Part shown: positions 1-51,181 of the stretch, piece after piece
How the letters are laid out: every line of letters begins with the position of its first letter
Position numbering within the stretch: position 1 is the stretch's first letter
NCBI GenBank assembly: GCA_021323415.1
Contig: JAJONM010000002.1
Location: 1-51,181 of the forward strand
Length of the DNA: 51,181 bases
Reading direction: 5' to 3'
From: Rickettsiaceae bacterium
GTDB taxonomy: Bacteria > Pseudomonadota > Alphaproteobacteria > Rickettsiales > UBA6187
Notes under the pieces: model-generated
Seen by the model: only the letters and a program-made list of their open reading frames with translations
Database searches by the model: none
Told to the model about the DNA's origin: nothing
Made by a program: the position numbers and the translations under genes

Positions 1-115
1 TTCGTATTCTATCTCCAAGAGCTTCAATGGCATTGCGCTCTGGTAATTTAGAATGTGTTGCTAAAAGAGGGCGATGGTTGTCTTGCTTTAACTCTTTATT
101 ATAATGATGTTTCAT
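1..115 (-). CDS. 5' part of a hypothetical protein running off the left edge (MKHHYNKELKQDNHRPLLATHSKLPERNAIEALGDRIR...)
   Basis: ATG at 115 on the minus strand, open to position 1, divergent from the 346 gene across an AT-rich gap; no family recognised. Confidence 0.4.
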   Translation of the reverse strand, partial: MKHHYNKELKQDNHRPLLATHSKLPERNAIEALGDRIR

Positions 116-266
116 AATATTACCATAAATTTTGTTTTGGTAATTGTTAATGTATTCTTCTGGAAGTTAAGAATTAATATGTTTTAAGGCAGTAAGCATA
201 AGGTCGTAGTACTGTAGAAAAAAGGTGTCAGAGAAGTTGATTCTTACTCAATAGTGTAAATAAATA

Positions 267-295
267 TTGACAATCTAAAGCGTATTGATTAAATA
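267..295 (+). promoter_or_regulatory. putative sigma70 promoter of the 346 ankyrin gene
   Basis: TTGACA-N17-TAAATA, 50 nt upstream of the ATG. Confidence 0.5.
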
Positions 296-345
296 CGCGC
301 GCGCAATTGGTATGTTAACAAATTAATATTTGCTGTGAAGGTAAA

Positions 346-2118
346 ATGAAAACAAAAGCTTACGATTTAAACAGCATAGACGATGCTGCAACAAAAAAGC
401 AAAGAACGGCAGATGGTTCTGTACCTACAGCTATTACCCAGCCACAGAATCAAGGTAATACATTAGATGCAATCACTTCTTCACAAAATGTCCAGAACGT
501 TGATTTAGATATATTTAGTCCTGATCCAAATGATTTTGCCATTGATGACCTGCTATATAACATAGAACCAGAGTATCAATATTATGAAGAGAGGTTTGCT
601 AGAGCCGTCCTTTATGGCGATGTTGAGACGATTAGATACTTTTTGGAGAAGAATATAAATATCGAATCTTTAGTGCCGGTTTATCAAGGTGATTTAGGGG
701 AAGGCGCCGCACTAATGGTTGCTGCAATGACAGACATTCCCAATAAAATGGAAGTTGTAAAATTGCTACTAGAGTGGAATGCAAATCCTAATGTTGACTT
801 TAAGCATGTATACAATATTAACGGTGTGCATTATGAGCATAACGAACCTTTGCTTAGCCTTTTATACAGAAAAGGTGCTGATCAGGAAATTATAGACCTG
901 ATTATAAGCAATTCTAAGCACGAAATTGTTTATAACGCATCTAAATCTTCCGCTACACCATATGGGCTATATGAAGCAGTCTCTTCAGGTTACTTAGGGC
1001 AAATTATATTCTGCTTTAAAAATGGCGTCGATATTAATGCAAAATTAGGTGAAGAAGCTACCGCACTACATATTGCTGCTAAAGAAGGGCATGCCGATAT
1101 AGCTGCTTTATTGATTGATCTTGGCGCGGATTTGGAGGCAAGAAGTGAAGTTGACGATACCCCGCTGAATTTAGCTGTTGAATATGGGCATGCCGATATA
1201 GCTACTTTGTTGATTAATCGAGGCGCAGATGTGAATGCAAAAGATTGTGTAAACTCTACACCGCTTCATAGCGCTGCTATATGTGGGGATACCAGTATTG
1301 CTGCGTTATTGATTGATCGTGGCGCATGTTTGGAGGAAAAAGGAGGTGATAGATGTTATACCCCACTTCAAACCGCTTTTGAACGTGGGAATACCAGCAT
1401 TGCAGCTTTATTGATTGAGCGTGGCGCAGATGTGAATGCAAAGACTGAAAATGGAGCTAACTTGTTGCATATTGCGGCACTGTCTGGCAAGAAAGATGCT
1501 GTCATTCTAGGTATTAAAAACAGACTAGATGTGAATGCAAAAGATAACGATGAAGAAACTCCAATAATATATTTTATATGTAGAGGTAATTTTGATGCCG
1601 ATGTACTAAAACTATTGCTTGTTGCTGGAGCTGTTGTTACAGAAAATGAGCTGAATGATGCCATAACAGAATTTGCTCCTGAAGATGTAGCAACAATACA
1701 AAGTGTTTTTATGAATGAATTCTTAGTAAAAAATAAAGATCCCGAGTCAGATGAAGTAGTCATTTCATTAAAACCAGAATTTAGAATTAATTATAATGAT
1801 AGATACAATAGGCAATTAGCAAATAGAGCAGGCGATGTGGCTTATAAAATAGTATCGGAAAAAACTACAAGCCCATTTTCACTTCTTCCGAAAGAATTGG
1901 TGCAAGAAATATTCCAGCATCTTTCCGAAAATGATATGGCTGCTTTCTTATCTGTTGCAGAGACTCCAGTTCCGCAAGAGCTCACCATTGAAGCAACAAG
2001 AATGCCATATTTATGCGAAGTTGCGCATTCGCCTGTCCTTGATAAGCTGGATAAAGCCGAAAAAACTTTTACCGCTGCATTAGAAAAAAGCCGCGCGGCT
2101 TGGCTTGAAAGGGCTTAG
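346..2118 (+). CDS. ankyrin-repeat protein with C-terminal F-box-like motif (candidate host-targeted effector)
   Basis: Many TPLHxAAxxG/GADVNAK ankyrin repeats; FSLLPKELVQEIFQHLSENDM fits the F-box consensus LPxExxxxIFxxL; basic N-terminus. Confidence 0.9.
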   Translation: MKTKAYDLNSIDDAATKKQRTADGSVPTAITQPQNQGNTLDAITSSQNVQNVDLDIFSPDPNDFAIDDLLYNIEPEYQYYEERFARAVLYGDVETIRYFLEKNINIESLVPVYQGDLGEGAALMVAAMTDIPNKMEVVKLLLEWNANPNVDFKHVYNINGVHYEHNEPLLSLLYRKGADQEIIDLIISNSKHEIVYNASKSSATPYGLYEAVSSGYLGQIIFCFKNGVDINAKLGEEATALHIAAKEGHADIAALLIDLGADLEARSEVDDTPLNLAVEYGHADIATLLINRGADVNAKDCVNSTPLHSAAICGDTSIAALLIDRGACLEEKGGDRCYTPLQTAFERGNTSIAALLIERGADVNAKTENGANLLHIAALSGKKDAVILGIKNRLDVNAKDNDEETPIIYFICRGNFDADVLKLLLVAGAVVTENELNDAITEFAPEDVATIQSVFMNEFLVKNKDPESDEVVISLKPEFRINYNDRYNRQLANRAGDVAYKIVSEKTTSPFSLLPKELVQEIFQHLSENDMAAFLSVAETPVPQELTIEATRMPYLCEVAHSPVLDKLDKAEKTFTAALEKSRAAWLERA

Positions 2119-2169
2119 ACCTAAGCACAGGAATGGATATTCCCCTTTCATGCCCTTTCGTTTTTCGTC

Positions 2170-2542
2170 ATCCAAACAGGGAAACCCCCGCCTATGGCGG
2201 GGGGACTGGCCCGTTTGACGTATGCGTCAGTAATTTTTACAATAAATAGCCTGTGAAGAAGCCAGTTTATATAATGTTGTTATTATGGGGACGTCATGCT
2301 GCGGCTCGACCGCAGTATCGAGGTAAAAATAAATAAAGCCATTTTGAAAAAATGACATGTTAAATAAGGGCACCTGGATCCTATGGTCTACGCCATAGGA
2401 TGACGTCGCACAACATGAAAACCTATGCTTGTAATTGAGTTAGAGGTGGACAAATACTCAGACCAAATCACATTATTGGGCTAATTTAACCCGCCTTGGG
2501 CGGTTCATATTCAGGCCTCCGGCTTTGCCGGAGGTAATTGAG
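2170..2542 (+). mobile_element. non-autonomous IS200/IS605-type remnant (left-end and right-end hairpins, transposase lost)
   Basis: Left hairpin CCCCCGCC-TAT-GGCGGGGG then ...GTTTGAC; right end AACCGCC-TTG-GGCGGTT plus CCTCCGGC-TTT-GCCGGAGG-TAATTGA, preceded by a TnpA-like C-terminal remnant EVDKYSDQITLLG-stop. Confidence 0.55.
2290..2407. repeat. Rickettsia RPE-4-like (CGTC-tagged) palindromic element
   Basis: GACGTCATGCTGCGGCTCGACCGCAGTATC ... GGATCCTATGGTCTACGCCATAGGATGACGTC: terminal inverted repeat with a hairpin in each arm. Confidence 0.7.
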
Positions 2543-2544
2543 CC

Positions 2545-2608
2545 CCTGGATAGCTCGCTTTTCTTGCTACTCACTTTGTTCGGAGAGAAAATCGACTTCC
2601 AGGATGAC
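2545..2608. repeat. right half of palindromic family A (GTCATCCTGGAA...TTCCAGGATGAC)
   Basis: CCTGGATAGCTCGCTTTTCTT...GAGAAAATCGACTTCCAGGATGAC closely matches 5356-5420. Confidence 0.8.
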
Positions 2609-2656
2609 GCCAGCATTATTTCACTTTTGCACTTCACCCAACCAAGGAGTCCCACC

Positions 2657-4018
2657 ATGGACAACCTAACCAATTTTATTGCCAAAACCTTTGCTACAGT
2701 AGACCCCGGCACTGATTACCTGCCCAACTGGCATATCGATATGATCGCCGATAAACTAGAGCAAGCCGCCGAAGGCAAAATCAAACGGTTGATAATCAAC
2801 GTGCCGCCGCGCAGTTTAAAATCGATTTCGGTAAGTGTTGCATGGTCTGCATGGTTACTGGGTAAAAATCCTTCGGCCAAAATTATGGCGGCAAGTTACA
2901 GCCAGCAGCTTAGCTATAAGCATTCGCTTGATTGCCGTTTGGTGATGGAATCGGATTGGTATAAAGAAATGTGCCCCGATACTATAATTGCCAAAGGCGA
3001 AAACCAGAAAGCAAAATTCGTAACTACCAAGCGGGGATTCCGTTTTGCGACGTCAGTTGGCGGCACAGCAACAGGCGAGGGCGGTGATTTCCTGATTGTC
3101 GATGATCCACTCAATGTCAGTCAGGCCGCCAGCGATATCCTACGCAACAAAGCCAATGACTGGTTCGATCAAACCTTCATGACCCGTCTGAACAATAAAA
3201 AAACCGGCGTGATAGTAGTAGTTATGCAGCGTTTGCATGTTGATGACTTAACCGGCCATTTACTTAAAAAGAAGGGCTGGGAGTTGCTATGTCTGCCTGC
3301 GGTTGCTGAAGAAACCGCAACTTATCCAATCGGAGATAAAACATACACAAGACAGGCAGGCGATTTATTACACCCCGCCCGTGAAGATTGGCCGGAAATG
3401 GAACTGGCTAAGGAAGATTTGGGTTCCTGGGCATTTTCGGCACAATACCAGCAAGCGCCAGTACCACTCGATGGCGGCATGGTAAACCTTAAGTGGTTCC
3501 AGCGCTACAACACTCCGCCGGGGGAGGGGCGCATTGTGCAAAGCTGGGATACGGCCATCAAAGCTGGTGGCAATAACGATTTTAGCGTCTGCACCACATG
3601 GCTGGAAGGTGAAAAAGCATTCTACCTGCTTGATGTAATGGCCTTCAAAGCTGAATACCCTGAGCTGAAACGTAAAACTATCTCAATGGCCCAAAAATGG
3701 GATCCTGACGTAATCCTGATAGAAGACAAAGCCAGCGGCCAATCGCTTATCCAGGATTTACGCCGTGAAAGCAAATTGGTCATTATACCAATCAAATGTA
3801 ACGACAGCAAAACCATGCGCTTTTCCAGAGTAACAACTTACATAGAAGGCGAAAAAGTATACTTACCTGAAAGAAGCGCATGGCTAGCTGATTATGAAGC
3901 TGAAATGATGGCTTTCCCAAATGGCGCTCATGACGACATGGTCGATTCAACCAGCCAGTTCCTTAACTGGATTAGGGCAAAAGAGAATAGACTGAAACCT
4001 AGTATAAAAGTATTTTAA
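2657..4018 (+). CDS. terL: phage/GTA-type terminase large subunit (solitary)
   Basis: LIINVPPRSLKS Walker A region, LIVDDP Walker B, VMQRLH, SWDTA, IEDKASG and HDDMVDS nuclease motifs; start moved to ATG 2657 behind AAGGAG because the upstream frame runs through repeats. Confidence 0.9.
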   Translation: MDNLTNFIAKTFATVDPGTDYLPNWHIDMIADKLEQAAEGKIKRLIINVPPRSLKSISVSVAWSAWLLGKNPSAKIMAASYSQQLSYKHSLDCRLVMESDWYKEMCPDTIIAKGENQKAKFVTTKRGFRFATSVGGTATGEGGDFLIVDDPLNVSQAASDILRNKANDWFDQTFMTRLNNKKTGVIVVVMQRLHVDDLTGHLLKKKGWELLCLPAVAEETATYPIGDKTYTRQAGDLLHPAREDWPEMELAKEDLGSWAFSAQYQQAPVPLDGGMVNLKWFQRYNTPPGEGRIVQSWDTAIKAGGNNDFSVCTTWLEGEKAFYLLDVMAFKAEYPELKRKTISMAQKWDPDVILIEDKASGQSLIQDLRRESKLVIIPIKCNDSKTMRFSRVTTYIEGEKVYLPERSAWLADYEAEMMAFPNGAHDDMVDSTSQFLNWIRAKENRLKPSIKVF

Positions 4019-4167
4019 GTAACAAAAACCTAGCGTTCGTTGATTCTTTAAAAATTAATATTTTAATATATTCTTGATAATGTGTATAAATTATGCTACA
4101 TGACGTAAATGTAATATTGGCATAATCAAATACTGCGCAGATAGGTAAGTAAATTTAGGAGTGAAAA

Positions 4168-5229
4168 ATGAAAAGAAAAAATGAATTTAATGAAACTGAA
4201 AGAAATGTAAAAGCCAGAACGGATGCGAATAATCCATTAATTCCTGTATTTTTGCCTGGGGCAATGCCAGTAATACCTTTGCATCAGCTAACAGTTGGAG
4301 AGCCAACTCTGCACCAGGCCGCTAAAGCCGGTAATATAACCATGCTGCACAGGCCGATTGCAGAAAAAGGAAATTTAGATGCTCTAGATGCTGAGGGCGG
4401 GACTGCACTCATGTATGCAGCTCGATATGGTCGCACAGATGCTGCTATCTGGCTAATTCAAAGTGGCGCGAAAATAAACGCCGTTGGAAAAAATAATTAT
4501 ACTGCACTACATGTAGCCGCAGGAACTAGTAATGCCGCTACTATGCTTATGCTTATTGGTTTTGGTGCAGATATGAAGGCAAAGACTAATATCGGTTACA
4601 CGCCACTACATGTTGCTGCCCAATATGGCAGAACAGAGACTGCTGCTTTGCTGATTGATAAAGGCGCAAGTGTGGATGCAAAGAATGATCGAGATTCGAC
4701 ACCACTACATATTGCTGCTCAAAATGGCCACACAGGCGTTGCGGAGTTATTAATTAAGAACAGCGCAGATGTTAATGCAAGAGCTAAAGGTGATTTTACG
4801 CCACTACATATTGCTGCTCAAAATGGCCACACAGGCGTTGCGGAGTTATTAATTAAGAACAGCGCAGATGTTAATGCAAAAGATAAAAATGATGTTACGC
4901 CACTGCTTGTTGCTGCTTTCCATGGCAAGACAGAAATCATTACTTTATTACTGAGCAAAGATGCTGATCCTAAAATAAAGGATAAGCGTGGCAAAACAGC
5001 ATATGAATACGCCGCCGAAAAAGGCCATGCAGCAATTCAGGAGTTACTGCTCGATGCAATTGTAAAAAAAGAGTCTGTAACTGTCACACCTGACCAGGAG
5101 CCGCAACCGACTCCGCCTTCACCACCAAGCTTTGCTGAGAGAATAAAGGAAGAAGAAATTTTTGATGCACTTATAGTTGATGAAAAGGGTGAAGGACAGG
5201 AAAAGCCTTCGGATTCTAGGGGTAGGTAA
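4168..5229 (+). CDS. ankyrin-repeat protein (about 8 repeats), candidate effector without F-box
   Basis: Canonical TPLHIAAQNGH repeats; AGGAG RBS; N-terminus MKRKNEFNETERNVKART resembles the 9725/10924 genes; ends SRGR. Confidence 0.9.
   Translation: MKRKNEFNETERNVKARTDANNPLIPVFLPGAMPVIPLHQLTVGEPTLHQAAKAGNITMLHRPIAEKGNLDALDAEGGTALMYAARYGRTDAAIWLIQSGAKINAVGKNNYTALHVAAGTSNAATMLMLIGFGADMKAKTNIGYTPLHVAAQYGRTETAALLIDKGASVDAKNDRDSTPLHIAAQNGHTGVAELLIKNSADVNARAKGDFTPLHIAAQNGHTGVAELLIKNSADVNAKDKNDVTPLLVAAFHGKTEIITLLLSKDADPKIKDKRGKTAYEYAAEKGHAAIQELLLDAIVKKESVTVTPDQEPQPTPPSPPSFAERIKEEEIFDALIVDEKGEGQEKPSDSRGR
4702..4879 (+). repeat. recent tandem duplication of one ankyrin repeat (99-bp period)
   Basis: 4702-4780 and 4801-4879 are identical over 79 nt. 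Confidence 0.9.
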
Positions 5230-5260
5230 GCTGTTGTTATAATTGGCCACAAGTGTTATA

Positions 5261-5420
5261 GTCATCCTGGAATTAAGAAAATCTTAGGCCACTCTTAGGC
5301 ATTAGATTTTCCTAATACCAAGGATCCAGGTCTTTATAATAAAATAACCTGGATCCTGGATAGCTCGCTTTTCTTACTGCTTGTGAAGAACTCGCAGAGA
5401 AAATCGGCTTCCAGGATGAC
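5261..5420. repeat. full palindromic family A element (160 bp)
   Basis: GTCATCCTGGAA...TTCCAGGATGAC termini, central GGATCCAGG/CCTGGATCC stem, side hairpins. Confidence 0.85.
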
Positions 5421-5481
5421 GCCTAGATTTGAAGTTTGCATATTGTGATATTTATCGTGCTTAACCAAAGCAACAAATACT

Positions 5482-5577
5482 GGTAGACGAAAACTCAGAA
5501 CGAATCCCATTATTTGGTTAATTTAACCGCCTTGGGCGGTGCACATTCAGGCCTCTGGCTTTGCCAGAGGTAATTGA
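5482..5577 (+). mobile_element. second IS200/IS605-type right-end remnant
   Basis: About 96-bp homology to 2445-2541 including a TnpA-like tail (QQILVDENSERIPLFG-stop) and both hairpins, with a compensatory C-G to T-A change. Confidence 0.6.
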
Positions 5578-5619
5578 TACCTCAAGACCTCGGCCAATCT
5601 CGATAATTTAAAGACCTGC

Positions 5620-7197
5620 CTAAATCTCATCAATCTGCTCAGGAAGTAAGAACTTCTTGGCGTATTTGAGGTAAATTTTTTCTTTAATAAACAGGTCAAA
5701 TATATCCGGGTCGATGTGGTTTTCATCGCGCATTTTTGTCATGATGGCAATGGACTCGGAAAGCTTTTTCGGTTTCTTATATGGCCTGTCATAGGCAGTA
5801 AGCGCCTCAAAAATATCGGCAACCGCCATCATACGTGCAGGTACAGACATTTCTTCACGCGTCAGTCCTTTAGGGAATCCCGTGCCATCCATTTTTTCGT
5901 GGTGGCCGCCGGCATATTCAGGTACGCGTTGCAGGTTTTTAGGAAATGGCAGTGAATTTAGCATATCGATAGTTACATCAATATGGCTGTTTATGATCTG
6001 ACGCTCTTCTTCATTTATCGTGCCTTTCCTGATGCTTAAGTTAGCTAGTTCATCTTTTGTAAGGAGTTTTGATGTTTTAATTTTCTCGCCATTTAATGTT
6101 TGGTTCCATTTGTAATTGGCTATCTGCTTCAGGCGTTTTAATTTTGCATCGTCAACATACTCACTGCCTTTATTCATGCTTTGAATAAACTGCCAATCAC
6201 TTTTTAACTGTTTTAATTGTTGTTTGTACTCAGCAGCTTTTATTTGCTTCCTAAGGTGAGCAATTTCAAGGTCACGGGCTACAGTTTCAAACCGTGCGTG
6301 AATTGCATTGATACGGTCATAAGTAGTTTCTAATTTTGTCGCCTTATCAAGTATGGTAAGCGGAATTGTGAGCTTGCCGCAATCATGGAGCCATGAAGCC
6401 ACACGAAGCTCGTAAAGCTCCTCGCTATCCATATGGAAATCCCTAAAATAGCCATCTTTCTGTTTAATTGCAGCTTTGGCAATCATTTCAGTAAGCACTG
6501 GAATTGCCTGGCAATGGTTACTGGTGTGCGATGATTTAGCGTCAATTGCCAGCGCGAGCATTTTTATAATGCCTTCAAGGATATTGCGCTGCTCATCTTT
6601 AAGCGTTTGGTTTTCAATTGAAACTGCAGCTTGCGATGCAAGTGATTCGATAAGGCTTTCAATTTCCTTGCTAAACGGAATTATACGCCCTTGCTTGTTT
6701 TTAGCATTCACCAGATGTATTACGCCTAGGACTTCATTTTTCTGGTTAGTAATTGGCACTGCCAAAACTGAAACAGGGATATATTCTGCAATGCTGTTAA
6801 ATATTGAACCTTGAGCAAAATGGCTGAAAAACTTCAGGTTGCGGATGTTCAAAGATTGTTTTTGAATGGCAACGTAAACCGGTATTAATTTTTTATCAGG
6901 ACGGCCAGAACGTGAATATAGTTTTATCGGCGGAACCTGTACCTGCTCACCGTCGTCATCGGATGAAGTGCCGCCAAAAGTAACTCCAAGTGAAGTAGAT
7001 TGTGCGATGCTGCATTTTAACTTATCGCCTTCAAGTAAATATAACGCGCCATTATCGGCATTACTGATTGATTTTGCTTTTTCAAGGATGCGCTCAAGCA
7101 GGCGGTTTATGTCATCTTCAGTAGATAAAGCCAGCCCAACTTCGTTGAGTTTATTTATCGTTTCGGTATATTTTTTCTTTAATTTAAAAAACATCAT
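5620..7197 (-). CDS. GAF + HD-GYP metal-dependent phosphohydrolase (c-di-GMP phosphodiesterase family)
   Basis: GAF domain (VSVLAVPITNQKNEVLGVIHLVN), WLHDCGK, HHEKMDGTGFPKGL, VADIFEALTAYDRPYK. Confidence 0.9.
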   Translation of the reverse strand: MMFFKLKKKYTETINKLNEVGLALSTEDDINRLLERILEKAKSISNADNGALYLLEGDKLKCSIAQSTSLGVTFGGTSSDDDGEQVQVPPIKLYSRSGRPDKKLIPVYVAIQKQSLNIRNLKFFSHFAQGSIFNSIAEYIPVSVLAVPITNQKNEVLGVIHLVNAKNKQGRIIPFSKEIESLIESLASQAAVSIENQTLKDEQRNILEGIIKMLALAIDAKSSHTSNHCQAIPVLTEMIAKAAIKQKDGYFRDFHMDSEELYELRVASWLHDCGKLTIPLTILDKATKLETTYDRINAIHARFETVARDLEIAHLRKQIKAAEYKQQLKQLKSDWQFIQSMNKGSEYVDDAKLKRLKQIANYKWNQTLNGEKIKTSKLLTKDELANLSIRKGTINEEERQIINSHIDVTIDMLNSLPFPKNLQRVPEYAGGHHEKMDGTGFPKGLTREEMSVPARMMAVADIFEALTAYDRPYKKPKKLSESIAIMTKMRDENHIDPDIFDLFIKEKIYLKYAKKFLLPEQIDEI

Positions 7198-7286
7198 GTG
7201 CCAATAAGATTGTTAACGTATTGTAAAATGTATTTCTTTTGTAACTTCTCCTGCTTAATATTGAAGGAGTCGGTTCTGTAAAAATT

Positions 7287-7440
7287 GTCATCCTGGAATT
7301 CTAGAAAATCTTAGGACATTCTTAGTCCTTAGATTTTGTTAATATCCAGGATCCAGGTTTTCTTATTTAAAAAGACCTGGATCCTGGATAGCTTATTTTG
7401 TAACGCCTATCGGCTAGCAAAATATAGCTTCCAGGATGAT
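7287..7440. repeat. full palindromic family A element
   Basis: GTCATCCTGGAATT..GAAAATCTTAGG..GGATCCAGG..CCTGGATCCTGGATAGCT..TTCCAGGATGAT; homologous to 5261-5420. Confidence 0.85.
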
Positions 7441-7490
7441 GGCTCTGAGAACCGTCATCAATACAAAGTGAACACCCCATAATGGGAAAG

Positions 7491-7642
7491 TTATCCAAGA
7501 CGATAGGGTAGTGTAAATTTGGATTGTTGTAAATAATCAGAAATAGAAAAATAAGAATAGTTTATCTATTTTCGGTTGATAACTTTTTTATGCACATAGT
7601 CGCCAGTAGCTTAGTGGATAATATTAAACAAACTTCTCCACA
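7491..7642. promoter_or_regulatory. cluster of DnaA-box-like 9-mers
   Basis: TTATGCACA (7588, fits TTWTNCACA), TTCTCCACA (7634), AGTGGATAA (7613), GGTTGATAA (7574), TTATCCAAG (7491). Confidence 0.35.
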
Positions 7643-7687
7643 ATTCTTAATAATAGTAAATAATTAGTATATATTACTCGATCAAAG

Positions 7688-7764
7688 GGAGCGTGAGAAG
7701 CAATCTGCTATCAATTTAGCGAGATTGCTTCCTCGCACTCCTTGCGGTCGGCTCATGCAATGAT
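7688..7764. repeat. degenerate RPE-like palindromic element (GAAGCAATCT...AGATTGCTTC type)
   Basis: GAGAAGCAATCT-N15-AGATTGCTTCCTCGC...GCAATGATG resembles the alphaproteobacterial GTCATTGCGAG palindrome family. Confidence 0.55.
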
Positions 7765-7993
7765 GGCAAATGCTAAAGATATAAGTACCCAAAGTGAGGC
7801 GTCCTATAATTTTTCTACTACCCGAACTATTATCACATTGCTTAACCGCATGTATTTCTTTATAAATTATTTAAATAATAATTACTTAATAAATTAACTA
7901 ATCCCTTGCTTTGCTTCACAGAACGTGTTACAAGACGTACACATTTGTAATGCTGAATAAAAGTGAAAATAAGTAGGAAAACTGAGGTTTAGA

Positions 7994-9712
7994 ATGAGCA
8001 AAGGATCAAAAGAGCATATTCGTATAGAATCAGAAGATAGTGGTGTATTGGTTACACCGGTGGATTATGAAGCATTGCTTTTAACTAAGCTTTATCATGC
8101 TTGTGCAAAAGCTCAAAATAAAAATGACCTGGAAGGCATTGCGGCCATAATAGAAACCATTAAAGAAAAGAAATATGATATTAATCGTATCATTGAACTA
8201 ACAGAAGATGTCGCTATTTATAAACGTGATGCTAATGGAAAAATAGTTACAGAAAAGGAAGTAGATTCAAACGGTAACGAACAGGATGTACCAGTAGTTC
8301 TAACTACAGAAAAGAGAGCTATTGGTAAAGCGTTGCCATTCTTTGGATTGGCTTATAGCGAAATTGCAGAAAGTAACCTATCTACAAAAGAAATTGTAAA
8401 AATTAGAATAGCTATAGCAGAAAAATTATCATCTATTCCAAATATTGAAGTTAACAAAAGCTTTATAAATGTTTTAAAGTTTGGTGATGGGACAGATGAA
8501 AATCCATATTGGGAGAAAATAGAAGTAACTAACTTCTTAAGTATCCTTGAGAAGCAAAAGCCTTTATGGAGAATCATATCTGAAAAAGCAGCTGACGGAA
8601 TGGATAAAGTTGCAAGCGCCTTAGGTGTTAGCAATGAAAAAATAACACTGGCTTTAGAAAGTAATGATTCTACTACTGATTTGAAAAAGCACTCAGATTT
8701 GGTTAATCGCCAACCAACTCCACCTAACTTAAAAACCAGCAAAAGCAGATTGGGTAGCAGCGGCAGTTTATCATCTTTTTCAAGGTCGCTTTCAAGGTCA
8801 CAATCATTTATGAAAAAGCCTGAATTAAGTATAACTGGTGCGGAAGGTGATAAACTGTCTTCAAGTGTTCCCCAATTAGCTCCGCGTGTACATAGCAGAA
8901 AGCGCAGTATATCTGCTGTTATAAAATATGCTCCGCAAAAACAAGTGGAAAAGAAGCTGGATTTAAACAGCTCTGGCAGCCTGGTGGAAGAAAACAACTC
9001 GCCGTCAATATCCTCATCAAACTCTAATGATGATATGATAAAATCAGCTGACTTTATTACTACATCTAAGTCGATAGATGGTGTTAAGATTGAAGGATCA
9101 ATTCCTACAATGTACCCTGATTCGCAAAGTGATATATCAGATTCATCAGGCTCAGAATCTGATGATATGATAAGATTAGTGGATTTTATTAGTACATACG
9201 TTAATGTGATTAACAGTGCTAAGATTGAAGGGCCAATTTTTAAAATGCGCAATGATTCGCAAAGCGATAAATCAGATTCATCAGGCTCAAAATCTGATGA
9301 TAAGATTGAAAATTCACGCAGGACAAGCTGGCAAAAAGAATTTTTAGTCAAAGCAAGCCATAAAGCACCAAGGCAACTAACCTATAAATTTAGGCAAATT
9401 CCTGATCCATCAGCTCAGGAACCATCTGATGAGAAAGCAAAATTGAGCAAAAGTACATCGCCAGATATCCGCCCACGTTCATCGACATCTGGTGCTGAAA
9501 CCCGCAATTTTGCAGAAAAAGCAAAAACTGTAAGATACAAAGAAAAAAACTTTGCTGAGAAACTTGAGCAAGAATGGAAAGATGAAAAGCCAGCCATAGC
9601 AGCAAAGCCTGAAGAAAAAGAACCAAGTTCTGAAGATAAGAAAAAAGCAAACAGGGTTAAAGCGGAAATTGAAAAGAAGTACAAAGGCTCGCAAGGGATA
9701 TCAAAAAAATAA
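7994..9712 (+). CDS. hypothetical Ser/Lys-rich, largely disordered protein (candidate effector)
   Basis: 572-aa ORF with GAGG RBS; low-complexity Ser-rich centre with an internal duplication; first of three closely spaced genes. Confidence 0.8.
   Translation: MSKGSKEHIRIESEDSGVLVTPVDYEALLLTKLYHACAKAQNKNDLEGIAAIIETIKEKKYDINRIIELTEDVAIYKRDANGKIVTEKEVDSNGNEQDVPVVLTTEKRAIGKALPFFGLAYSEIAESNLSTKEIVKIRIAIAEKLSSIPNIEVNKSFINVLKFGDGTDENPYWEKIEVTNFLSILEKQKPLWRIISEKAADGMDKVASALGVSNEKITLALESNDSTTDLKKHSDLVNRQPTPPNLKTSKSRLGSSGSLSSFSRSLSRSQSFMKKPELSITGAEGDKLSSSVPQLAPRVHSRKRSISAVIKYAPQKQVEKKLDLNSSGSLVEENNSPSISSSNSNDDMIKSADFITTSKSIDGVKIEGSIPTMYPDSQSDISDSSGSESDDMIRLVDFISTYVNVINSAKIEGPIFKMRNDSQSDKSDSSGSKSDDKIENSRRTSWQKEFLVKASHKAPRQLTYKFRQIPDPSAQEPSDEKAKLSKSTSPDIRPRSSTSGAETRNFAEKAKTVRYKEKNFAEKLEQEWKDEKPAIAAKPEEKEPSSEDKKKANRVKAEIEKKYKGSQGISKK
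9026..9306 (+). repeat. imperfect intragenic tandem duplication (about 135-140 bp unit)
   Basis: DDMI...DFI.T...KIEG.I..M..DSQSD.SDSSGS.SDD occurs twice; GATTCGCAAAG.GATA.ATCAGATTCATCAGGCTCA is shared at DNA level. Confidence 0.8.
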
Positions 9713-9724
9713 GAAGAGATAAAA

Positions 9725-10921
9725 ATGAAAAGAATAGCTGAAGATAATGAACATGGAAGAAATGTAAGGCCGAGAACTGATGCAGGACAGGATAATTTTA
9801 TTTTAATGGACTATTCGAGTAATATATCCATACACGAGGCTGCAAAATCGGGCGATATAGCAGCTTTAGCGTTATTAACCCAAAATACAAAAAATATTGA
9901 TGCTCGTGATGCTTTTGGCTCTACTGTCCTGTATCAAGCTATTTGTGCTGGACGTACTAATGCTGCGATCTTCATGATTTCTAAAGGCGCGAATATTTAT
10001 TCGCTGGATGATTTTAATAGATCTGCCCTACATATTGCGGCTCAAAGTGGTAACGTAGAATTAACTGAATTTTTGTTAAGTCGCGGAGCTGATGTTAATG
10101 CAAAAGACGACTCTGGACAAACTACCTTAAGTTTGCTTGCTCATGAAGGGAGTGAAAATGATGGAGATTTTGCTGCTTTGCAAAAATTGTTAATAAAACA
10201 CAAAGCATACATAAATGTAATAGACTATGATGGTCTAGCCCCACTTCATATTACTGCCTTTGGTAGAATAGGAAGCGCAAGGCGTTTTATCGAAAATGGC
10301 GCCAATGTAAATTTACAAGATGACTCGGGTGACACATCAATAGACATCTACTTAAAAGTACGTCATGATCAGGATATATCCGAGTTTATTAAATTATTAC
10401 TTTGTGCTGGTGCTACTTACTCAAAAAAGCAGATAAAGTTTTATAGAGATAATACCTCCGGAAGTGCCGCGGCATTTAGTGTATTTGATTATGCAAAAAC
10501 TACTCTGACTTATCAACCAATACCACTTATTCCTTTATTAATGTTAAGCCCTGAATTTGTAGTTAGCTATTCTGCAGAGCTAAGAAAGGAAATAGAAGGC
10601 AAAGGAAGTAAAGCATTGTCGAAAATCCTTGAACGGACTGGATTACCTTATCTTCCAGCGGAATTGATAGGAAAAGAATTATTTAAATATCTTTCTATCG
10701 AAGATGTCGGCGTTGCTTTTTCCCTTTCCAGCCAGCATGACCAGCAAACCCGCCCATTAGATCAAGGTGAGCAAAGGGTAGTTCCATACTCACTTGATGT
10801 TGCAGAAAGGAATACCAGAGAAACCTACCCAGCTAAACTTGATGAGAAGATAAAATTATTTACTGCGGATATTGAGAAGAGAAGGGCTGAGGCTGATAAA
10901 GTGGCAAACAAGGGGAGATAA
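9725..10921 (+). CDS. ankyrin-repeat / F-box-like protein (candidate effector)
   Basis: Ankyrin repeats; LPYLPAELIGKELFKYLSIEDV F-box-like motif; N- and C-terminal blocks shared with 10924. Confidence 0.9.
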   Translation: MKRIAEDNEHGRNVRPRTDAGQDNFILMDYSSNISIHEAAKSGDIAALALLTQNTKNIDARDAFGSTVLYQAICAGRTNAAIFMISKGANIYSLDDFNRSALHIAAQSGNVELTEFLLSRGADVNAKDDSGQTTLSLLAHEGSENDGDFAALQKLLIKHKAYINVIDYDGLAPLHITAFGRIGSARRFIENGANVNLQDDSGDTSIDIYLKVRHDQDISEFIKLLLCAGATYSKKQIKFYRDNTSGSAAAFSVFDYAKTTLTYQPIPLIPLLMLSPEFVVSYSAELRKEIEGKGSKALSKILERTGLPYLPAELIGKELFKYLSIEDVGVAFSLSSQHDQQTRPLDQGEQRVVPYSLDVAERNTRETYPAKLDEKIKLFTADIEKRRAEADKVANKGR

Positions 10922-10923
10922 AA

Positions 10924-12555
10924 ATGAAAAGAATAGCTGAAGATAATGAACGTGGGAGAAATGTAAGGCCGAGAACTGATGAAGTGCCTCCGCTTGTTAA
11001 TCCAGCACCTATTATTAGTGCTCCACAACCTTTAGCCCCTCGGCAGCCAATAGTCAAAGCGCTACACATGGCGGCGATGGAAGGTAATATGGTGCAGTTG
11101 CGCCTGCTAGCAGAGCGCACTCAGGATATTGACGTGCGTGATAATGACGGAATGACTGCTTTATATTATGCGGTAGCGTATAACAACATTGATGCCACTC
11201 GATTTCTGCTTGAAAAGGGAGCAAAAAAAGAAGAAGTTGATAAATATGGCTCTAATGCACTGCATGTAGCTGCTTTAAATAATAGTTGTTATGTGGCTTC
11301 TATGCTTATTGATCTTGGTGTGGATGTAAATGTTAGAGATTCTGAAAATCGCACACCTATGCATGATGCTGCGACAGAAGAAGGTAGCTTACAAGTGCTT
11401 AAATTGCTATGTGCAAAAGGTGCTGATATAAATGCAAAAGACAATCACCGCGAGACACCGCTGGATTCTGCTGCCGAAAATGGCTACACTGAGATAGTTG
11501 AATTTCTGGTTAGTAAGGGAGCAAATATAAATGAAGAAAGATACTATAATGCCATTCCGTTAGATCGTGCAATAATAAATCTTCATAAAGAAACTGCTAA
11601 ATTTCTACTTAGTAAAGGCGCAATTATGACTGATGCTATATTTGCTGCTGTTGATGATTATAGTGATGCGAAAGAAACTTTGACTTTCTTACAAGATATC
11701 GGATGTGACATAAACAAAAAAATTTACGGTCATAGTGGAATTAGCCTCTTAAATTGTGCTTTGGGCAATGATAATCTTAATGATGATCAGTTTGAGGGAC
11801 TATTAAGATTATTTATAAGCCACAAAGCGCATATAAATTCTAAAAATGAAATGGGCAGTACCCCACTGCATCGAGCTGCACACGAACCCCAAGCAACAAA
11901 ATTTGTTATTGAAAATGGTGGTAATGTTAATTCTAGGAATGAGGATGGGAAGACTCTATTAGGACGGATATTAGATTATAATGGGGAAGTACATTATAAT
12001 GGAAACGCTTTAAAACTCACTACATTGTTACTTTGCGCTGGCGCTACCTTCACTTGGGAAGAGGTTAATGATGCACTTAAACATAAACAATCCGATAATG
12101 ACATAGAAGCGATAGTTGGTATCTTTAGAAATTCAAAAGTTATTAATCTATCTTTAGATAAACGCCAATTAGCAAATGAGTTTGTATCAAGCTATCCTGA
12201 GGAGCTTTTTAGTGAATTTGTAGATAAAGCAAGTGATACGGCATGGCAGATGATACAGCGTAATAGTAATAAATACGGCCCAAATGTATTTTTTAATTTG
12301 CCGAAGGAAATGATTAAAGAAATATTAGTAAGGCTTCCTGTTGCCGATATTTGCTCGTTCCTCACCCTTTCCAGCCAGCATGACCAGCAAACCCGCCAAT
12401 TAGCCGAGGGTGAGCAAAGGATAGTTCCATACTCACTTGATGTGGCAGAAAGAAGAACCAGGGAAACTTACCCAGCTAAACTCGACGCTAAAGTAAAATT
12501 ATTTACTGAAGATATTGAGAGAAGAAGAGATGGGGCTGAAGGCAGGGGAAGGTAA
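10924..12555 (+). CDS. ankyrin-repeat / F-box-like protein (candidate effector)
   Basis: Ankyrin repeats; FFNLPKEMIKEILVRLPVADI F-box-like motif; ends GRGR. Confidence 0.9.
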   Translation: MKRIAEDNERGRNVRPRTDEVPPLVNPAPIISAPQPLAPRQPIVKALHMAAMEGNMVQLRLLAERTQDIDVRDNDGMTALYYAVAYNNIDATRFLLEKGAKKEEVDKYGSNALHVAALNNSCYVASMLIDLGVDVNVRDSENRTPMHDAATEEGSLQVLKLLCAKGADINAKDNHRETPLDSAAENGYTEIVEFLVSKGANINEERYYNAIPLDRAIINLHKETAKFLLSKGAIMTDAIFAAVDDYSDAKETLTFLQDIGCDINKKIYGHSGISLLNCALGNDNLNDDQFEGLLRLFISHKAHINSKNEMGSTPLHRAAHEPQATKFVIENGGNVNSRNEDGKTLLGRILDYNGEVHYNGNALKLTTLLLCAGATFTWEEVNDALKHKQSDNDIEAIVGIFRNSKVINLSLDKRQLANEFVSSYPEELFSEFVDKASDTAWQMIQRNSNKYGPNVFFNLPKEMIKEILVRLPVADICSFLTLSSQHDQQTRQLAEGEQRIVPYSLDVAERRTRETYPAKLDAKVKLFTEDIERRRDGAEGRGR

Positions 12556-12564
12556 GATTTAAAA

Positions 12565-12589
12565 AATTGTCACCCTGAGAGTGACAATT
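12565..12589. terminator. hairpin between convergent genes (likely terminator)
   Basis: AATTGTCAC-N7-GTGACAATT with an A-run on the left (U-tract for the comEC transcript). Confidence 0.55.
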
Positions 12590-12594
12590 CCGTG

Positions 12595-14631
12595 CTACCT
12601 ACTATTCCACAACCTATCACCCTTCTTTTGAGCTACGCTTGCAATTTCAATCGTATCAGATAGGAATATGGTATGCGTGCCGCCCTCTTTCAGATTATAC
12701 AAACTTATAATTCGAGCATTAGGGCAGGTGGCTTTTGTGTGGGTAAAGTTGATTATTACATCTGCGCCAACACAATCTTCTTCTAAGGCCAGTGGCTGTT
12801 TGGCAAAAACGGTGGTAAACTTATCTTTCTTATAAATACATCCGATAGCATCACAATTAATTGCGGTATCTTTGCCTGATTTTTCGTCTTCTATAATTTC
12901 AGTTTCACTACTACCAAATTTCTTTTGCCATGTTTCGCGTGAATATTTTTCCTGATTTTTATTAGAAAATACAAATCTCTCGTCAATCTTAACTGCAAAT
13001 AGCTTGCCGCTTTCATCGATTATTATATCAGGCACATGGGTATACTGCGCTAACGCTACACCAAGCAAAACGGGGATCGCTCCCAAATAGCGCAGTTTAG
13101 TAAGCCACAAGCAAAACCACAAGCCACCGATAGCCATTAATATAAGACTGGCATCGGGTAACTGGGGTAATGATGAAACTGGCTGTGGCAGGCTGGTTAT
13201 ATATTTTGCCGCGCCTGAGACGAGTTCAATCCCCCAGCACATTGGCACTAACCCAACGCTTTCCAATCCAAAAGGCATCAGCAATAATGTAATCACTCCC
13301 GCTGGCATCACAATGAAAGATGTAATTGGTATAGCTATCAGATTGGTTAAAATTCCGTAGGACGAAAAGTTATTAAAGTGATAAATAGTAAAAGGGGCGG
13401 TAGCTATTCCGGCAATTAGTGATGATGCAATAATACCAAGGAAATAGAAAATTGTTCGCTTAATTATACTCTTCTTGGTTTCGCTCCCGATGATGTTACT
13501 CACCAATTCATAACAACTAATTAAAGCAATTACTGATGCAAATGACATTTGAAAGCTTGGGTCTAGTGCGCTCTCGGGCATAAAGATTAATATAATTATC
13601 GCAGCAAATGCAATGGAACGGAGTGGTGCGCCAGTCCTATCTATAATAATTGCGATAAGTATTAACGAAGTCATTATAAATGAACGCTGCGCAGGCACAG
13701 GTGCGCCAGAAATAAGCAAATAAGCAAAGCTACTTAATATCGCAATTGCCGCTGCCCACTTTTTTATATTAAAACGCAAAGCAATTACCGGAATCATCGC
13801 CAGCAACGCCCTGCTGAAAAAATAGAAAATCGCAGCAGCTAAGGTTAAGTGCAGGCCAGAGATTGAAAGTATGTGCGAGATGCCCGATACACGCCATTCA
13901 TCACGTATAGTTTTATCAATACCGCTTTGCTCTCCCACCAATAACGCAACTGCAATATTACCAGGTTTTGGGTCAGTATTTTCCAAAATATTATTTACAA
14001 TTTTTTGGCGGACTTTCTCTATAAAGCTATCACTTATGTTTGATTTATTAATAACCTCGATAGAAGAGATGCTGTAACCAACTGCGCCAATTTGTTCAAA
14101 AAATGCATAACGCGAAAAATCATAACCACCCGGAATTGCCGCTTGTGGCGGTGGTGATAGTGATGCCAGAAACAAAACAGTATCGCCAGGGTTAGCACCG
14201 TTATCGTTAGTTCTTACAATAACGCGGATTTTTTCGGGAGTATCGGTAGCATCAACTCCTTCAATAGCAGGGTTTGTGATAATAAATCGGCTGCCGCTTG
14301 GCATCGCCTGAATTTCGCTGACAACGCCGGTAATTTTCTTTATGCCAGTTTCTTTTTGCAAAACTGGAGCAACAATACTTAATGTCCTAATATTAGCCGC
14401 GACAAAGCCTGAGGATATTACCGCGCTAGTTAAAAATACTAAGAAAAAAGCAGATTTCTTTCTAAAAGTAAGTGCTAGTATGCTGCTTACTAAAAAGATA
14501 GTAATGCCGTATATTAATCTGGGTTCAAAGGGCAGGGTGAAATAAAAAACAATCCCGATGCAGAAAAATACCGGAAACCAAAGTATCCATGAGTCTTTTT
14601 CAGCAAGGAAGATGTTTTTTAGTTTTTGCAT
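12595..14631 (-). CDS. comEC: ComEC/Rec2 competence DNA-uptake channel
   Basis: PGGYDFSR, GISHILSISGLH, PAQRSFIM, PSFQMSF motifs, many TM helices; start set at MQKLK (14631) because the longer frame begins inside a repeat. Confidence 0.93.
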   Translation of the reverse strand: MQKLKNIFLAEKDSWILWFPVFFCIGIVFYFTLPFEPRLIYGITIFLVSSILALTFRKKSAFFLVFLTSAVISSGFVAANIRTLSIVAPVLQKETGIKKITGVVSEIQAMPSGSRFIITNPAIEGVDATDTPEKIRVIVRTNDNGANPGDTVLFLASLSPPPQAAIPGGYDFSRYAFFEQIGAVGYSISSIEVINKSNISDSFIEKVRQKIVNNILENTDPKPGNIAVALLVGEQSGIDKTIRDEWRVSGISHILSISGLHLTLAAAIFYFFSRALLAMIPVIALRFNIKKWAAAIAILSSFAYLLISGAPVPAQRSFIMTSLILIAIIIDRTGAPLRSIAFAAIIILIFMPESALDPSFQMSFASVIALISCYELVSNIIGSETKKSIIKRTIFYFLGIIASSLIAGIATAPFTIYHFNNFSSYGILTNLIAIPITSFIVMPAGVITLLLMPFGLESVGLVPMCWGIELVSGAAKYITSLPQPVSSLPQLPDASLILMAIGGLWFCLWLTKLRYLGAIPVLLGVALAQYTHVPDIIIDESGKLFAVKIDERFVFSNKNQEKYSRETWQKKFGSSETEIIEDEKSGKDTAINCDAIGCIYKKDKFTTVFAKQPLALEEDCVGADVIINFTHTKATCPNARIISLYNLKEGGTHTIFLSDTIEIASVAQKKGDRLWNSR

Positions 14632-14722
14632 ACTACATGTAAGCCATTTATAGTTAATACATTTCTCGGCTGCAGGTTTCTTACTATAAACTTTTTCTTT
14701 GAAAGAAGTATATTTATAATTG

Positions 14723-14811
14723 ACCTGGATCCTGGATACCAAAAAATCTAAGGCTTGCTCAGCAGAGCCTAAGATTTTAACGGTTCCAGGATGACGATTC
14801 CTACGGAATCG
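14723..14811 (-). repeat. reverse-oriented left half of palindromic family A
   Basis: Reverse complement reads CGATTCCGTAGGAATCGTCATCCTGGAA..AAAATCTTAGG..ATCCAGGATCCAGG, matching the 7271-7357 region. Confidence 0.75.
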
Positions 14812-14818
14812 AATTCAA

Positions 14819-15229
14819 TCACTCCCATGCATTTGTAATATGCTTAATCAAAAACTTAGGCGAAATAAAAATCACATCGAATCGTGCATTATTGTTAGCG
14901 AATTTTTTGTTATGAAATAAGAAAACTTCTGCTGCCCTTTTTATTCTGGCTTTCTGGCTAGGCGATATAGCTTCATAGATATTATTAGATTCTTTCCGTG
15001 CTTTTACTTCTACGAAAACTAAACGATTGCCACGCCTTGCAATGATATCTACTTCTCCCATATGGGTTTTATACCTACGCTCAAGTATGGTGTAAAATTT
15101 AAGGCGTAGATATAGGACTGAGAAGGTCTCTGCCATTACGCCAAATTGGTAAGTAGATTTTTTATTTTTTATCATATCATCTTGATAAGATGAAAAATAA
15201 TCAGATGCAATTTGTTTTCTATATACCAT
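14819..15229 (-). CDS. yraN: YraN (UPF0102) endonuclease-like protein
   Basis: GEVDIIARRGNRLVFVEVKAR and RFDVI motifs; true start may be the downstream MIKNKK. Confidence 0.9.
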   Translation of the reverse strand: MVYRKQIASDYFSSYQDDMIKNKKSTYQFGVMAETFSVLYLRLKFYTILERRYKTHMGEVDIIARRGNRLVFVEVKARKESNNIYEAISPSQKARIKRAAEVFLFHNKKFANNNARFDVIFISPKFLIKHITNAWE

Positions 15230-15246
15230 AATTCATTAATTTAAAA

Positions 15247-15459
15247 ATGAGTCCCATTACTCAAAAATGGTACTTCGGCAAGAATTTCAAACTGTCTTAT
15301 TGGAAACTCGCACAAACTGTGGCTTTTGGTAATATAGAAAACCAAAGACTGGTGCTAAGGGGTATTGTTGGTCAGCCCGAAATGGTGGATGCTGGGCGAG
15401 TTGGTCATGAATATATTAATATACCACGACAGATTTTCAAATCATCGTGGTATAAATAG
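15247..15459 (+). CDS. small hypothetical protein (uncertain)
   Basis: 70-aa ORF filling the gap between yraN and cspA; no RBS or family recognised. Confidence 0.35.
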   Translation: MSPITQKWYFGKNFKLSYWKLAQTVAFGNIENQRLVLRGIVGQPEMVDAGRVGHEYINIPRQIFKSSWYK

Positions 15460-15473
15460 TAAGAATTAAGCGA

Positions 15474-15680
15474 TTAACAAAGCGCTAAATTTATAGCTGA
15501 AGTTTTACCTTGACGGTTCGACTCCAGATCATAGCTGATACGAGCGCCTTCATTCAAAGTTTTCATACCTGCTTCTTCTAGTGCACTGATGTGCACAAAC
15601 GCATCAGAGCCACCTTGATCAGGTTGAATAAAACCAAAACCCTTTGTAGGGTTAAACCATTTAACAGTACCATTAGCCAT
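15474..15680 (-). CDS. cspA: cold-shock protein
   Basis: GTVKWFNPTKGFGFI and AFVHISA RNP motifs; AAGGA RBS. Confidence 0.96.
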   Translation of the reverse strand: MANGTVKWFNPTKGFGFIQPDQGGSDAFVHISALEEAGMKTLNEGARISYDLESNRQGKTSAINLALC

Positions 15681-15913
15681 AAGAATATCCTTTTATTGGC
15701 GTTTACATAACCACCCACACAATGCAGGCGGTATAAAAAGAGGTCGGAATTAAAAAGGCAGAACCTTGCCTCTTTTAGAAACGTCAGGGGAAATAAAAGA
15801 ATACTGGGAGGTTTTCTTAAATATTATGCTTTATAAGCACAAGCTGTAAGAGGCTATGCCTAAAGAAGCGTCAACTGTCATCAATTAAAGAGTAAATACC
15901 GAACTCGGAGGAT

Positions 15914-15942
15914 ACCCTATCTTGTTAAAAGAGCTAAGTCAA
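15914..15942 (-). promoter_or_regulatory. putative sigma70 promoter giving cspA a 5' leader of about 225 nt
   Basis: Minus strand TTGACT-N17-TAGGGT; long leaders are typical of cold-shock genes. Confidence 0.4.
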
Positions 15943-16118
15943 GTATTTTGGTGGAAACAGGCAAAAGTGTTTGAACAAGTGGTAGAAATAACAGTGGAGA
16001 TAATGGGGGGTACTTCGCCCGCATTATGTTTTACCAGACGTGCTTTTAAATCGTCAGTAATTCCGGTGTAATAATGTTCGGAATCGAGAGATCTTTGGAG
16101 AATGTAAATATATTTCAT
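15939..16118 (-). pseudogene. truncated GIY-YIG nuclease (not in the ORF track, 59 aa)
   Basis: MKYIYILQRSLDSEHYYTGITDDLKARLVKHNAGEVP matches the small GIY-YIG family (YxYIL..Y.G.T.DL..RL..HN.G), then runs into unrelated sequence and stops. Confidence 0.8.
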
Positions 16119-16129
16119 TGTGTTAATCT

Positions 16130-16232
16130 AGTCCGCTTACGCCTTATCGGGCTTCAGCGCGACAGCCTATCTCTAACTCCCTTCGCCTCGTCAAGCAATG
16201 GCTTGCCGAGCCAAAGCTCGAAGAGCGTAGGC
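16130..16232 (-). other. GC-rich structured element directly 3' of the tRNA-Ala CCA end
   Basis: GCCTACGCTCTTCGAGCTTTGGCTCGGCAAGCC...AGGCTGTCGCGCTGAAGCCCGATAAGGCGTAAGCGGAC, two imperfect stem-loops, ending about 11 nt before the GIY-YIG ATG. Confidence 0.6.
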
Positions 16233-16308
16233 TGGTGGAGCCAAGGAGGGTCGAACTCCTGACCTCAACACTGCCAGCGTTGCGCTCTACCAACTGAGCT
16301 ATGACCCC
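16233..16308 (-). tRNA. tRNA-Ala(GGC)
   Basis: 76-nt cloverleaf GGGGTCATAGCTCAGTTGGTAGAGC...CT-GGC-AG...GTTCGA...CTCCACCA with encoded CCA. Confidence 0.97.
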
Positions 16309-16375
16309 ACACGATGAGTTAAGTTTCTAGCTTTTGTTTATGGATATTTCAAGTGGAATTAAGACTCTAAAATCA

Positions 16376-16411
16376 AAAAGGTGCAGTTGCTTTTACACAA
16401 CTGCACCTTTT
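16376..16411. terminator. intrinsic terminator downstream of the 16547 gene
   Basis: AAAAGGTGCAGTTG-N8-CAACTGCACCTTTT perfect stem with A/T tails on both sides. Confidence 0.8.
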
Positions 16412-16546
16412 CAACTAGAAGAATGGAAATGCGCGTTACTATTAATACAAGTTGCTAAACCTATAGTCAAGTATATATTTTAAAATTATACTAGAAGTAG
16501 TAATTGGTGAAAAAATAAATGACACATAGTAAATAAGTAAGGGAAA

Positions 16547-17539
16547 TTAATTACAAACCTGGTTTGATAATTCCTTATCACCTTTACTCACAACCAGATA
16601 GTTATCGCAGGTTTGGCCACATAAATTAGTGACCTCAAGTTCGTAAGTGTAATTTCCATTTTTGAACGTCATGACGTAATTTCCACCAGTGCCTTGGTAA
16701 TCAATTTTGCCTGAAGTAAGTTCAATCTCTGGCTTGCTGGAAAGGGTAGCACCTTTTTTCCAGGCGAAATAACGTAAATCCTCTCCGTGGTATTGAGTGC
16801 GAATATATAATTTGTCTGTTGAGCATTGAAATACTATCTTGTCATATCCCTTGGCGCTCGGATAAAGTTTTTCACTTTCCAGTTTTTTTGCATTAGCTAA
16901 TTTTTGATTATATTTATCAGTGGTAAAATTAAATCTCTTAATTCCACCATCTGCAAACCATACTGAGCCTCCATTTAATTGAACGCCACGCCAGCCGATT
17001 GTATCGGGCGTACTAGTTGTTATTGCGTCTATAATTTCAGCGTTAAAATAATCATCCCAGTTTTCAAGGAATTCCTGGCTGTTTTTAATAGGGGGTAGCG
17101 GCTCCTCCCGATCGAGCGGATAAGTGATTAAATTTGCAACTGTTTGCCTGTCATTGGTTCTAAGCGCTTCCTGTAGTTCTTCTGCTGCTGTGTAATCACC
17201 AGAGTAATTTTCGTAATCAGTATAACCGTCAGTTTTTAACCCGAGAAAACGAAGGATGTAAGAATTATCCTTATATTTTAGTTGTAGCGCATTTTTTTCG
17301 TTTTCTAAATCTTTGCATCTAAGTTCGCTAATTTGTTTATCCAAAAATTCTTTTCTTTCTTCGTCATATCCATACTCGCCACTAAAGTGGCCACAAGAGT
17401 TTATGCGTTCTTTAATATCAATCACATCTTGAGGACAATTTTTCCCGGAAACTGCCATTGTCTTGTAATCTTCCTGGCATTCTGCATGGGCTTGGCTAGC
17501 AAGAATGCTAAAAAGAAATGCAATAAGGAGTTTTTTCAT
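16547..17539 (-). CDS. exported hypothetical protein with several cysteine pairs
   Basis: Sec signal peptide MKKLLIAFLFSILASQAHA; N-terminal CGHFSGEYGYDEERKEFL block and a second GWRGVQLNGGSVWF domain; lies between two tRNA genes. Confidence 0.85.
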   Translation of the reverse strand: MKKLLIAFLFSILASQAHAECQEDYKTMAVSGKNCPQDVIDIKERINSCGHFSGEYGYDEERKEFLDKQISELRCKDLENEKNALQLKYKDNSYILRFLGLKTDGYTDYENYSGDYTAAEELQEALRTNDRQTVANLITYPLDREEPLPPIKNSQEFLENWDDYFNAEIIDAITTSTPDTIGWRGVQLNGGSVWFADGGIKRFNFTTDKYNQKLANAKKLESEKLYPSAKGYDKIVFQCSTDKLYIRTQYHGEDLRYFAWKKGATLSSKPEIELTSGKIDYQGTGGNYVMTFKNGNYTYELEVTNLCGQTCDNYLVVSKGDKELSNQVCN

Positions 17540-17640
17540 ATAAATGCAATTTTATTGTTTTTTAAGAATATAATAGCTTAAATGTATAATATATGCGATA
17601 TGAATTTTGGATGAACACTTTAAGAAAGTATATGTGATAC

Positions 17641-17706
17641 ACAGCCTTCATTAGGTATAAGGCTGCGGTTGCTTTCTATTTCTTTGCTACGCTCCGAGGC
17701 GTAGGT
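17641..17706 (-). other. degenerate structured element 3' of the tRNA-Leu CCA end
   Basis: Shares the GCGTAGGY-TGGTG junction and ACAGCCT with the tRNA-Ala element; hairpins CTACGC..GCGTAG and CAGCCTT..AAGGCTG. Confidence 0.45.
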
Positions 17707-17793
17707 TGGTGCCCGCGGCCGGACTTGAACCGGCACGTCCATACGAACAACAGATTTTAAGTCTGTCGCGTCTACCGATTCCGCCACGCAGGC
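17707..17793 (-). tRNA. tRNA-Leu(TAA)
   Basis: 87-nt tRNA with long variable arm, anticodon loop CT-TAA-AA, GGTTCAAGTCC T-arm, encoded CCA. Confidence 0.97.
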
Positions 17794-18015
17794 ACGTGCA
17801 AATGAGCTTATAAGCTCTAGGGTAGGGGCGCAATCTAACGCCTCGATTGAAGATAGGCAAGAGAAAATTTGAAAAAATTATATCCTGTCCGCATCAATTC
17901 GTAAAAGTTTATTGGTTTGGTGCCGGTATCCAATAATGTAATAACTAGATTGCTTCTAAGTAGTCACTTGTTTTACTTCCCGTAAGTTTTGAATGTGTTA
18001 CTAAGTAAATATTCA

Positions 18016-18031
18016 AGCATTATTTATGCCA
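18016..18031 (-). promoter_or_regulatory. sigma54 (-24/-12) site in reverse orientation upstream of rpoN
   Basis: Minus strand TGGCATAAATAATGCT = GG-N10-GC with TGGCA and TGC cores. Confidence 0.7.
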
Positions 18032-18117
18032 AGTTTATAATTTTTCCATAGAAAACAAAAATTTTTTAAGTTACTATTGGTTGATAAACTATAAACTTTT
18101 TAAATAAATGGTAGCTA

Positions 18118-19584
18118 GTGGCGGAATTAGGCTTACATATAAAGCAATCGCAAACAATGGTGATGACGCCGCAACTGCAGCAGTCAATAAAGATGCTGCA
18201 GCTGACATCATTAGATTTAATTCCTTATATTGCGCAGCAAATTGAGGAAAATCCTTTTTTAGATAATACAGATAGCACGCGTGATGAAGGTGATTACACG
18301 TTAAGTGAAGAAAATACTGAACCAGAGGAAATAAAAAGAACTGAAACTATCCAGGAGTTGCAGACAGACCCTATCCCGGTATGGCAGGATGACGAAGTTT
18401 CTGCGGCGGTTTATGATACAGAATCTCCGATTTATTCGGGGGTGGGGAAGGGGGCTGGTAGTAATTTTAGCGAAAGTGATTATGGCATAGAAAATATTTC
18501 TGCTTCGGCTGAAACTTTAAACGACCATATTATTGACCAAATAAATATATATATAACTGATCCGGCAGAGCGTTTAATTGCGTTGCACTTAGCTGATATG
18601 CTAGATGATAGTGGCTATATTATCAGTGATCTAGTTCCACTTTCTGAAGTGCTAAAATGTGACTATCAAAAAATCGAATCGGTATTAAAAGTGTTGCAGG
18701 GATTTGATCCGGCAGGTGTTTTTGCCCGCGATCTTTCTGAGTGCCTTGCGTTACAATTAAAGGAAAAAAACCGCCTAGATCCTGCTATGCAGACACTTCT
18801 TGCTAATCTTGATTTGTTTGCTAAGCGTGATTTTAAGGCTTTATGCAAAATCTGTGCTGTAGATGAAGAAGATCTGCTAGAGATGTGTGAAGAGGTTAAG
18901 GCTCTTAATCCTAAGCCAGGTAATATATTCTCTTTAGAGAATGTACAGATTTTATACCCTGATGTATTTCTTAAAAAAGGCGAAAAGGGTAAATGGCACC
19001 TTGAGTTAAATACTGAGGCTTTGCCTAAGGTTTTAGTTAACCGTCGTTATTATTCTGAAGTTGAGTCTCAGGTAAAGGATAAGGAAAGTAAGAGGTTTTT
19101 ATCTGAGCAATATAGCAATGCCAATTGGCTGGTTAAGGCACTTGATCAGCGCGCCAATACCATCCTGAAAGTTGCAACTGAGATTGTCGCCCAGCAGGAT
19201 AGTTTCTTCCGCTATGGAATACACCATATTAAGCCACTTGTTTTATCTGATATTGCAGAAGGTATTGATATGCATGAAAGTACTGTGAGCCGAGTGATAA
19301 ATGGTAAACATATAGCAACGCATATGGGTGTTTATGAGCTTAAGTATTTCTTCTCATCGGCAGTTACCAGTAGCAGCAGTGGTGAAGATGTTTCAAGTAA
19401 ACGCATAAAGTTTATGATTAAAAGCCTGATAGATAATGAAGATACTAAAAAAATATTATCTGACGACAAGATAGCAGAAATGCTAAAAGAAAGCGGCGTT
19501 GAGGTAGCTCGCCGCACAGTTATGAAATATCGTGAGGCGATGAATATCCCTTCTTCTGTGCAACGTAGGCGCGAGAAAGCTTGA
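18118..19584 (+). CDS. rpoN: RNA polymerase sigma-54 factor
   Basis: MTPQLQQSIKMLQL region I, HESTVSR HTH, ARRTVMKYRE RpoN box. Confidence 0.97.
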   Translation: MAELGLHIKQSQTMVMTPQLQQSIKMLQLTSLDLIPYIAQQIEENPFLDNTDSTRDEGDYTLSEENTEPEEIKRTETIQELQTDPIPVWQDDEVSAAVYDTESPIYSGVGKGAGSNFSESDYGIENISASAETLNDHIIDQINIYITDPAERLIALHLADMLDDSGYIISDLVPLSEVLKCDYQKIESVLKVLQGFDPAGVFARDLSECLALQLKEKNRLDPAMQTLLANLDLFAKRDFKALCKICAVDEEDLLEMCEEVKALNPKPGNIFSLENVQILYPDVFLKKGEKGKWHLELNTEALPKVLVNRRYYSEVESQVKDKESKRFLSEQYSNANWLVKALDQRANTILKVATEIVAQQDSFFRYGIHHIKPLVLSDIAEGIDMHESTVSRVINGKHIATHMGVYELKYFFSSAVTSSSSGEDVSSKRIKFMIKSLIDNEDTKKILSDDKIAEMLKESGVEVARRTVMKYREAMNIPSSVQRRREKA

Positions 19585-19644
19585 TTATAATTTACCGTCA
19601 TAATAAGTTAATTTAGTTTAGACATATAACTAAAGGAACTTATT

Positions 19645-21093
19645 ATGAAAAATCACCAGACGCGCTCGGTTTTAGATACCGCTCAATCTACAACTACTGT
19701 AACAATCCCTAATACGGCAGGACGTAGTGTTGTAGAGTGCTTGCCTCCTAACCCTACTGCAGCTGGAAGCTCTTTACTCGTATTGCTATGCGGTGGCACT
19801 AGTGATGGTAGTAGTTTTATACCATTATGTCCTGCATTTGCTAATGGAGGAATAATTTCAGTATTTCCTAACCCACATACTAATTCGAGCAAAACATGGA
19901 ATGCGGGTGATTGTTGTGAGCCAGCCAGTGCGCAAAATATTGATGATGTTGGTTTTGTTTCAAAAATAATTGATTATTATTTAGCAACATATCCAAACAT
20001 TAACCCTAATAAGATTTTTGTCAGTGGTTTATCAAATGGGGGTATGCTGGCATTTCGCGTGGCGCGTAATGATTCTCGTATAGCGGGAGTGCTGACGTCT
20101 TCTACAACTGATTCTTCAATGTCTGAAACTAATCCTGGTCGTAAAATCCACTTCCTTATGTATCATGGTGTGAATGATACTAATATTCCAACAAATGGCG
20201 GTACTGGTGGATTGCTTACGTATGTAAAGCCATCGCAGCAGGCTGTGCTGACCAAATGGTCTGCTAGTAACGAATGCACTAGTAACACAACTACTTCTTT
20301 CCCGAGATATAGTGAAACTTTGTTTAACTGCCCTAATTCTACTGATATGAAATATGAATTAGTAAATGGTGTAGGGCATCAGTGGCAAATGATGCCAGCG
20401 TTTAATACTACTAGTGAATTGGTAAATTTTGTTCAGAATCATCAGCGTGTAGGTACGCTCGCAACACCTGGCGTAGCGCCATCTCCTGTGCCAGCACCTG
20501 TTAAAGTAACGCCTTCTCCATCGAAAAAGACCCCGCCAATTCCTGCAATTAGCTCAGAAGGGGCGGTAATTTCATCAAATCCAATAACAGATTTGGCTGT
20601 TGCAGCTAAAATTGGCATTTCGGCTTTGCCCGGGGTGTATGAATCTGTAAAAACTACGTTGCAGGATCCTGCTGTTGTTTCGGCTGCAACACAATCTTTT
20701 GTAGGTGGTACTGCTTCTGGTGTGGTATTGGAGTTGACTAATAATGTAACTGCGGCTCAGTTTGCAGGGGCTGTGCCTATGGCTATATCTACAGGTTCTT
20801 TTTGGCCATTTTTAGTGCCTGCTGCTACTAAAATTATGGATTATGCCGGATGCTCCCGTGAAACAAAAGAGCTTGTAGCTGATACGATGCAGTATGCCTC
20901 AAATGCAATGCTTACAGCTTTTGAACACAAGGCTCCTGAAATCATGTTGGCTTCATTAGCTGCAACGTATGTCGGAAAACAGGTGGGATCGGGAGTTTTA
21001 AAATCTGGAAAATGGGCTGCGCAAGAGATTGAAAAGAGGGTAGTCGGTGTGGCATCAGTAGATGTTGATTTATCGAAAGGTTTTTCAATGTAG
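19645..21093 (+). CDS. LpqC/PHB-depolymerase-like alpha/beta esterase with Pro-rich linker and hydrophobic C-terminal extension
   Basis: WNAGDCC, DDVGF, GLSNGG nucleophile elbow, HGVND, GHQW; PSPVPAPVKVTPSP linker. Confidence 0.8.
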   Translation: MKNHQTRSVLDTAQSTTTVTIPNTAGRSVVECLPPNPTAAGSSLLVLLCGGTSDGSSFIPLCPAFANGGIISVFPNPHTNSSKTWNAGDCCEPASAQNIDDVGFVSKIIDYYLATYPNINPNKIFVSGLSNGGMLAFRVARNDSRIAGVLTSSTTDSSMSETNPGRKIHFLMYHGVNDTNIPTNGGTGGLLTYVKPSQQAVLTKWSASNECTSNTTTSFPRYSETLFNCPNSTDMKYELVNGVGHQWQMMPAFNTTSELVNFVQNHQRVGTLATPGVAPSPVPAPVKVTPSPSKKTPPIPAISSEGAVISSNPITDLAVAAKIGISALPGVYESVKTTLQDPAVVSAATQSFVGGTASGVVLELTNNVTAAQFAGAVPMAISTGSFWPFLVPAATKIMDYAGCSRETKELVADTMQYASNAMLTAFEHKAPEIMLASLAATYVGKQVGSGVLKSGKWAAQEIEKRVVGVASVDVDLSKGFSM

Positions 21094-21105
21094 CTTTAGT
21101 TAATT

Positions 21106-21136
21106 ATTTGGTTCGTATTTACAGTGCGAGCCAAAT
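21106..21136. terminator. hairpin between convergent genes
   Basis: ATTTGGTTCGTA...TGCGAGCCAAAT stem with G-U pairs. Confidence 0.5.
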
Positions 21137-21150
21137 TTGATTGGATTTGG

Positions 21151-22422
21151 TTAAGCAGCTAATCTTGCCGTAATCTTATCGTAACTTTCCAGCTGCTTAA
21201 GGTCGCCGATTGCTGCCAGGGTAAGCTTAGATTCTGAAACAAGCCTCACTAGTAATTGACTTACATCCTTTAAGGTTACGGCATTAATTTTTTCTAAGAT
21301 TTCTTCATTGGTTATGTATCTATCATAGCACATAAGCCTACGGCCTAATGTATCTGCTCTTGAGCTTGAGCTTTCCTGTCCCATTAAAAGGGAAGCTTTT
21401 GATTGTGATTTTGCTTTCTTTAATTCTTGTTCGGTGATGCTATGGGTTGCGCGTTTTAGTTCATCACAAGTTGCATTGATAAGTTCATTTACTTTATCAG
21501 GGCTTGTAGCAGAATAAATGCTAAACATGCCAGTATCAGCATAACTTGATTGGAAAGAGCTTATGCTATAAGCGAGTCCACGGTTTTCCCTGATTTCCTG
21601 GAAAAGGCGTGATGACATGCCGCCACCTAAGATCAATGATAAAAGTTGAAGGGTGTAAATTTCTTCTTCCAAATATGAAATGCCTTTAAAGCCCATAGTA
21701 AGGTGTACTTGCTCTAGATCACGTTCTTCACGGTGCTCGCCGCCAGTATAACTTGCGGCTTCTTTATGGGAGCGCTTGCCTTTTCTTAGGCCTGAAAGTT
21801 CTTTCTCAGCGAATTTAACTACGTTGGAATGTTTTATATTGCCAGCCACAGCCAGGATCATATTAGACGCAGTATAATGCTCGCCTATATAAGAGTTTAA
21901 GTCATTTTGCGAGAAGTTGCTCACAATCGCTTCTGGGCCAAGGATAGGGCGGCCAAGCGGATGATTAGTAAAGGCTGCTTCCTGATAGTAATCAAAAATT
22001 ATATCATCTGGCGCATCTTTGGTCATAGCAATTTCTTGCAAAACTACATTTCGTTCCAGCTCTAGTTCTTTTTGGTCGAAAATAGAGTTTTGTAAGATAT
22101 CTGATAGAAGTCCGCCAGCTTCATTGAAGTCATCCTTTAAGACTTTAGCGTAATATACTGTATTTTCACGGCTTGTGTGTGCGTTTAAATGTCCGCCGAT
22201 ATTATCAAAGTCTTCAGCGATTTGTTTTGCTGTGCGAGTTTTAGTGCCCTTAAAAGCCATATGCTCAAGGAAGTGAGAAATACCATTTTGTTCTGGTTTT
22301 TCATAACGACTGCCAACTCCAGCCCAAATTTCAACGGTTACAGCTTCAGTTTCCTGCATTTCCTGGCTTATAATACGTAAGCCGTTATCAAGTGTAGTAA
22401 TTTCGGGTTGGTTTTTGCTCAT
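21151..22422 (-). CDS. M16 family zinc peptidase (MPP-like)
   Basis: GISHFLEHMAFKGT inverted zinc motif, LNAHTSRE, GGGMSSRLFQEIRE. Confidence 0.95.
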   Translation of the reverse strand: MSKNQPEITTLDNGLRIISQEMQETEAVTVEIWAGVGSRYEKPEQNGISHFLEHMAFKGTKTRTAKQIAEDFDNIGGHLNAHTSRENTVYYAKVLKDDFNEAGGLLSDILQNSIFDQKELELERNVVLQEIAMTKDAPDDIIFDYYQEAAFTNHPLGRPILGPEAIVSNFSQNDLNSYIGEHYTASNMILAVAGNIKHSNVVKFAEKELSGLRKGKRSHKEAASYTGGEHREERDLEQVHLTMGFKGISYLEEEIYTLQLLSLILGGGMSSRLFQEIRENRGLAYSISSFQSSYADTGMFSIYSATSPDKVNELINATCDELKRATHSITEQELKKAKSQSKASLLMGQESSSSRADTLGRRLMCYDRYITNEEILEKINAVTLKDVSQLLVRLVSESKLTLAAIGDLKQLESYDKITARLAA

Positions 22423-22482
22423 TTATAAAATTCCATGGGAGTTTAAATTAGAGATTGTCTTAGTAATTTACTAAGGAATCGG

Positions 22483-23109
22483 CTATTGGTCAAGGTTATT
22501 GATACTTTCTGCCAATTCCTTTATAGCCGTTTTTACCCCCTTAGGGTGTCCCCATACAAAGGATACGACAGCGATAAAATCCGCACCTGATTTAACTATA
22601 GGAGTAGAGTTTTCTGCGGTAATGCCACCAATTGCTACACATGGGACGACAGAATTGCGTACCCACCATTCTAAAATTTCTGGCTCGGGACGGGCTTTCG
22701 GTGTTTTAGTGGTAGTTGGATAAAATGCTCCGAATGCTACATAATCAGCGCCTTTTTCGGCGAAATCTATAGCCCTTTCGATTGAGCCGTAGCAACTGAC
22801 TCCCACCACTTTATTTCCCAATAATTTCCTGGCTTCATCATAAGTGCCATCTTTTTCTTCGCCGACATGAACCCCATCCGCACCCACTTTTGCGGCGATT
22901 CTGGCATTGTCATTCAATATAAATTGTACATTATGCTTATGACAAATAGGCATTAAGGCTTTGGCAGATTCAATAATCTCATTTTCAGGCAGGTTTTTTT
23001 GCCGTAATTGGAAAACGGACACATGACCATCAGCCAAAGCTTCTTCCAGCTTTGGCTTAAAGATTTCCAATTCGATTTTTTCAGGGCTGATTAGATAGAG
23101 TTGGGTCAT
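22483..23109 (-). CDS. thiE: thiamine-phosphate synthase
   Basis: FQLRQK, ILND, ADGVHVG, GVSCY, AIGGIT motifs. Confidence 0.92.
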   Translation of the reverse strand: MTQLYLISPEKIELEIFKPKLEEALADGHVSVFQLRQKNLPENEIIESAKALMPICHKHNVQFILNDNARIAAKVGADGVHVGEEKDGTYDEARKLLGNKVVGVSCYGSIERAIDFAEKGADYVAFGAFYPTTTKTPKARPEPEILEWWVRNSVVPCVAIGGITAENSTPIVKSGADFIAVVSFVWGHPKGVKTAIKELAESINNLDQ

Positions 23110-24473
23110 TTTGTGAATAATTCTGTTAGTTTATCAGTTGGGTAATAATAAATGTTGTTACCTTGGCGTTTTGAAAAAAGTAGCCCATTTTTTTCTAGTG
23201 ATTTTAGGTCATTAATTGCGGTTGGTTTTGTAACATCATAAATATTCATATACATAGTTGCGTTGGTTCGATCATCTTTGTTGCCATGAAAATGTTGTAG
23301 AAGCTTAATTTGCCGATCATTAAAATTATATTCAGTATGGGCTAATTTACTCATACTTGCATTCTTTTCTTTTTGAGCTGTTAGAAATTGATTAAATTCA
23401 TTTTTTGCTTCTTGAATTTTTCTTAAATTGTAATCGATAAAATATGTAAGATCATAGTCATCCTGTTCACTGTAAATATACGCTTTGCAATATTGTACTT
23501 TAGATTTTTTTATTATGGTAGAAATGGGAAGATATGCAAAGGCCCAATATCCTTGACGTAATATATACCAGTAAAATAATGTTCGTGCTAAACGTCCATT
23601 GCCATCAACATAAGGATGTAAGTACCCAATCCAGAAATGCAACATTATTGCTTTTATTAGTGGGTGTATGTAGCCGACATCTAATTCATTGTTTGCAAAT
23701 TGTATTAGCTTATCTATTTCTTCCTCTACAAAAGCAATTTTTGGAGTGATGTGCGTAATTATATTTTGATTGTTTGGATCGGTTATTACTATATTGTCTT
23801 CATCTTTACGAAAAACTCCAGGTGAGCTTCCTTCATCTAATGTTCCTTCTGTTATCACTGAATGTATTTCTGCTAATAATTTTCTGCTTAAGGGGTGATT
23901 CTTATAATTTGTCTCTATCTCTTTCATTGCCTTATAGTTGTTTACTATCATGCGCTCGGAATAATTTCTTGGTTTGCGTCCTTCTCTAATAAGTTTTTTT
24001 GCGGCCTGTCTGGTTGTATGTGCTCCTTCCATTTGTGAGGATGCTATGGCTTCTTCCAAAATGCCGCGCGAAATGAATTCATGTTTATCTTCTTTTGAGA
24101 TATTACTTATTCCCATTAGATTGCCACCTAATTCTAGATCGATATAATGGAGCATTTCATCGTAATGTCTAAGTTTGTGCCATGCAAAAAATTGATTATC
24201 TTCGGCTTTTATAGGGGATGATATTGTTCCCTGCATTTGTCTAGTGAGCTTCACTAGGCCCCAAATTTGTTTTTGGCTTAGCTTTTTTGGAAACCATTGT
24301 TTATTTTTAAACTCTGACCAATATAGATACTTAGGACTTATAGTTTTTACTGCTGCATCGGCGGCAATGTCCATATCTTCTTGTGATAATAGCTTTCTTA
24401 TATTAAGAAATTCTTTTATTAGATCATCATCGTTATAATGGCCTGGACTTTCTAATTTTAATATCTTTTCCAT
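23106..24473 (-). CDS. Fic-domain protein with C-terminal winged HTH
   Basis: HPYVDGNGRLAR Fic motif, SSQMEG inhibitory-helix motif, C-terminal TKPTAINDLKSL HTH; ATGA overlap with thiE. Confidence 0.93.
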   Translation of the reverse strand: MEKILKLESPGHYNDDDLIKEFLNIRKLLSQEDMDIAADAAVKTISPKYLYWSEFKNKQWFPKKLSQKQIWGLVKLTRQMQGTISSPIKAEDNQFFAWHKLRHYDEMLHYIDLELGGNLMGISNISKEDKHEFISRGILEEAIASSQMEGAHTTRQAAKKLIREGRKPRNYSERMIVNNYKAMKEIETNYKNHPLSRKLLAEIHSVITEGTLDEGSSPGVFRKDEDNIVITDPNNQNIITHITPKIAFVEEEIDKLIQFANNELDVGYIHPLIKAIMLHFWIGYLHPYVDGNGRLARTLFYWYILRQGYWAFAYLPISTIIKKSKVQYCKAYIYSEQDDYDLTYFIDYNLRKIQEAKNEFNQFLTAQKEKNASMSKLAHTEYNFNDRQIKLLQHFHGNKDDRTNATMYMNIYDVTKPTAINDLKSLEKNGLLFSKRQGNNIYYYPTDKLTELFTK

Positions 24474-24476
24474 GGT

Positions 24477-24564
24477 CTAGGTAAAATATTGGCGTTATTT
24501 TACCTAGTTTATACCTGTTTGTGCTTTTGGTCAACAGGTAAAATTATTATTTTATTTTACCTAG
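24477..24564. promoter_or_regulatory. two tandem palindromic operators AGGTAAAAT-N9-ATTTTACCT upstream of the Fic gene
   Basis: 24479-24505 and 24536-24562, identical half-sites and spacing. Confidence 0.75.
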
Positions 24565-24577
24565 TTTTTACTTGTGC

Positions 24578-25498
24578 CTACTTACCCAAATAAATCCCAA
24601 CAATCTGCTCTAGTAATTTTAGAGCTTCTTCACGTGGACGTTGGAAAGTGTTACGACCAATAATTGAGCCATTACCGCCGCCATTGTTGATTTCACGTAT
24701 TTCGCTTAGCAAGCCTTCAGTATCCTTGCTTACACCACCTGAGAATACAACAATTCTACGTCCATTAAAGCATGATTGTTTTATATGAGCAATACGTTCA
24801 GTTAATGTACTAATAGGAATGCCTGCCTTTTCGTAAGATTTTTTAGCTTCGGCCTGTTCTAAATGTGCTGTAGGTGGTTTTACCTTTATAATATGTGCGC
24901 CAAGTAGTGCTGCCATATGAGCAGCATAGGCGGTCACATCCATTGCTGTTTCGCCATCTTTTGAAATTTCTGGTCCACGTGGATATGACCAGATAACTAC
25001 AGCAATACCGTGTGCTTTTGCTTCTTCAGCCATTTCGCGGATTTCTTCCATCATGCAAAATGCTTTGTCTGAACCTGGGTAAATTGTAAACCCAATAGCT
25101 GAGCAACCAAGGCGTAATGCGTCTTTTACTGATCCAGTTAATGCCTGGTCACGAATTCCAGGAGCCAGTGAGTTGCAGCTATTTACCTTTAATATAGTAG
25201 GGATTGCGCCAGCAAATGTGTCGGCACCAGCTTCAATCATGCCAAGCGGGGCAGCGTAAGCGCTAAGACCTGCATCAATTGCAAGCTGAAAATGATAATG
25301 TGGGTCATATGCATCAGGATTTGGGGCAAAACTCCTAGCCGGACCATGTTCAAATCCCTGATCTACAGGTAGAATTACCAGTTTCCCTGTTCCACCCAAT
25401 TTGCCTTGCATAAGGATTCTTGCTAGATTGGCTTTAGTTCCAGGGTTGTCACTCTCATAAAAGCTTAAGATTTTTTTTACTTTATCAGTAAGGTGCAT
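24578..25498 (-). CDS. fbaB: class I fructose-bisphosphate aldolase (DhnA family)
   Basis: ILPVDQGFEHGP, WSYPRG, AHIIKVK Schiff-base Lys, VFSGG, IIGRN. Confidence 0.95.
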   Translation of the reverse strand: MHLTDKVKKILSFYESDNPGTKANLARILMQGKLGGTGKLVILPVDQGFEHGPARSFAPNPDAYDPHYHFQLAIDAGLSAYAAPLGMIEAGADTFAGAIPTILKVNSCNSLAPGIRDQALTGSVKDALRLGCSAIGFTIYPGSDKAFCMMEEIREMAEEAKAHGIAVVIWSYPRGPEISKDGETAMDVTAYAAHMAALLGAHIIKVKPPTAHLEQAEAKKSYEKAGIPISTLTERIAHIKQSCFNGRRIVVFSGGVSKDTEGLLSEIREINNGGGNGSIIGRNTFQRPREEALKLLEQIVGIYLGK

Positions 25499-25521
25499 AA
25501 TTATCCTCTAGTTGCGGCATT

Positions 25522-25628
25522 TATAGTGTTTCCATTTTATTCCCGTACGTTGTCAAACGTCGGCTCATGTAGGGCCTTCTACACGTTGCCTTGTTTTCCT
25601 AGTACTGAAATAAACTAGAAGCACTATA
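25522..25628. mobile_element. 107-bp Correia-like MITE
   Basis: TATAGTG...CACTATA termini, 27-bp terminal inverted repeats (22/27 matching) ending in GTAC, central TGTAG..CTACA hairpin. Confidence 0.7.
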
Positions 25629-25738
25629 GTTGGGCTTTAGATAAACCAGATAAGGGGATTTTGCAATATTTAAAATTGTAATAGAATTTTTATATCTGGG
25701 TGTTATAAAGACGGTGTTAATATTTTAAATAATTTAGT

Positions 25739-26044
25739 ATGTCTAACGAAAAAAAACATAAATTTGGAATTTCTGCACTTGATCAGGCCGGAATTAATAG
25801 CTACGAAAAGTATGTACTTTATTCACGTAACTCGAAAGCAGAAACAAAAAGTACAGTGGCATCAGATAATTTTGGTGGATGTGAAAGCCGTAATTTTGAT
25901 CCTAGCCCAACTGGGTATTTTAATAAGAAATTATCTAACAAAGTAATTGAGCTATGGCCTTATAATGGTGAGGAGAAAAATTCTGATTATGTTAAAGATA
26001 CAGAAAAAGTAGATGACTCTTCTGTTAGCTCTAAAGGTAGATAA
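25739..26044 (+). CDS. small hypothetical protein ending SSKGR (candidate effector)
   Basis: 101-aa ORF in its own intergenic space; no family recognised. Confidence 0.6.
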   Translation: MSNEKKHKFGISALDQAGINSYEKYVLYSRNSKAETKSTVASDNFGGCESRNFDPSPTGYFNKKLSNKVIELWPYNGEEKNSDYVKDTEKVDDSSVSSKGR

Positions 26045-26107
26045 ATTAATCTCTATTGGACATATTAAGTATATATAGTAACATACCATTTTGTGCGTAC
26101 ATAGGTA

Positions 26108-26788
26108 TTGTTTATGCATTTTGTTTTTCGTGTATTGCTGGTTTTGCTGTTAGGCATATCTTCTGCGTGGGGGCAGGAGAGTAAGCCGCTGACTTCGGAG
26201 TTGACTCGCGATATAAAAATCATAGTGCTGGGTGATGGATTAATGTCTGGTTATGGTGTAAGCAAAGGGCGAGATTTTCCTGCCACTTTAGGCCGTCGCT
26301 TACTAACCAGAAAAAACAGTAATTTTCGCATACACAACAGATCGGTTGATGGTTATACAAGCGCAGATGGTGTAAAACAAATTAATAAGATTATATATGA
26401 AAAGCCGGATTTAGTTATACTAGAGCTAGGTAGTCGTGATGTGTTTAATCGAATACCACTGCAGACAACATATAAAAACCTTGCTGCAATTGTAACTGCA
26501 TTACAGGAAAAGAAAATATTTGTTTTGGTAATGGCTACACAGCCACCATCTGGAATCAGCAAAGAGTATGAAGAAAAATTTACTGGTATGTATAATTACC
26601 TATCAAACCAACACAAAGTGCCATTGCATCCTGATATTATGAAGGATGTATCTGATAAGCCTGCTTTAATGCAAAAAGATGGTTTTCATCCTAATCAGAA
26701 TGGAATAGATGTGATGGCAGATAACGCGGCTTCTATTGCGGAAAAAATGCTAAGGTATGTCAGGAAGCAATTGCAAGGGAGCAAATAA
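26108..26788 (+). CDS. TesA/arylesterase-like SGNH protein with substituted catalytic residues
   Basis: Signal peptide; blocks GDGLMSGYG, DLVILELGSRD, DGFHPN. Confidence 0.85.
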   Translation: MFMHFVFRVLLVLLLGISSAWGQESKPLTSELTRDIKIIVLGDGLMSGYGVSKGRDFPATLGRRLLTRKNSNFRIHNRSVDGYTSADGVKQINKIIYEKPDLVILELGSRDVFNRIPLQTTYKNLAAIVTALQEKKIFVLVMATQPPSGISKEYEEKFTGMYNYLSNQHKVPLHPDIMKDVSDKPALMQKDGFHPNQNGIDVMADNAASIAEKMLRYVRKQLQGSK

Positions 26789-27274
26789 TTAATTATACGC
26801 CTCGTCTTTTTTTACTCCCCATAAATTTTTTTGTTCTATCCAGCCTTTTTCATCATCAACGCGAATTTTGCACCAGCTGTTTTTGCATGATAGTAATTCG
26901 GCAACAACGCCATTTTCCGCGATAACCACTACACTGGAAGTCGGTATTGGTAAGCGAAATATTTCCTGAACACCATTAGTATGGATAAGTACATATCTTT
27001 TACCTGAGAGCAGGCTTTCATGTATCCAGCCTACTTCCCCGTTAATATCCTCAATTTTACGCCAGGTTTCAAATGTCGCAGTGATTTGCACCGGCCAGTT
27101 AGGGCGCATATAAATCCATGAAATAGGATAACGCACACTAGGCCCAGTTCTAAGATTAGCCTTGTCAGCTTTAATTGTGGCATAATATGGTAGTTGCGGA
27201 GAAGTTTTAGCCGTTGCTGAGAGGCAAAAAAGCGTTGCTGTAATTGCAATCAAAATCAGTTTTAAAGGGTTCAT
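26789..27274 (-). CDS. periplasmic tandem bacterial SH3-domain protein
   Basis: Signal peptide; ANLRTGPSVRYPISWIY, WRKIEDINGEVGWIHESLL, GWIEQKNLWGV. Confidence 0.9.
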   Translation of the reverse strand: MNPLKLILIAITATLFCLSATAKTSPQLPYYATIKADKANLRTGPSVRYPISWIYMRPNWPVQITATFETWRKIEDINGEVGWIHESLLSGKRYVLIHTNGVQEIFRLPIPTSSVVVIAENGVVAELLSCKNSWCKIRVDDEKGWIEQKNLWGVKKDEAYN

Positions 27275-27428
27275 ATCATTAATTTTTAAATTTTGTAGGC
27301 ATTTTTATAAAAAATCCTGGATACTGTAACTTAGCTGCAGTATTACGTGTTACAAAATATGTTATAGATGACAATAACTTAGTATGTCTTTATACATAAA
27401 GTTCAATTTTGTAAATAGTGTCGGATGA

Positions 27429-28448
<1,020 letters not shown>

Positions 28449-28451
28449 TAT

Positions 28452-29693
28452 TTATACTGACTTACCATTATTATTTTGTCCGCGATTTGTTGGTTTCCTA
28501 GGGCTTTCATCGTTTTCTTCGTGGCTGGTTTCATGGGCTGAAGAAGATGTCCTTGATGCTGTTACCCTATCAGCGAAACTAGTTGTATCTCCTGTATTGG
28601 AGCGCTTCCTGGTATGTGTAACTTCCCTTTCTTTACCTTTATCATCTTTAGATGAGGAAGTAAGGTGTTCCTTTTCAGGCTCGCTACCATAACCATCTAT
28701 TTTATCTCTTGTTGAGCTGTTCGATAAGCGCTCCTCTGATTCGCTTTCTCCAGAGGAGAGTCTTATTGTTGGTGATGATTGAGAAGAGCTAAAAGATTCA
28801 TGGTTACGATGTAATGATGGACTTTTATCTGTAAATATTTTTTTTATAAGTCCAAAAAATCCAGATTTTGATTTGCTTGATGATATTGAATCAGATCTGC
28901 TAGGACTTATATTTGGTGAAGAGTAAGCGCTTGATACCGAATCGGATTTCTTGCGGTTAATATCAGGTGTTGATGGTGCGCTGTTGCTGCTAGAAGGCGT
29001 AAAATCAGGCAATGGTTTACGCTCTGTTTTGGGTGACGATGTTATTCTACCTGAGTCTGTAAATTTTGCAGAAGATGGAACAATTTCTTTAACAGAATTT
29101 TTAAGTAAATCCATTTCTTCTTTTTGTATTTCCTCTTTTAGGAAATCTTTAAATTTATCAGGTGATACATTATTTCTAATTTGTATTTTTGGTGATTGGT
29201 GCATTGCTAATATTTGATCATTAACGTTAATTGATGGTATATCATCCTCATCCACACTCCAGCTTTCCCATATATCATCTTTATCTAAAGATTCATCGGG
29301 GGAGAAAACATCTTTTTCAGGTGCTCTTTCATCTAGTATATCTATAATCGTTGGGTTTGCCATACCTTGGATTTCAAAAAGATGTGCATTGTCTACCACA
29401 TACTTTATTGATTCTTTCAGTATAGATTCATTGCTTTTTAAAAACGCTTTTACATTTGTTGCTGTTTCATCAAAATGATCCAGCACTGATGGCCGCGGCG
29501 ATGTTGCTTTAGTTTTTTCGTGCATTACAAAGTTGTTTGCAATTATTTCTATATATGAATCCTTATCTAATTCATGTTTGTCTTTTGGATTCAAACTGTG
29601 CATATACTCGATATCAAAGTAGTGAGTTACAATATCTGCAACAACGTCAAAAATTTTATTTAATGATGCGTCATCTAATTTATTTCTTGCCAT
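28452..29693 (-). CDS. hypothetical Ser-rich, disordered protein (candidate effector)
   Basis: ATG 29693 (MARNKL) behind GCAGGA; low-complexity Ser/Pro/Arg C-terminal half. Confidence 0.75.
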   Translation of the reverse strand: MARNKLDDASLNKIFDVVADIVTHYFDIEYMHSLNPKDKHELDKDSYIEIIANNFVMHEKTKATSPRPSVLDHFDETATNVKAFLKSNESILKESIKYVVDNAHLFEIQGMANPTIIDILDERAPEKDVFSPDESLDKDDIWESWSVDEDDIPSINVNDQILAMHQSPKIQIRNNVSPDKFKDFLKEEIQKEEMDLLKNSVKEIVPSSAKFTDSGRITSSPKTERKPLPDFTPSSSNSAPSTPDINRKKSDSVSSAYSSPNISPSRSDSISSSKSKSGFFGLIKKIFTDKSPSLHRNHESFSSSQSSPTIRLSSGESESEERLSNSSTRDKIDGYGSEPEKEHLTSSSKDDKGKEREVTHTRKRSNTGDTTSFADRVTASRTSSSAHETSHEENDESPRKPTNRGQNNNGKSV

Positions 29694-29793
29694 CGTTTTT
29701 CCTGCTATTATCTTAATAACAAATTGACAAATACGTGCTTTATACCTATCGCTTATTAGCAATTTTCTACAAACCTATTGTAACAGTATTGTA

Positions 29794-29808
29794 TTAAGAA
29801 TTTATTAA
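29794..29808. promoter_or_regulatory. possible CtrA box
   Basis: TTAA-GAATTTA-TTAA between divergent genes; AT-rich background makes chance matches plausible. Confidence 0.3.
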
Positions 29809-29824
29809 TAGTGAGGAAAAGCCT

Positions 29825-30430
29825 ATGATGAGATATACAATTCGATACTTATTTGTGCCAGCAGTTGCGTTACTTATAACTATCTCGCTCTATAATTGGA
29901 TTGCCCGCAACTTTTTAGAGCCGCAAAATGGCGTTACTTCTACAGGAGAGGCTTTAATTGGTGGTCCATTTACGCTTACTAACCAGGATGGTAAGGAAAT
30001 TTCTGATAGTGATTTTAGTGATAAGTTGATGCTGGTGTATTTTGGTTTTACACATTGCCCAAGTATTTGCCCTACTGATATGGCGGTATTAAGTGAGGCC
30101 CTAAAAAATTTAGGTGATGATGCTAAAAAAATTCAGCCAGTATTTATTACTATTGATCCTGAAAGAGATACTCCAGAGCAGATAAAAAAATTCCTGGCAA
30201 ATTTTTATCCTGGATTTGAAGGGCTAACTGGAACTAAAGAGCAAATAGCTAGTGTTACTGCGGCTTATAGAGTGTATTCACAAAAGGTTGATGCAGAAAA
30301 ATTAGGTGAATATTTGATGGATCATTCATCGTTTACATATCTAATGGGGCGTGATGGAAAGTATATTACGCATTTTACTAGCCAACAAAGTGCGAGTGAA
30401 ATTGTGGAAGGAATTAAGAAGAATTTGTAA
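29825..30430 (+). CDS. SCO1/SenC copper chaperone
   Basis: YFGFTHCPSICP CxxxC motif, IDPERDT, MDHS. Confidence 0.95.
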   Translation: MMRYTIRYLFVPAVALLITISLYNWIARNFLEPQNGVTSTGEALIGGPFTLTNQDGKEISDSDFSDKLMLVYFGFTHCPSICPTDMAVLSEALKNLGDDAKKIQPVFITIDPERDTPEQIKKFLANFYPGFEGLTGTKEQIASVTAAYRVYSQKVDAEKLGEYLMDHSSFTYLMGRDGKYITHFTSQQSASEIVEGIKKNL

Positions 30431-30433
30431 GAA

Positions 30434-30523
30434 AGTGCAAGTTGTTAGTGCAAGTGTAAGTTAAGTAAGTAAAGTAAAAATATAAAATAATTTTTACTTG
30501 CACTTGCACTAACAACTTGCACT
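30434..30523. terminator. long inverted repeat between convergent genes (28-bp arms)
   Basis: AGTGCAAGTTGTTAGTGCAAGTGTAAGT ... ACTTGCACTTGCACTAACAACTTGCACT, one mismatch. Confidence 0.7.
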
Positions 30524-31307
30524 ATTCCTTCATGCAATGCACGTTTACGATATAGTCTTTGGCTTTGGTTTCCAGCCATTTATCAGGATAATGATAACGT
30601 GTGTTATCACTACGGTAATATATTTTATTGTTGATTAAAAAGTTGCGTAAGCTATCTAAACTAATTGCCATGCTAGATGTCTTTACTGGTTTTGCATCGG
30701 AATTATTTTCAACTGCTTCAGCTAAATAAAAACTCATTTTACCAACTACTACTCCAACAACATTTCCATTATCATCAAGTAGTGGGCCGCCACTATTTCC
30801 TTTTTCAACTGCATCAGTAAATTGCACTCTCTTTATACCGTCGTATAGATCTTCCGGATCAGTAATTACTGCTTTTTTTACCATGTAATCACCACGAATC
30901 CCGCGTTCAAGTGGGTAACCTATCACGGTCACTTCTTCACCTTTATTTACTGGGATTTCATCACCACGTAATTGTGCAATTCGCATTGGATTTATTGATG
31001 TGCGAAGTAGTGCTAAATCATTTTTTTTATCGATTGATTCTAGAGTTGCATAACCAGGTTTTATATTTCCACCTCGAATATTTATACTCTTGCAACCTTG
31101 TACAACATGTTCGTTAGTAACGATGTAATTATTACTTACGTAGAAGCCAGTGCCACTTGTGAAGTGAGTAAATTTTTGTGTTTGCCCCTGTTCTTCAGCG
31201 TTGGTTTTATACTGAATAATGTTCGGTGGTAATTGGCTGTCAGCAAGGGATACCAAGGGTAAGCTGGCGATTGTTAAAAAATAAAATACCTTACTTAGTT
31301 TCATCAT
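30522..31307 (-). CDS. exported trypsin-like (S1C-type) serine protease without PDZ
   Basis: Signal peptide; SGTGF, VTNEHVV, DLALL, GNSGGPL catalytic triad motifs. Confidence 0.92.
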   Translation of the reverse strand: MMKLSKVFYFLTIASLPLVSLADSQLPPNIIQYKTNAEEQGQTQKFTHFTSGTGFYVSNNYIVTNEHVVQGCKSINIRGGNIKPGYATLESIDKKNDLALLRTSINPMRIAQLRGDEIPVNKGEEVTVIGYPLERGIRGDYMVKKAVITDPEDLYDGIKRVQFTDAVEKGNSGGPLLDDNGNVVGVVVGKMSFYLAEAVENNSDAKPVKTSSMAISLDSLRNFLINNKIYYRSDNTRYHYPDKWLETKAKDYIVNVHCMKE

Positions 31308-31358
31308 TTTTTCTATTATTCTTACCTGAACACATAAGAATAATTTTACTGCAACAAA

Positions 31359-31374
31359 GTTAATTATTTATTAA
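31359..31374 (-). promoter_or_regulatory. CtrA box consensus upstream of the protease gene
   Basis: Minus strand TTAA-TAAATAA-TTAAC, a full TTAA-N7-TTAAC match about 50 nt upstream of the start. Confidence 0.45.
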
Positions 31375-31544
31375 TAAAAGTAGTGCATAATGAAGATGAA
31401 AAATAATGAAACTAAAAATTGCAATTTGTGTCGACAAGTGTTGCGTTATTAGTTTATTTATATATAATGATATTCATCTAATAATTTTACTCACATGGTG
31501 TGATGTTATATTAGATTATTTTATAAATGAAAGTGTAATTAAAT

Positions 31545-33251
31545 ATGATGGCATACTTTCACAATAATTGTTTATATACCTTCGTTGAGCTACAACGAAA
31601 AGCCATCGAGCCCCTTCGTCAACTAGTTTCGATAAATAGAGAATTCAGTAATTCATTGTTTTCTAAATCATCAATTGGCAGATCTATTTTAGCATCGTTT
31701 GAATTGTTTGAAAGAATAACACGTAATTATGAAAAACCTGCATTTGGAATTGCACATACAAATGTGAATGGAAAAAAAGTTGCGATAAAAGAAAAAACAA
31801 TTTTATCGAGAACTTTCTGTGATCTGATTCATTTTGAAAAAGCTGAAAATTATAATCTTCCAAAAATGTTAGTAGTTGCACCATTGTCTGGTCACTATGC
31901 AACATTGCTACGTGGAACGGTTGAAGGATTGCTTCCTCACTTTGATGTTTATATCACTGATTGGGTTAATGCTCGTGATGTGCCGATGGATGAAGGTTCA
32001 TTCGGGCTTAACGATTTTGTAAGCTATGTTACTTTGTTTATGCAAACTTTAGGGCCTGACTTAAATGTTACGGCGGTATGCCAGCCATCAGTTCCTGTGT
32101 CGGCAGCAGTTTCTATTATGTCGAAAGAAAATGATCCAATGGTTCCTGCTAATTTAATATTAATGGGTGGACCGATTGATACTCGTCATAACCCGACAGA
32201 AGTAAATGATTATGCAACTGAGAAAACTATTTTCTGGCTAGAGACGAATGTAATAACAAAAGTTCCAATGAACTATGCTGGTGCTGGCAGGTCGGTATAT
32301 CCTGGATTTACACAGCTTTCAGGGTTCATGGCTATGAATATGCAGATGCATATAAAAGCACATTGGGATTTATATACTCAATTAGTTGAAGGTGATGGCG
32401 AGAGTGCTGAAGCGCATAAAAAATTTTATAACGAGTATCTATCGGTAATGGACTTGCCCGCAGAATTTTATCTAGATACAGTAAATACAGTATTTAAGAA
32501 ACATTTGTTGCCTCGTGGTAAAATGATTTGTAATGGAAAGGAAGTGCATCTTTCGGATATAGATAAAACTTCACTTCTATGCATAGAAGGTGAATTGGAT
32601 GATATTTCTGGAATCGGCCAAACTAAAGCGGCTATTACTTTATGTAAAAATATTCCAGAGAAAAGGAAAAAATACCACTTACAGAAAGATGTCGGTCATT
32701 ATGGAATATTTAATGGTAGACGTTATCGTGAGTTTGTAGTGCCAGTAATAGTTAGTTTCGTGGCTAAAAATGCCGAAACTGAAGGGCACAAAAAGAATAA
32801 AAAGGCAACCGCGCATTCTGCGGAAAAAACTGCACCGGCCAGGAAGGCCAGGTCTGTTATGCCTATACGGAATTCTTTTGCTGTGAAAACAGCGGAGAAT
32901 ACAGTGGCGGCCAGTAAGGCTTCTGCTGTTAAAATTAATGAACCAACCAAAATAGGAGTACCTAACATGACTATAGCTAAAAAACCTGCGGCTAAAAAAC
33001 CAGCTGCAAAAAAGAAAGTAGTTGCTAAAAAGAAGCCGGCTGCAAAAGCTACTGCTGTTAAAAAAGTAGCAGTTGCTAAAAAGCCAGCGGCTAAAAAACC
33101 AGCTGCTAAAAAGCCAGCTGCTAAAAAAACTGTAGCTAAAAAGCCAGCTGCTAAGAAAACTGTAGCTAAAAAGCCAGCTGCTAAAAAGCCAGCTGCTAAA
33201 AAAACTACAGCTAAAAAACCAGCTGCTAAAAAAACTACAGCTAAAAAGTAG
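31545..33251 (+). CDS. phaZ: intracellular PHB depolymerase fused to a histone-H1-like AKKP tail
   Basis: APLSGHYATLLRGTV, AVCQP (Cys nucleophile), LMGGPID, EGELDDI, VGHYGIF; then a linker of about 65 aa and AKKPAAKK repeats. Confidence 0.92.
   Translation: MMAYFHNNCLYTFVELQRKAIEPLRQLVSINREFSNSLFSKSSIGRSILASFELFERITRNYEKPAFGIAHTNVNGKKVAIKEKTILSRTFCDLIHFEKAENYNLPKMLVVAPLSGHYATLLRGTVEGLLPHFDVYITDWVNARDVPMDEGSFGLNDFVSYVTLFMQTLGPDLNVTAVCQPSVPVSAAVSIMSKENDPMVPANLILMGGPIDTRHNPTEVNDYATEKTIFWLETNVITKVPMNYAGAGRSVYPGFTQLSGFMAMNMQMHIKAHWDLYTQLVEGDGESAEAHKKFYNEYLSVMDLPAEFYLDTVNTVFKKHLLPRGKMICNGKEVHLSDIDKTSLLCIEGELDDISGIGQTKAAITLCKNIPEKRKKYHLQKDVGHYGIFNGRRYREFVVPVIVSFVAKNAETEGHKKNKKATAHSAEKTAPARKARSVMPIRNSFAVKTAENTVAASKASAVKINEPTKIGVPNMTIAKKPAAKKPAAKKKVVAKKKPAAKATAVKKVAVAKKPAAKKPAAKKPAAKKTVAKKPAAKKTVAKKPAAKKPAAKKTTAKKPAAKKTTAKK
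32967..33251 (+). CDS. nested in-frame histone-H1-like protein (94 aa, MTIAKKPAAKK...)
   Basis: AGGAG-N8-ATG exactly where the Lys/Ala/Pro repeats begin, in frame with phaZ (codon 475). Confidence 0.65.
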   Translation: MTIAKKPAAKKPAAKKKVVAKKKPAAKATAVKKVAVAKKPAAKKPAAKKPAAKKTVAKKPAAKKTVAKKPAAKKPAAKKTTAKKPAAKKTTAKK

Positions 33252-33308
33252 TAGTCGATAACTTGTTTTGACTTGGCATATGGTGTTTTTTAATATAAAA
33301 AGGGCCGT

Positions 33309-34589
33309 ATGAGTGAGTCAAAATTTCTAAAGTTATTCAATCAGCGAGGCTTTTTTCATCAGGTAACTGATGAAGAAGGCCTCTCTGCTTTTCTGGGCGA
33401 TGCTGAAAAAAAAGGCGTGCCAGCTCCTGTATATATAGGTTTTGACTGCACAGCTACTAGCTTACACGTAGGCAGCCTGGTGCAGATTATGATACTTCGC
33501 TGGCTACAAAAATCCGGCCATAAGCCTATTGTTTTACTAGGCGGAGGTACTACAAAAGTAGGTGATCCTTCTGGCAAAGATGAATCCAGAAAAATGCTGT
33601 CAGATGCAGATATACACAGTAATCTCCTTGGTATTAAGGCTGTTATTAGTAAATTTGTTGATTTTGAGGATAAATACGACGCCAAGAGCAATAAAGCATA
33701 TCTGGTAGATAATGACGAATGGCTATCCAAGCTTAATTATATTCAGGTTTTGCGTGAATACGGAAAGCATTTTTCTATCAATAAAATGCTTACTTTCGAG
33801 AGTGTAAAATTGCGTTTGGAACGTGAAAGTCACTTAAGTTTCCTTGAATTTAACTACATGATTCTACAGGCAATAGACTTCGTAAAGCTTTATGAAAACT
33901 ATGGATGCCGCTTACAAATAGGCGGTTCTGACCAATGGGGAAATATCATAAATGGTATTGAGCTTGGCCGGAAAATTAACAATGAAAATGCGGAATTATT
34001 CGGCCTTACTACTCCTCTTATAACCACCGCATCTGGCGCTAAAATGGGTAAAACCGCACAAGGTGCTATATGGCTTTCAGAAGATAGAGTTTCGCCTTAT
34101 GATTACTGGCAATTCTGGCGTAATACCGAAGATAAAGATGTAGGCCGTTTCCTTAGGTTATTTACGGAAATTACGATTGATGAAATCGAAAAATTAGAGA
34201 GGCTGGATGGCGCTGAAATTAATCAGGCTAAAATCGTTTTAGCTAATGCGGCAACTACAATTTGCCATGGGCAAGATGCTGCAAAAGAAGCAGAGGAGAC
34301 GGCGCGTAAAACTTTTGAGCAAGGTGGTTTTGGTGATTCTCTTCCTGTTATAGAGTTGCCTAAGAGTGAATTAGCAGAAGGTGTTCCTGCGTTTAAATTA
34401 CTTACATTATCAGGCTTGGCAGAATCAGGAAAAGCTGCAAAAAGACTAGTTCAAGGCGGTGGTGCAAAAATAAATGATGCTGCTATTGCTGATGAAATGC
34501 GGCTGATTACTCTTTCTGATATAAATGCTGAAGGGGTGATTAAGCTATCAAGCGGCAAGAAAAAACACGCTATCGTAAAAGCTGTTTAA
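33309..34589 (+). CDS. tyrS: tyrosine--tRNA ligase
   Basis: [32 protein letters not shown]-terminal S4-like domain. Confidence 0.97.
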
Positions 34590-34608
34590 TATCCTGGCTG
34601 GATATTAA
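34586..34608. terminator. hairpin at the tyrS 3' end between convergent genes
   Basis: TTAATATCC-TGGCT-GGATATTAA. Confidence 0.45.
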
Positions 34609-34622
34609 GATATGGTAGTAGT

Positions 34623-37600
34623 CTAATCCCCAATATCAAATATATTCCTGAGTACGCCAGGGGTTAGGATGGAAAGTGGGTTCACGCTTGCTTTTACATC
34701 GTCATAGGGACCTTTAATGCGGTAGTTAGTAGCTATTAACCCTTCGTTCTTTTTGCCTACTAACAGATTTCCGATAAGTGGAATTTTGCCAAATGCTTTG
34801 TTAATTTCATAAGCTGGTACTATTGCGCCTTTTAAATCCACTTCACTTTTCGTAAGGTTGATTGTGCCGCTAGAAGTTATTCCAACTGATGATCCGCTAC
34901 TTTTTGCATCAGTAACTGTTATAATTCCGCCTGCTAAAGTGAATGGTGCTTCAAATTTTTTGAAGGTAATTCCCTGATTGTTTAGTATATCTCCAATCCC
35001 TTGTAGGGAAGCTAAAGTAAGTATTTTTCCAAGCAAAGGGGTTTTGATTGCAACAAAATCATGCATTACAATTGTGCCTTGTGCAGTTAATTTATTATTT
35101 GCATTTACAAAAGTAGCATCCACATTTAAAGCTCCACCGCGAATGTTTTTTGATATTCCAAGAGCATTTATTAATGCTCCGGCATTATCAGATTTTACAA
35201 GTAAAGCGAAGTTTTTCTTTAAAGGTTTTAAGCTTAAGGAAACCGAGCTGCTATCCTTAAATTTGCCGTTAGCATTTGCTGATGTGCATAGCTTGTTATT
35301 GCATATTGCCTTGGCAGAAAAATTATCTAATACCTCGCCATTTTTCATATAAAGTTTTTCGGCATCAATTTTTAAGTCCAAACTTTTCTTTTCATTACTT
35401 TTATCATTTTGGAATAGCTGTCCGAAGGACACATTGCTTAAGTCTAAGCTATTACCCTTTAAATCAATTTTATAGCCAGCATGATCCATTGCATAATTTA
35501 CCTTTAGATCATTACGCGAATATTTTACTTTCTCCATAGAGAGTGAGGTAAGTTGAGACTTTTCTATTGTCATATTACCGCTGGCTGAAATATTATCACC
35601 TTCAGCTTTGAATGATTCTATATGGATAATATCATCTTCACCTTGTTTGCCACTAAAGTTTATTTTGGTATTAATCCCGGCTTCCTTGTTAAAACCGATA
35701 TCAGGGATGGAAACTTTAGATTTAGTTATATCGGCGGTCCCTTGAAAGAATGTATCTAAGCCATGCATATCCATGGTCACATCTACAATGAAATTATCTG
35801 AAACAAAAGGGACATTGGCAAAGTCTAAATCAGATAGGTATTTAGCTGATATCTCGCCTGCTATATGATACTTTGCTTCATTTTCTTTGTCGAAGTCTTT
35901 ATAAAAACCAACAGTAATAGGTACGCCATTTAGAGTAGCTTTGCCGTTTACATCAAGAAGGAATTTCTTAAGGGTAAGGGTAAATTCTGCATCGCTAAAG
36001 CTATTTCCGTTTATAAGCTCTGGTACAGTAGTTTTTGAAAATTTCGAAGTTATCTCAAGGTTCATATCTTTATAAGTAAGATGTTCTGTAAGTGGTATTG
36101 ATATAAGTACGCTACCTTCAGCTAAGCCAGTTGCTTTATATATGCTTTCTAGTTCTTTAGTTGGTTTTACACCTTTTAAACCAGCTTTAACGAATGCTAT
36201 ACCATCTTCAGCAGTGCCAGAAAAATCTCCTTTGATATCAAGACTTGTATGGTGATGCCATAGGTTTTCCATTTTAAGTTCGGCATTAGTAACCGCAGTG
36301 TTTAAAATTGTAGCTTTGCTTGCATTGACATACATTGAATTTCCGGTGAACATCACAGTTCCAGACACATCTTTGATTTGTGGATAGCCATCATAATAGC
36401 CTACATTAGTATTTTCTACGCTGATTGTGGCACTGATAGCGTCGTCATTCAGCGGTGATTCAATTGGTTGTGTTGGATCTTGATGATACAGAAGATTCCA
36501 TGCTTTTATTTTTTCTATATCTTCTGGTGTGAAGAAAAATGCTCCTGTAGCACCAGTTACCTTGCCACCGCTTATATTGGTTACAACCCAATTACGAGCT
36601 ACTTCTCCTAAAGATTCAGGCCAATAATTAGCTACTTGATCAACATCAACATTACCAATTGTGACTTCTGCCTTAATTTCAGGTGATATCTCGGGCAATG
36701 TTGCTTTGTTTGATATAGTTCCTGAAAGTGCAATAGTTGATTGGTCAACCATGGTAACAACTTTGTTTAAGGTAAGTATAGAAAAATTTTCGTATAGGCT
36801 ACCTTGCGCAGACATTGATTTTATATTAACTGGCACTTGAAAATATTGCGGTAAATTAACAGTGCCGGATATCTCTTTTAAATCAAACTGTAGTTGTGAA
36901 ATATCTCCACTTGGTGTGAGAAGAAGGCTAATATCGCCGTTGGTGCTAACATGTATTTCTCGCAAGTAATCTACTGTTGGAAATAAGTCGGAGGCTAGAT
37001 ATGATGGCAGTTTAGTGAATTTTACTTTGGTATCTATATTACCGTCATTGGTGTAGGCAGTTTCAGCGCCGAAATATGTTGTAGCTGTGCCAAAATCTAT
37101 GTTGAATTCAGAAATTATTTTATTTTGATTATTAATGTTTTCAACTTTGGAATAACCATTTTTTATATGCCAGACAAATTCGCTCATACCGTTGTTGATA
37201 TAAAGACTGGCATCTTTTAAATGTATGCTATTTATCGGGAAATTATAGGCTTTTGATTTAAGTTCGGTAGCTAAGCGGTCAGCAATTGCCTTTTGTATTG
37301 CTGGGTATTTAGGGGAGGTCACATATATACTCTTTTGTGATGTATCTATGTAAAAGTTTGGTTTTACCAGCGTCAAGTCAGAAGAGAAGAACTGCCCTCG
37401 CATGAAACGTAAAATACTAAAATCAAATGTAATTTCTGGAAATGAAGCTATAACATCATTTGTATCATTTAAGATGCTAATTTCATTTACTGTTATTGTA
37501 AATGATCGCTGGAAGCTATCCCATTTTATGTGGCTATCCTTAATAGATATTTGCGTTCCTGGGCTTATGTTACTTAATTCTTTTTGTATATAAGGAGTAA

Positions 37601-37721
37601 GGGGTGATAACGAACGGGGGCCGGTTATAACCCATATGAATAGACTAATAACAGAAAGCATTAGCATTATTCCAATTACGGAAAGTATCTTTGTTGATAT
37701 GCTTATGCCTCTTATCAGCAC
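34623..37721 (-). CDS. AsmA-like / YhdP-DUF3971 family envelope protein
   Basis: N-terminal TM anchor, YWPESLGEVARNWV, C-terminal G.IVPAY.IN..IPLIG..VNPLSILTPG; usual position between tyrS and bcp. Confidence 0.88.
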   Translation of the reverse strand: MLIRGISISTKILSVIGIMLMLSVISLFIWVITGPRSLSPLTPYIQKELSNISPGTQISIKDSHIKWDSFQRSFTITVNEISILNDTNDVIASFPEITFDFSILRFMRGQFFSSDLTLVKPNFYIDTSQKSIYVTSPKYPAIQKAIADRLATELKSKAYNFPINSIHLKDASLYINNGMSEFVWHIKNGYSKVENINNQNKIISEFNIDFGTATTYFGAETAYTNDGNIDTKVKFTKLPSYLASDLFPTVDYLREIHVSTNGDISLLLTPSGDISQLQFDLKEISGTVNLPQYFQVPVNIKSMSAQGSLYENFSILTLNKVVTMVDQSTIALSGTISNKATLPEISPEIKAEVTIGNVDVDQVANYWPESLGEVARNWVVTNISGGKVTGATGAFFFTPEDIEKIKAWNLLYHQDPTQPIESPLNDDAISATISVENTNVGYYDGYPQIKDVSGTVMFTGNSMYVNASKATILNTAVTNAELKMENLWHHHTSLDIKGDFSGTAEDGIAFVKAGLKGVKPTKELESIYKATGLAEGSVLISIPLTEHLTYKDMNLEITSKFSKTTVPELINGNSFSDAEFTLTLKKFLLDVNGKATLNGVPITVGFYKDFDKENEAKYHIAGEISAKYLSDLDFANVPFVSDNFIVDVTMDMHGLDTFFQGTADITKSKVSIPDIGFNKEAGINTKINFSGKQGEDDIIHIESFKAEGDNISASGNMTIEKSQLTSLSMEKVKYSRNDLKVNYAMDHAGYKIDLKGNSLDLSNVSFGQLFQNDKSNEKKSLDLKIDAEKLYMKNGEVLDNFSAKAICNNKLCTSANANGKFKDSSSVSLSLKPLKKNFALLVKSDNAGALINALGISKNIRGGALNVDATFVNANNKLTAQGTIVMHDFVAIKTPLLGKILTLASLQGIGDILNNQGITFKKFEAPFTLAGGIITVTDAKSSGSSVGITSSGTINLTKSEVDLKGAIVPAYEINKAFGKIPLIGNLLVGKKNEGLIATNYRIKGPYDDVKASVNPLSILTPGVLRNIFDIGD

Positions 37722-37872
37722 TTTATGCCTTCTTTAGTAGGTAAAAAAGAAAAATAATACTAACTTATAGACGTATATCATATTAAAAAAAGCTTTAATA
37801 AAAAAAATGTAGTGCAGTTACTTAAAATAGGTGTAAAACTTGCTGTTAATTCAACTTTAAAAGGATATATAA

Positions 37873-38346
37873 ATGACTTCTGTTTTACAAGAGGGTGATA
37901 ATGCGCCAGATTTTACCTTGCCATGCGATACTTTTGAGGATTTTACGCTGTCAGCTAACAAAGGAAAAATAATTGTATTGTATTTTTATCCGAAAGATAA
38001 CACGCCTGGATGCACCCAGCAAGCTATAGAGTTTACAGAATTAATGGAAGAGTTTAAGGCTGCCAATGCAGTCGTTGTAGGGATGTCTAAGGACGATCCT
38101 GAAAGCCACCAATCGTTTAAAAAGAAACAATGTATAGGGTTCCCTTTGGTCTCTGACATTGATGTTACCGCCATGGATGATTATGGAGTGTGGGCGGAAA
38201 AAAATATGTACGGAAAAAAATACATGGGCATAGAACGTTCTACATTCCTAATTGATCAAAAGGGAGTGATCCGTAAAATCTGGCGTAAAGTTAGCCTTAA
38301 AGGGCATGTGAAAGAGGTTTTGGAAGAGGTTAAGAAGATTGCTTAG
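37873..38346 (+). CDS. bcp: BCP/PrxQ peroxiredoxin
   Basis: LYFYPKDNTPGCT, GIERSTFLID. Confidence 0.95.
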   Translation: MTSVLQEGDNAPDFTLPCDTFEDFTLSANKGKIIVLYFYPKDNTPGCTQQAIEFTELMEEFKAANAVVVGMSKDDPESHQSFKKKQCIGFPLVSDIDVTAMDDYGVWAEKNMYGKKYMGIERSTFLIDQKGVIRKIWRKVSLKGHVKEVLEEVKKIA

Positions 38347-38410
38347 GCTTTCTGCCTATCACAGGGTGCGCTGGATGGATTCTAGAGGCTTGTTATTTTA
38401 TAAAAGAACT

Positions 38411-41400
38411 TTGGTAAGTAAAAAGCTTTTACTAAAAGTGATGTGTATTTTCCTCGGTTTTGTGCTAACCGGATTTACCGATAAAGATGAAGTTTATTAT
38501 CAGTCGCACCTTGGTGAAGCTGTTTCCTTGCTAAACGGCCGGTGTAAATCGGTTGGTGATGATTTTTTTACAAAAGATTCTGAATGTGTTTCTGCTAGAT
38601 TTACAGTGCAGCGCGATATTGAGGTAAAAGAGCGGAATGCTTTAATAGAAAGCTTGCATAAAAAACGTGAAAAACTCGATAAGCTTGTAAAAATTGACGA
38701 TTTAAATAAGCAGCGTTATGCACTTTTTAAAAGCGATTTTTCTAATGATATAGAAAAAACCGGCGATTTTATTATCGAATGTTTCAAGAGTGATAAAAGA
38801 GTTGTGCAAAATGGCGTTGAATGCCTTGCATCTGTTGACTCTATGATACAGACGCTGGAAAAAAAGCGCGATGAAGAGATTGTAAAAAATGATAAAGAGA
38901 TAAAATACAAAGAGCATTATCAGCGATATTTTAGGGAAGATGCAAGCAGGATAGACCAGGTTTTAGAAGGAAGATGCAAAGAATTATTTGCTAATCCATG
39001 GTATAGTTATGACCCTGAGTTACAGGATAAAGAATGTAACATTGCTGTAGAAGAAAAACGTCGTAATAAAAGACTAAACAGTGTTACCAGAATTCAAAAA
39101 AAGCAGGAAGACAAAAGGGATTTGGAGTATTTCAAGAAACGCATTTCTGAGGCGTTTATGATGCAAAAAGATTGCGATTCTGGTTCTGAGAAAAACAAAG
39201 AAAACTGTAGCAATGCCAAGGAAGCTATCCAGCAATTTGAAGAAAATAAAAACAAGGCAGCAGAATTTAGAAAGATTTACCAGCGCGATATTCAGGCTGC
39301 CAAGAAAACAGCCGAAAGCTGCCGTGCTGGTGACAATACAGATAACGTAAAATGTTTGGCGGCAACAGCAATAATCAATGAAGATGTCCGTAAGGTAAAA
39401 GAACGGCAGGAGTTGAACCGTTATCTACTATATTACCGGGGGAATCTTGAAGAAGCCAAAAAATTATTGGTTACAAAATGTAATGTCCACAAGGAAGAAA
39501 GCTCCCAATTTGTTAAGGATAGCGAGTGTATCGCTATAAAAAGAATAGTAAATGAGGATGTTGCATTTAGGGAGCGTGATAAGCTAATTGCGCAGCTGGA
39601 GTCTATAAAAGCTAATTTATCAAAGTCTGTTGATTTACAAAAGAAAGAAAACATCCAACGCTTCAATAGTTTTAAAGAAAGTTTTGCGCTTGATAACGAG
39701 AGTGCAGAAGACTTTGTTGCATCTTGTATAAATGATAAAGAGCGTGCCTCTAACAATTCTGTGGAATGCTTTGCGTCAACGGAATCTGTGTTGGAGACCA
39801 TAAAGAAATTGCGCGAAGATGGGGTAGCAAAGTTGGAAAAAGAAGCGCAATTTAGGGATAGTTACCAAAAGCGCTTGCGCTATCTTAAGGAACATGAGGA
39901 AGAAGCTGAAGCTATATTAAATGGTAGATGTAAGGCTATTTTTTCTGATCCTTGGTATGATTATGACGTAGATATTCAGGATAGTGAATGTAATGCCGCC
40001 CTTGAAGCCAGGCGCTCTATCCGTAGGGCGGAATTACTTTCTCGTTCTGGTCTTGGTAGTGGAAAGGACTTGTCGTATTTCCGTTCAAATATCAAAGAGG
40101 CTGCTCAGGTGCAGGAGGCATGTAGTAAGGACAGTGATATAGACAAGAAATCGTGTGATGCGGCTGGGCAGGCTATCGAAGAAGATAATAGAAAGAAACA
40201 GAAGCAAGTTGAGTATAGGAGGTATTATTCAGAACATTTAGATGAGTCTAGTGAAGTTGTAAAACAGTGCCAGGCTTTAGTAGAAAAAGATGATGATAAA
40301 TGTGATGTTGTGCTTGAAATAGAAAGTAGGGAGGTAACCAGCAAACAAAATAAAGAAAAGTTAAAGCGGTTTGTTGCTTTCTATCGGAGTAATGTAAAAA
40401 AAGCTTCAGAATTTATAGCTAAAAGTTGTAATGACCTGTCTAATGTTGATGAGGTGGTGCAACTTGAATGTAAGGCGGCTGCTGAAGTTGCGAAGGAAAG
40501 TGCGGCGGCAAAAATTAACAATGCATTATTAGAAGATTTACACAAACTAAAAGAAAAGCTGATAAGCACAATAAGCGCAGAAGATGCAAATAAATCCCGC
40601 TATGAAAAACTGCGTGATAATTTTAGGTCTGATATTAATGGCGCACAGGAATTTGCTTTATTGTGTGCGAAAGATAATGTTAGGCTAAAACGCAGTAAAA
40701 TTGAGTGTCTGGCATCAGTTAACTCCCTTGTGGAATACCTTGAAGTAAATAACGAAAATGCTGCGAAGGAATCTGAAAAGCAGAAAAGCTATAAGGAGTC
40801 GAGGAAAAGCTATTTTAGGAGCAATAGTGCTGAAGCGGACAAGCTATTAGAAGGGCGCTGCAAACCGATACTTGCAGATCCGTGGTATCGCTACGATAAG
40901 GATTTGCAGGACGAAGAATGTAATGCAGCTTTTTCTGAAAAAAGAAGACGCGATGAAATGAAGCAACTTGCATCAATTATTGGTAATGAAGATGCGAAAA
41001 AAGATTTAACTTATTATAGAAAAAACCTTGCTGAAGCTAAAGTTTTTTCAGAGGAATGCGCAAATAAAGAAAAAACTGCAGAATGCGAATATGCAGTCCG
41101 GGTGTTAAATGAAAAGAAAGAAGAAGAAACTAAAAAGAAGGAATATAAGGAATATTTTAGCAGTAATGCCATTGAGGCGAAAAAAGTTGTAGATGAATGC
41201 AATGAAGAAAAAGAACAAGATAAGCTAAAATGTAGTATAGCAAACGAAGTTTATAGCAAAAATATCAGGTCTGATCGTGATAAAAAAGAATTTGCCCGTT
41301 ATGTTAACTATTATAAAGCTAATATAGAAGAGGCAAGGGCGATAGAGCAGGGCAAGTGTAAGAACTACATTGGATTAGCTGATAGCATTTTTATTGAGGA

Positions 41401-42385
41401 TTTAGAGTGCTCTGCTGTTTTTGAGGCTATAAAAATTACAGAGGCTTTAAATGGACGTGATGAATTAATTAGCAGGCTAAGCCTAATAAAAAGAAAGATT
41501 GCACCTAATTTTGGCAATACTAAAAACAAGAAATATAAAAGCTACTTAGAGTTTTTCAAAAATAACCCTGAAGAAGTAGAAAAATTTATTGCTTCATGTG
41601 CTGGAAATGGAGTCCGGGCAAAGCAAAATAACCTTGAATGCGTGGCTGCAATTGATTTTTTGAAAGACAAGCTTGAGCTGCAAAAGAAGGATGAAGCCGA
41701 TAAGCTACTGGTCGAACAAAAATATAAAGAATATTACCGTAAGAAATTTAAAGAAAATCCTAAAGTTGTTGATGATTTGCTAAGTGGTCACTGCAAAATT
41801 TTATTTGCTGATCCTTGGTACGGATATGACTCGGACACACAAGATAGAGAGTGTGATGCGGCAAGAGCGGAGCGAAATGCAGAAAGCAGGATTGCGGAAA
41901 ATATAAAATTATCTAGTGAGAAAAAGGAAGTTAAAAACATTGATTACTATCGTAAAAACGCTGATAAAGCAAAGGCATTGGCTGAAGAATGTGCAGATGG
42001 TGTAGTTACTAGCCTATCTGATTGCGAAATGGCTCTGCGCGTAGATAGGGAAGTTACTTCTAAGACTAAAAAACAAACTGAATATACTGAGTTTTACAAA
42101 GGCCATCCGCTTGCAGCGCAGTTCCATTTGCGTTGGTGCAAATCAGCGATGCTTAATTTCGATACCGAGTGCCAGGTAGTAGATGAAATTTTGAAAAACC
42201 ATAAGAATCGGGTGGATGATCCGGAATTGGTAAAGAAATATACAGAGCTTTTCCAGAAAAACCCTCACGCTGCCTTAGATGCACTTAAAGGTGTATGTGC
42301 AGAGAAAATCAAAGATTCCTGGTATTTTCTTGATGTTAATCTGCAAACTGAAGAATGTAATGCTGCGCTGGAGGTGATTAAGTAG
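38411..42385 (+). CDS. large exported Cys-pair repeat protein (4 x 5 modules + 1, EexN-like units)
   Basis: 21 C-x(8-19)-C pairs, each preceded by a Y/F-x-x-N/H/D-x-x-E-A-like helix; signal peptide if started at TTG 38411 (start uncertain, frame open from 38339). Confidence 0.85.
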   Translation: MVSKKLLLKVMCIFLGFVLTGFTDKDEVYYQSHLGEAVSLLNGRCKSVGDDFFTKDSECVSARFTVQRDIEVKERNALIESLHKKREKLDKLVKIDDLNKQRYALFKSDFSNDIEKTGDFIIECFKSDKRVVQNGVECLASVDSMIQTLEKKRDEEIVKNDKEIKYKEHYQRYFREDASRIDQVLEGRCKELFANPWYSYDPELQDKECNIAVEEKRRNKRLNSVTRIQKKQEDKRDLEYFKKRISEAFMMQKDCDSGSEKNKENCSNAKEAIQQFEENKNKAAEFRKIYQRDIQAAKKTAESCRAGDNTDNVKCLAATAIINEDVRKVKERQELNRYLLYYRGNLEEAKKLLVTKCNVHKEESSQFVKDSECIAIKRIVNEDVAFRERDKLIAQLESIKANLSKSVDLQKKENIQRFNSFKESFALDNESAEDFVASCINDKERASNNSVECFASTESVLETIKKLREDGVAKLEKEAQFRDSYQKRLRYLKEHEEEAEAILNGRCKAIFSDPWYDYDVDIQDSECNAALEARRSIRRAELLSRSGLGSGKDLSYFRSNIKEAAQVQEACSKDSDIDKKSCDAAGQAIEEDNRKKQKQVEYRRYYSEHLDESSEVVKQCQALVEKDDDKCDVVLEIESREVTSKQNKEKLKRFVAFYRSNVKKASEFIAKSCNDLSNVDEVVQLECKAAAEVAKESAAAKINNALLEDLHKLKEKLISTISAEDANKSRYEKLRDNFRSDINGAQEFALLCAKDNVRLKRSKIECLASVNSLVEYLEVNNENAAKESEKQKSYKESRKSYFRSNSAEADKLLEGRCKPILADPWYRYDKDLQDEECNAAFSEKRRRDEMKQLASIIGNEDAKKDLTYYRKNLAEAKVFSEECANKEKTAECEYAVRVLNEKKEEETKKKEYKEYFSSNAIEAKKVVDECNEEKEQDKLKCSIANEVYSKNIRSDRDKKEFARYVNYYKANIEEARAIEQGKCKNYIGLADSIFIEDLECSAVFEAIKITEALNGRDELISRLSLIKRKIAPNFGNTKNKKYKSYLEFFKNNPEEVEKFIASCAGNGVRAKQNNLECVAAIDFLKDKLELQKKDEADKLLVEQKYKEYYRKKFKENPKVVDDLLSGHCKILFADPWYGYDSDTQDRECDAARAERNAESRIAENIKLSSEKKEVKNIDYYRKNADKAKALAEECADGVVTSLSDCEMALRVDREVTSKTKKQTEYTEFYKGHPLAAQFHLRWCKSAMLNFDTECQVVDEILKNHKNRVDDPELVKKYTELFQKNPHAALDALKGVCAEKIKDSWYFLDVNLQTEECNAALEVIK

Positions 42386-42398
42386 TTAGTAATGTAGT

Positions 42399-42514
42399 TC
42401 CCTCTCCCGTGGGAAGAGGGTTAGGGTGAGGGGGCGAAAATATTTAAATTAAACTCCTAACTTATTGTTAGTTCACCGCCCCCTCATCCCATCCTTCTCC
42501 CCACGGGAGAAGGA
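42399..42514. repeat. CCCTCTCCC...GGGAGAAGG-type palindromic element
   Basis: TCCCTCTCCCGTGGGAAGAGGGTTAGGGTGAGGGG ... CCCCTCATCCCATCCTTCTCCCCACGGGAGAAGGA inverted arms, each with a hairpin. Confidence 0.75.
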
Positions 42515-42659
42515 GCCACCCAGATGAGCTTTCTGAATTTAATAATTTAAAGAAATATCTAACAAGTTATCTATGTAAAACGATCTGCTTTGCAAAAAAA
42601 CCTCTTGCGAAATTTTTGTGGTTGTTGTTTAAGGTCACAAACTTTAAAAGGACAAAAAA

Positions 42660-43268
42660 TTGCCTGACCTATCAATTGAATCTAGTTTAAATGGCATTAT
42701 TGCAGGGGTAGATGAGGCAGGCAGGGGACCTTGGGCTGGGCCAGTCGTTGCTGCTGCTGTCATACTTGATAGAAATAATATTCCTTTTGGTATTAATGAC
42801 TCTAAAAAATTAACACGCAAGCAACGTGAAATAATATTTGCTGAGCTATATCAAACTGCACATATAGGGGTTGGGATAGCAAGCGTAGAAGAGATTGATT
42901 CATTAAACATTTTGCATGCGTCAATGCTGGCTATGAGTAAGGCTGTTGCAGCATTACCATTACTGCCTGACTATGCGCTAATTGATGGCAATCGTATTCC
43001 ACGATTACCATGCAAGGGCCAATATGTTGTTGGTGGTGATGCAATTAGCTTATCAATAGGTGCGGCTTCCATTATTGCAAAAGTAACGCGCGATAAGATT
43101 ATGGCTGAATTAGCACTGCAGCACCCAGAGTATTTATGGGAAAGGAATTCAGGTTATGGCACTGAAGATCATCAAAATGGTTTAAGAAACCATGGAGTTA
43201 CTGTGCATCACAGGCGTAGTTTTAGGCCGATTGCAGAAATTTTGGAAAGAGTTTTAATTGAAGGTTAG
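42660..43268 (+). CDS. rnhB: ribonuclease HII
   Basis: GVDEAGRGPWAGPV, DSKKL, AASIIAKVTRD, HRRSF. Confidence 0.97.
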   Translation: MPDLSIESSLNGIIAGVDEAGRGPWAGPVVAAAVILDRNNIPFGINDSKKLTRKQREIIFAELYQTAHIGVGIASVEEIDSLNILHASMLAMSKAVAALPLLPDYALIDGNRIPRLPCKGQYVVGGDAISLSIGAASIIAKVTRDKIMAELALQHPEYLWERNSGYGTEDHQNGLRNHGVTVHHRRSFRPIAEILERVLIEG

Positions 43269-44099
43269 GCCAGAAAGCCTCTCTTTCCAATCTGGCATTG
43301 TTATATTCAACAGCATTTTAGCTTTATCGCAATTAAGCCTAGAGTTTAAAGGTCTTTTTGCTGCGGCTTTATATTCTGATGAAGAAATTGGAGATACTTT
43401 ATCTACAATTAGCGGAATATTTTGTGCGCGGGCAAGTTCAAAAATTTCTTGTGCGTAATTATACCAGCTAGTTTCCCCAGCATTACACAGGTGGTAAACG
43501 CCAGATTCGAATGGTTTTTCTAATGCTTTGAGCGTGGCATCAGCAATATCACCTGCATAGGTTGGAGCGCCAATTTGGTCGCTAACAATTGAAAGTTCTT
43601 CGCGCTCTTTGCCGAATCTCAGCATTGTAGTTAAGAAATTTTTGTGTGTTTCGTTGTAAACCCATGATGTACGGAGTATTATATATTTACCACCTATTGC
43701 CTCAATAGCCTGTTCACCAGCTAATTTGGTTTTTCCGTAAATATTTATTGGTGCCGGAGTGTCGGTTTCTTTGTAAGGGGTGTTTCCCTCACCTGGAAAT
43801 ACATAGTCGGTAGAATAATGTATAAATGGTATGTCCATTATTTTACAGTATTTTGCCAGTGATTCTGGAATTGTTACATTAGCTTTGTAAGCGGCCTCTG
43901 TATCGGTTTCGGCTTTATCAACATTAGTATAAGCAGTAGCGTTGATAATTGCGCTTGGGTTTATGTCTTCTAAAACTTTTTCTATATTTTCATAAACAGA
44001 AAAATCTGCATCGGTACTAGCTATAATGGTTGCATTTTTAGCGCGGGAGGCAAGGGCGGAGCCGACTTGGCCGTATTTGCCATATATAAGCAAACTCAC
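43254..44099 (-). CDS. rfbD: dTDP-4-dehydrorhamnose reductase
   Basis: [27 protein letters not shown]; GTG start overlapping the rfbA stop (GTGA). Confidence 0.95.
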
Positions 44100-44989
44100 G
44101 CTGCTACCCATAATTTTTCTTTATCGACTCCCGATACATCCCTTAGGTATTGCCCGTAGTCATTATTTCCATATTCAGCGGCAAGGAATAATAGCTGCTC
44201 TTTATTGATAAAACCCTGGTGATAGGCGATTTCTTCTATGCAGCCAATTTTTAAGCCCTGACGTTCTTCTACCATTTGCACAAAGTTTGATGCCTGTAGA
44301 AGCGATTGCGGTGTTCCGGTATCTAACCAGGCGATACCTCGGCTTAAAAACTCTACCTTGAGCTGGCCTTTCTTTAAATATACGTTGTTTAGGTCGGTGA
44401 TTTCTAGTTCACCCCTAGCGGATGGCTTTAATGCTTTTGCAAATTCTACTACCTGGGAATCATAAAAATATAGCCCGGTAACGGCATAATTTGATTTTGG
44501 TTGTTTTGGCTTTTCTTCGATGCTGATAGCGTTTTTATTGTCGTCAAAATCAACTACACCATAGCGCGAAGGATCTTTCACATGATAGCCAAATACACAT
44601 CCTCCGCGGGTTAATCCGGCCGAATTGCTTAATATCTCTGGTAGGCCGCGACCATAAAAAATATTATCGCCAAGCACAAGACATACTGGAGAATCACCTA
44701 TAAACTCCTGACCAATTATAAAAGCCTGGGCTATACCTTCCGGTTTTGCTTGTTCTTTGTAGGTAATTGATAAGCCAATCTGGCTGCCATCTTTTAGCAA
44801 CCTTTCGATAGAGGGTAAATCCCGCGGGGTGCTTATTATAAGAATGTCTTTAATTCCGGCATGCATTAGGGTTGATAATGGGTAATATATCATCGGCTTA
44901 TCGTATAGGGGTATTACCTGCTTGCTGATTGCCCGTGTTATTGGTGCTAAGCGTGTGCCTGAGCCGCCAGCTAATATTATGCCTTTCAT
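44096..44989 (-). CDS. rfbA: glucose-1-phosphate thymidylyltransferase
   Basis: [38 protein letters not shown]; ATGA overlap with rfbB. Confidence 0.97.
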
Positions 44990-46008
44990 CTTGCTATCCT
45001 TATTTTGTCGTCTGTAATTAGCTCTTCCAAATACCACTGGACTGTAGTTTTTAGCCCTTCATCAAAAGTATATTGTCTTGTAAAGTCTAACTCTTTTACT
45101 GCCTTTCTATCATCTATCGCATAGCGTCTATCATGACCTGCGCGATCTTTAACAAAGGTAATTTGTGATTTGTATGAGCAGTTGGTTTTAGGAGACAACT
45201 CATCTAAAATTTCGCACAAACTGTTTACCAAATCAATATTGGATTTTTCTGCGTTACCGCCAAAGCAATATGATTCGCCTAATTTTCCTTTAGTTAGGGC
45301 CAGATATACGCCATTGCAATGGTCTTCAACATGAATCCAGTCGCGCACATTTTTACCATCTCCATAAACCGGCAAAAGTCTTCCATCCAAAGCGCATGAA
45401 ATCATATGTGGTATTAGTTTTTCTGGATATTGGCGAGGGCCGTAATTGTTGCTACAATTGGTGATAATTACCGGTAAGCCATAAGTCCTGTGCCATGCAT
45501 GGGCTAAATGGTCTGCAGCTGCTTTACTGGCAGAATATGGCGAGCTTGGCGCATATGGTGTGGTTTCAATAAATTTTGTATCTGAATTAAGTTCCAAGTC
45601 GCCAAACACCTCATCAGTTGAGATTTGTACATAACGGAAGTTATTTTTCTTAGCCTCTGGCAGGCTGTTCCAATAATTACGGGTAGCTTCCAGCATTGTA
45701 TATGTTCCGGTAATATTAGTTTCTATAAAAACCGCTGAGGCGTTTATTGAATTGTCCACATGGGACTCTGCAGCAAAATTGACTACTGCCTCAATATTAT
45801 GCTCGCGTAAGATTTTATCTACCAGTTGCCTATCGCAAATATTACCTTGAATTAGTTTGCATGGAATGTTTTTCAGATTGTCTATATTGCCTGCGTAGGT
45901 AAGGGCGTCCAAAACAATGATATTATCTCCGCGTTTGGCACTTTGGGCAACAAATGTGCTGCCGATAAAACCTGCTCCGCCTGTAACTAAAATGTTCATA
46001 TTTACCAT
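44986..46008 (-). CDS. rfbB: dTDP-glucose 4,6-dehydratase
   Basis: [35 protein letters not shown]. Confidence 0.97.
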
Positions 46009-46166
46009 TAATATATGTCTTGGGTTGTTAGTATAGTAAAACTGTTAATTAGTAAATGGCAAGTAGATTGGATTGTTTTTTGTAAAAACAGTGATATTTC
46101 AGTGGCTTATTTATTAAGCCTAATGCTTGGCAAAAGCCGTATTATTGAAATGTTATTATTACACGC

Positions 46167-46195
46167 TTGACAAATAATAAAAAATATGTTACATA
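46167..46195 (+). promoter_or_regulatory. putative sigma70 promoter of the 46230 ankyrin gene
   Basis: TTGACA-N17-TACATA. Confidence 0.5.
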
Positions 46196-46229
46196 AGCCT
46201 CTCATAAAAATGACAAGTGGAGATATAAA

Positions 46230-47018
46230 GTGTCTAGATATATGTCAAAATTGCATCTTGAGCAGCGTTTAATCGATTTTGCAAAAAATGGAAATATTGT
46301 TGAAATACAAAGACTTATGAATAATGGGATTAACCCTGCAGCAAATAATAATATGGCGTTATGGTGGGCTGCCAGCAAAGGACGGCTGGATATATTAGAA
46401 CTTTTGCTTACTGATTGGAGAGTTAGCCCGGCAGCGCGTATGAATGTAGCGATCGCTATTGCTTCTGAAAATGGCCATACCGAAGTTGTTAAATTTTTAC
46501 TTGCTGATGTACGCGTAAATCCTGCAGAAAATGGCAATATTGCAGTTCATTCTGCAGCTAGAAATGGCCATTTTGATGTGGTTGAGATGCTTATTTCTGA
46601 TAAGCGTGTCGATCCATCAGATGCTAATAACACTGCAATCCGCAGGGCTTCTGCTAACGGGCATATTAATACTGCCCAATTACTTTTGGCTTATGGGGCA
46701 AATATCGGTCATAGAAAATTTGATGAGATGTACCAGGCTGCATACACTGGTTTTATTGGTGCTGTTAGCCAGGGAGCGCGTGAATACCTATCAAATAAAG
46801 AAAAAGTACGCACAATAGCTAATAACCATGCTGAGATAATTAAAAATAGAAGCTTGGCAGCTTGTGCATCTGTGATAAGAGCAGCTCACAATAGGAAGCA
46901 GAACCAAAATAATGTTACCCCACTAAACAATGTAGTGAAGCATAACTTTACGAATGATTGGTCTGTTCTTGGTAGTGTTATTGTTGCAAAAAATGCTGAT
47001 ATGCATGTAGTGGCTTAA
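46230..47018 (+). CDS. ankyrin-repeat protein with DxRVxP-type repeats
   Basis: Repeats NxAIxxASxNGHxEVVxxLLxDxRV(S/N/D)P; GGAG RBS before GTG. Confidence 0.88.
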   Translation: MSRYMSKLHLEQRLIDFAKNGNIVEIQRLMNNGINPAANNNMALWWAASKGRLDILELLLTDWRVSPAARMNVAIAIASENGHTEVVKFLLADVRVNPAENGNIAVHSAARNGHFDVVEMLISDKRVDPSDANNTAIRRASANGHINTAQLLLAYGANIGHRKFDEMYQAAYTGFIGAVSQGAREYLSNKEKVRTIANNHAEIIKNRSLAACASVIRAAHNRKQNQNNVTPLNNVVKHNFTNDWSVLGSVIVAKNADMHVVA

Positions 47019-47227
47019 TACCAAAACCGCCTGGCTATTAAAACTGTTAATATTGTTGGTATATTCTTTACTGCCAGTAATATGGTTTGAGAAGCCAGAA
47101 TGTTAGCACCTACATGCAGTTTTCCCCACATAGATACATATTGTCCGTAGACCCAAATAGTGTAGCATAGCCATATAAAAGCAGCAGCGAGCAATAATAT
47201 AAGTAGCAATTTCTTGACTGTTGTCAT
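47015..47227 (-). CDS. small hypothetical membrane protein
   Basis: 70 aa, two hydrophobic segments, fills the gap between flanking genes. Confidence 0.5.
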   Translation of the reverse strand: MTTVKKLLLILLLAAAFIWLCYTIWVYGQYVSMWGKLHVGANILASQTILLAVKNIPTILTVLIARRFWY

Positions 47228-47291
47228 GATAGCATGATAAGTAGCGCGAAAAATATTTTAAGTCAATATTTACTTCGAAAAGGAAATTGTT

Positions 47292-47672
47292 ATGTCGAAT
47301 GAAAAGAAACGCCCTCTTCTTAAAAGATCTGAGTCGCGGATTACTCTTTCGGTGATGCCTTTGTCTTTTGATATGGGAAAGGAGGTGGATAACCATAAGC
47401 CTGAAAATAATTTATTCGAACCGAAAGCTAAGCCATTTGCTAAAAAAGAGTTTGTGCCTGGTTTTGGTAAACTAAAAAGAACTGTAAGTGAAATAAACTT
47501 GTTTCCAAATTCGGATATAAAAACTGAAAATAAACCTGAATCTATTGCTCAAAGGAAAAAGAAAGTACTGCCTGAAGAAGTTTTACAGAGGCTAAAAGAA
47601 AAATCTGAACGTGATTGGCAGAAACAGCTTGAGGCGGATTCTGAGGCTTTCTTGAACCAATGTCTTAAGTAG
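47292..47672 (+). CDS. hypothetical Lys/Glu-rich protein (candidate effector)
   Basis: AAGGA RBS; basic clusters KKRPLLKR and RKKK. Confidence 0.7.
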   Translation: MSNEKKRPLLKRSESRITLSVMPLSFDMGKEVDNHKPENNLFEPKAKPFAKKEFVPGFGKLKRTVSEINLFPNSDIKTENKPESIAQRKKKVLPEEVLQRLKEKSERDWQKQLEADSEAFLNQCLK

Positions 47673-47756
47673 GGTTAGGGTGGTGACTCATGTTGTAACT
47701 TGCAAGTTGCAAGCGGTCGTAGTAATGTTTAAAAAACTTTTACTATCCGCAATCAA

Positions 47757-50102
47757 ATGCTTGAATTATATACGACAATTTCACTTATTATTCTTGCAAC
47801 GATAGCGGTGCTATTCTTTGTAAAATGGCGGTTAGACGACCGTACTATAGAAATTTTACAGAAAAAAATCCAGCTACATGAAATAATAAATAGCGCTTCC
47901 ATTGGCGGCTATTACTATTGTGATAGCAAGGGAAATGAAGAATTTTCTCTTAATTTAATTAAGATACTTGGCTTACAAAGCAGAATCAAAAACTTTTTGC
48001 AGTTTGTAAAAATATTTAACGCTGATGCAAAAAATTTAACTGATTTACTTGCTAAATTACAAAGTGGGGAGCGGGAAAATTTTATTATCAATTGTAAGTG
48101 TAAAATTGACGAGCAAGTAAAGCATATACAATGCTTTGGTAACCGGGTTGATACCGACAGTGGTGATATTAGCGGAGCTATCATATGGTTTTATGATGTT
48201 TCAGAATACACGGAAGAAATAAAAAAACTTACTTCGCATTATAATAATGTGAAAAACGAAGCTAAGGATTACATAGATATATTTAACGCCCTGCCAATAC
48301 CAGTTTGGCTCCGCAATAGTGATTTTACTATTCATCACTGTAATTTAATGTATAGCCAGATGGTGAATGCTAATGATGTTAACATATCGGAAGGGGCAAT
48401 TCCTGACCTTGATGAAAATTTAAGGCAAATGTCTCAAATGGCATTTAAAAACAAACGTGTGCTGCACATGAAAAAACATATGGTAGTAAACGGTGAGCGG
48501 AGATTCTTTGATATATCTGAAAGTGCGGTTACCGGTGGTGATGGTATTATTGGTTTTGCTAGCGATATTACTAACCAGGAAAATATAGAAAAGGAACTTG
48601 GTCGCCATATATCAGCGCAAGCTGACTTACTTGAAAGCTCTTCCAGCGCGATGGCGATATATGGTGCTGATACCAAGCTGCGTTTTTATAATAATGCTTT
48701 TGTAAAACTATGGGGCTTAAATGAAAAGTTCCTAAATAGCAAACCTACCTACTTGGAAGTGTTAGAGGCATTGCGTGAGAAAAGGAAATTACCTGAACAA
48801 GCCGATTTTAAGAAGTTCCGCAATGAGCAGATGCAGCTATTTACTGATTTGTTTACAACCCATGATGAATTTTTCTATTTGCCAGATGGCAAGGCTTTAC
48901 GTGTGATTGTAATCCCTCATGCACTTGGTGGGCTGCTTTTCTCATATGAGGATATGACCGACCGCTTTGCAATGGAAACGCTGTATAATACATTAATAGC
49001 TGTGCAGCGTGAGACGCTTGATAACCTGCGTGAAGGTGTTGCTGTGTTTGGCCGCGATGGAATATTGAAACTGTATAACCCGATGTATGCGATGATGTGG
49101 CCAGATGAGCTACCGCTTCTGGACTCTAGTCCGCATAGTGATGCACTGCTGGAAAAATCAAAGCATTTATTTAAATACACAGGCAATTGGGAAGAATTTA
49201 AACATGATTGGATGGAACGTCCGCATACCAGAAAGCCTGTTATTAAGCGCATTGAGCGTACTGATGGTAAGTTTATTGAAAAGCTTGTGGTAACATTACC
49301 TGATGGTGATTTCTTATTCTCCTATGAGGATATAACTGACTCAATCCTTGCAGAAAAAACTTTACGTGAACGCAATGAAGCACTGGAGGCTGCTGATAAA
49401 CTAAAAACTGAATTCCTTGCTAACGTATCTTATGAACTTAGAACTCCACTCACATCGATTATGGGATTCTCAGAGGTTTTAGCAGAAAAACACTTTGGTC
49501 CTTTAAATAAACAACAGGTAGAATATGTAACTGGCATACATGATTCATCCAGCCAGTTGATGGTTTTGATTAATGATATTCTTGACCTTGCTTCCATTGA
49601 GGCTGGATATATGGTGCTCGATGTCCGTAACTTTGATGTTTATACTGGGCTGTATTCTGTTATGGAGGCTACAAGGGAGCGCTGCAAATATGCGGGAATA
49701 AAGCTTTCTATGCAGTGTGATAAAAATATCGGCGAGATGATGGGTGACGAAAAACGTATAAAGCAGGTGCTGTTTAACATTATCGATAACTCTATAAAAT
49801 TCACTGATCGTGGAGGGAATATAGTTATAGGTGCAGAAACCCATGGAAAAAGCGAAATTGCTATTTGGGTAGAAGATAGTGGAATAGGTATAAACAATAA
49901 TGAGAAAGGCAAGGTATTCGATCGTTTCTTTAAATCAAGCGCGGCTTTTGTAATGAAAAAAACTGGTACTGGACTTGGTCTTGCAGTAGTTAAAAATATT
50001 GTTGAACTGCATGGTGGTAAAGTTGAGCTGGAATCCTCAGAAGGTGAGGGGACAAAGATTACCTGTTACTTTAAGAGAAAGAATTTAAAACTTTTAAGAT
50101 AG
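47757..50102 (+). CDS. divL: multi-PAS pseudo-histidine kinase DivL
   Basis: H-box reads NVSYELRTPL (Tyr for His, the DivL hallmark); several PAS domains, HATPase; directly upstream of tsaE. Confidence 0.9.
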   Translation: MLELYTTISLIILATIAVLFFVKWRLDDRTIEILQKKIQLHEIINSASIGGYYYCDSKGNEEFSLNLIKILGLQSRIKNFLQFVKIFNADAKNLTDLLAKLQSGERENFIINCKCKIDEQVKHIQCFGNRVDTDSGDISGAIIWFYDVSEYTEEIKKLTSHYNNVKNEAKDYIDIFNALPIPVWLRNSDFTIHHCNLMYSQMVNANDVNISEGAIPDLDENLRQMSQMAFKNKRVLHMKKHMVVNGERRFFDISESAVTGGDGIIGFASDITNQENIEKELGRHISAQADLLESSSSAMAIYGADTKLRFYNNAFVKLWGLNEKFLNSKPTYLEVLEALREKRKLPEQADFKKFRNEQMQLFTDLFTTHDEFFYLPDGKALRVIVIPHALGGLLFSYEDMTDRFAMETLYNTLIAVQRETLDNLREGVAVFGRDGILKLYNPMYAMMWPDELPLLDSSPHSDALLEKSKHLFKYTGNWEEFKHDWMERPHTRKPVIKRIERTDGKFIEKLVVTLPDGDFLFSYEDITDSILAEKTLRERNEALEAADKLKTEFLANVSYELRTPLTSIMGFSEVLAEKHFGPLNKQQVEYVTGIHDSSSQLMVLINDILDLASIEAGYMVLDVRNFDVYTGLYSVMEATRERCKYAGIKLSMQCDKNIGEMMGDEKRIKQVLFNIIDNSIKFTDRGGNIVIGAETHGKSEIAIWVEDSGIGINNNEKGKVFDRFFKSSAAFVMKKTGTGLGLAVVKNIVELHGGKVELESSEGEGTKITCYFKRKNLKLLR

Positions 50103-50546
50103 ATGAAACACAACATCAACTCCCTCTCCCAAACCCAGGCACTTGCAGAAAAAATTGCCGCCCTTACTCAAAAAGGTGATGTAATCACCCTACAGGGTGA
50201 TTTAGGTGCTGGCAAAACAGCATTTGCGCAATTCTTTATCAATTCATTGCTTACCGATCCACAGGATGTGACTAGTCCGACATTTAACCTTGTGCATCCG
50301 TATGAGACACAAAACTTTACTATCTGGCATTTTGATTTGTATCGTTTGAAGAATCCGCAAGAGATTGAAGAAATCGGGTTATATGATGCACTTGATAATG
50401 GTGTAAGTTTAATAGAATGGCCTGAAATAATAGATGACATGTTGCCTTCGGATAGGTTATTAGTAAAGTTGTCGTTGCAAGATGGTGATAGAGTTGCACA
50501 GCTTGAAGCAATGGGTAGTTGGATAGATAGAATAGTGGATTTATAA
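50103..50546 (+). CDS. tsaE: t6A biosynthesis ATPase TsaE
   Basis: GDLGAGKT, VTSPTFNLV, HFDLYRL, LIEWPE. Confidence 0.96.
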   Translation: MKHNINSLSQTQALAEKIAALTQKGDVITLQGDLGAGKTAFAQFFINSLLTDPQDVTSPTFNLVHPYETQNFTIWHFDLYRLKNPQEIEEIGLYDALDNGVSLIEWPEIIDDMLPSDRLLVKLSLQDGDRVAQLEAMGSWIDRIVDL

Positions 50547-51181
50547 TGCAGGAACGCGAAGATTTAATAGTAAGTTTTCTAAAGAAAAACAAGTTAGGTA
50601 ATGCAAGGCGCGAGAAGTTATCGAGTGACGCTTCATTTAGGCATTATGAACGTATCTATACCGATGAAAAAACAATTATGCTGATGGATGCGCCGCCAGT
50701 AAAAGAGAATATTGAGCCATTTATTAATATTGATAATTACTTACGCCGCCGTGGCCTGAGCTCTCCTGAAATTTATGATGCTGATGTGAAATATGGCCTA
50801 ATGTTACTTGAAGATTTAGGTAATGATAGCTTCACTAATGTGCTTAGTGGTAAATCATCAATCTCTTCTAATCATGATGAATTAGAACTTTATCTTGCTG
50901 CGATGGATGTACTTATCCAGCTTGATCGTTCTACACTCCCTGCAAAAACTCCGGATTACGATGGGGAGTTGCTAATGCGTGAGTGCAAGCTCTTAACTGA
51001 GTGGTATTTACCTAATGTGGTTGATGAAGCAGTTCCCCAATCTGTAGTAGATGATTATGTTGCGATATGGGATAAGTTATTAAAACTTAATAAAGTTGCC
51101 GAGGATGTTGTTGTCTTGCGCGACTACCATGCTGATAATTTAATGTGGTTACCTGGGCGCACTGGCGTACAAAATGTAGGG
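50546..51181 (+). CDS. amgK: AmgK-type anomeric sugar kinase (APH-like), truncated by the window end
   Basis: Not in the ORF track; ATG overlaps the tsaE stop (TAATG); SDASFRHYERI, LMDAPP, LLEDLG, LRDYHADNLMWL. Confidence 0.88.
   Translation, partial: MQEREDLIVSFLKKNKLGNARREKLSSDASFRHYERIYTDEKTIMLMDAPPVKENIEPFINIDNYLRRRGLSSPEIYDADVKYGLMLLEDLGNDSFTNVLSGKSSISSNHDELELYLAAMDVLIQLDRSTLPAKTPDYDGELLMRECKLLTEWYLPNVVDEAVPQSVVDDYVAIWDKLLKLNKVAEDVVVLRDYHADNLMWLPGRTGVQNVG

Follow-up and report, generated by a model that had tools for sequence, protein, structure and literature searches.

A lineage-specific ankyrin-repeat family with a conserved C-terminal module

We present a new, lineage-specific family of ankyrin-repeat proteins with a conserved tail, encoded by an intracellular-type bacterium of the Rickettsiaceae, and propose that the helix terminating this tail is a possible recognition element for protein export, a reading to which, taken as a whole, we assign a probability of roughly 0.4. 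A preliminary description of the window (the whole stretch of 51,181 nucleotides that was analysed) had singled out nine peptide strings, all of which were recovered from the ORFs named, as a C-terminal motif common to unrelated orphan proteins. On the evidence of sequence comparisons, the clearest instances instead constitute the terminal helix of a lineage-specific module borne by an expanded ankyrin family, with no motif convergence involved. Similar helices also lie close to the C-termini of further effector-like proteins, at a frequency slightly above chance, which makes the core motif a weak candidate export tag, possible but unproven. The features of the three window proteins with the module, from a gene set produced by our own simple ORF caller, are as follows:

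346..2118, plus strand: ORF 346, an ankyrin-repeat protein of 590 aa (Pfam Ank families, E 1e-39)
1711..2115, plus strand: C-terminal module of ORF 346, from alignments, with the F-box-like core LPKELVQEIFQHLSENDMAAFLSV and a terminal helix
2068..2082, plus strand: FTAAL, the core of TFTAALEKSR in ORF 346, 16 aa before the end
9725..10921, plus strand: ORF 9725, an ankyrin-repeat protein of 398 aa with an NKGR end (Pfam, BLASTP)
9725-9781, 10514-10918 and 10859-10873, plus strand: leader, module and FTADI of ORF 9725
10924..12555, plus strand: ORF 10924, a tandem paralog of 543 aa with a GRGR end (Pfam, BLASTP)
10924-10980, 12148-12552 and 12502-12516, plus strand: leader, module and FTEDI of ORF 10924

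These three proteins are very probably paralogs sharing a C-terminal module of about 135 aa. Their last 120 aa are homologous to each other and to those of three proteins encoded on other contigs (E 3.6e-31 to 4.7e-5 by BLASTP), so that the best instances of the motif do not lie on unrelated proteins. The tail of ORF 9725 recovers that of ORF 10924 with E 3.6e-31 and that of C33_1276 with E 5e-34, while the tail of ORF 346 is homologous to those of ORFs 9725 and 10924, C33_1276 and C33_4212 (E 2.7e-12 for the last). A profile search of the 1906 proteins of the genome yielded six full members (ORFs 346, 9725 and 10924, C33_1276, C33_4212 and C16_554), together with C95_2052 (E 2e-7) and C137_5787 (E 0.033), whose copies are partial or diverged. 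The module was not found in the 40 related genomes examined, and beyond this genome's own set only 3 proteins turned up among 1.84 billion representatives. The pattern F[TAV]..[LIVM][EK] is concentrated in ankyrin proteins, 9 of 23 having it in their last 55 aa as against 26 of the 1883 others.

The architecture combines N-terminal ankyrin repeats (Pfam Ank families, E 1e-21 to 1e-62) with a short F-box-like segment at the C-terminus. The module contains a short, two-helix, F-box-like core of the form LPxEhxxEIFxxLSxxDhxxhhxhS, whose LPxE..EIFxxLSxxD stretch lies 70-90 aa from the end in six proteins, and continues through a variable linker into a last helix with the signature K-S/L-F-[TAV]-x-x-[LI]-E/K. 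Only three columns, L60, D64 and F116, are invariant in an alignment of nine sequences, the last being the Phe of the motif (that of FTAAL in ORF 346). The Pfam F-box model scores below its cut-off of 20.5 bits in three of the six full members (18.0 in ORF 10924, over profile positions 1-28 of 43; 16.2 in ORF 346; and 12.1), and the F-box-like model does so in one (15.6 bits in ORF 346 against a cut-off of 24.3). All the sub-threshold F-box matches cover one common segment, from profile positions 1-27 to 1-31 of 43, and the third helix is therefore probably missing from the core. No match of the module members to the Pfam PRANC model was listed at E <= 1. An AlphaFold2 model of the module (mean pLDDT 69.8, pTM 0.40) predicts helices at residues 49-59 and 62-75, followed by disorder, and places the motif inside a terminal helix at residues 106-133 (pLDDT about 75-83). 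A Foldseek search of the PDB with this model returned nothing at E <= 0.001, and a VIA-align fold search gave a best Z of 5.1, none of the 50 matches listed being an F-box entry.

Occurrences of the motif outside the module

A fourth ankyrin protein of the window is related to this family through other parts of its sequence:

4168..5229, plus strand: ORF 4168, an ankyrin-repeat protein of 353 aa whose short polar tail ends in SRGR (Pfam Ank_2, E 1.3e-62)
4168..4224, plus strand: N-terminal leader MKRKNEFNETERNVKARTD of ORF 4168 (regex match)
5131..5145, plus strand: FAERI, the core of ORF 4168, 32 aa before the end

By a regex search, the leader is common to five ankyrin proteins of the genome, including those encoded by ORFs 4168, 9725 and 10924, and these three have their ankyrin repeats in common as well. 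The tail of ORF 4168 is similar only to that of its paralog C58_22768, which belongs to the same ankyrin family, and both preserve F-[AT]-E-x-[IL] in a short polar tail; the pair has lost the module and retained the tail element. By the held-out-family scoring matrix (see below), FAERI attains a score of 4.6, the second-highest.

The remaining strings of the window are of more varied standing:

7994..9712, plus strand: ORF 7994, an orphan of 572 aa with no Pfam family
9551-9565, plus strand: FAEKL of ORF 7994, 53 aa before the end
28452..29762, minus strand: ORF 28452, an orphan of 436 aa with no Pfam family
28563-28577, minus strand: FADRV of ORF 28452, 41 aa before the end (polar fraction of the tail, 88%)
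21013..21027, plus strand: WAAQE in ORF 19645-21093, outside the core pattern, in a tail only 50% polar
25988..26002, plus strand: YVKDT in the 101-aa ORF 25739-26044, outside the core pattern, with an SKGR end
47616..47630, plus strand: WQKQL in the 126-aa ORF 47292-47672, 18 aa before the end, with Gln at the "small" position

The aromatic residue had been placed about 15-45 aa from the end, and this is borne out for eight ORFs (346, 16 residues; 10924, 17; 25739 and 47292, 18 each; 9725, 20; 19645, 26; 4168, 32; 28452, 41) but not for ORF 7994 (53). Likewise, six of the strings conform to aromatic-small-x-x-aliphatic, the exceptions being WAAQE, YVKDT and WQKQL, and the four ends in GR-stop (ORFs 4168, 9725, 10924 and 25739) are as described. 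No protein with a tail similar to that of ORF 7994 was found by BLASTP, and its membership is doubtful because FAEKL lies outside the zone 12-26 aa from the end in which the core is enriched (see below). FADRV of ORF 28452 matches [FW][ATVSG].R[LIVM]; this orphan has no counterpart in 11 genomes of the same family. The strings of ORFs 19645 (with only weak Pfam matches to hydrolases), 25739 and 47292 fall outside every enriched pattern; we judge the first two to be coincidences and lean towards the same verdict for the third.

Genome-wide distribution of the core

The motif as originally framed, with its E-K/R part, shows no genome-wide enrichment: [FWY][AGST]..[LIVM]E[KR] has 11 matches in tails and 26 in bodies among the 1906 proteins, and 3 of the 11 come from the window, including the 2 tandem paralogs. 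A looser pattern spanning all nine strings occurs 1.18 times per 1000 residues in tails and 1.04 times in bodies. Outside the window, the pattern of the preliminary description is present in 18.9% of all tails and 19.3% of internal segments (p 0.67); the figures are 15.8% and 14.9% at a polar fraction >=0.60 (p 0.27), and 15.6% and 11.7% at >=0.66 (p 0.036). An unbiased scan of 45,504 exact gapped triplets did not recover the motif, only Lys-rich triplets passing the Bonferroni threshold; among 4352 class patterns, those at the top were exclusively basic-rich, and aromatic-small-x-x-aliphatic stood at index 2888 of the list, counted from 0 (17.1% against 18.3%).

What rises above chance, if moderately, is only the five-residue core [FW]-small-x-x-[LIVM] when restricted to polar tails and to a fixed distance from their ends, a refined pattern picked after inspection of the data. 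Located 12-26 aa from the end, it occurs in 55 of 789 polar tails against 30.5±5.3 in shuffles (z 4.6); the corresponding stretch of internal segments contains it at 4.1% (p 3.7e-4). Polar tails contain it in 50 of 311 cases, compared with 25.1±5.0 in shuffles and with 195 of 2225 polar segments from protein interiors (p 9e-5), and neither other spacings nor the reversed core are enriched there. With the window and its tail paralogs removed, 43 of 286 polar tails have the core against 23.4±4.3, and its counts in successive 10-aa bins from the end are 2, 18, 7, 10 and 9. Collapsing all full-length homology clusters leaves 35.7 against 24.6±5.1 (z 2.2).

The motif had also been put forward as a predictor of the whole effector set, for which it discriminates too weakly: the held-out-family matrix separates tail from internal instances with an AUC of 0.557 (p 0.017), or 0.53 (median p 0.15) when each family contributes a single member, and the basic richness that C-termini show in general supplies part of this signal. 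GR-stop ends 17 of the 1906 proteins (5.4-8.7 expected); with the window and its paralogs set aside, what connects it to the motif is 3/81 against 4/683. No DNA repeat was found beneath the motif.

VirD4 is encoded by all 12 genomes of the family that were examined, among them one relative of which 1.24 Mb, about half of the genome, was sampled. There, 22 of 545 polar tails contain the core, compared with 20.7±4.5 after shuffling (z 0.3), and its position profile is flat; since the same pipeline yields no excess in this relative, the excess described above is not a property of the method. A signal common to relatives with the same machine was thus not seen in this one half-sampled genome. GR-stop is similarly over-represented in it (10/1225 against 3.4-5.8 expected), and the held-out-family model applied to it gives an AUC of 0.563 (p 0.029).

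Secretion machines and core-bearing proteins

The genome encodes a T4SS of the VirB/VirD4 (rvh) type together with a complete T1SS. VirD4 scores 500 bits; VirB8, VirB9, VirB10 and VirB11 are on contig C87, VirB3, VirB4 and three large VirB6 paralogs on C72, and a second VirB4 on C58. The T1SS operon (C70:22786-26423) comprises an ABC exporter (669 bits against TIGR01842, cut-off 510), a HlyD-type membrane-fusion protein (380 bits summed against TIGR01843) and, following it, an OEP.

Beyond the module family, the core is carried by a family of Sel1-repeat proteins, by an orphan family of seven, five of whose members retain it in tails that are otherwise unalignable, and by about 20 singletons, including ORF 28452 of the window; a frequent variant in these polar tails is [FW]-small-[DENS]-R-[LIV]. 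The shorter core is concentrated in orphan and repeat proteins: 32 of 50 carriers are orphans or ANK, Sel1, TPR or pentapeptide proteins, against 14 of 40 random controls with polar tails. The claimed lack of Sec signals is supported insofar as an N-terminal hydrophobic run, which is a crude proxy and no signal-peptide predictor, occurs in 1 of 42 motif-bearing orphan or repeat proteins selected by us versus 376 of 1737 overall. The last 25 aa of these 42 carriers average 5.1 basic residues and a net charge of +1.14 (3.64 and +0.47 for all proteins), and the LDAVTSIF and KHPMWC fractions of their last 60 aa are 0.49 and 0.17 (0.52 and 0.18 for all proteins).

Functional considerations

We propose that the carriers are host-directed effector-type proteins devoid of Sec signals, and that the terminal amphipathic helix, together with the basic residues following it, would be the selected part of the tail. 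The helix may hand the protein to an export machine that reads C-terminal signals, for which, rather than the T1SS, we favor the rvh-type T4SS, with VirD4 acting as coupling protein; the tails of Rickettsia RalF and RARP-2 bind RvhD4 (PMC11077975). We regard the odds that the helix is functional and shared beyond the module family as even, and an export function as somewhat less probable than that; a role specifically in T4SS export would be rather less probable again, and one in T1SS export improbable.

About as probable as an export function is that the ankyrin C-terminal module alone is real, the strings of window ORFs 7994, 19645, 25739, 28452 and 47292 and those in the rest of the genome being coincidental amphipathic pentamers in polar tails, with counts inflated by a few multigene families. 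The drop of z from 4.6 to 2.2 on collapsing homologous families points this way, as do the want of enrichment of the a priori pattern over all tails, the failure of the unbiased scans to find the motif, the cross-family AUC of 0.53, the absence of a core excess in the relative, and the three of nine instances lying outside even the core. Against this reading stand the peak 11-20 aa from the end that persists without the window and its tail paralogs, the conservation of the core in the orphan family, the skew of its carriers towards orphan and repeat proteins lacking N-terminal hydrophobic runs, and the z of 0.3 in the relative, which argues against an artefact of the method.

Rather unlikely, in our estimate, is a host-directed or structural role in which the helix completes or regulates the F-box-like module, for instance by packing on the truncated F-box or by binding a host SCF component or other host protein; the related helices would then be a short linear motif for host binding, and export would depend on other features of the tail. 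The co-variation of the motif Phe with the F-box-like core, the truncated F-box matches and the binding of Skp1 and Cullin-1 by Orientia ankyrin proteins with F-box-like (PRANC) domains (PMC4148323) favor such a role. Nevertheless, ORF 4168, C58_22768, the Sel1 family and the orphan family have the core without any F-box-like sequence, no F-box protein is among the fold-search matches listed, and a fixed distance from the C-terminus is unexpected of an internal binding motif. Recognition of the last ~60 aa, helix included, by the PrtD-type ABC exporter is the improbable T1SS version of the export reading. It draws on the complete operon, on the secretion of 19 of 20 Orientia ankyrin proteins as HlyA chimeras via their last 60 aa by the E. 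coli HlyBD apparatus (PMC4315096), and on the LDAVTSIF content of the carriers, which is within the 37-63% given for the Orientia proteins in that paper, where the rule that T1SS substrates are LDAVTSIF-rich and KHPMWC-poor is quoted. By both fractions, though, the carriers are no different from all proteins, and their tails are Lys/Arg-rich.

A bolder version of the preferred export reading, which we consider unlikely, is that the rvh-type T4SS of this symbiont has some 35-45 substrates bearing a genus-specific, two-part C-terminal translocation tag. Its first part would be an amphipathic turn, [FW]-small-polar-(R)-[LIV], situated 12-26 aa before the C-terminus, and its second a basic end, often G-R; duplication and the exchange of tails might have distributed it over ankyrin, Sel1/TPR and orphan genes, and even over genes for enzymes. 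If true, a Rickettsiales-type T4SS would for the first time have a sequence-defined signal, and the effector set could be read from sequence.

Comparison with known systems

The Arg-rich tails of Agrobacterium VirE2 and VirF serve as C-terminal signals for the VirB/VirD4-type T4SS, and net-positive, Lys/Arg-rich tails are more typical of VirB/D4 than of T1SS substrates. The proteins described here resemble such substrates in their unstructured, hydrophilic and net-positive tails, in lacking Sec signals and in co-occurring with VirD4. To our knowledge, however, the known signals are compositional and lack an aromatic-aliphatic pair in a fixed position relative to the C-terminus, unlike the present core, which is a candidate tag by sequence alone. 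HlyA-type T1SS signals are uncleaved and occupy the last 50-60 aa, including an amphipathic helix; in contrast, the tails here are rich in Lys and Arg, with LDAVTSIF and KHPMWC fractions at the genome average. AnkB of Legionella pneumophila, a Dot/Icm effector and bacterial mimic exported via a type IVB system, likewise unites an F-box with ankyrin repeats, but its F-box is N-terminal and canonical, whereas the F-box likeness here is sub-threshold and C-terminal.

A further close parallel is with the ankyrin proteins of Orientia tsutsugamushi (PMC4148323, PMC4315096), which are T1SS substrates and similarly have N-terminal ankyrin repeats and a short F-box-like sequence near the C-terminus, are multicopy with low pairwise identity, and belong to a bacterium with both a T1SS and a T4SS; their competence for secretion resides in the last ~60 aa. 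The present family differs from the Orientia Ank-PRANC proteins in that its module has no Pfam PRANC match and only sub-cut-off F-box matches, in that the module continues past its core for about 60 more residues, which include a conserved terminal helix, and in the N-terminal leader common to five of the ankyrin proteins.

An ankyrin-repeat family with a conserved C-terminal module

In the genome of the Rickettsiaceae bacterium (G000; 2.06 Mb in 140 contigs, the window being contig C84), a preliminary description had proposed that nine proteins of the window, which it took to be unrelated, share a C-terminal secretion signal. All nine peptide strings were located in the ORFs as named (here designated by their start coordinates), and four of these ORFs were found to end in GR-stop, as had been stated.

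Distance from the aromatic residue of the peptide to the C-terminus, and Pfam assignment, in the nine ORFs
346: 16 residues; ankyrin repeats
4168: 32 residues; ankyrin repeats
7994: 53 residues; no Pfam family
9725: 20 residues; ankyrin repeats
10924: 17 residues; ankyrin repeats
19645: 26 residues; weak hydrolase matches only
25739: 18 residues; no Pfam family
28452 (minus strand): 41 residues; no Pfam family
47292: 18 residues; no Pfam family

Four of the nine are in fact related, because their tails are homologous or they have an N-terminal leader in common. BLASTP with the last 120 aa connects 9725, 10924 and 346 with two G000 proteins named by contig and start, C33_1276 and C33_4212 (E 5e-34 to 4.7e-5), and more weakly with C16_554; the tails of 7994, 19645, 25739, 28452 and 47292 yielded no match better than E 0.15. 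The leader, MKR..E.NE.GRNV.(A/P)RTD, is common to five ankyrin proteins:

Window 4168-4224: leader of ORF 4168
Window 9725-9781: leader of ORF 9725
Window 10924-10980: leader of ORF 10924
G000 C33_1276: leader
G000 C24_16338: leader, from residue 15

It comprises two basic clusters spaced by about 10 residues, reminiscent of a bipartite nuclear-localisation signal. P0005, a relative absent from the G000 assembly, starts with MKRKGDDNDINGGKAKKIKIED.

The homologous tails align over about 135 aa as a module that proceeds from LPxE(L/I)xxEIFxxLSxxD(I/V)xxxxxLS through a variable linker and PYSL.VA to a last helix with K(S/L)F(T/A/V)xx(L/I)E. Its profile recovered six full members among the 1906 called proteins, along with a partial copy (C95_2052, E 2e-7) and a diverged one (C137_5787, E 0.033). 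When the alignment was extended with the latter and two outside relatives, three columns were invariant, the motif Phe among them. We hence recognize a lineage-specific family of ankyrin paralogs, with a tail module that is closed by a conserved helix.

In three of the six members the same segment of the module matches the Pfam F-box below its cut-off (18.0, 16.2 and 12.1 bits vs 20.5), spanning profile positions 1-27 to 1-31 of 43; the Pfam families listed for the members do not include PRANC. The AF2 model is helical (mean pLDDT 69.8, pTM 0.40) and places the motif in the last helix, residues 106-133. With a model of this pTM, Foldseek against the PDB returned nothing at E <= 0.001, and the wide VIA-align search reached a best Z of 5.1 with no F-box entry among the matches listed; a PDB sequence profile search with the module gave a best E of 0.22.

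Against 1.84 billion representative proteins the profile obtained eight matches at E <= 0.001, five of them at E <= 1e-30. Two of these five are, by their fetched sequences, the G000 C33 proteins, two are assigned to 9725 and 346 from length and matched range only, and the fifth is the 609-aa P0005. A further relative outside the G000 protein set is P0008 (324 aa, E 5.5e-4), in which KSFSDAIE is retained 17 aa before the C-terminus, and the remaining two matches are unrelated repetitive proteins. P0005 and P0008 both conserve KSF..[IL]E/G, 17-21 aa before the C-terminus. The module was not found in the 40 related genomes searched (11 of the same family, 29 of the same order); by these sequence searches it is lineage-specific.

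A position-restricted pentamer in polar tails

Genome-wide counts were based on 1906 genes from our own simple codon-score ORF caller, which cover 85.8% of the genome and whose C-termini are set by stop codons alone. Several broad tests were negative. The full pattern [FWY][AGST]..[LIVM]E[KR] had 11 tail vs 26 body matches, and a loose pattern fitting all nine peptides occurred 1.18 times per 1000 residues in tails vs 1.04 in bodies. After Bonferroni correction, tail enrichment among 45,504 exact gapped triplets was confined to Lys-rich ones; similarly, basic-rich patterns topped a list of 4352 residue-class patterns, where aromatic-small-x-x-aliphatic (Tyr included, Val excluded) came at index 2888 (0-based) with 17.1% vs 18.3%. 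The core as originally proposed, tested a priori 15-45 aa from the end of non-window proteins, showed no enrichment when all tails were taken together (18.9% vs 19.3%) and next to none in tails at least 0.60 polar (15.8% vs 14.9%); a p of 0.036 was reached only for tails at least 0.66 polar (15.6% vs 11.7%). Relative to shuffles, the respective z values were 1.1, 3.3 and 3.8.

An excess emerged for the core motif [FW][ATVSG]..[LIVM] in polar tails, defined as those in which DEKRSTNQPGH make up 66% or more of the last 50 aa (the thresholds for which results were given, 0.60, 0.66 and 0.70, were picked by us). It was present in 50/311 polar tails vs 195/2225 internal polar segments (p 9e-5), with 25.1±5.0 in shuffles. 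The refined patterns were all selected post hoc on data already inspected. [FW][ATVSG].R[LIVM] had 10/311 vs 10/2225 (p 4e-5); no enrichment was seen with an i,i+3 spacing, with the Arg moved to other positions or with the pattern reversed. Around Phe/Trp of polar tails, Arg at +3 (48 vs 29.5 expected) and Ile at +4 (37 vs 24.7) stood out, neither being outstanding in internal polar segments. With the window and its tail paralogs removed and one member kept per tail cluster, the core was still found in 43/286 tails vs 23.4±4.3, distributed over successive 10-aa bins from the end as 2, 18, 7, 10 and 9. Tails at least 0.60 polar had the core 12-26 aa from their end in 55/789 cases vs 30.5±5.3 in shuffles, and the zone was occupied in 7.0% of tails vs 4.1% for the matching internal sub-window (p 3.7e-4). 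Across all proteins a narrow peak lies at 14-17 aa (58 vs about 7 per position), which we left uncounted because terminal membrane helices partly cause it. A pentamer similar to that of the module's last helix shows a moderate, genome-specific and position-restricted excess in polar tails of effector-like proteins. Five of the nine window ORFs (346, 4168, 9725, 10924, 28452) agree with this enriched core inside or near its zone; 7994 agrees in sequence, yet 53 aa from the end, and 19645, 25739 and 47292 disagree with it.

Outside the window, 53 proteins carry the core 12-26 aa from the end of a polar tail; 50 of them were scanned for families (two of the other three are known ankyrin module members). 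Among those scanned, 21 lack a Pfam family, 11 have ANK, Sel1, TPR or pentapeptide repeats, and the other 18 are enzymes or envelope proteins of ordinary kinds, as against 13 without a family and one TPR protein among 40 random motif-less polar-tail controls. Orphan or repeat proteins hence make up 32/50 carriers vs 14/40 controls (hand-calculated chi-square about 7.5, p < 0.01). In a hand-selected set of 42 orphan or repeat carriers, an N-terminal hydrophobic run is found once (1/42 vs 376/1737 overall), the last 25 aa average 5.1 basic residues vs 3.64, and Arg is the final residue in ten. Four ordinary enzyme domains are extended by a polar tail that contains the core:

C121:25094-26701: class-III aminotransferase, domain ending at residue 423 of 535
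C118:5480-6199: GNAT with core-bearing tail
C102:1931-3289: radical-SAM protein with core-bearing tail
C105:10134-11183: HMGL-like protein, C-terminus EKRGR

An orphan family of seven members conserves its N-terminal ~300 aa, its polar tails being unalignable:

C137:4385-5617: orphan family member
C69:4979-6415 and C69:6598-8844: orphan family members
C88:4525-5790: orphan family member
C112:32115-33305, 33302-34672 and 34693-35916: orphan family members, in tandem

Pfam assigns it to no family, and 11 same-family genomes gave no match, a negative shared, in the same genomes, by ORF 28452 and individually by C137_4385, whose search among proteins of 225-718 aa recovered only itself. The predicted fold is poor (mean pLDDT 50.1; best Z 6.7, to a WhiA chain).

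C-terminal ends and other features of the window

GR-stop accompanies the motif in 7/90 vs 5/699 proteins without it (p 1e-4), a link that is thin outside the window and paralogs (3/81 vs 4/683, p 0.03). As a signal on its own GR-stop was rejected, given that the same-family relative G005 has an overall excess too; we consider it a weak companion of the motif. The commonest C-terminal dipeptide is Ala-Ala (65/1906 vs 13.7-16.7 expected; likewise 47/1225 vs 6.5-11.1 in G005), found with varying codons on ribosomal and other housekeeping proteins among others. Since the tag of the permuted G000 tmRNA, read by eye, ends in ...AIAAAA, these native ends look like the ssrA degron, a potent one in E. 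coli (PMC10862746).

Additional features of the window
2525-4018 (+): TTG-start ORF flanked by two ankyrin genes, its sole match being the C-terminal RNaseH-like domain of a phage terminase large subunit (E 2.9e-19); a likely leftover of a prophage or gene-transfer agent
21151-22422 (-): Ala-Ala end ...ARLAA
23106-24473 (-): Fic-domain protein (E 1.1e-15) with housekeeping genes around
31545-33251 (+): PHB depolymerase (E 5.9e-93), its C-terminus a long, histone H1-like AKKPAAKK repeat run (HC2, E 6.6e-11)
38339-42385 (+): 1348-aa ORF without Pfam family, in the stretch of the window's strongest GC skew (0.25-0.30)
44096-45037 (-): Ala-Ala end ...LWVAA

Export systems and the meaning of the tail element

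The genome encodes both kinds of machine that export proteins by C-terminal signals, so that the idea of a secretion signal does not founder on a missing secretion system. Contig C87 carries virB8-virB9-virB10-virB11 and virD4, C72 has virB3 and virB4 together with three oversized VirB6 paralogs in tandem (1270, 813 and 1018 aa), and C58 a second virB4; on C70 a PrtD-type ABC exporter, an HlyD-type protein and an OEP are encoded consecutively. The split layout of the vir genes matches the one known from the Rickettsiales vir homolog system. This system is named in PMC11077975. Patatin, sought as a homologue of known rvh effectors, had no matches. Sec7 had none either, in a search that also drew a blank in every control genome and so carries no weight.

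We put the probability of a function for the element outside the module family at about 0.5. That everything outside this family is chance is a serious possibility, if short of even. When all full-length homology clusters were reduced to one random member each, a procedure that counts all ankyrin proteins as one, 35.7 cores remained vs 24.6±5.1 (z 2.2), and therefore much of the signal sits in three families: ankyrin (8/21 members), Sel1 (3/6) and the orphan family (4/7 within 12-26 aa, 5/7 anywhere in the tail). A scoring matrix separated tail instances of the motif from internal ones weakly with whole families held out (AUC 0.557, p 0.017) and less with one member per family (AUC 0.53, median p 0.15), and part of it reflects the mere basic richness of C-termini; the identical matrix gave AUC 0.563 (p 0.029) in G005. 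Pointing away from chance are the restriction to one zone, the persistence of the excess without the window's paralogs, and the makeup of the carriers. In the G005 sample (1.24 Mb, about half; 1225 genes), the core count was 22 vs 20.7±4.5 with a flat position profile over 545 polar tails, which shows that the method itself does not create the G000 excess. A polar-middle variant at 12-26 aa shows a faint trend there at >=0.66 polar (6/219 vs 17/1627, p 0.046), and several tails look similar, e.g. ...WGDRI..., ...WADDVQQGRGRQLG and ...FADKVEAETRGRGGK. A repeat or inserted element at the DNA level was rejected: among 77 tails, substantial matches (37-109 bp) are known paralog pairs only, ten others measure 14-25 bp, one of these ten (25 bp, E 1.6e-4) joining two proteins without known relation, and the motif codons vary.

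Should the element be functional, export is a tentative reading of its role, in which selection would act on the terminal helix and basic end as an export tag. The basic tails of the selected carriers, nearly all devoid of an N-terminal hydrophobic run, are consistent with this. Nevertheless, VirD4 is encoded in 12/12 family genomes, and the lack of an excess in G005 counts against a signal read by the conserved machine. Of the two systems the T4SS is the favoured, if unlikely, reader, and the T1SS a very improbable one. A host-directed or structural role is itself improbable, the pentamer extending to polar tails that lack the module.

If the export tag is real, the four tailed enzymes are candidate exported enzymes. 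The effector sets of bacteria with rvh-type T4SS are difficult to define, these organisms being mostly uncultivable or genetically intractable, and we know of no sequence signal for this system. Effectors, where PMC11077975 treats them, are defined via RvhD4 binding and not via a motif. A position-fixed tail element would offer a testable handle, in that two residues of a 40-aa tail could be mutated. The findings also teach that an apparent shared motif on orphans can owe much to paralogy. Even without a tag, there is a lineage-specific ankyrin family whose F-box-like tail module has almost no relatives in 1.84 billion representatives. Its proteins are candidate mimics of host ubiquitin-ligase adaptors. 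Their architecture parallels that of the Ank-PRANC proteins of Orientia and poxviruses, among which they are only candidate members, and in which, as described in PMC4148323, the F-box-like motif is also short and C-terminal.

Follow-up and report, generated by a model that had tools for sequence, protein, structure and literature searches.

According to published accounts, PhaM and PhaF bind the storage granule at one end and DNA at the other, histone-like end (PMC13052382), and the C-terminal DNA binding of PhaF from Pseudomonas putida, PhaM from Cupriavidus necator and PhaH from Caulobacter is sequence-independent (PMC13052382, PMC3783465). The tails of PhaF and PhaM are described there as built of Lys/Ala/Pro histone-like repeats (PMC13052382, PMC3783465). 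AlgP of Pseudomonas aeruginosa, which spaces polyphosphate granules, has a domain reported to be highly similar to that of PhaF (PMC13052382), and on the PHB granules of Herbaspirillum a free HC2-type protein was second in abundance according to PMC3783465.

A gene that joins a PHB depolymerase to a histone-H1-like tail was analysed in a stretch of 51,181 nucleotides from a soil bacterium of the Rickettsiaceae (GenBank assembly GCA_021323415.1, contig JAJONM010000002.1; hereafter the window). No description of a tailed PHB depolymerase was found in open-access papers and preprints. The favoured reading, to which a probability of roughly 45% is assigned, is that a PhaZa1-type depolymerase gene has captured an H1-like gene and would yield both a DNA-tethered enzyme and a free H1-like protein.

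Architecture of the fused gene

The single open reading frame comprises three segments: a PhaZ-type depolymerase, a basic linker of 64 aa and a 94-aa stretch of AKKPA repeats (Table 1). The depolymerase part matched TIGR01849 (PhaZ) over residues 10-408 (model positions 1-405 of 406; 571.6 bits against a cut-off of 300.75; E-value 7.9e-172) and PF06850 over residues 208-409 (310.4 bits against 27; 5.9e-93). C179 (32079-32081), D352/D353 (32598-32603) and H385 (32697-32699) are invariant in 15 fused relatives and may correspond to the Cys-Asp-His catalytic triad of C. necator PhaZa1, the type of the PhaZa1-type intracellular PHB depolymerases. Of the 120 best homologues, 81 are shorter than 435 aa, and most stop near residue 410-430. 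A Pfam search of the window protein gave no phasin family at E<=0.01, and a sequence search of solved structures returned none for the PhaZ part and none for the tail. In an AlphaFold model (mean pLDDT 54.5, built on a 15-sequence alignment), which served solely to call the tail unstructured, the alpha/beta core of PhaZ was confidently modelled and the tail was predicted to be disordered. The genome also encodes PhaC (PhaC_N, 235.8 bits, on C86) and a phasin (Phasin_2, 65.8 bits, on C106), both devoid of a basic tail, and from these synthase and phasin genes the host was judged to be a PHB maker.

Table 1. Features of the fused gene and their positions in the window.
Feature	Positions	Strand	Details
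Whole open reading frame	31545..33251	+	568 aa plus stop; predicted 62.6 kDa, pI 9.85
PhaZ-type intracellular PHB depolymerase part (residues 1-410, pI 6.9)	31545..32774	+	TIGR01849, PF06850
Basic Ala/Lys/Ser linker (residues 411-474, pI 10.35, predicted disordered)	32775..32966	+	
Shine-Dalgarno-like AGGAG, 8 nt upstream of the internal ATG	32954..32958	+	Codes within Ile-Gly-Val
In-frame internal ATG (M475)	32967..32969	+	Counterpart of the initiator Met of free-standing H1-like genes
Putative embedded H1-like gene (94 aa, 9.6 kDa, pI 11.6)	32967..33251	+	Pfam HC2
Tandem array of the 15-nt unit GCTAAAAAACCAGCT (AKKPA), 16.6 copies	32976..33233	+	

The 94-aa tail begins MTIAKKPAAKK, holds 37 Lys+Arg and no Asp+Glu (pI 11.56), with its positive charge evenly spread, and is the sole HC2 match in the genome, which is 92.7% complete. 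HC2 (PF07382) was matched over residues 447-568 with 43.1 bits in the whole protein and with 51.2 bits by the last 94 aa alone, a small margin over the cut-off of 40 because the match is of low complexity. The curated cut-offs of NF038053 (Burkholderia type, 80) and NF038052 (Hc2, 135) were not reached by the tail, which scored 31.6-35.7 and 25-31.3 bits, respectively. At 17 loci of the same order that carry stand-alone H1-like genes, GGAG or GGAGG precedes the start by 5-9 nt in 15, and the starts behind these motifs read M-[TA]-[IVM]-[AV]-K-K or similar; the gene at one of these loci (L040) begins MTIAKK, exactly as the window tail does. Because this M-T-I-A-K-K start behind GGAG is shared with stand-alone genes of the same order, the tail may be, as part of the favoured explanation, a complete captured H1-like gene that brought along its own ribosome-binding site and start codon through in-frame read-through.

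A first-pass annotation had claimed that PhaZ runs stop-free into the AKKPA repeats and that an AGGAG-N8-ATG stands at their start, and both statements were borne out, the former by the single frame and its TIGR01849 and HC2 matches and the latter by the motif positions, with a spacer of 8 nt (32959-32966) and the ATG as first codon of the repeats. Contigs possibly derived from the source sample (X1) covered 31400-33128, 33102-33203 and 33177-33400 with 0 differences, and contigs of a separate study (X2) tiled 31400-32885 and 33099-33203, also with 0 differences. Since 32886-33098 is uncovered in the separate study, the claim that no stop lies in 32760-32966 was independently confirmed as far as 32885, and 32886-32966 lies in the uncovered part. 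The 568-aa protein was found letter-identical on three contigs, and a relative about 87% identical (X3) carries a 3-nt in-frame deletion at 32920, within the linker. The fusion is real and is not a sequencing error, as the contigs of the separate study match up to 32885 and relatives retain the fusion. An antisense ORF at 32723..32968 (81 aa) was rejected as a gene: it has no Pfam match, and its Ala/Leu/Phe-rich composition is that of Lys/Ala codons reverse-complemented.

The putative start site at the junction

The putative ribosome-binding site sits in the final codons of the linker and is stronger than anything at the ORF's own start, where no Shine-Dalgarno (SD) motif is present. Among 8265 deep in-frame ATGs in the long ORFs of the genome, just 23 have AGGAG, GGAGG or AGGAGG 5-10 nt upstream. 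An SD-like match of at least four nucleotides was seen at 183 of the 8265, versus 24% of the first ATGs of 1233 long ORFs, a comparison set that uses crude starts. An AGGAG-type SD was present 8-9 nt before the junction ATG in all three fused genomes with DNA, namely the window, L005 (AAGGAGG, 8-nt spacer) and L026 (AAGGAG, 9-nt spacer), and the residues encoded over it differ (KIGVPN, KEELT and KEKVT, respectively). The junction SD was thus read in DNA for 3 of the 17 fused forms, and elsewhere the measure is protein-level compatibility: for each of the 15 junction Mets in fused proteins among the best 120 homologues, the preceding residues allow a 5-mer SD at a distance of 5-10 nt, compared with 4.8% of the 1637 remaining Mets in the same 120 proteins. 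In a clade of 10 proteins with PhaZ identities of 70-93%, a K-E dipeptide and the Met are invariant while the intervening 2-3 residues vary, as would be expected if the signal lay in the nucleotides. Among long PhaZ proteins, 11 match Pfam HC2 at E<=1e-3, and 9 of these have a junction Met. Predicted mRNA openness at the internal start (16th, 37th and 19th percentile in three genes) gave no clear signal. A scan for promoter-like sites gave 5 against 7.3 expected, none of them inside the gene, so that a separate transcript is unsupported, and a search for RNA runs containing the locus found none.

The conserved SD-ATG speaks for two products, namely the depolymerase with its tail and a free basic protein of 9.6 kDa, and we infer use of the internal start from this conservation. 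In infB, clpB and cheA, an in-frame internal start yields a second, shorter protein. A Ribo-RET survey of E. coli covers in-frame internal starts (bioRxiv 10.1101/520783).

Under the favoured reading, an intracellular PhaZa1-type depolymerase gene would have captured a free-standing H1-like gene by in-frame read-through. The 62.6-kDa full-length product would settle on PHB granules via its enzyme part, and its disordered polycationic tail would bind DNA or another polyanion with no sequence preference and so link the enzyme or the granule to the nucleoid, in the manner of the PhaF and PhaM tails. Ribosomes starting independently at the AGGAG-N8-ATG of the same mRNA would make the free 9.6-kDa H1-like protein, which would be the only HC2-type protein of the genome. 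DNA binding by the tail is presumed from its composition, and a link between PHB mobilisation and chromosome condensation is speculation. In a more tentative extension of this reading, the two products, sharing an mRNA and a DNA-binding module, would be competitors for DNA, and this competition would set the amount of depolymerase and granule on the chromosome.

Distribution of the fusion and alternative readings

The fused forms do not make up one clade (AU p 1.4e-5), and the arrangement was gained or retained at at least four separate places on the PhaZ tree. The open frame and the SD-ATG are kept while the PhaZ parts diverge to identities of 74% in clade 1 and 70% in clade 2, and a linker stop was regained in none of the 4 + 11 rows of these two clades. 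In none of 19 + 31 phaZ loci and 27 H1-like loci did an H1-like gene lie downstream of an unfused phaZ. The check proposed in the first-pass annotation, whether orthologues keep both the fusion and the internal ribosome-binding site, came out in its favour, in three of three with DNA and, by SD compatibility, in 15 of 15; the stop after phaZ that it had named as contrary evidence is absent from relatives, in which the linker stays in frame. The sister protein P0005, and also P0138, carry an AKKP-type tail with no junction Met, and the example of P0005 indicates that fusion is possible without an internal start. In the cultured Oceanobacter kriegii DSM 6294 (L156), PhaZ bears a tail of 194 aa that is rich in Ala, Lys and Thr. 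A metagenome scan with general PhaZ motifs gave no Met-type fusion among the 80 matches listed, which are distant PhaZ genes (43-65% identity). In a GTDB-wide motif scan of 37 loci, a Met-type junction occurred in L144 and L165 only, and as their tails are letter-identical to those of L005 and L026, no new lineage was added. Residues 381-568 searched against 1.84 billion representatives gave 465 matches at E<=1e-3, dominated by generic Lys-rich proteins, with P0138 the lone PhaZ among the 150 listed. The proposal that a separate H1-like gene is absent from fused genomes because its product comes from the fusion was rejected; three of three fit, yet this is a chance-level pattern, since within the order just 60 of 400 genomes have any match.

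H1-like modules were found in metagenomes fused to dozens of unrelated proteins, and mycobacterial HupB is likewise an H1-like fusion. The 120 listed proteins of a tail-only search included fusions to PPDK, TrpC, DUF1013, CarD, CoaE, RsfS, RpoD, DksA and peroxiredoxin, among others, and PhaZ accounted for two. Basic extensions also occur on RpoD and ribosomal protein L28 of the same genome. For these reasons the PhaZ fusion is one instance of a widespread H1-like fusion habit and not a dedicated new system, which weakens the earlier view of the locus as a strong candidate for an undescribed system, and a PHB-specific role of the tail is not required. A Met near the junction was observed in 18 of 80 other C-terminal H1-like fusions, 6 of the 18 being SD-compatible, in a crude scan that missed at least P0136 and P0139. 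Comparable start sites were present at the junction of HoxF-like and PPDK fusions.

It is somewhat unlikely that the fusion protein alone is functional, the SD-ATG being an inherited leftover or the Met and its neighbours being kept for protein reasons. Each fused form would indeed have begun with such a leftover, the tails of P0005 and P0138 do without the Met, as do most other C-terminal H1-like fusions, and mRNA openness at the internal start is not distinctive; however, a leftover motif of 5-7 nt would be expected to decay at PhaZ identities of 70-74%. The SD compatibility of all 15 junction Mets, realised in the three with DNA, and the varying spacer between a constant K-E and M in clade 2, the pattern of a nucleotide signal, argue in the same direction.

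The converse, that selection acts on the free H1-like protein while the PhaZ read-through is a tolerated accident, the disordered tail being of little use to the depolymerase and the PHB link a coincidence, is judged unlikely. A neutral fusion should regain stops, the Lys/Glu-rich codons of the linker being one change away from them, but none occurs in the 15 linker rows of two clades; an unfused pair was missing from all loci inspected, and the arrangement was gained or kept in at least four places. The free HC2-type protein of Herbaspirillum is, moreover, granule-associated (PMC3783465). That the module is promiscuous, with few PhaZ proteins in the tail-only search, and that the SD is strong internally and missing at the gene's own start are the points in favour of this alternative.

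Quite improbable is an anchoring of the tail to a polyanion other than DNA; candidates would be RNA, acidic lipids or, following the proposal for AlgP, polyphosphate granules. The polyphosphate spacing by the PhaF-like AlgP (PMC13052382) and the similar extension on ribosomal protein L28 would fit it, whereas the precedents of PhaF and PhaM and the extension on RpoD favour DNA. Least probable by far is a stop loss or misassembly that merges two separate genes: the X2 contigs leave 32886-33098 without coverage, but the match is perfect up to 33128 in the X1 contig and up to 32885 in X2, the protein recurs unchanged on three contigs, and none of 17 fused relatives, which come from several sources, has a stop.

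Comparison with known systems

Beyond the capture itself, it is tentatively proposed that selection maintains a two-in-one ORF, giving a nucleoid-anchored depolymerase and also, through initiation at the internal ribosome-binding site, the one free H1-like nucleoid protein of the cell. The retained start would then be a natural example of a fusion that still behaves as two genes, and the junction starts of the HoxF-like and PPDK fusions hint that this may be a general way for H1-like genes to turn into tails while remaining genes. If the tail tethers the enzyme, enzyme location could help control carbon-store mobilisation alongside expression. Further cases may be sought by looking at domain borders for a Met that follows, after a short and variable spacer, a dipeptide compatible with an SD, and caution is warranted in annotation, as proteins of 450-600 aa entered as 'poly(3-hydroxybutyrate) depolymerase' may conceal a second product.

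Residues 1-410 align end to end with the PhaZa1-type depolymerases, from which the window protein differs by 158 additional basic residues. With stand-alone H1-like proteins (HC2; Chlamydia Hc2) it shares the Lys/Ala/Pro pentapeptide repeats and the HC2 match, and the free H1-like genes of the same order have the same N-terminus and SD as its tail; in the window, however, the module is embedded in a larger ORF with no upstream stop. The resemblance of the tail to such proteins and to the tails of PhaF and PhaM, noted in the first-pass annotation, is upheld by these features. Other H1-like fusions (sigma-70, CarD, DksA, PPDK, TrpC) have the same module joined to a folded protein, but most of them, unlike the window protein, have no start site at the junction. 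Like infB, clpB and cheA, the gene has an SD and an in-frame ATG inside the ORF that are conserved in relatives, whereas its predicted short form would be a formerly independent gene. AlgP shares the H1-like C-terminal repeat domain and also positions a storage granule, but its granules are of polyphosphate and it lacks an enzyme part. The window gene is a variant on the PhaF/PhaM-type basic-tail theme: C-terminal histone-like Lys/Ala/Pro repeats are held in common with PhaF and PhaM, whereas, compared with PhaF, PhaM and PhaH, the granule-side part is a depolymerase in place of a phasin or PhaC activator, and the tail retains its own putative translation start site.

The fused reading frame

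The ORF joins a PhaZ-type intracellular PHB depolymerase to a basic linker and a histone-H1-like (H1-like) tail, which consists of 16.6 copies of a 15-nt unit. The Pfam model HC2 (PF07382) was matched slightly above its cut-off of 40 (51.2 bits for the tail alone, 43.1 for the whole protein), and the tail scored below the cut-offs of both NCBIfam H1-like models. In an AlphaFold model built on an alignment of 15 relatives, the alpha/beta core was predicted with confidence and residues 415-568 were predicted to be unstructured (pLDDT <35). An antisense hydrophobic ORF of 81 aa opposite the linker (32723-32968, minus strand) had no Pfam matches and is best read as the mirror image of the Lys/Ala codons.

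Features of the fusion ORF (nucleotide positions are those of the window)
Feature	Position	Strand	Details
Fusion ORF	31545..33251	+	one ORF, 568 aa, stop-free
PhaZ part	residues 10-408		full-length TIGR01849 match, 571.6 bits (cut-off 300.75)
PF06850 match	residues 208-409		5.9e-93
Basic Ala/Lys/Ser linker	residues 411-474		pI 10.35
H1-like tail	residues 475-568		94 aa, 9.6 kDa, pI 11.56, 37 Lys+Arg, no acidic residues
AGGAG	32954-32958	+	8 nt before in-frame ATG at 32967, precisely at repeat onset

The fusion is not a sequencing or assembly error. Contigs from sequencing run X1, possibly the source sample itself, were identical to the window over 31400-33128 and onward. Contigs from X2, a run from another study, were identical over 31400-32885 and 33099-33203, with 32886-33098 uncovered. 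In run X3 a relative of about 87% identity spanned 32797-33130, its linker differing by an in-frame 3-nt deletion. The identical 568-aa protein was also recorded on three contigs. The first-pass annotation had described a real fusion in one open frame, and this was borne out by the identical contigs (X1, and X2 as far as 32885) and by recurrence of the fusion in relatives, which weighs more heavily against an error than the contigs do.

Fused relatives and genomic setting

Among the best 120 homologues, 39 were at least 435 aa long, and 15 of these, the query included, had a Met directly before dense KK repeats (Met-type fusions). The other long homologues had Lys/Ser/Thr/Pro-rich tails without a junction Met, or short extensions. 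By the independent yardstick of Pfam, HC2 was matched at E<=1e-3 in 11 of 38 long PhaZ proteins, nine of which had the junction Met (P0114 and P0138 did not). Met-type fusions were present in two further Rickettsiales genomes, one from a different genus of the same family (locus L005) and one from a different family (L026); P0136 is one additional Met-type fusion protein. L002 and L003 (same family, one genus) showed a basic tail of another, second type: here a PhaZ of 573 aa carries a non-repetitive, Lys/Ser/Thr/Pro-rich tail of about 160 aa ending in GGTKK, as do the tails of proteins P0008-P0010. The cultured gammaproteobacterium Oceanobacter kriegii DSM 6294 (L156) encodes a PhaZ with a 194-aa Ala/Lys/Thr/Ser-rich tail and no junction Met, a possible experimental handle on basic tails.

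Met-type rows fell in four groups in a FastTree phylogeny of 121 PhaZ domains, which omitted 17 proteins whose His box failed to match the motif; at least four changes were needed, three of them forced by starred branches. With IQ-TREE (63 rows, P0136 included) five changes were needed and four were forced. A single clade of 17 Met-type rows was rejected (p-AU 1.4e-5, for a constrained group defined once the first tree was known). These trees do not separate gains from losses.

In the source genome (2.06 Mb, 140 contigs, completeness 92.7%, G+C 39.9%) the surroundings are housekeeping genes: a trypsin-like protease upstream on the opposite strand, tyrS 58 nt downstream, and farther off hemB, SCO1, a YhdP-like gene and a peroxiredoxin. 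No PHB operon was found among the neighbouring genes. PhaC and a phasin are encoded elsewhere, and both lack a basic tail. Two window ORFs, of 436 aa (28452-29762, minus strand) and 1348 aa (38339-42385, plus strand), matched no Pfam family at E<=1e-5.

A captured gene and its start site

When 400 genomes of the order were searched with the tail, matches were found in 60, chiefly as small free-standing ORFs. At the 17 loci where the script chose a start, the free proteins began with MTIAKK, MAVAKK, MTVAKK, MAIAKK or similar, and GGAG or GGAGG lay 5-9 nt upstream in 15 of the 17. The internal ORF of the window's fusion likewise begins MTIAKK behind AGGAG. At the level of sequence, these comparisons establish the H1-like tail as a captured gene with its own start signals. 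No phaZ neighboured any of 27 stand-alone H1-like loci, and no Lys-rich ORF followed unfused phaZ (19 loci, plus the 31 short-tailed of 36 loci read), so the intermediate state of two adjacent genes was not observed.

A proposed check, whether orthologues keep both the fusion and the internal ribosome-binding site, gave a strong Shine-Dalgarno (SD) sequence at the same junction position in all three fused genes with DNA, the encoded residues differing: ataGGAGtacctaacATG in the window (KIGVPN-M), aacAAGGAGGaacttactATG in L005 (NKEELT-M) and aagAAGGAGaaagttactATG in L026 (KKEKVT-M). As background, AGGAG, GGAGG or AGGAGG stood at 5-10 nt before 23 of 8265 deep in-frame ATGs of the source genome. 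A 5-mer SD was encodable before 15/15 junction Mets versus 4.8% of 1637 other Mets (120 proteins), the group having been defined by Met and repeats without regard to SD compatibility. In a clade of ten distinct proteins, K-E and M were invariant around two or three variable residues (LT, ELT, DYT, DYI, TTT, TTV, TSV, NTV, KSV), as expected for a signal read at nucleotide level whose spacer is free to vary. PhaZ-part identity was 70-93% (median 77%) in this clade and 74-86% among the four proteins of the window's own clade. The search for linker stops in relatives was also run, and none had reappeared in any row of the two Met-type clades. Lys, Glu, Leu and Tyr codons are one change from a stop, so by reasoning rather than computation a neutral linker would be expected to have closed in many lineages. 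The alignments demonstrate an open frame that has been maintained, and conserved start signals.

A crude scan of 80 other H1-like fusions (module behind at least 100 aa), which missed at least P0136 and P0139, found a Met near the junction in 18, six of them SD-compatible, so start retention is not general to H1-like tails. A junction Met behind SD-compatible residues (GEE(I/T)T-M, KEAKS-M, KEAKF-M) also preceded C-terminal H1-like modules in a HoxF-like diaphorase subunit (P0121, P0126) and in pyruvate phosphate dikinase (PPDK; P0139, P0153). Start-keeping fusions may therefore extend beyond PhaZ.

Module promiscuity, proposed products and precedent

The H1-like module proved promiscuous, which tempers the PhaZ finding. 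Among the longer proteins listed in a tail-only search were fusions to sigma-70, PPDK, TrpC, DUF1013, CarD, DksA, CoaE, RsfS, peroxiredoxin, a phasin, topoisomerase I, RNase E and others, with PhaZ accounting for only two of the 120 matches listed. In the source genome, the primary sigma factor RpoD (contig C35:24385-26919, L172) has about 190 extra Lys/Ala/Pro/Val-rich residues before region 1.1 (from residue 196 by Pfam), and ribosomal protein L28 (C49:1961-2416, L173) has its Pfam domain at residues 3-61 and then about 90 extra basic residues finishing in a Lys/Ala/Pro-rich stretch. Large frames of relatives (L027, L032, L033, L049) gave a match of the same kind as RpoD. Additional fused or adjacent modules in the order are long Lys/Ala-rich frames at L036 (363 aa, closely followed by a distinct frame of 458 aa) and L041 (270 aa, running on into a folded C-terminal part).

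The long product would be a granule-bound depolymerase whose disordered polycationic tail binds DNA non-specifically, and the short product a free H1-like protein made from the internal translation site. The fusion tail gave the only HC2 match in the source genome, which is 92.7% complete. According to PMC3783465, a free HC2-type protein is the second most abundant on Herbaspirillum PHB granules, which suggests that the granule could be a meeting place for the two products. The coupling to chromosome condensation proposed in the first-pass annotation is speculative.

A search of open-access papers and preprints found no description of a PhaZ with a histone-like tail, and database records name these fused proteins merely poly(3-hydroxybutyrate) depolymerase. 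What merits bench testing here is the conservation of the start site. The putative DNA-binding tail may be likened to those of PhaF and PhaM, whose histone-like ends bind DNA non-specifically (PMC13052382). Basic-tail tethers and in-frame internal starts are both already known, and we rate the PhaZ fusion as a variant of both.

Follow-up and report, generated by a model that had tools for sequence, protein, structure and literature searches.

A giant chromosomal protein of a Rickettsiales bacterium composed of 21 disulfide-paired modules related to the EexN entry-exclusion domain

To our knowledge, EexN-type exclusion proteins have been known only as tiny plasmid-borne lipoproteins. A canonical EexN (NCBIfam NF033894; the pKM101/IncN Eex type, also IncX4) is a single lipid-anchored module of about 55 mature residues on the periplasmic side, in which a helix with the motif [YF][YF]xxNxxEA leads to a cysteine, a loop of 7-12 residues and a second helix opening with Cys-x-[ND]-A. 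On conjugative elements its gene is flanked by virB5 and virB6, as with the homologs of these genes at one locus (L036), and EexN is also encoded on conjugative MPF_T plasmids, including IncX4. The TrbK and TrbK-alt proteins of IncP/Ti-type systems are likewise small periplasmic exclusion lipoproteins, with genes between the virB5-like and virB6-like ones. Exported alpha-helical arrays stapled by cysteine pairs are known from the middle repeats of CagY, itself a T4SS component, and from the Helicobacter Cys-rich (Sel1-like) proteins. PMC4027160 links exclusion proteins to VirB6-family partners. According to the preprint 10.64898/2026.05.09.723464, Tpf (XAC2611, DUF4189) of the Xanthomonas X-T4SS is a chromosomal, Sec-exported, non-lipidated, disulfide-rich periplasmic protein, which binds VirB5 and so protects against T4SS attack by kin; it has 164 aa, a beta-rich fold and three disulfides, and its gene is part of the T4SS locus or adjoins it.

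The window analyzed here, a stretch of 51,181 nucleotides from a contig of a soil Rickettsiaceae bacterium, contains a real and conserved gene for an all-alpha protein of about 150 kDa with 21 cysteine-paired modules (Table 1). On the forward strand the reading frame 38339..42385 is open over 1348 codons and offers three candidate starts: ATG 38375, preceded at about 9 nt by an SD-like AGGGTG and implied by a database member of 1336 aa that is at least 90% identical; the in-frame TTG at 38411, from which the earlier note read the protein (1324 aa); and ATG 38441, chosen in the NCBI gene call (1314 aa). All three lie upstream of one common hydrophobic segment, by which the protein is predicted to be exported as a Sec-type, non-lipidated substrate, the segment probably being cleaved off. 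The claim that its end, VLTG-F, is one base (TTT versus TGT) from a lipobox is literally correct by codon, and this near-lipobox is at best an old vestige. Two orthologs share the phenylalanine, P0004 with LTGF and P0006 with LAAF, and ordinary SPase-I sites (AFA-Q, SYA-D and AFA-D, for example) are found in most of the other family members. The neighbors of the gene are a yhdP-like gene, bcp and rnhB. The order of bcp followed by the giant gene on one strand is kept in all five carrier genomes, and in the window the two are separated by no terminator-like site. Among the other products of the contig are five ankyrin-repeat proteins and one Fic protein, which are typical of host-associated bacteria.

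Table 1. Features of the locus, in positions of the window
Feature	Position	Strand	Remarks
YhdP/AsmA-like envelope protein	34623..37721	-	divergent from bcp; conserved neighbor in 5/5 carriers
bcp (AhpC/TSA peroxiredoxin)	37873..38346	+	immediately upstream; gap 28-94 nt by start chosen
21-module protein CDS	38375..42385	+	start ambiguous (ATG 38375, TTG 38411 or ATG 38441); stop 42383-42385
Putative signal-peptide region	38411..38476	+	KK, hydrophobic stretch, ...VLTG-F; no lipobox Cys; holds unpaired 43rd Cys
Super-repeat 1 (modules 1-5)	38480-39415	+	orthologous to SR1 of the two-super-repeat proteins P0006, P0007
Type-3 module of super-repeat 1	38897..39073	+	conserved GRCK..NPWY.YD...QD.EC loop
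Type-4 module of super-repeat 1	39095..39244	+	best single EexN-profile match, E 1.3e-5, 25 bits
Super-repeat 2 (modules 6-10)	39416-40363	+	orthologous to SR2 of P0006, P0007
Super-repeat 3 (modules 11-15)	40364-41293	+	
Super-repeat 4 (modules 16-20)	41294-42232	+	folded by AlphaFold2 together with terminal module
Further type-3 modules	39851-40027, 40781-40957, 41714-41890	+	
Further type-4 modules	40043-40192, 40979-41122, 41912-42061	+	
Terminal module 21	42218..42382	+	type-3-like DSWY loop, 20-residue Cys spacing

Read from 38411 the protein has 43 cysteines, one in the signal segment and 42 forming 21 pairs, whose spacings run 14-17, 14, 20, 9-11 and 11 four times over and end with a final 20. 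This describes four super-repeats of about 312 aa, each with module types 1-2-3-4-5, and a terminal module (T), every module being closed by one disulfide-competent cysteine pair; we hold this anatomy with high confidence. The translated frame thereby bears out the earlier note, which had counted 42 cysteines in 21 pairs and seen four super-repeats of five module types plus a final module: the motif G(R/H)CK..(D/N)PWY.YD...QD.EC..A that it gave to one module type is invariant across the four type-3 modules, with a DSWY variant in the terminal module; the module string that it quoted, YYRKNLAEAKVFSEECANKEKTAECEYA, is module 14; and the charged helices said to join the modules appear as long helical linkers in the AlphaFold2 model, charged residues making up 38% of the mature protein. 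Type 3 is the most conserved module type, with mean pairwise identities of 0.37-0.39 for types 3 and T versus 0.26-0.27 for the others. Pairs of super-repeats are 26-33% identical (blastp E 1e-39 to 1e-57); at the DNA level alignable patches span merely 20-86 nt and Tandem Repeats Finder reported no array, indicating that the super-repeats are old protein-level duplications rather than an assembly artefact.

Profile searches show that the resemblance of these modules to EexN is real homology, and hence that they descend from the domain of the entry-exclusion lipoproteins found in P-type (VirB-like) conjugation systems. NF033894 matches the whole protein at 39.7 bits (cut-off 33, E 3.4e-10), a score that is summed over seven partial stretches, the best single module reaching 25 bits. 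Scanned singly, seven of the 21 modules match at E<0.01. The same model matches eight of 13 other family members scanned, two of them above the cut-off, with seven of the matches at the type-4 position and one (P0005) in the last module of a super-repeat. Conversely, a super-repeat profile recovers a 77-aa IncX4 EexN lipoprotein (P0025; E 6.3e-5) from among 1.84e9 proteins, and an HMM of EexN, trained on 22 sequences from outside the giant-protein family, matches only this gene in its own genome (E 4e-9). With hhalign, types 4, 5, 1 and 2 align to EexN at 96.9%, 93.4%, 92.8% and 70.6%, where reversed profiles gave at most 3.3% and 30 column-shuffled ones at most 3.4%, and a further hhalign comparison, of A3 with A1, gave 85.6% (E 5.5e-6) over the type-4 columns. 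Type 3 (14.6%) does no better than its shuffled profiles (maximum 14.9%) and type T (27.9%) is marginal, so that by these comparisons the two connect to EexN only via the other module types. The proposal that the modules are EexN-like thus stands for types 1, 2, 4 and 5 and lacks a direct link for types 3 and T, and the description of a chromosomal, multiplied and non-lipidated derivative is sustained by the signal end, the SPase-I sites of the orthologs and their n x 5 + 1 arrays. TrbK-alt (TIGR04360) matches one of the 21 modules, a type-3, without significance (E 0.072, 13.5 bits against a cut-off of 33). The looser analogy drawn with CagY-like Cys-repeat rods gained no sequence-model support: a Pfam scan with E up to 10 returned no CagY, Sel1 or TPR model, only DUF3179 (0.038), TIP39 (0.11) and Hydrophobin_2 (2.4), and those repeats differ from the giant protein in length and motif.

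In the AlphaFold2 model of super-repeat 4 with the terminal module, helix-loop-helix modules are connected by the linkers and the cysteine pairs sit at helix ends. The AlphaFold2 model of EexN has the same pattern: a short helix is followed by one that ends in a cysteine, then by a loop and by a long helix with a cysteine at its start. In all 21 modules two cysteines bracket a short, predicted inter-helix loop. Against the PDB, Foldseek gave a best E of 4.3 for the super-repeat 4 model and no match for the EexN model, a wide VIA-align search with the former had a best Z of 6.0 to generic helical segments, in the range of common helical arrangements, and no sequence relatives were found there. 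Unlike EexN, the protein combines six diverged module types, in 21 modules, with long charged helical linkers and a chromosomal housekeeping context, and is no single small domain (a precursor of about 70-100 aa; canonical members that we sampled have open frames of 74-256 aa). Having 21 modules, no lipobox and no T4SS linkage, it is not a strict member of the EexN family. Chromosomal lipoproteins of about 300 aa from another lineage within the phylum (L053:1498-2430, L055:1495-2388, L056:1498-2430) have an N-terminal EexN-like module and three to four further Cys-pair modules. As in the giant protein, EexN-like disulfide modules are multiplied here outside T4SS loci; these proteins differ in keeping the lipobox, in their 4-5 irregular modules and in having neither the five-type super-repeat nor the DPWY loop.

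The family comprises 25 representatives, and every source that names a member labels it hypothetical. Within a single family of the order the giant protein was found in five of 12 genomes, and in none of 389 genomes elsewhere. The same cysteine spacing recurs in 18 other family proteins, 14 of them with exact n x 5 + 1 tiling, and the terminal module forms the C-terminus in every member examined. The number of super-repeats varies (1, 2 or 4) through independent expansions; super-repeat 4 is placed, though at weaker support, beside the sole or final super-repeat of the shorter members. A YhdP+Bcp tree places the five carriers in a single six-genome clade (support 100/99), whose remaining genome (G075, 98% complete) lacks the giant protein. 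This is a new architecture built on a plasmid EexN domain, and it shows that the domain can multiply to yield a large and soluble, chromosomally encoded protein in bacteria with an atypical Rickettsiales rvh system.

The rvh system is the only T4SS detected in these bacteria. The host genome encodes two VirB4, VirD4, VirB3, VirB2 and five large tandem VirB6 paralogs, and VirB5 was not found in this system. The RvhB6 paralogs carry N-terminal extensions of 380-870 aa, and two have lipoboxes and Cys-rich N-termini. These genes lie on contigs other than that of the giant gene, which is never adjacent to T4SS genes in the carrier genomes checked: the VirB6 array is about 35 kb away in G013 and G050, about 70 kb away in G142, and on a separate contig in G000. 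Among the other 11 genomes of the family, ten have VirB6 arrays and four the giant protein, implying that the T4SS does not need it. Regulation of the cell's own type IV system or exclusion of an incoming one, both raised in the earlier note, thus finds support neither in gene linkage nor in the co-occurrence to which it had pointed. In G075 we detected no VirB6, nor the high-scoring VirB4 copy that adjoins the VirB6 array in the genomes checked; this co-absence with the giant protein is weak evidence, being a single case in a metagenome-assembled genome.

We tentatively propose, as a possibility that we rate well below even, that the giant protein is a soluble multivalent guard directed at T4SSs. 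In the oxidising periplasm it would form an elongated, disulfide-stabilised and highly charged array, displaying numerous binding surfaces of the EexN type together with the five conserved DPWY loops. By analogy with EexN in a recipient, or with Tpf, this array might bind an extracytoplasmic part of a type IV secretion machine, and since the host rvh system appears to be without VirB5, an extended VirB6 paralog or pilin would be the likeliest target. Such binding could dampen injection, whether from sibling cells or from incoming T4SSs, with multivalency and solubility standing in for the lipid anchor. Tpf is the closest functional model, an analogy of function only, since its fold is unrelated and no Pfam match to DUF4189 is seen in the giant protein. 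The most conserved part of the protein, the DPWY loop of types 3 and T, counts against a T4SS mechanism, having no significant direct link to EexN, and the lipoproteins of the other lineage, which lie in housekeeping contexts, indicate that the domain is not tied to T4SS loci. Were the T4SS link true, it would provide a handle on what exclusion domains bind and on the role of the enlarged Rickettsiales VirB6 paralogs. A more specific version appears unlikely to us. In it, a Rickettsiales lineage would have made of the plasmid exclusion domain a soluble 21-module shield in the periplasm, serving kin exclusion or self-protection for an effector-translocating T4SS that appears to be without VirB5; the five module types would recognise the extracytoplasmic extensions of the five RvhB6 paralogs and keep densely packed siblings from injecting one another. 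If so, the rvh machine would gain its first exclusion system, and poly-Eex proteins their first example.

A reading that we rate as highly as the guard, and likewise well below even, is a co-opted envelope scaffold with no role in type IV secretion, in which the EexN hairpin would be a mere building block of a soluble, elongated, polyampholyte array and the DPWY loops would bind a conserved envelope ligand such as the cell wall, an outer-membrane protein or a cation. The fixed chromosomal place 3' of bcp and beside an envelope gene in all five carriers, the lack of T4SS linkage or co-occurrence and the multi-module lipoproteins in housekeeping contexts all favor it. So does the conservation of types 3 and T, whose acidic aromatic loop, present five times, is easier to reconcile with an invariant ligand than with a target in an arms race, and the divergence of the protein (31-38% identity) barely exceeds that of the neighboring YhdP-like protein (40-44%). 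However, Pfam and NCBIfam scans found no anchor, peptidoglycan-binding or other known domain, the best structural hits point to no ligand, and a super-repeat number that changes by independent expansion is a misfit for a spacer of fixed length. Moreover, presence in only five of 12 genomes of one family means that the giant protein is not a core envelope part. Even if the T4SS link proves false, the family would represent a new disulfide-stapled helical repeat scaffold with a strict, evolutionarily expandable module grammar, (1-2-3-4-5)n + T.

The guard reading shares its EexN homology evidence with the alternative that the protein is a cis partner of the cell's own rvh T4SS, binding the periplasmic extensions of the five VirB6 paralogs to organise, gate or stabilise the machine instead of guarding against other cells; we consider this quite unlikely. 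Those extensions would share the periplasm with it, and the co-absence in G075 agrees; but six of the other 11 genomes have the VirB6 array and lack the giant protein, the genes are not linked, and EexN is reportedly a recipient-side rather than an assembly factor. Still less credible, in our estimate, is release or surface exposure, for instance through vesicles, with the array acting on a eukaryotic host like the repeat proteins of endosymbionts. The ankyrin-repeat and Fic proteins of the contig, the suitability of disulfide stapling for an extracellular protein and the lineage-restricted, copy-number-variable repeats would fit this, yet no outer-membrane translocation domain or secretion signal beyond the Sec signal is seen with Pfam and NCBIfam, no eukaryote-like domain was seen, and host cytosol would reduce the disulfides. 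Finally, we rate as highly improbable a redox function with Bcp, in which the 21 disulfides would serve, in co-expression with the peroxiredoxin, as a sink for oxidants or a sensor of them in the periplasm. The bcp-then-giant order in all carriers speaks for it, as does the fact that one of the three lipoproteins of the other lineage (L056) follows an AhpC/TSA-fold gene; but the cysteine pairs at helix ends look like structural staples in the models, Bcp lacks a signal peptide and is therefore cytoplasmic, and the yhdP-bcp pair is kept in four of five related genomes examined without the giant protein, so that the adjacency may only mark the site of gene insertion.

The giant protein is a Sec-exported (as judged from its predicted signal peptide), non-lipidated, all-alpha array of 21 hairpins derived from EexN, the small plasmid entry-exclusion lipoprotein; a known domain has here given rise to a novel architecture and a novel family. 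A literature search on EexN and entry exclusion turned up no description of EexN-like proteins that are multi-module or come from Rickettsiales, and the relevant EexN publications, as far as their titles go, are about plasmids. The gene is on the plus strand in an uninterrupted open frame from 38339 to 42385. The start at 38411 chosen in the earlier note is a TTG in frame with this ORF; an alternative ATG at 38375 is preceded by an SD-like AGGGTG and agrees with the start that a database member of 1336 aa, at least 90% identical to the giant protein, implies, and the NCBI version (1314 aa) begins at an ATG at 38441. All three starts converge on a single segment with KK, a hydrophobic stretch and VLTG-F. 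Counted from 38411 the protein has 1324 residues and 43 cysteines, namely the 42 in 21 pairs that had been claimed and an extra one in the signal segment. The spacings of the pairs run (14-17, 14, 20, 9-11, 11) four times and then 20, and the four super-repeats (SR1-SR4; 310-316 aa each) show a mutual identity of 26-33% (blastp E 1e-39 to 1e-57). Every element of the initial sequence observation was borne out on re-checking. DNA similarity between the super-repeats is limited to patches of 20-86 nt and Tandem Repeats Finder reported no array in the gene, which indicates that the repeats are ancient and real, and a tandem-repeat or assembly artefact was rejected as their source. The mature protein (~150 kDa, pI 6.1, 38% charged) contains 12 Pro and 6 Trp, and all but one of these Trp are held in [DN]xWY loops. 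Searches with the whole protein gave no significant match in Pfam, no usable match in the Protein Atlas and, in a word-indexed homologue search, only itself and one 761-aa relative.

The NCBIfam model NF033894 (Eex_IncN) matches the whole protein over 7 stretches (E 3.4e-10, 39.7 bits; cut-off 33 bits). When single modules were run against it, as the earlier note had proposed, 7 of the 21 scored E<0.01, the best being type 4 of SR1 (E 1.3e-5, 25 bits), and 12 gave nothing at all. Of 13 other family proteins eight match this model, two of them above the cut-off, and five do not; the best match falls at the type-4 position in seven of these eight relatives, and that of the four-super-repeat protein P0005 is the last module of a super-repeat. 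In the reverse direction, the super-repeat profile retrieves from 1.84 billion representative proteins the 77-aa P0025 (E 6.3e-5), which scores 67 bits on NF033894 and is 98.7% identical to a protein of IncX4 MPF_T conjugative plasmids that is annotated as 'EexN family lipoprotein' and whose gene adjoins T4SS genes. Twenty-two EexN sequences, P0025 and others from a phylum scan of 401 genomes, were aligned independently, and the result was compared by hhalign with one alignment per module type, pooled over 19 family proteins. The probabilities were 96.9% for type 4 (E 1.4e-10), 93.4% for type 5, 92.8% for type 1, 70.6% for type 2, 27.9% for the terminal module T and 14.6% for type 3; reversed EexN profiles reached at most 3.3%, and with 30 column-shuffled profiles the highest values were 1.0-4.1% in five of the types and 14.9% in type 3. 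Judged against these nulls, types 1, 2, 4 and 5 are directly linked to EexN, so that the proposed resemblance holds directly for these four, is marginal for T and is not borne out directly for type 3, which scores no better than its shuffled profiles. Despite the lack of a firm direct link to EexN, types 3 and T are linked to the other module types through profile cross-matches (3-T 99.6%, 3-1 97%, T-5 97%). A 20-row EexN alignment against the four super-repeats of the window alone gave 85.6% (E 5.5e-6) on the type-4 columns. In the window's own genome, G000 (92.7% complete), an HMM of the EexN set has the giant gene as its sole match (E 4e-9) and found no second EexN-like gene; weak NF033894 matches on contigs C72 and C69 were discounted because they extend over no more than the signal-peptide portion of this model.

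An AlphaFold2 model of SR4 plus T, from an 18-row alignment, consists of helices throughout (mean pLDDT 86.5), with a pTM of 0.41 that is too low to define the inter-module arrangement. The first Cys of each module closes a helix and the second opens the next, which is often long (24-42 residues). The same helix/Cys pattern is seen in the EexN model (P0025, 20 rows; pLDDT 87-97 in the mature core), with helices 28-33, 35-47 bearing Cys45 and, after a loop, 53-75 bearing Cys55, and in module 19 of the giant protein, with helices 216-221, 223-234 bearing Cys233 and, after a loop, 241-269 bearing Cys244. Fold searches of the PDB with both models gave no meaningful match in Foldseek (best E 4.3 and 4.9) and generic helices in VIA-align (best wide Z 6.0), and a PDB sequence search found no relatives. 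We infer that disulfides form within the Cys pairs.

The family displays a strict module grammar, is lineage-restricted and has an expandable number of super-repeats. A profile of the four super-repeats recovered, from the representative proteins, 25 sequences at E<=1e-3, of which 16 are at E<=1e-30; wherever these bear a name in any source it is 'hypothetical protein', and they come from Rickettsiales or Alphaproteobacteria MAGs. The Cys spacing is strikingly constant across 19 family proteins, and, leaving the window's aside, 14 of the remaining 18 tile exactly as n copies of types 1-5 followed by T, five of the proteins compared being N-terminally cut or irregular. Regular members, including the window's, have n=1 (4 proteins, ~384-402 aa), n=2 (6 proteins, ~699-761 aa) or n=4 (3 proteins, 1324-1336 aa). 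Conservation is highest in types 3 and T, whose mean pairwise identities are 0.37 and 0.39, compared with 0.26-0.27 in the others. In a tree of 32 super-repeats, the window protein's SR1 and SR2 each have their ortholog in the two-super-repeat proteins P0006 and P0007 (99/98 and 94/98 support), and SR2-4 of P0005 form their own clade (100/100), which implies that the four-super-repeat state arose more than once. Ordinary SPase-I type signal ends (AFA-Q, SYA-D, AFA-D) are found in most members. A Phe after the hydrophobic core is common to the window protein and two orthologs (LTGF, LAAF), and a recent loss of the lipobox was therefore rejected. When 401 genomes of the window's order were scanned with the super-repeat profile, five matched, every one in the window's family (the window's own and 4 of the 11 others), and the giant protein was found in none of the 389 genomes from other families.

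Pohlman and colleagues are said to have described in 1994 a recipient-side block of transfer through P-type T4SSs by the EexN domain, and we know of no experimentally established activity of this domain beyond such blocking. By analogy, the most specific hypothesis, which we offer tentatively, is that the giant protein would act as a soluble, multivalent guard directed at T4SSs. It is ranked so because of this recipient-side activity, a link in the literature between exclusion proteins and VirB6, and a VirB5-binding precedent from Xanthomonas. One source (PMC4027160) ties VirB6-family partners to exclusion proteins, and a preprint (10.64898/2026.05.09.723464) describes a periplasmic Cys-rich protein of Xanthomonas that binds VirB5 and guards against kin T4SSs; the latter is of a different fold from the giant protein. 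A role as a co-opted envelope scaffold is possible to about the same degree.

EexN-like modules are also found outside T4SS loci. Chromosomal lipoproteins of ~300 aa, matching no Pfam family, combine an N-terminal EexN-like module (31 bits on NF033894) with 3-4 further Cys-pair modules and adjoin purB/nrdG-like genes, or FKBP and thioredoxin-like genes, i.e. housekeeping contexts; in them the EexN module was multiplied a second time and independently. Elsewhere an EexN-like lipoprotein module is fused to a ~70-aa coiled-coil-like tail (L050:1492-1905, L054:1303-1902), and the gene of one such protein has beside it no T4SS but genes for a GspH-like pilin and an SMC-like ATPase. The 94-aa P0023, retrieved from the representative proteins and encoded on a contig of just 634 bp, is a stand-alone lipoprotein (lipobox MTAC) with a single terminal-type DPWY module. 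It has no match in plasmids; its matches among 400 genomes of the order are confined to the giant genes of the same five genomes, and a metagenome scan yielded 4 loci matching only its signal/linker part.

G000 (2.06 Mb, 140 contigs) encodes two VirB4, one VirD4, VirB3, VirB2 and five tandem VirB6 paralogs (626+ to 1270 aa); VirB5 was not detected in it, a weak negative as the same search was empty in all control genomes. This is the rvh layout of Rickettsiales, given in PMC7648143 as lacking virB5, with a duplicated virB4 and 4-5 enlarged virB6. All five RvhB6 paralogs bear N-terminal extensions of 380-870 aa, and two have a lipobox and a Cys-rich N-terminus. Three of the five show C[VA][AM]ADD[WF]G near the N-terminus, and virB4 is separated from the first virB6 by a 117-aa ORF without a family match. 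Unlike the giant gene, a canonical EexN gene sits between virB5 and virB6 homologs (L036). That the giant protein is a cis-acting partner of the cell's own rvh system is rather unlikely. Complex prediction for SR4 plus T and a single lipoprotein-type RvhB6, represented by its N-terminal periplasmic domain, gave no answer (score 0.00, mark 0.32) and weighs neither way on binding. The co-occurrence with T4SS genes that the earlier note had put forward as a check did not emerge: of the 11 other family genomes, 10 have VirB6 arrays and 4 have the giant protein. In a YhdP+Bcp tree of nine genomes the five carriers fall inside one clade of six (support 100/99); the giant gene is missing from the sixth member, G075 (98% complete), at an assembled yhdP-bcp locus. 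In G075 no VirB6 was seen and a single VirB4 scores 113.6 bits; other genomes checked have two copies (116-127 and 192-208 bits), the higher-scoring of which adjoins the VirB6 array in the three genomes whose contigs permit checking. This is suggestive as one co-absence of the giant gene and VirB6, in a MAG, and nothing more.

The ankyrin-repeat and Fic-domain ORFs of this 51-kb contig (see table) are effector-like content typical of a host-associated bacterium. In this setting, the giant protein as a released host-interaction protein is a reading to which we give still less credence. Among the ankyrin genes lies an ORF (2525-4018) with a terminase large-subunit RNaseH-like domain, perhaps left over from a phage or GTA. 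At 31545-33251 a PHB depolymerase C-terminal domain is joined to a lysine-rich tail of the histone H1-like (HC2) kind.

Locations of features in the window and in comparison loci
Feature	Location	Remark
Ankyrin-repeat ORFs (five)	window 346-2118, 4168-5229, 9725-10921, 10924-12555, 46230-47018	
Fic-domain ORF	window 23106-24473 (-)	
rvh-type island: virB3, virB4, five tandem enlarged virB6	G000 contig C72:1-17608	loci L062, L087
~300-aa chromosomal lipoproteins	L053:1498-2430 (G663), L055:1495-2388 (G528), L056:1498-2430 (G536)	
DsbB-like ORF	L064:13603-14154, L065:13272-13823	identified by eye from sequence only

In all five carriers bcp (AhpC/TSA peroxiredoxin) lies directly 5' of the giant gene on the same strand, with a ~1030-aa YhdP/AsmA-like gene divergent from it; no terminator-like site was found between bcp and the giant gene, and the 3' neighbor varies by genome (rnhB, rpoN or a 731-aa gene). 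The yhdP-bcp pair is kept in 4 of 5 examined family genomes without the giant gene, so that the adjacency may just mark an insertion site and the argument for a functional operon with bcp and yhdP is weakened; a redox role with Bcp is most improbable. Identities between orthologs are 31-38% for the giant protein, 40-44% for YhdP, 54-63% for Bcp and 64% for TyrRS. Within the window no DsbB-like ORF was seen near the giant gene; near the giant locus of genomes G050 and G013 such an ORF, with a CxxC in its first membrane segment, is found two genes past the yhdP-like gene.
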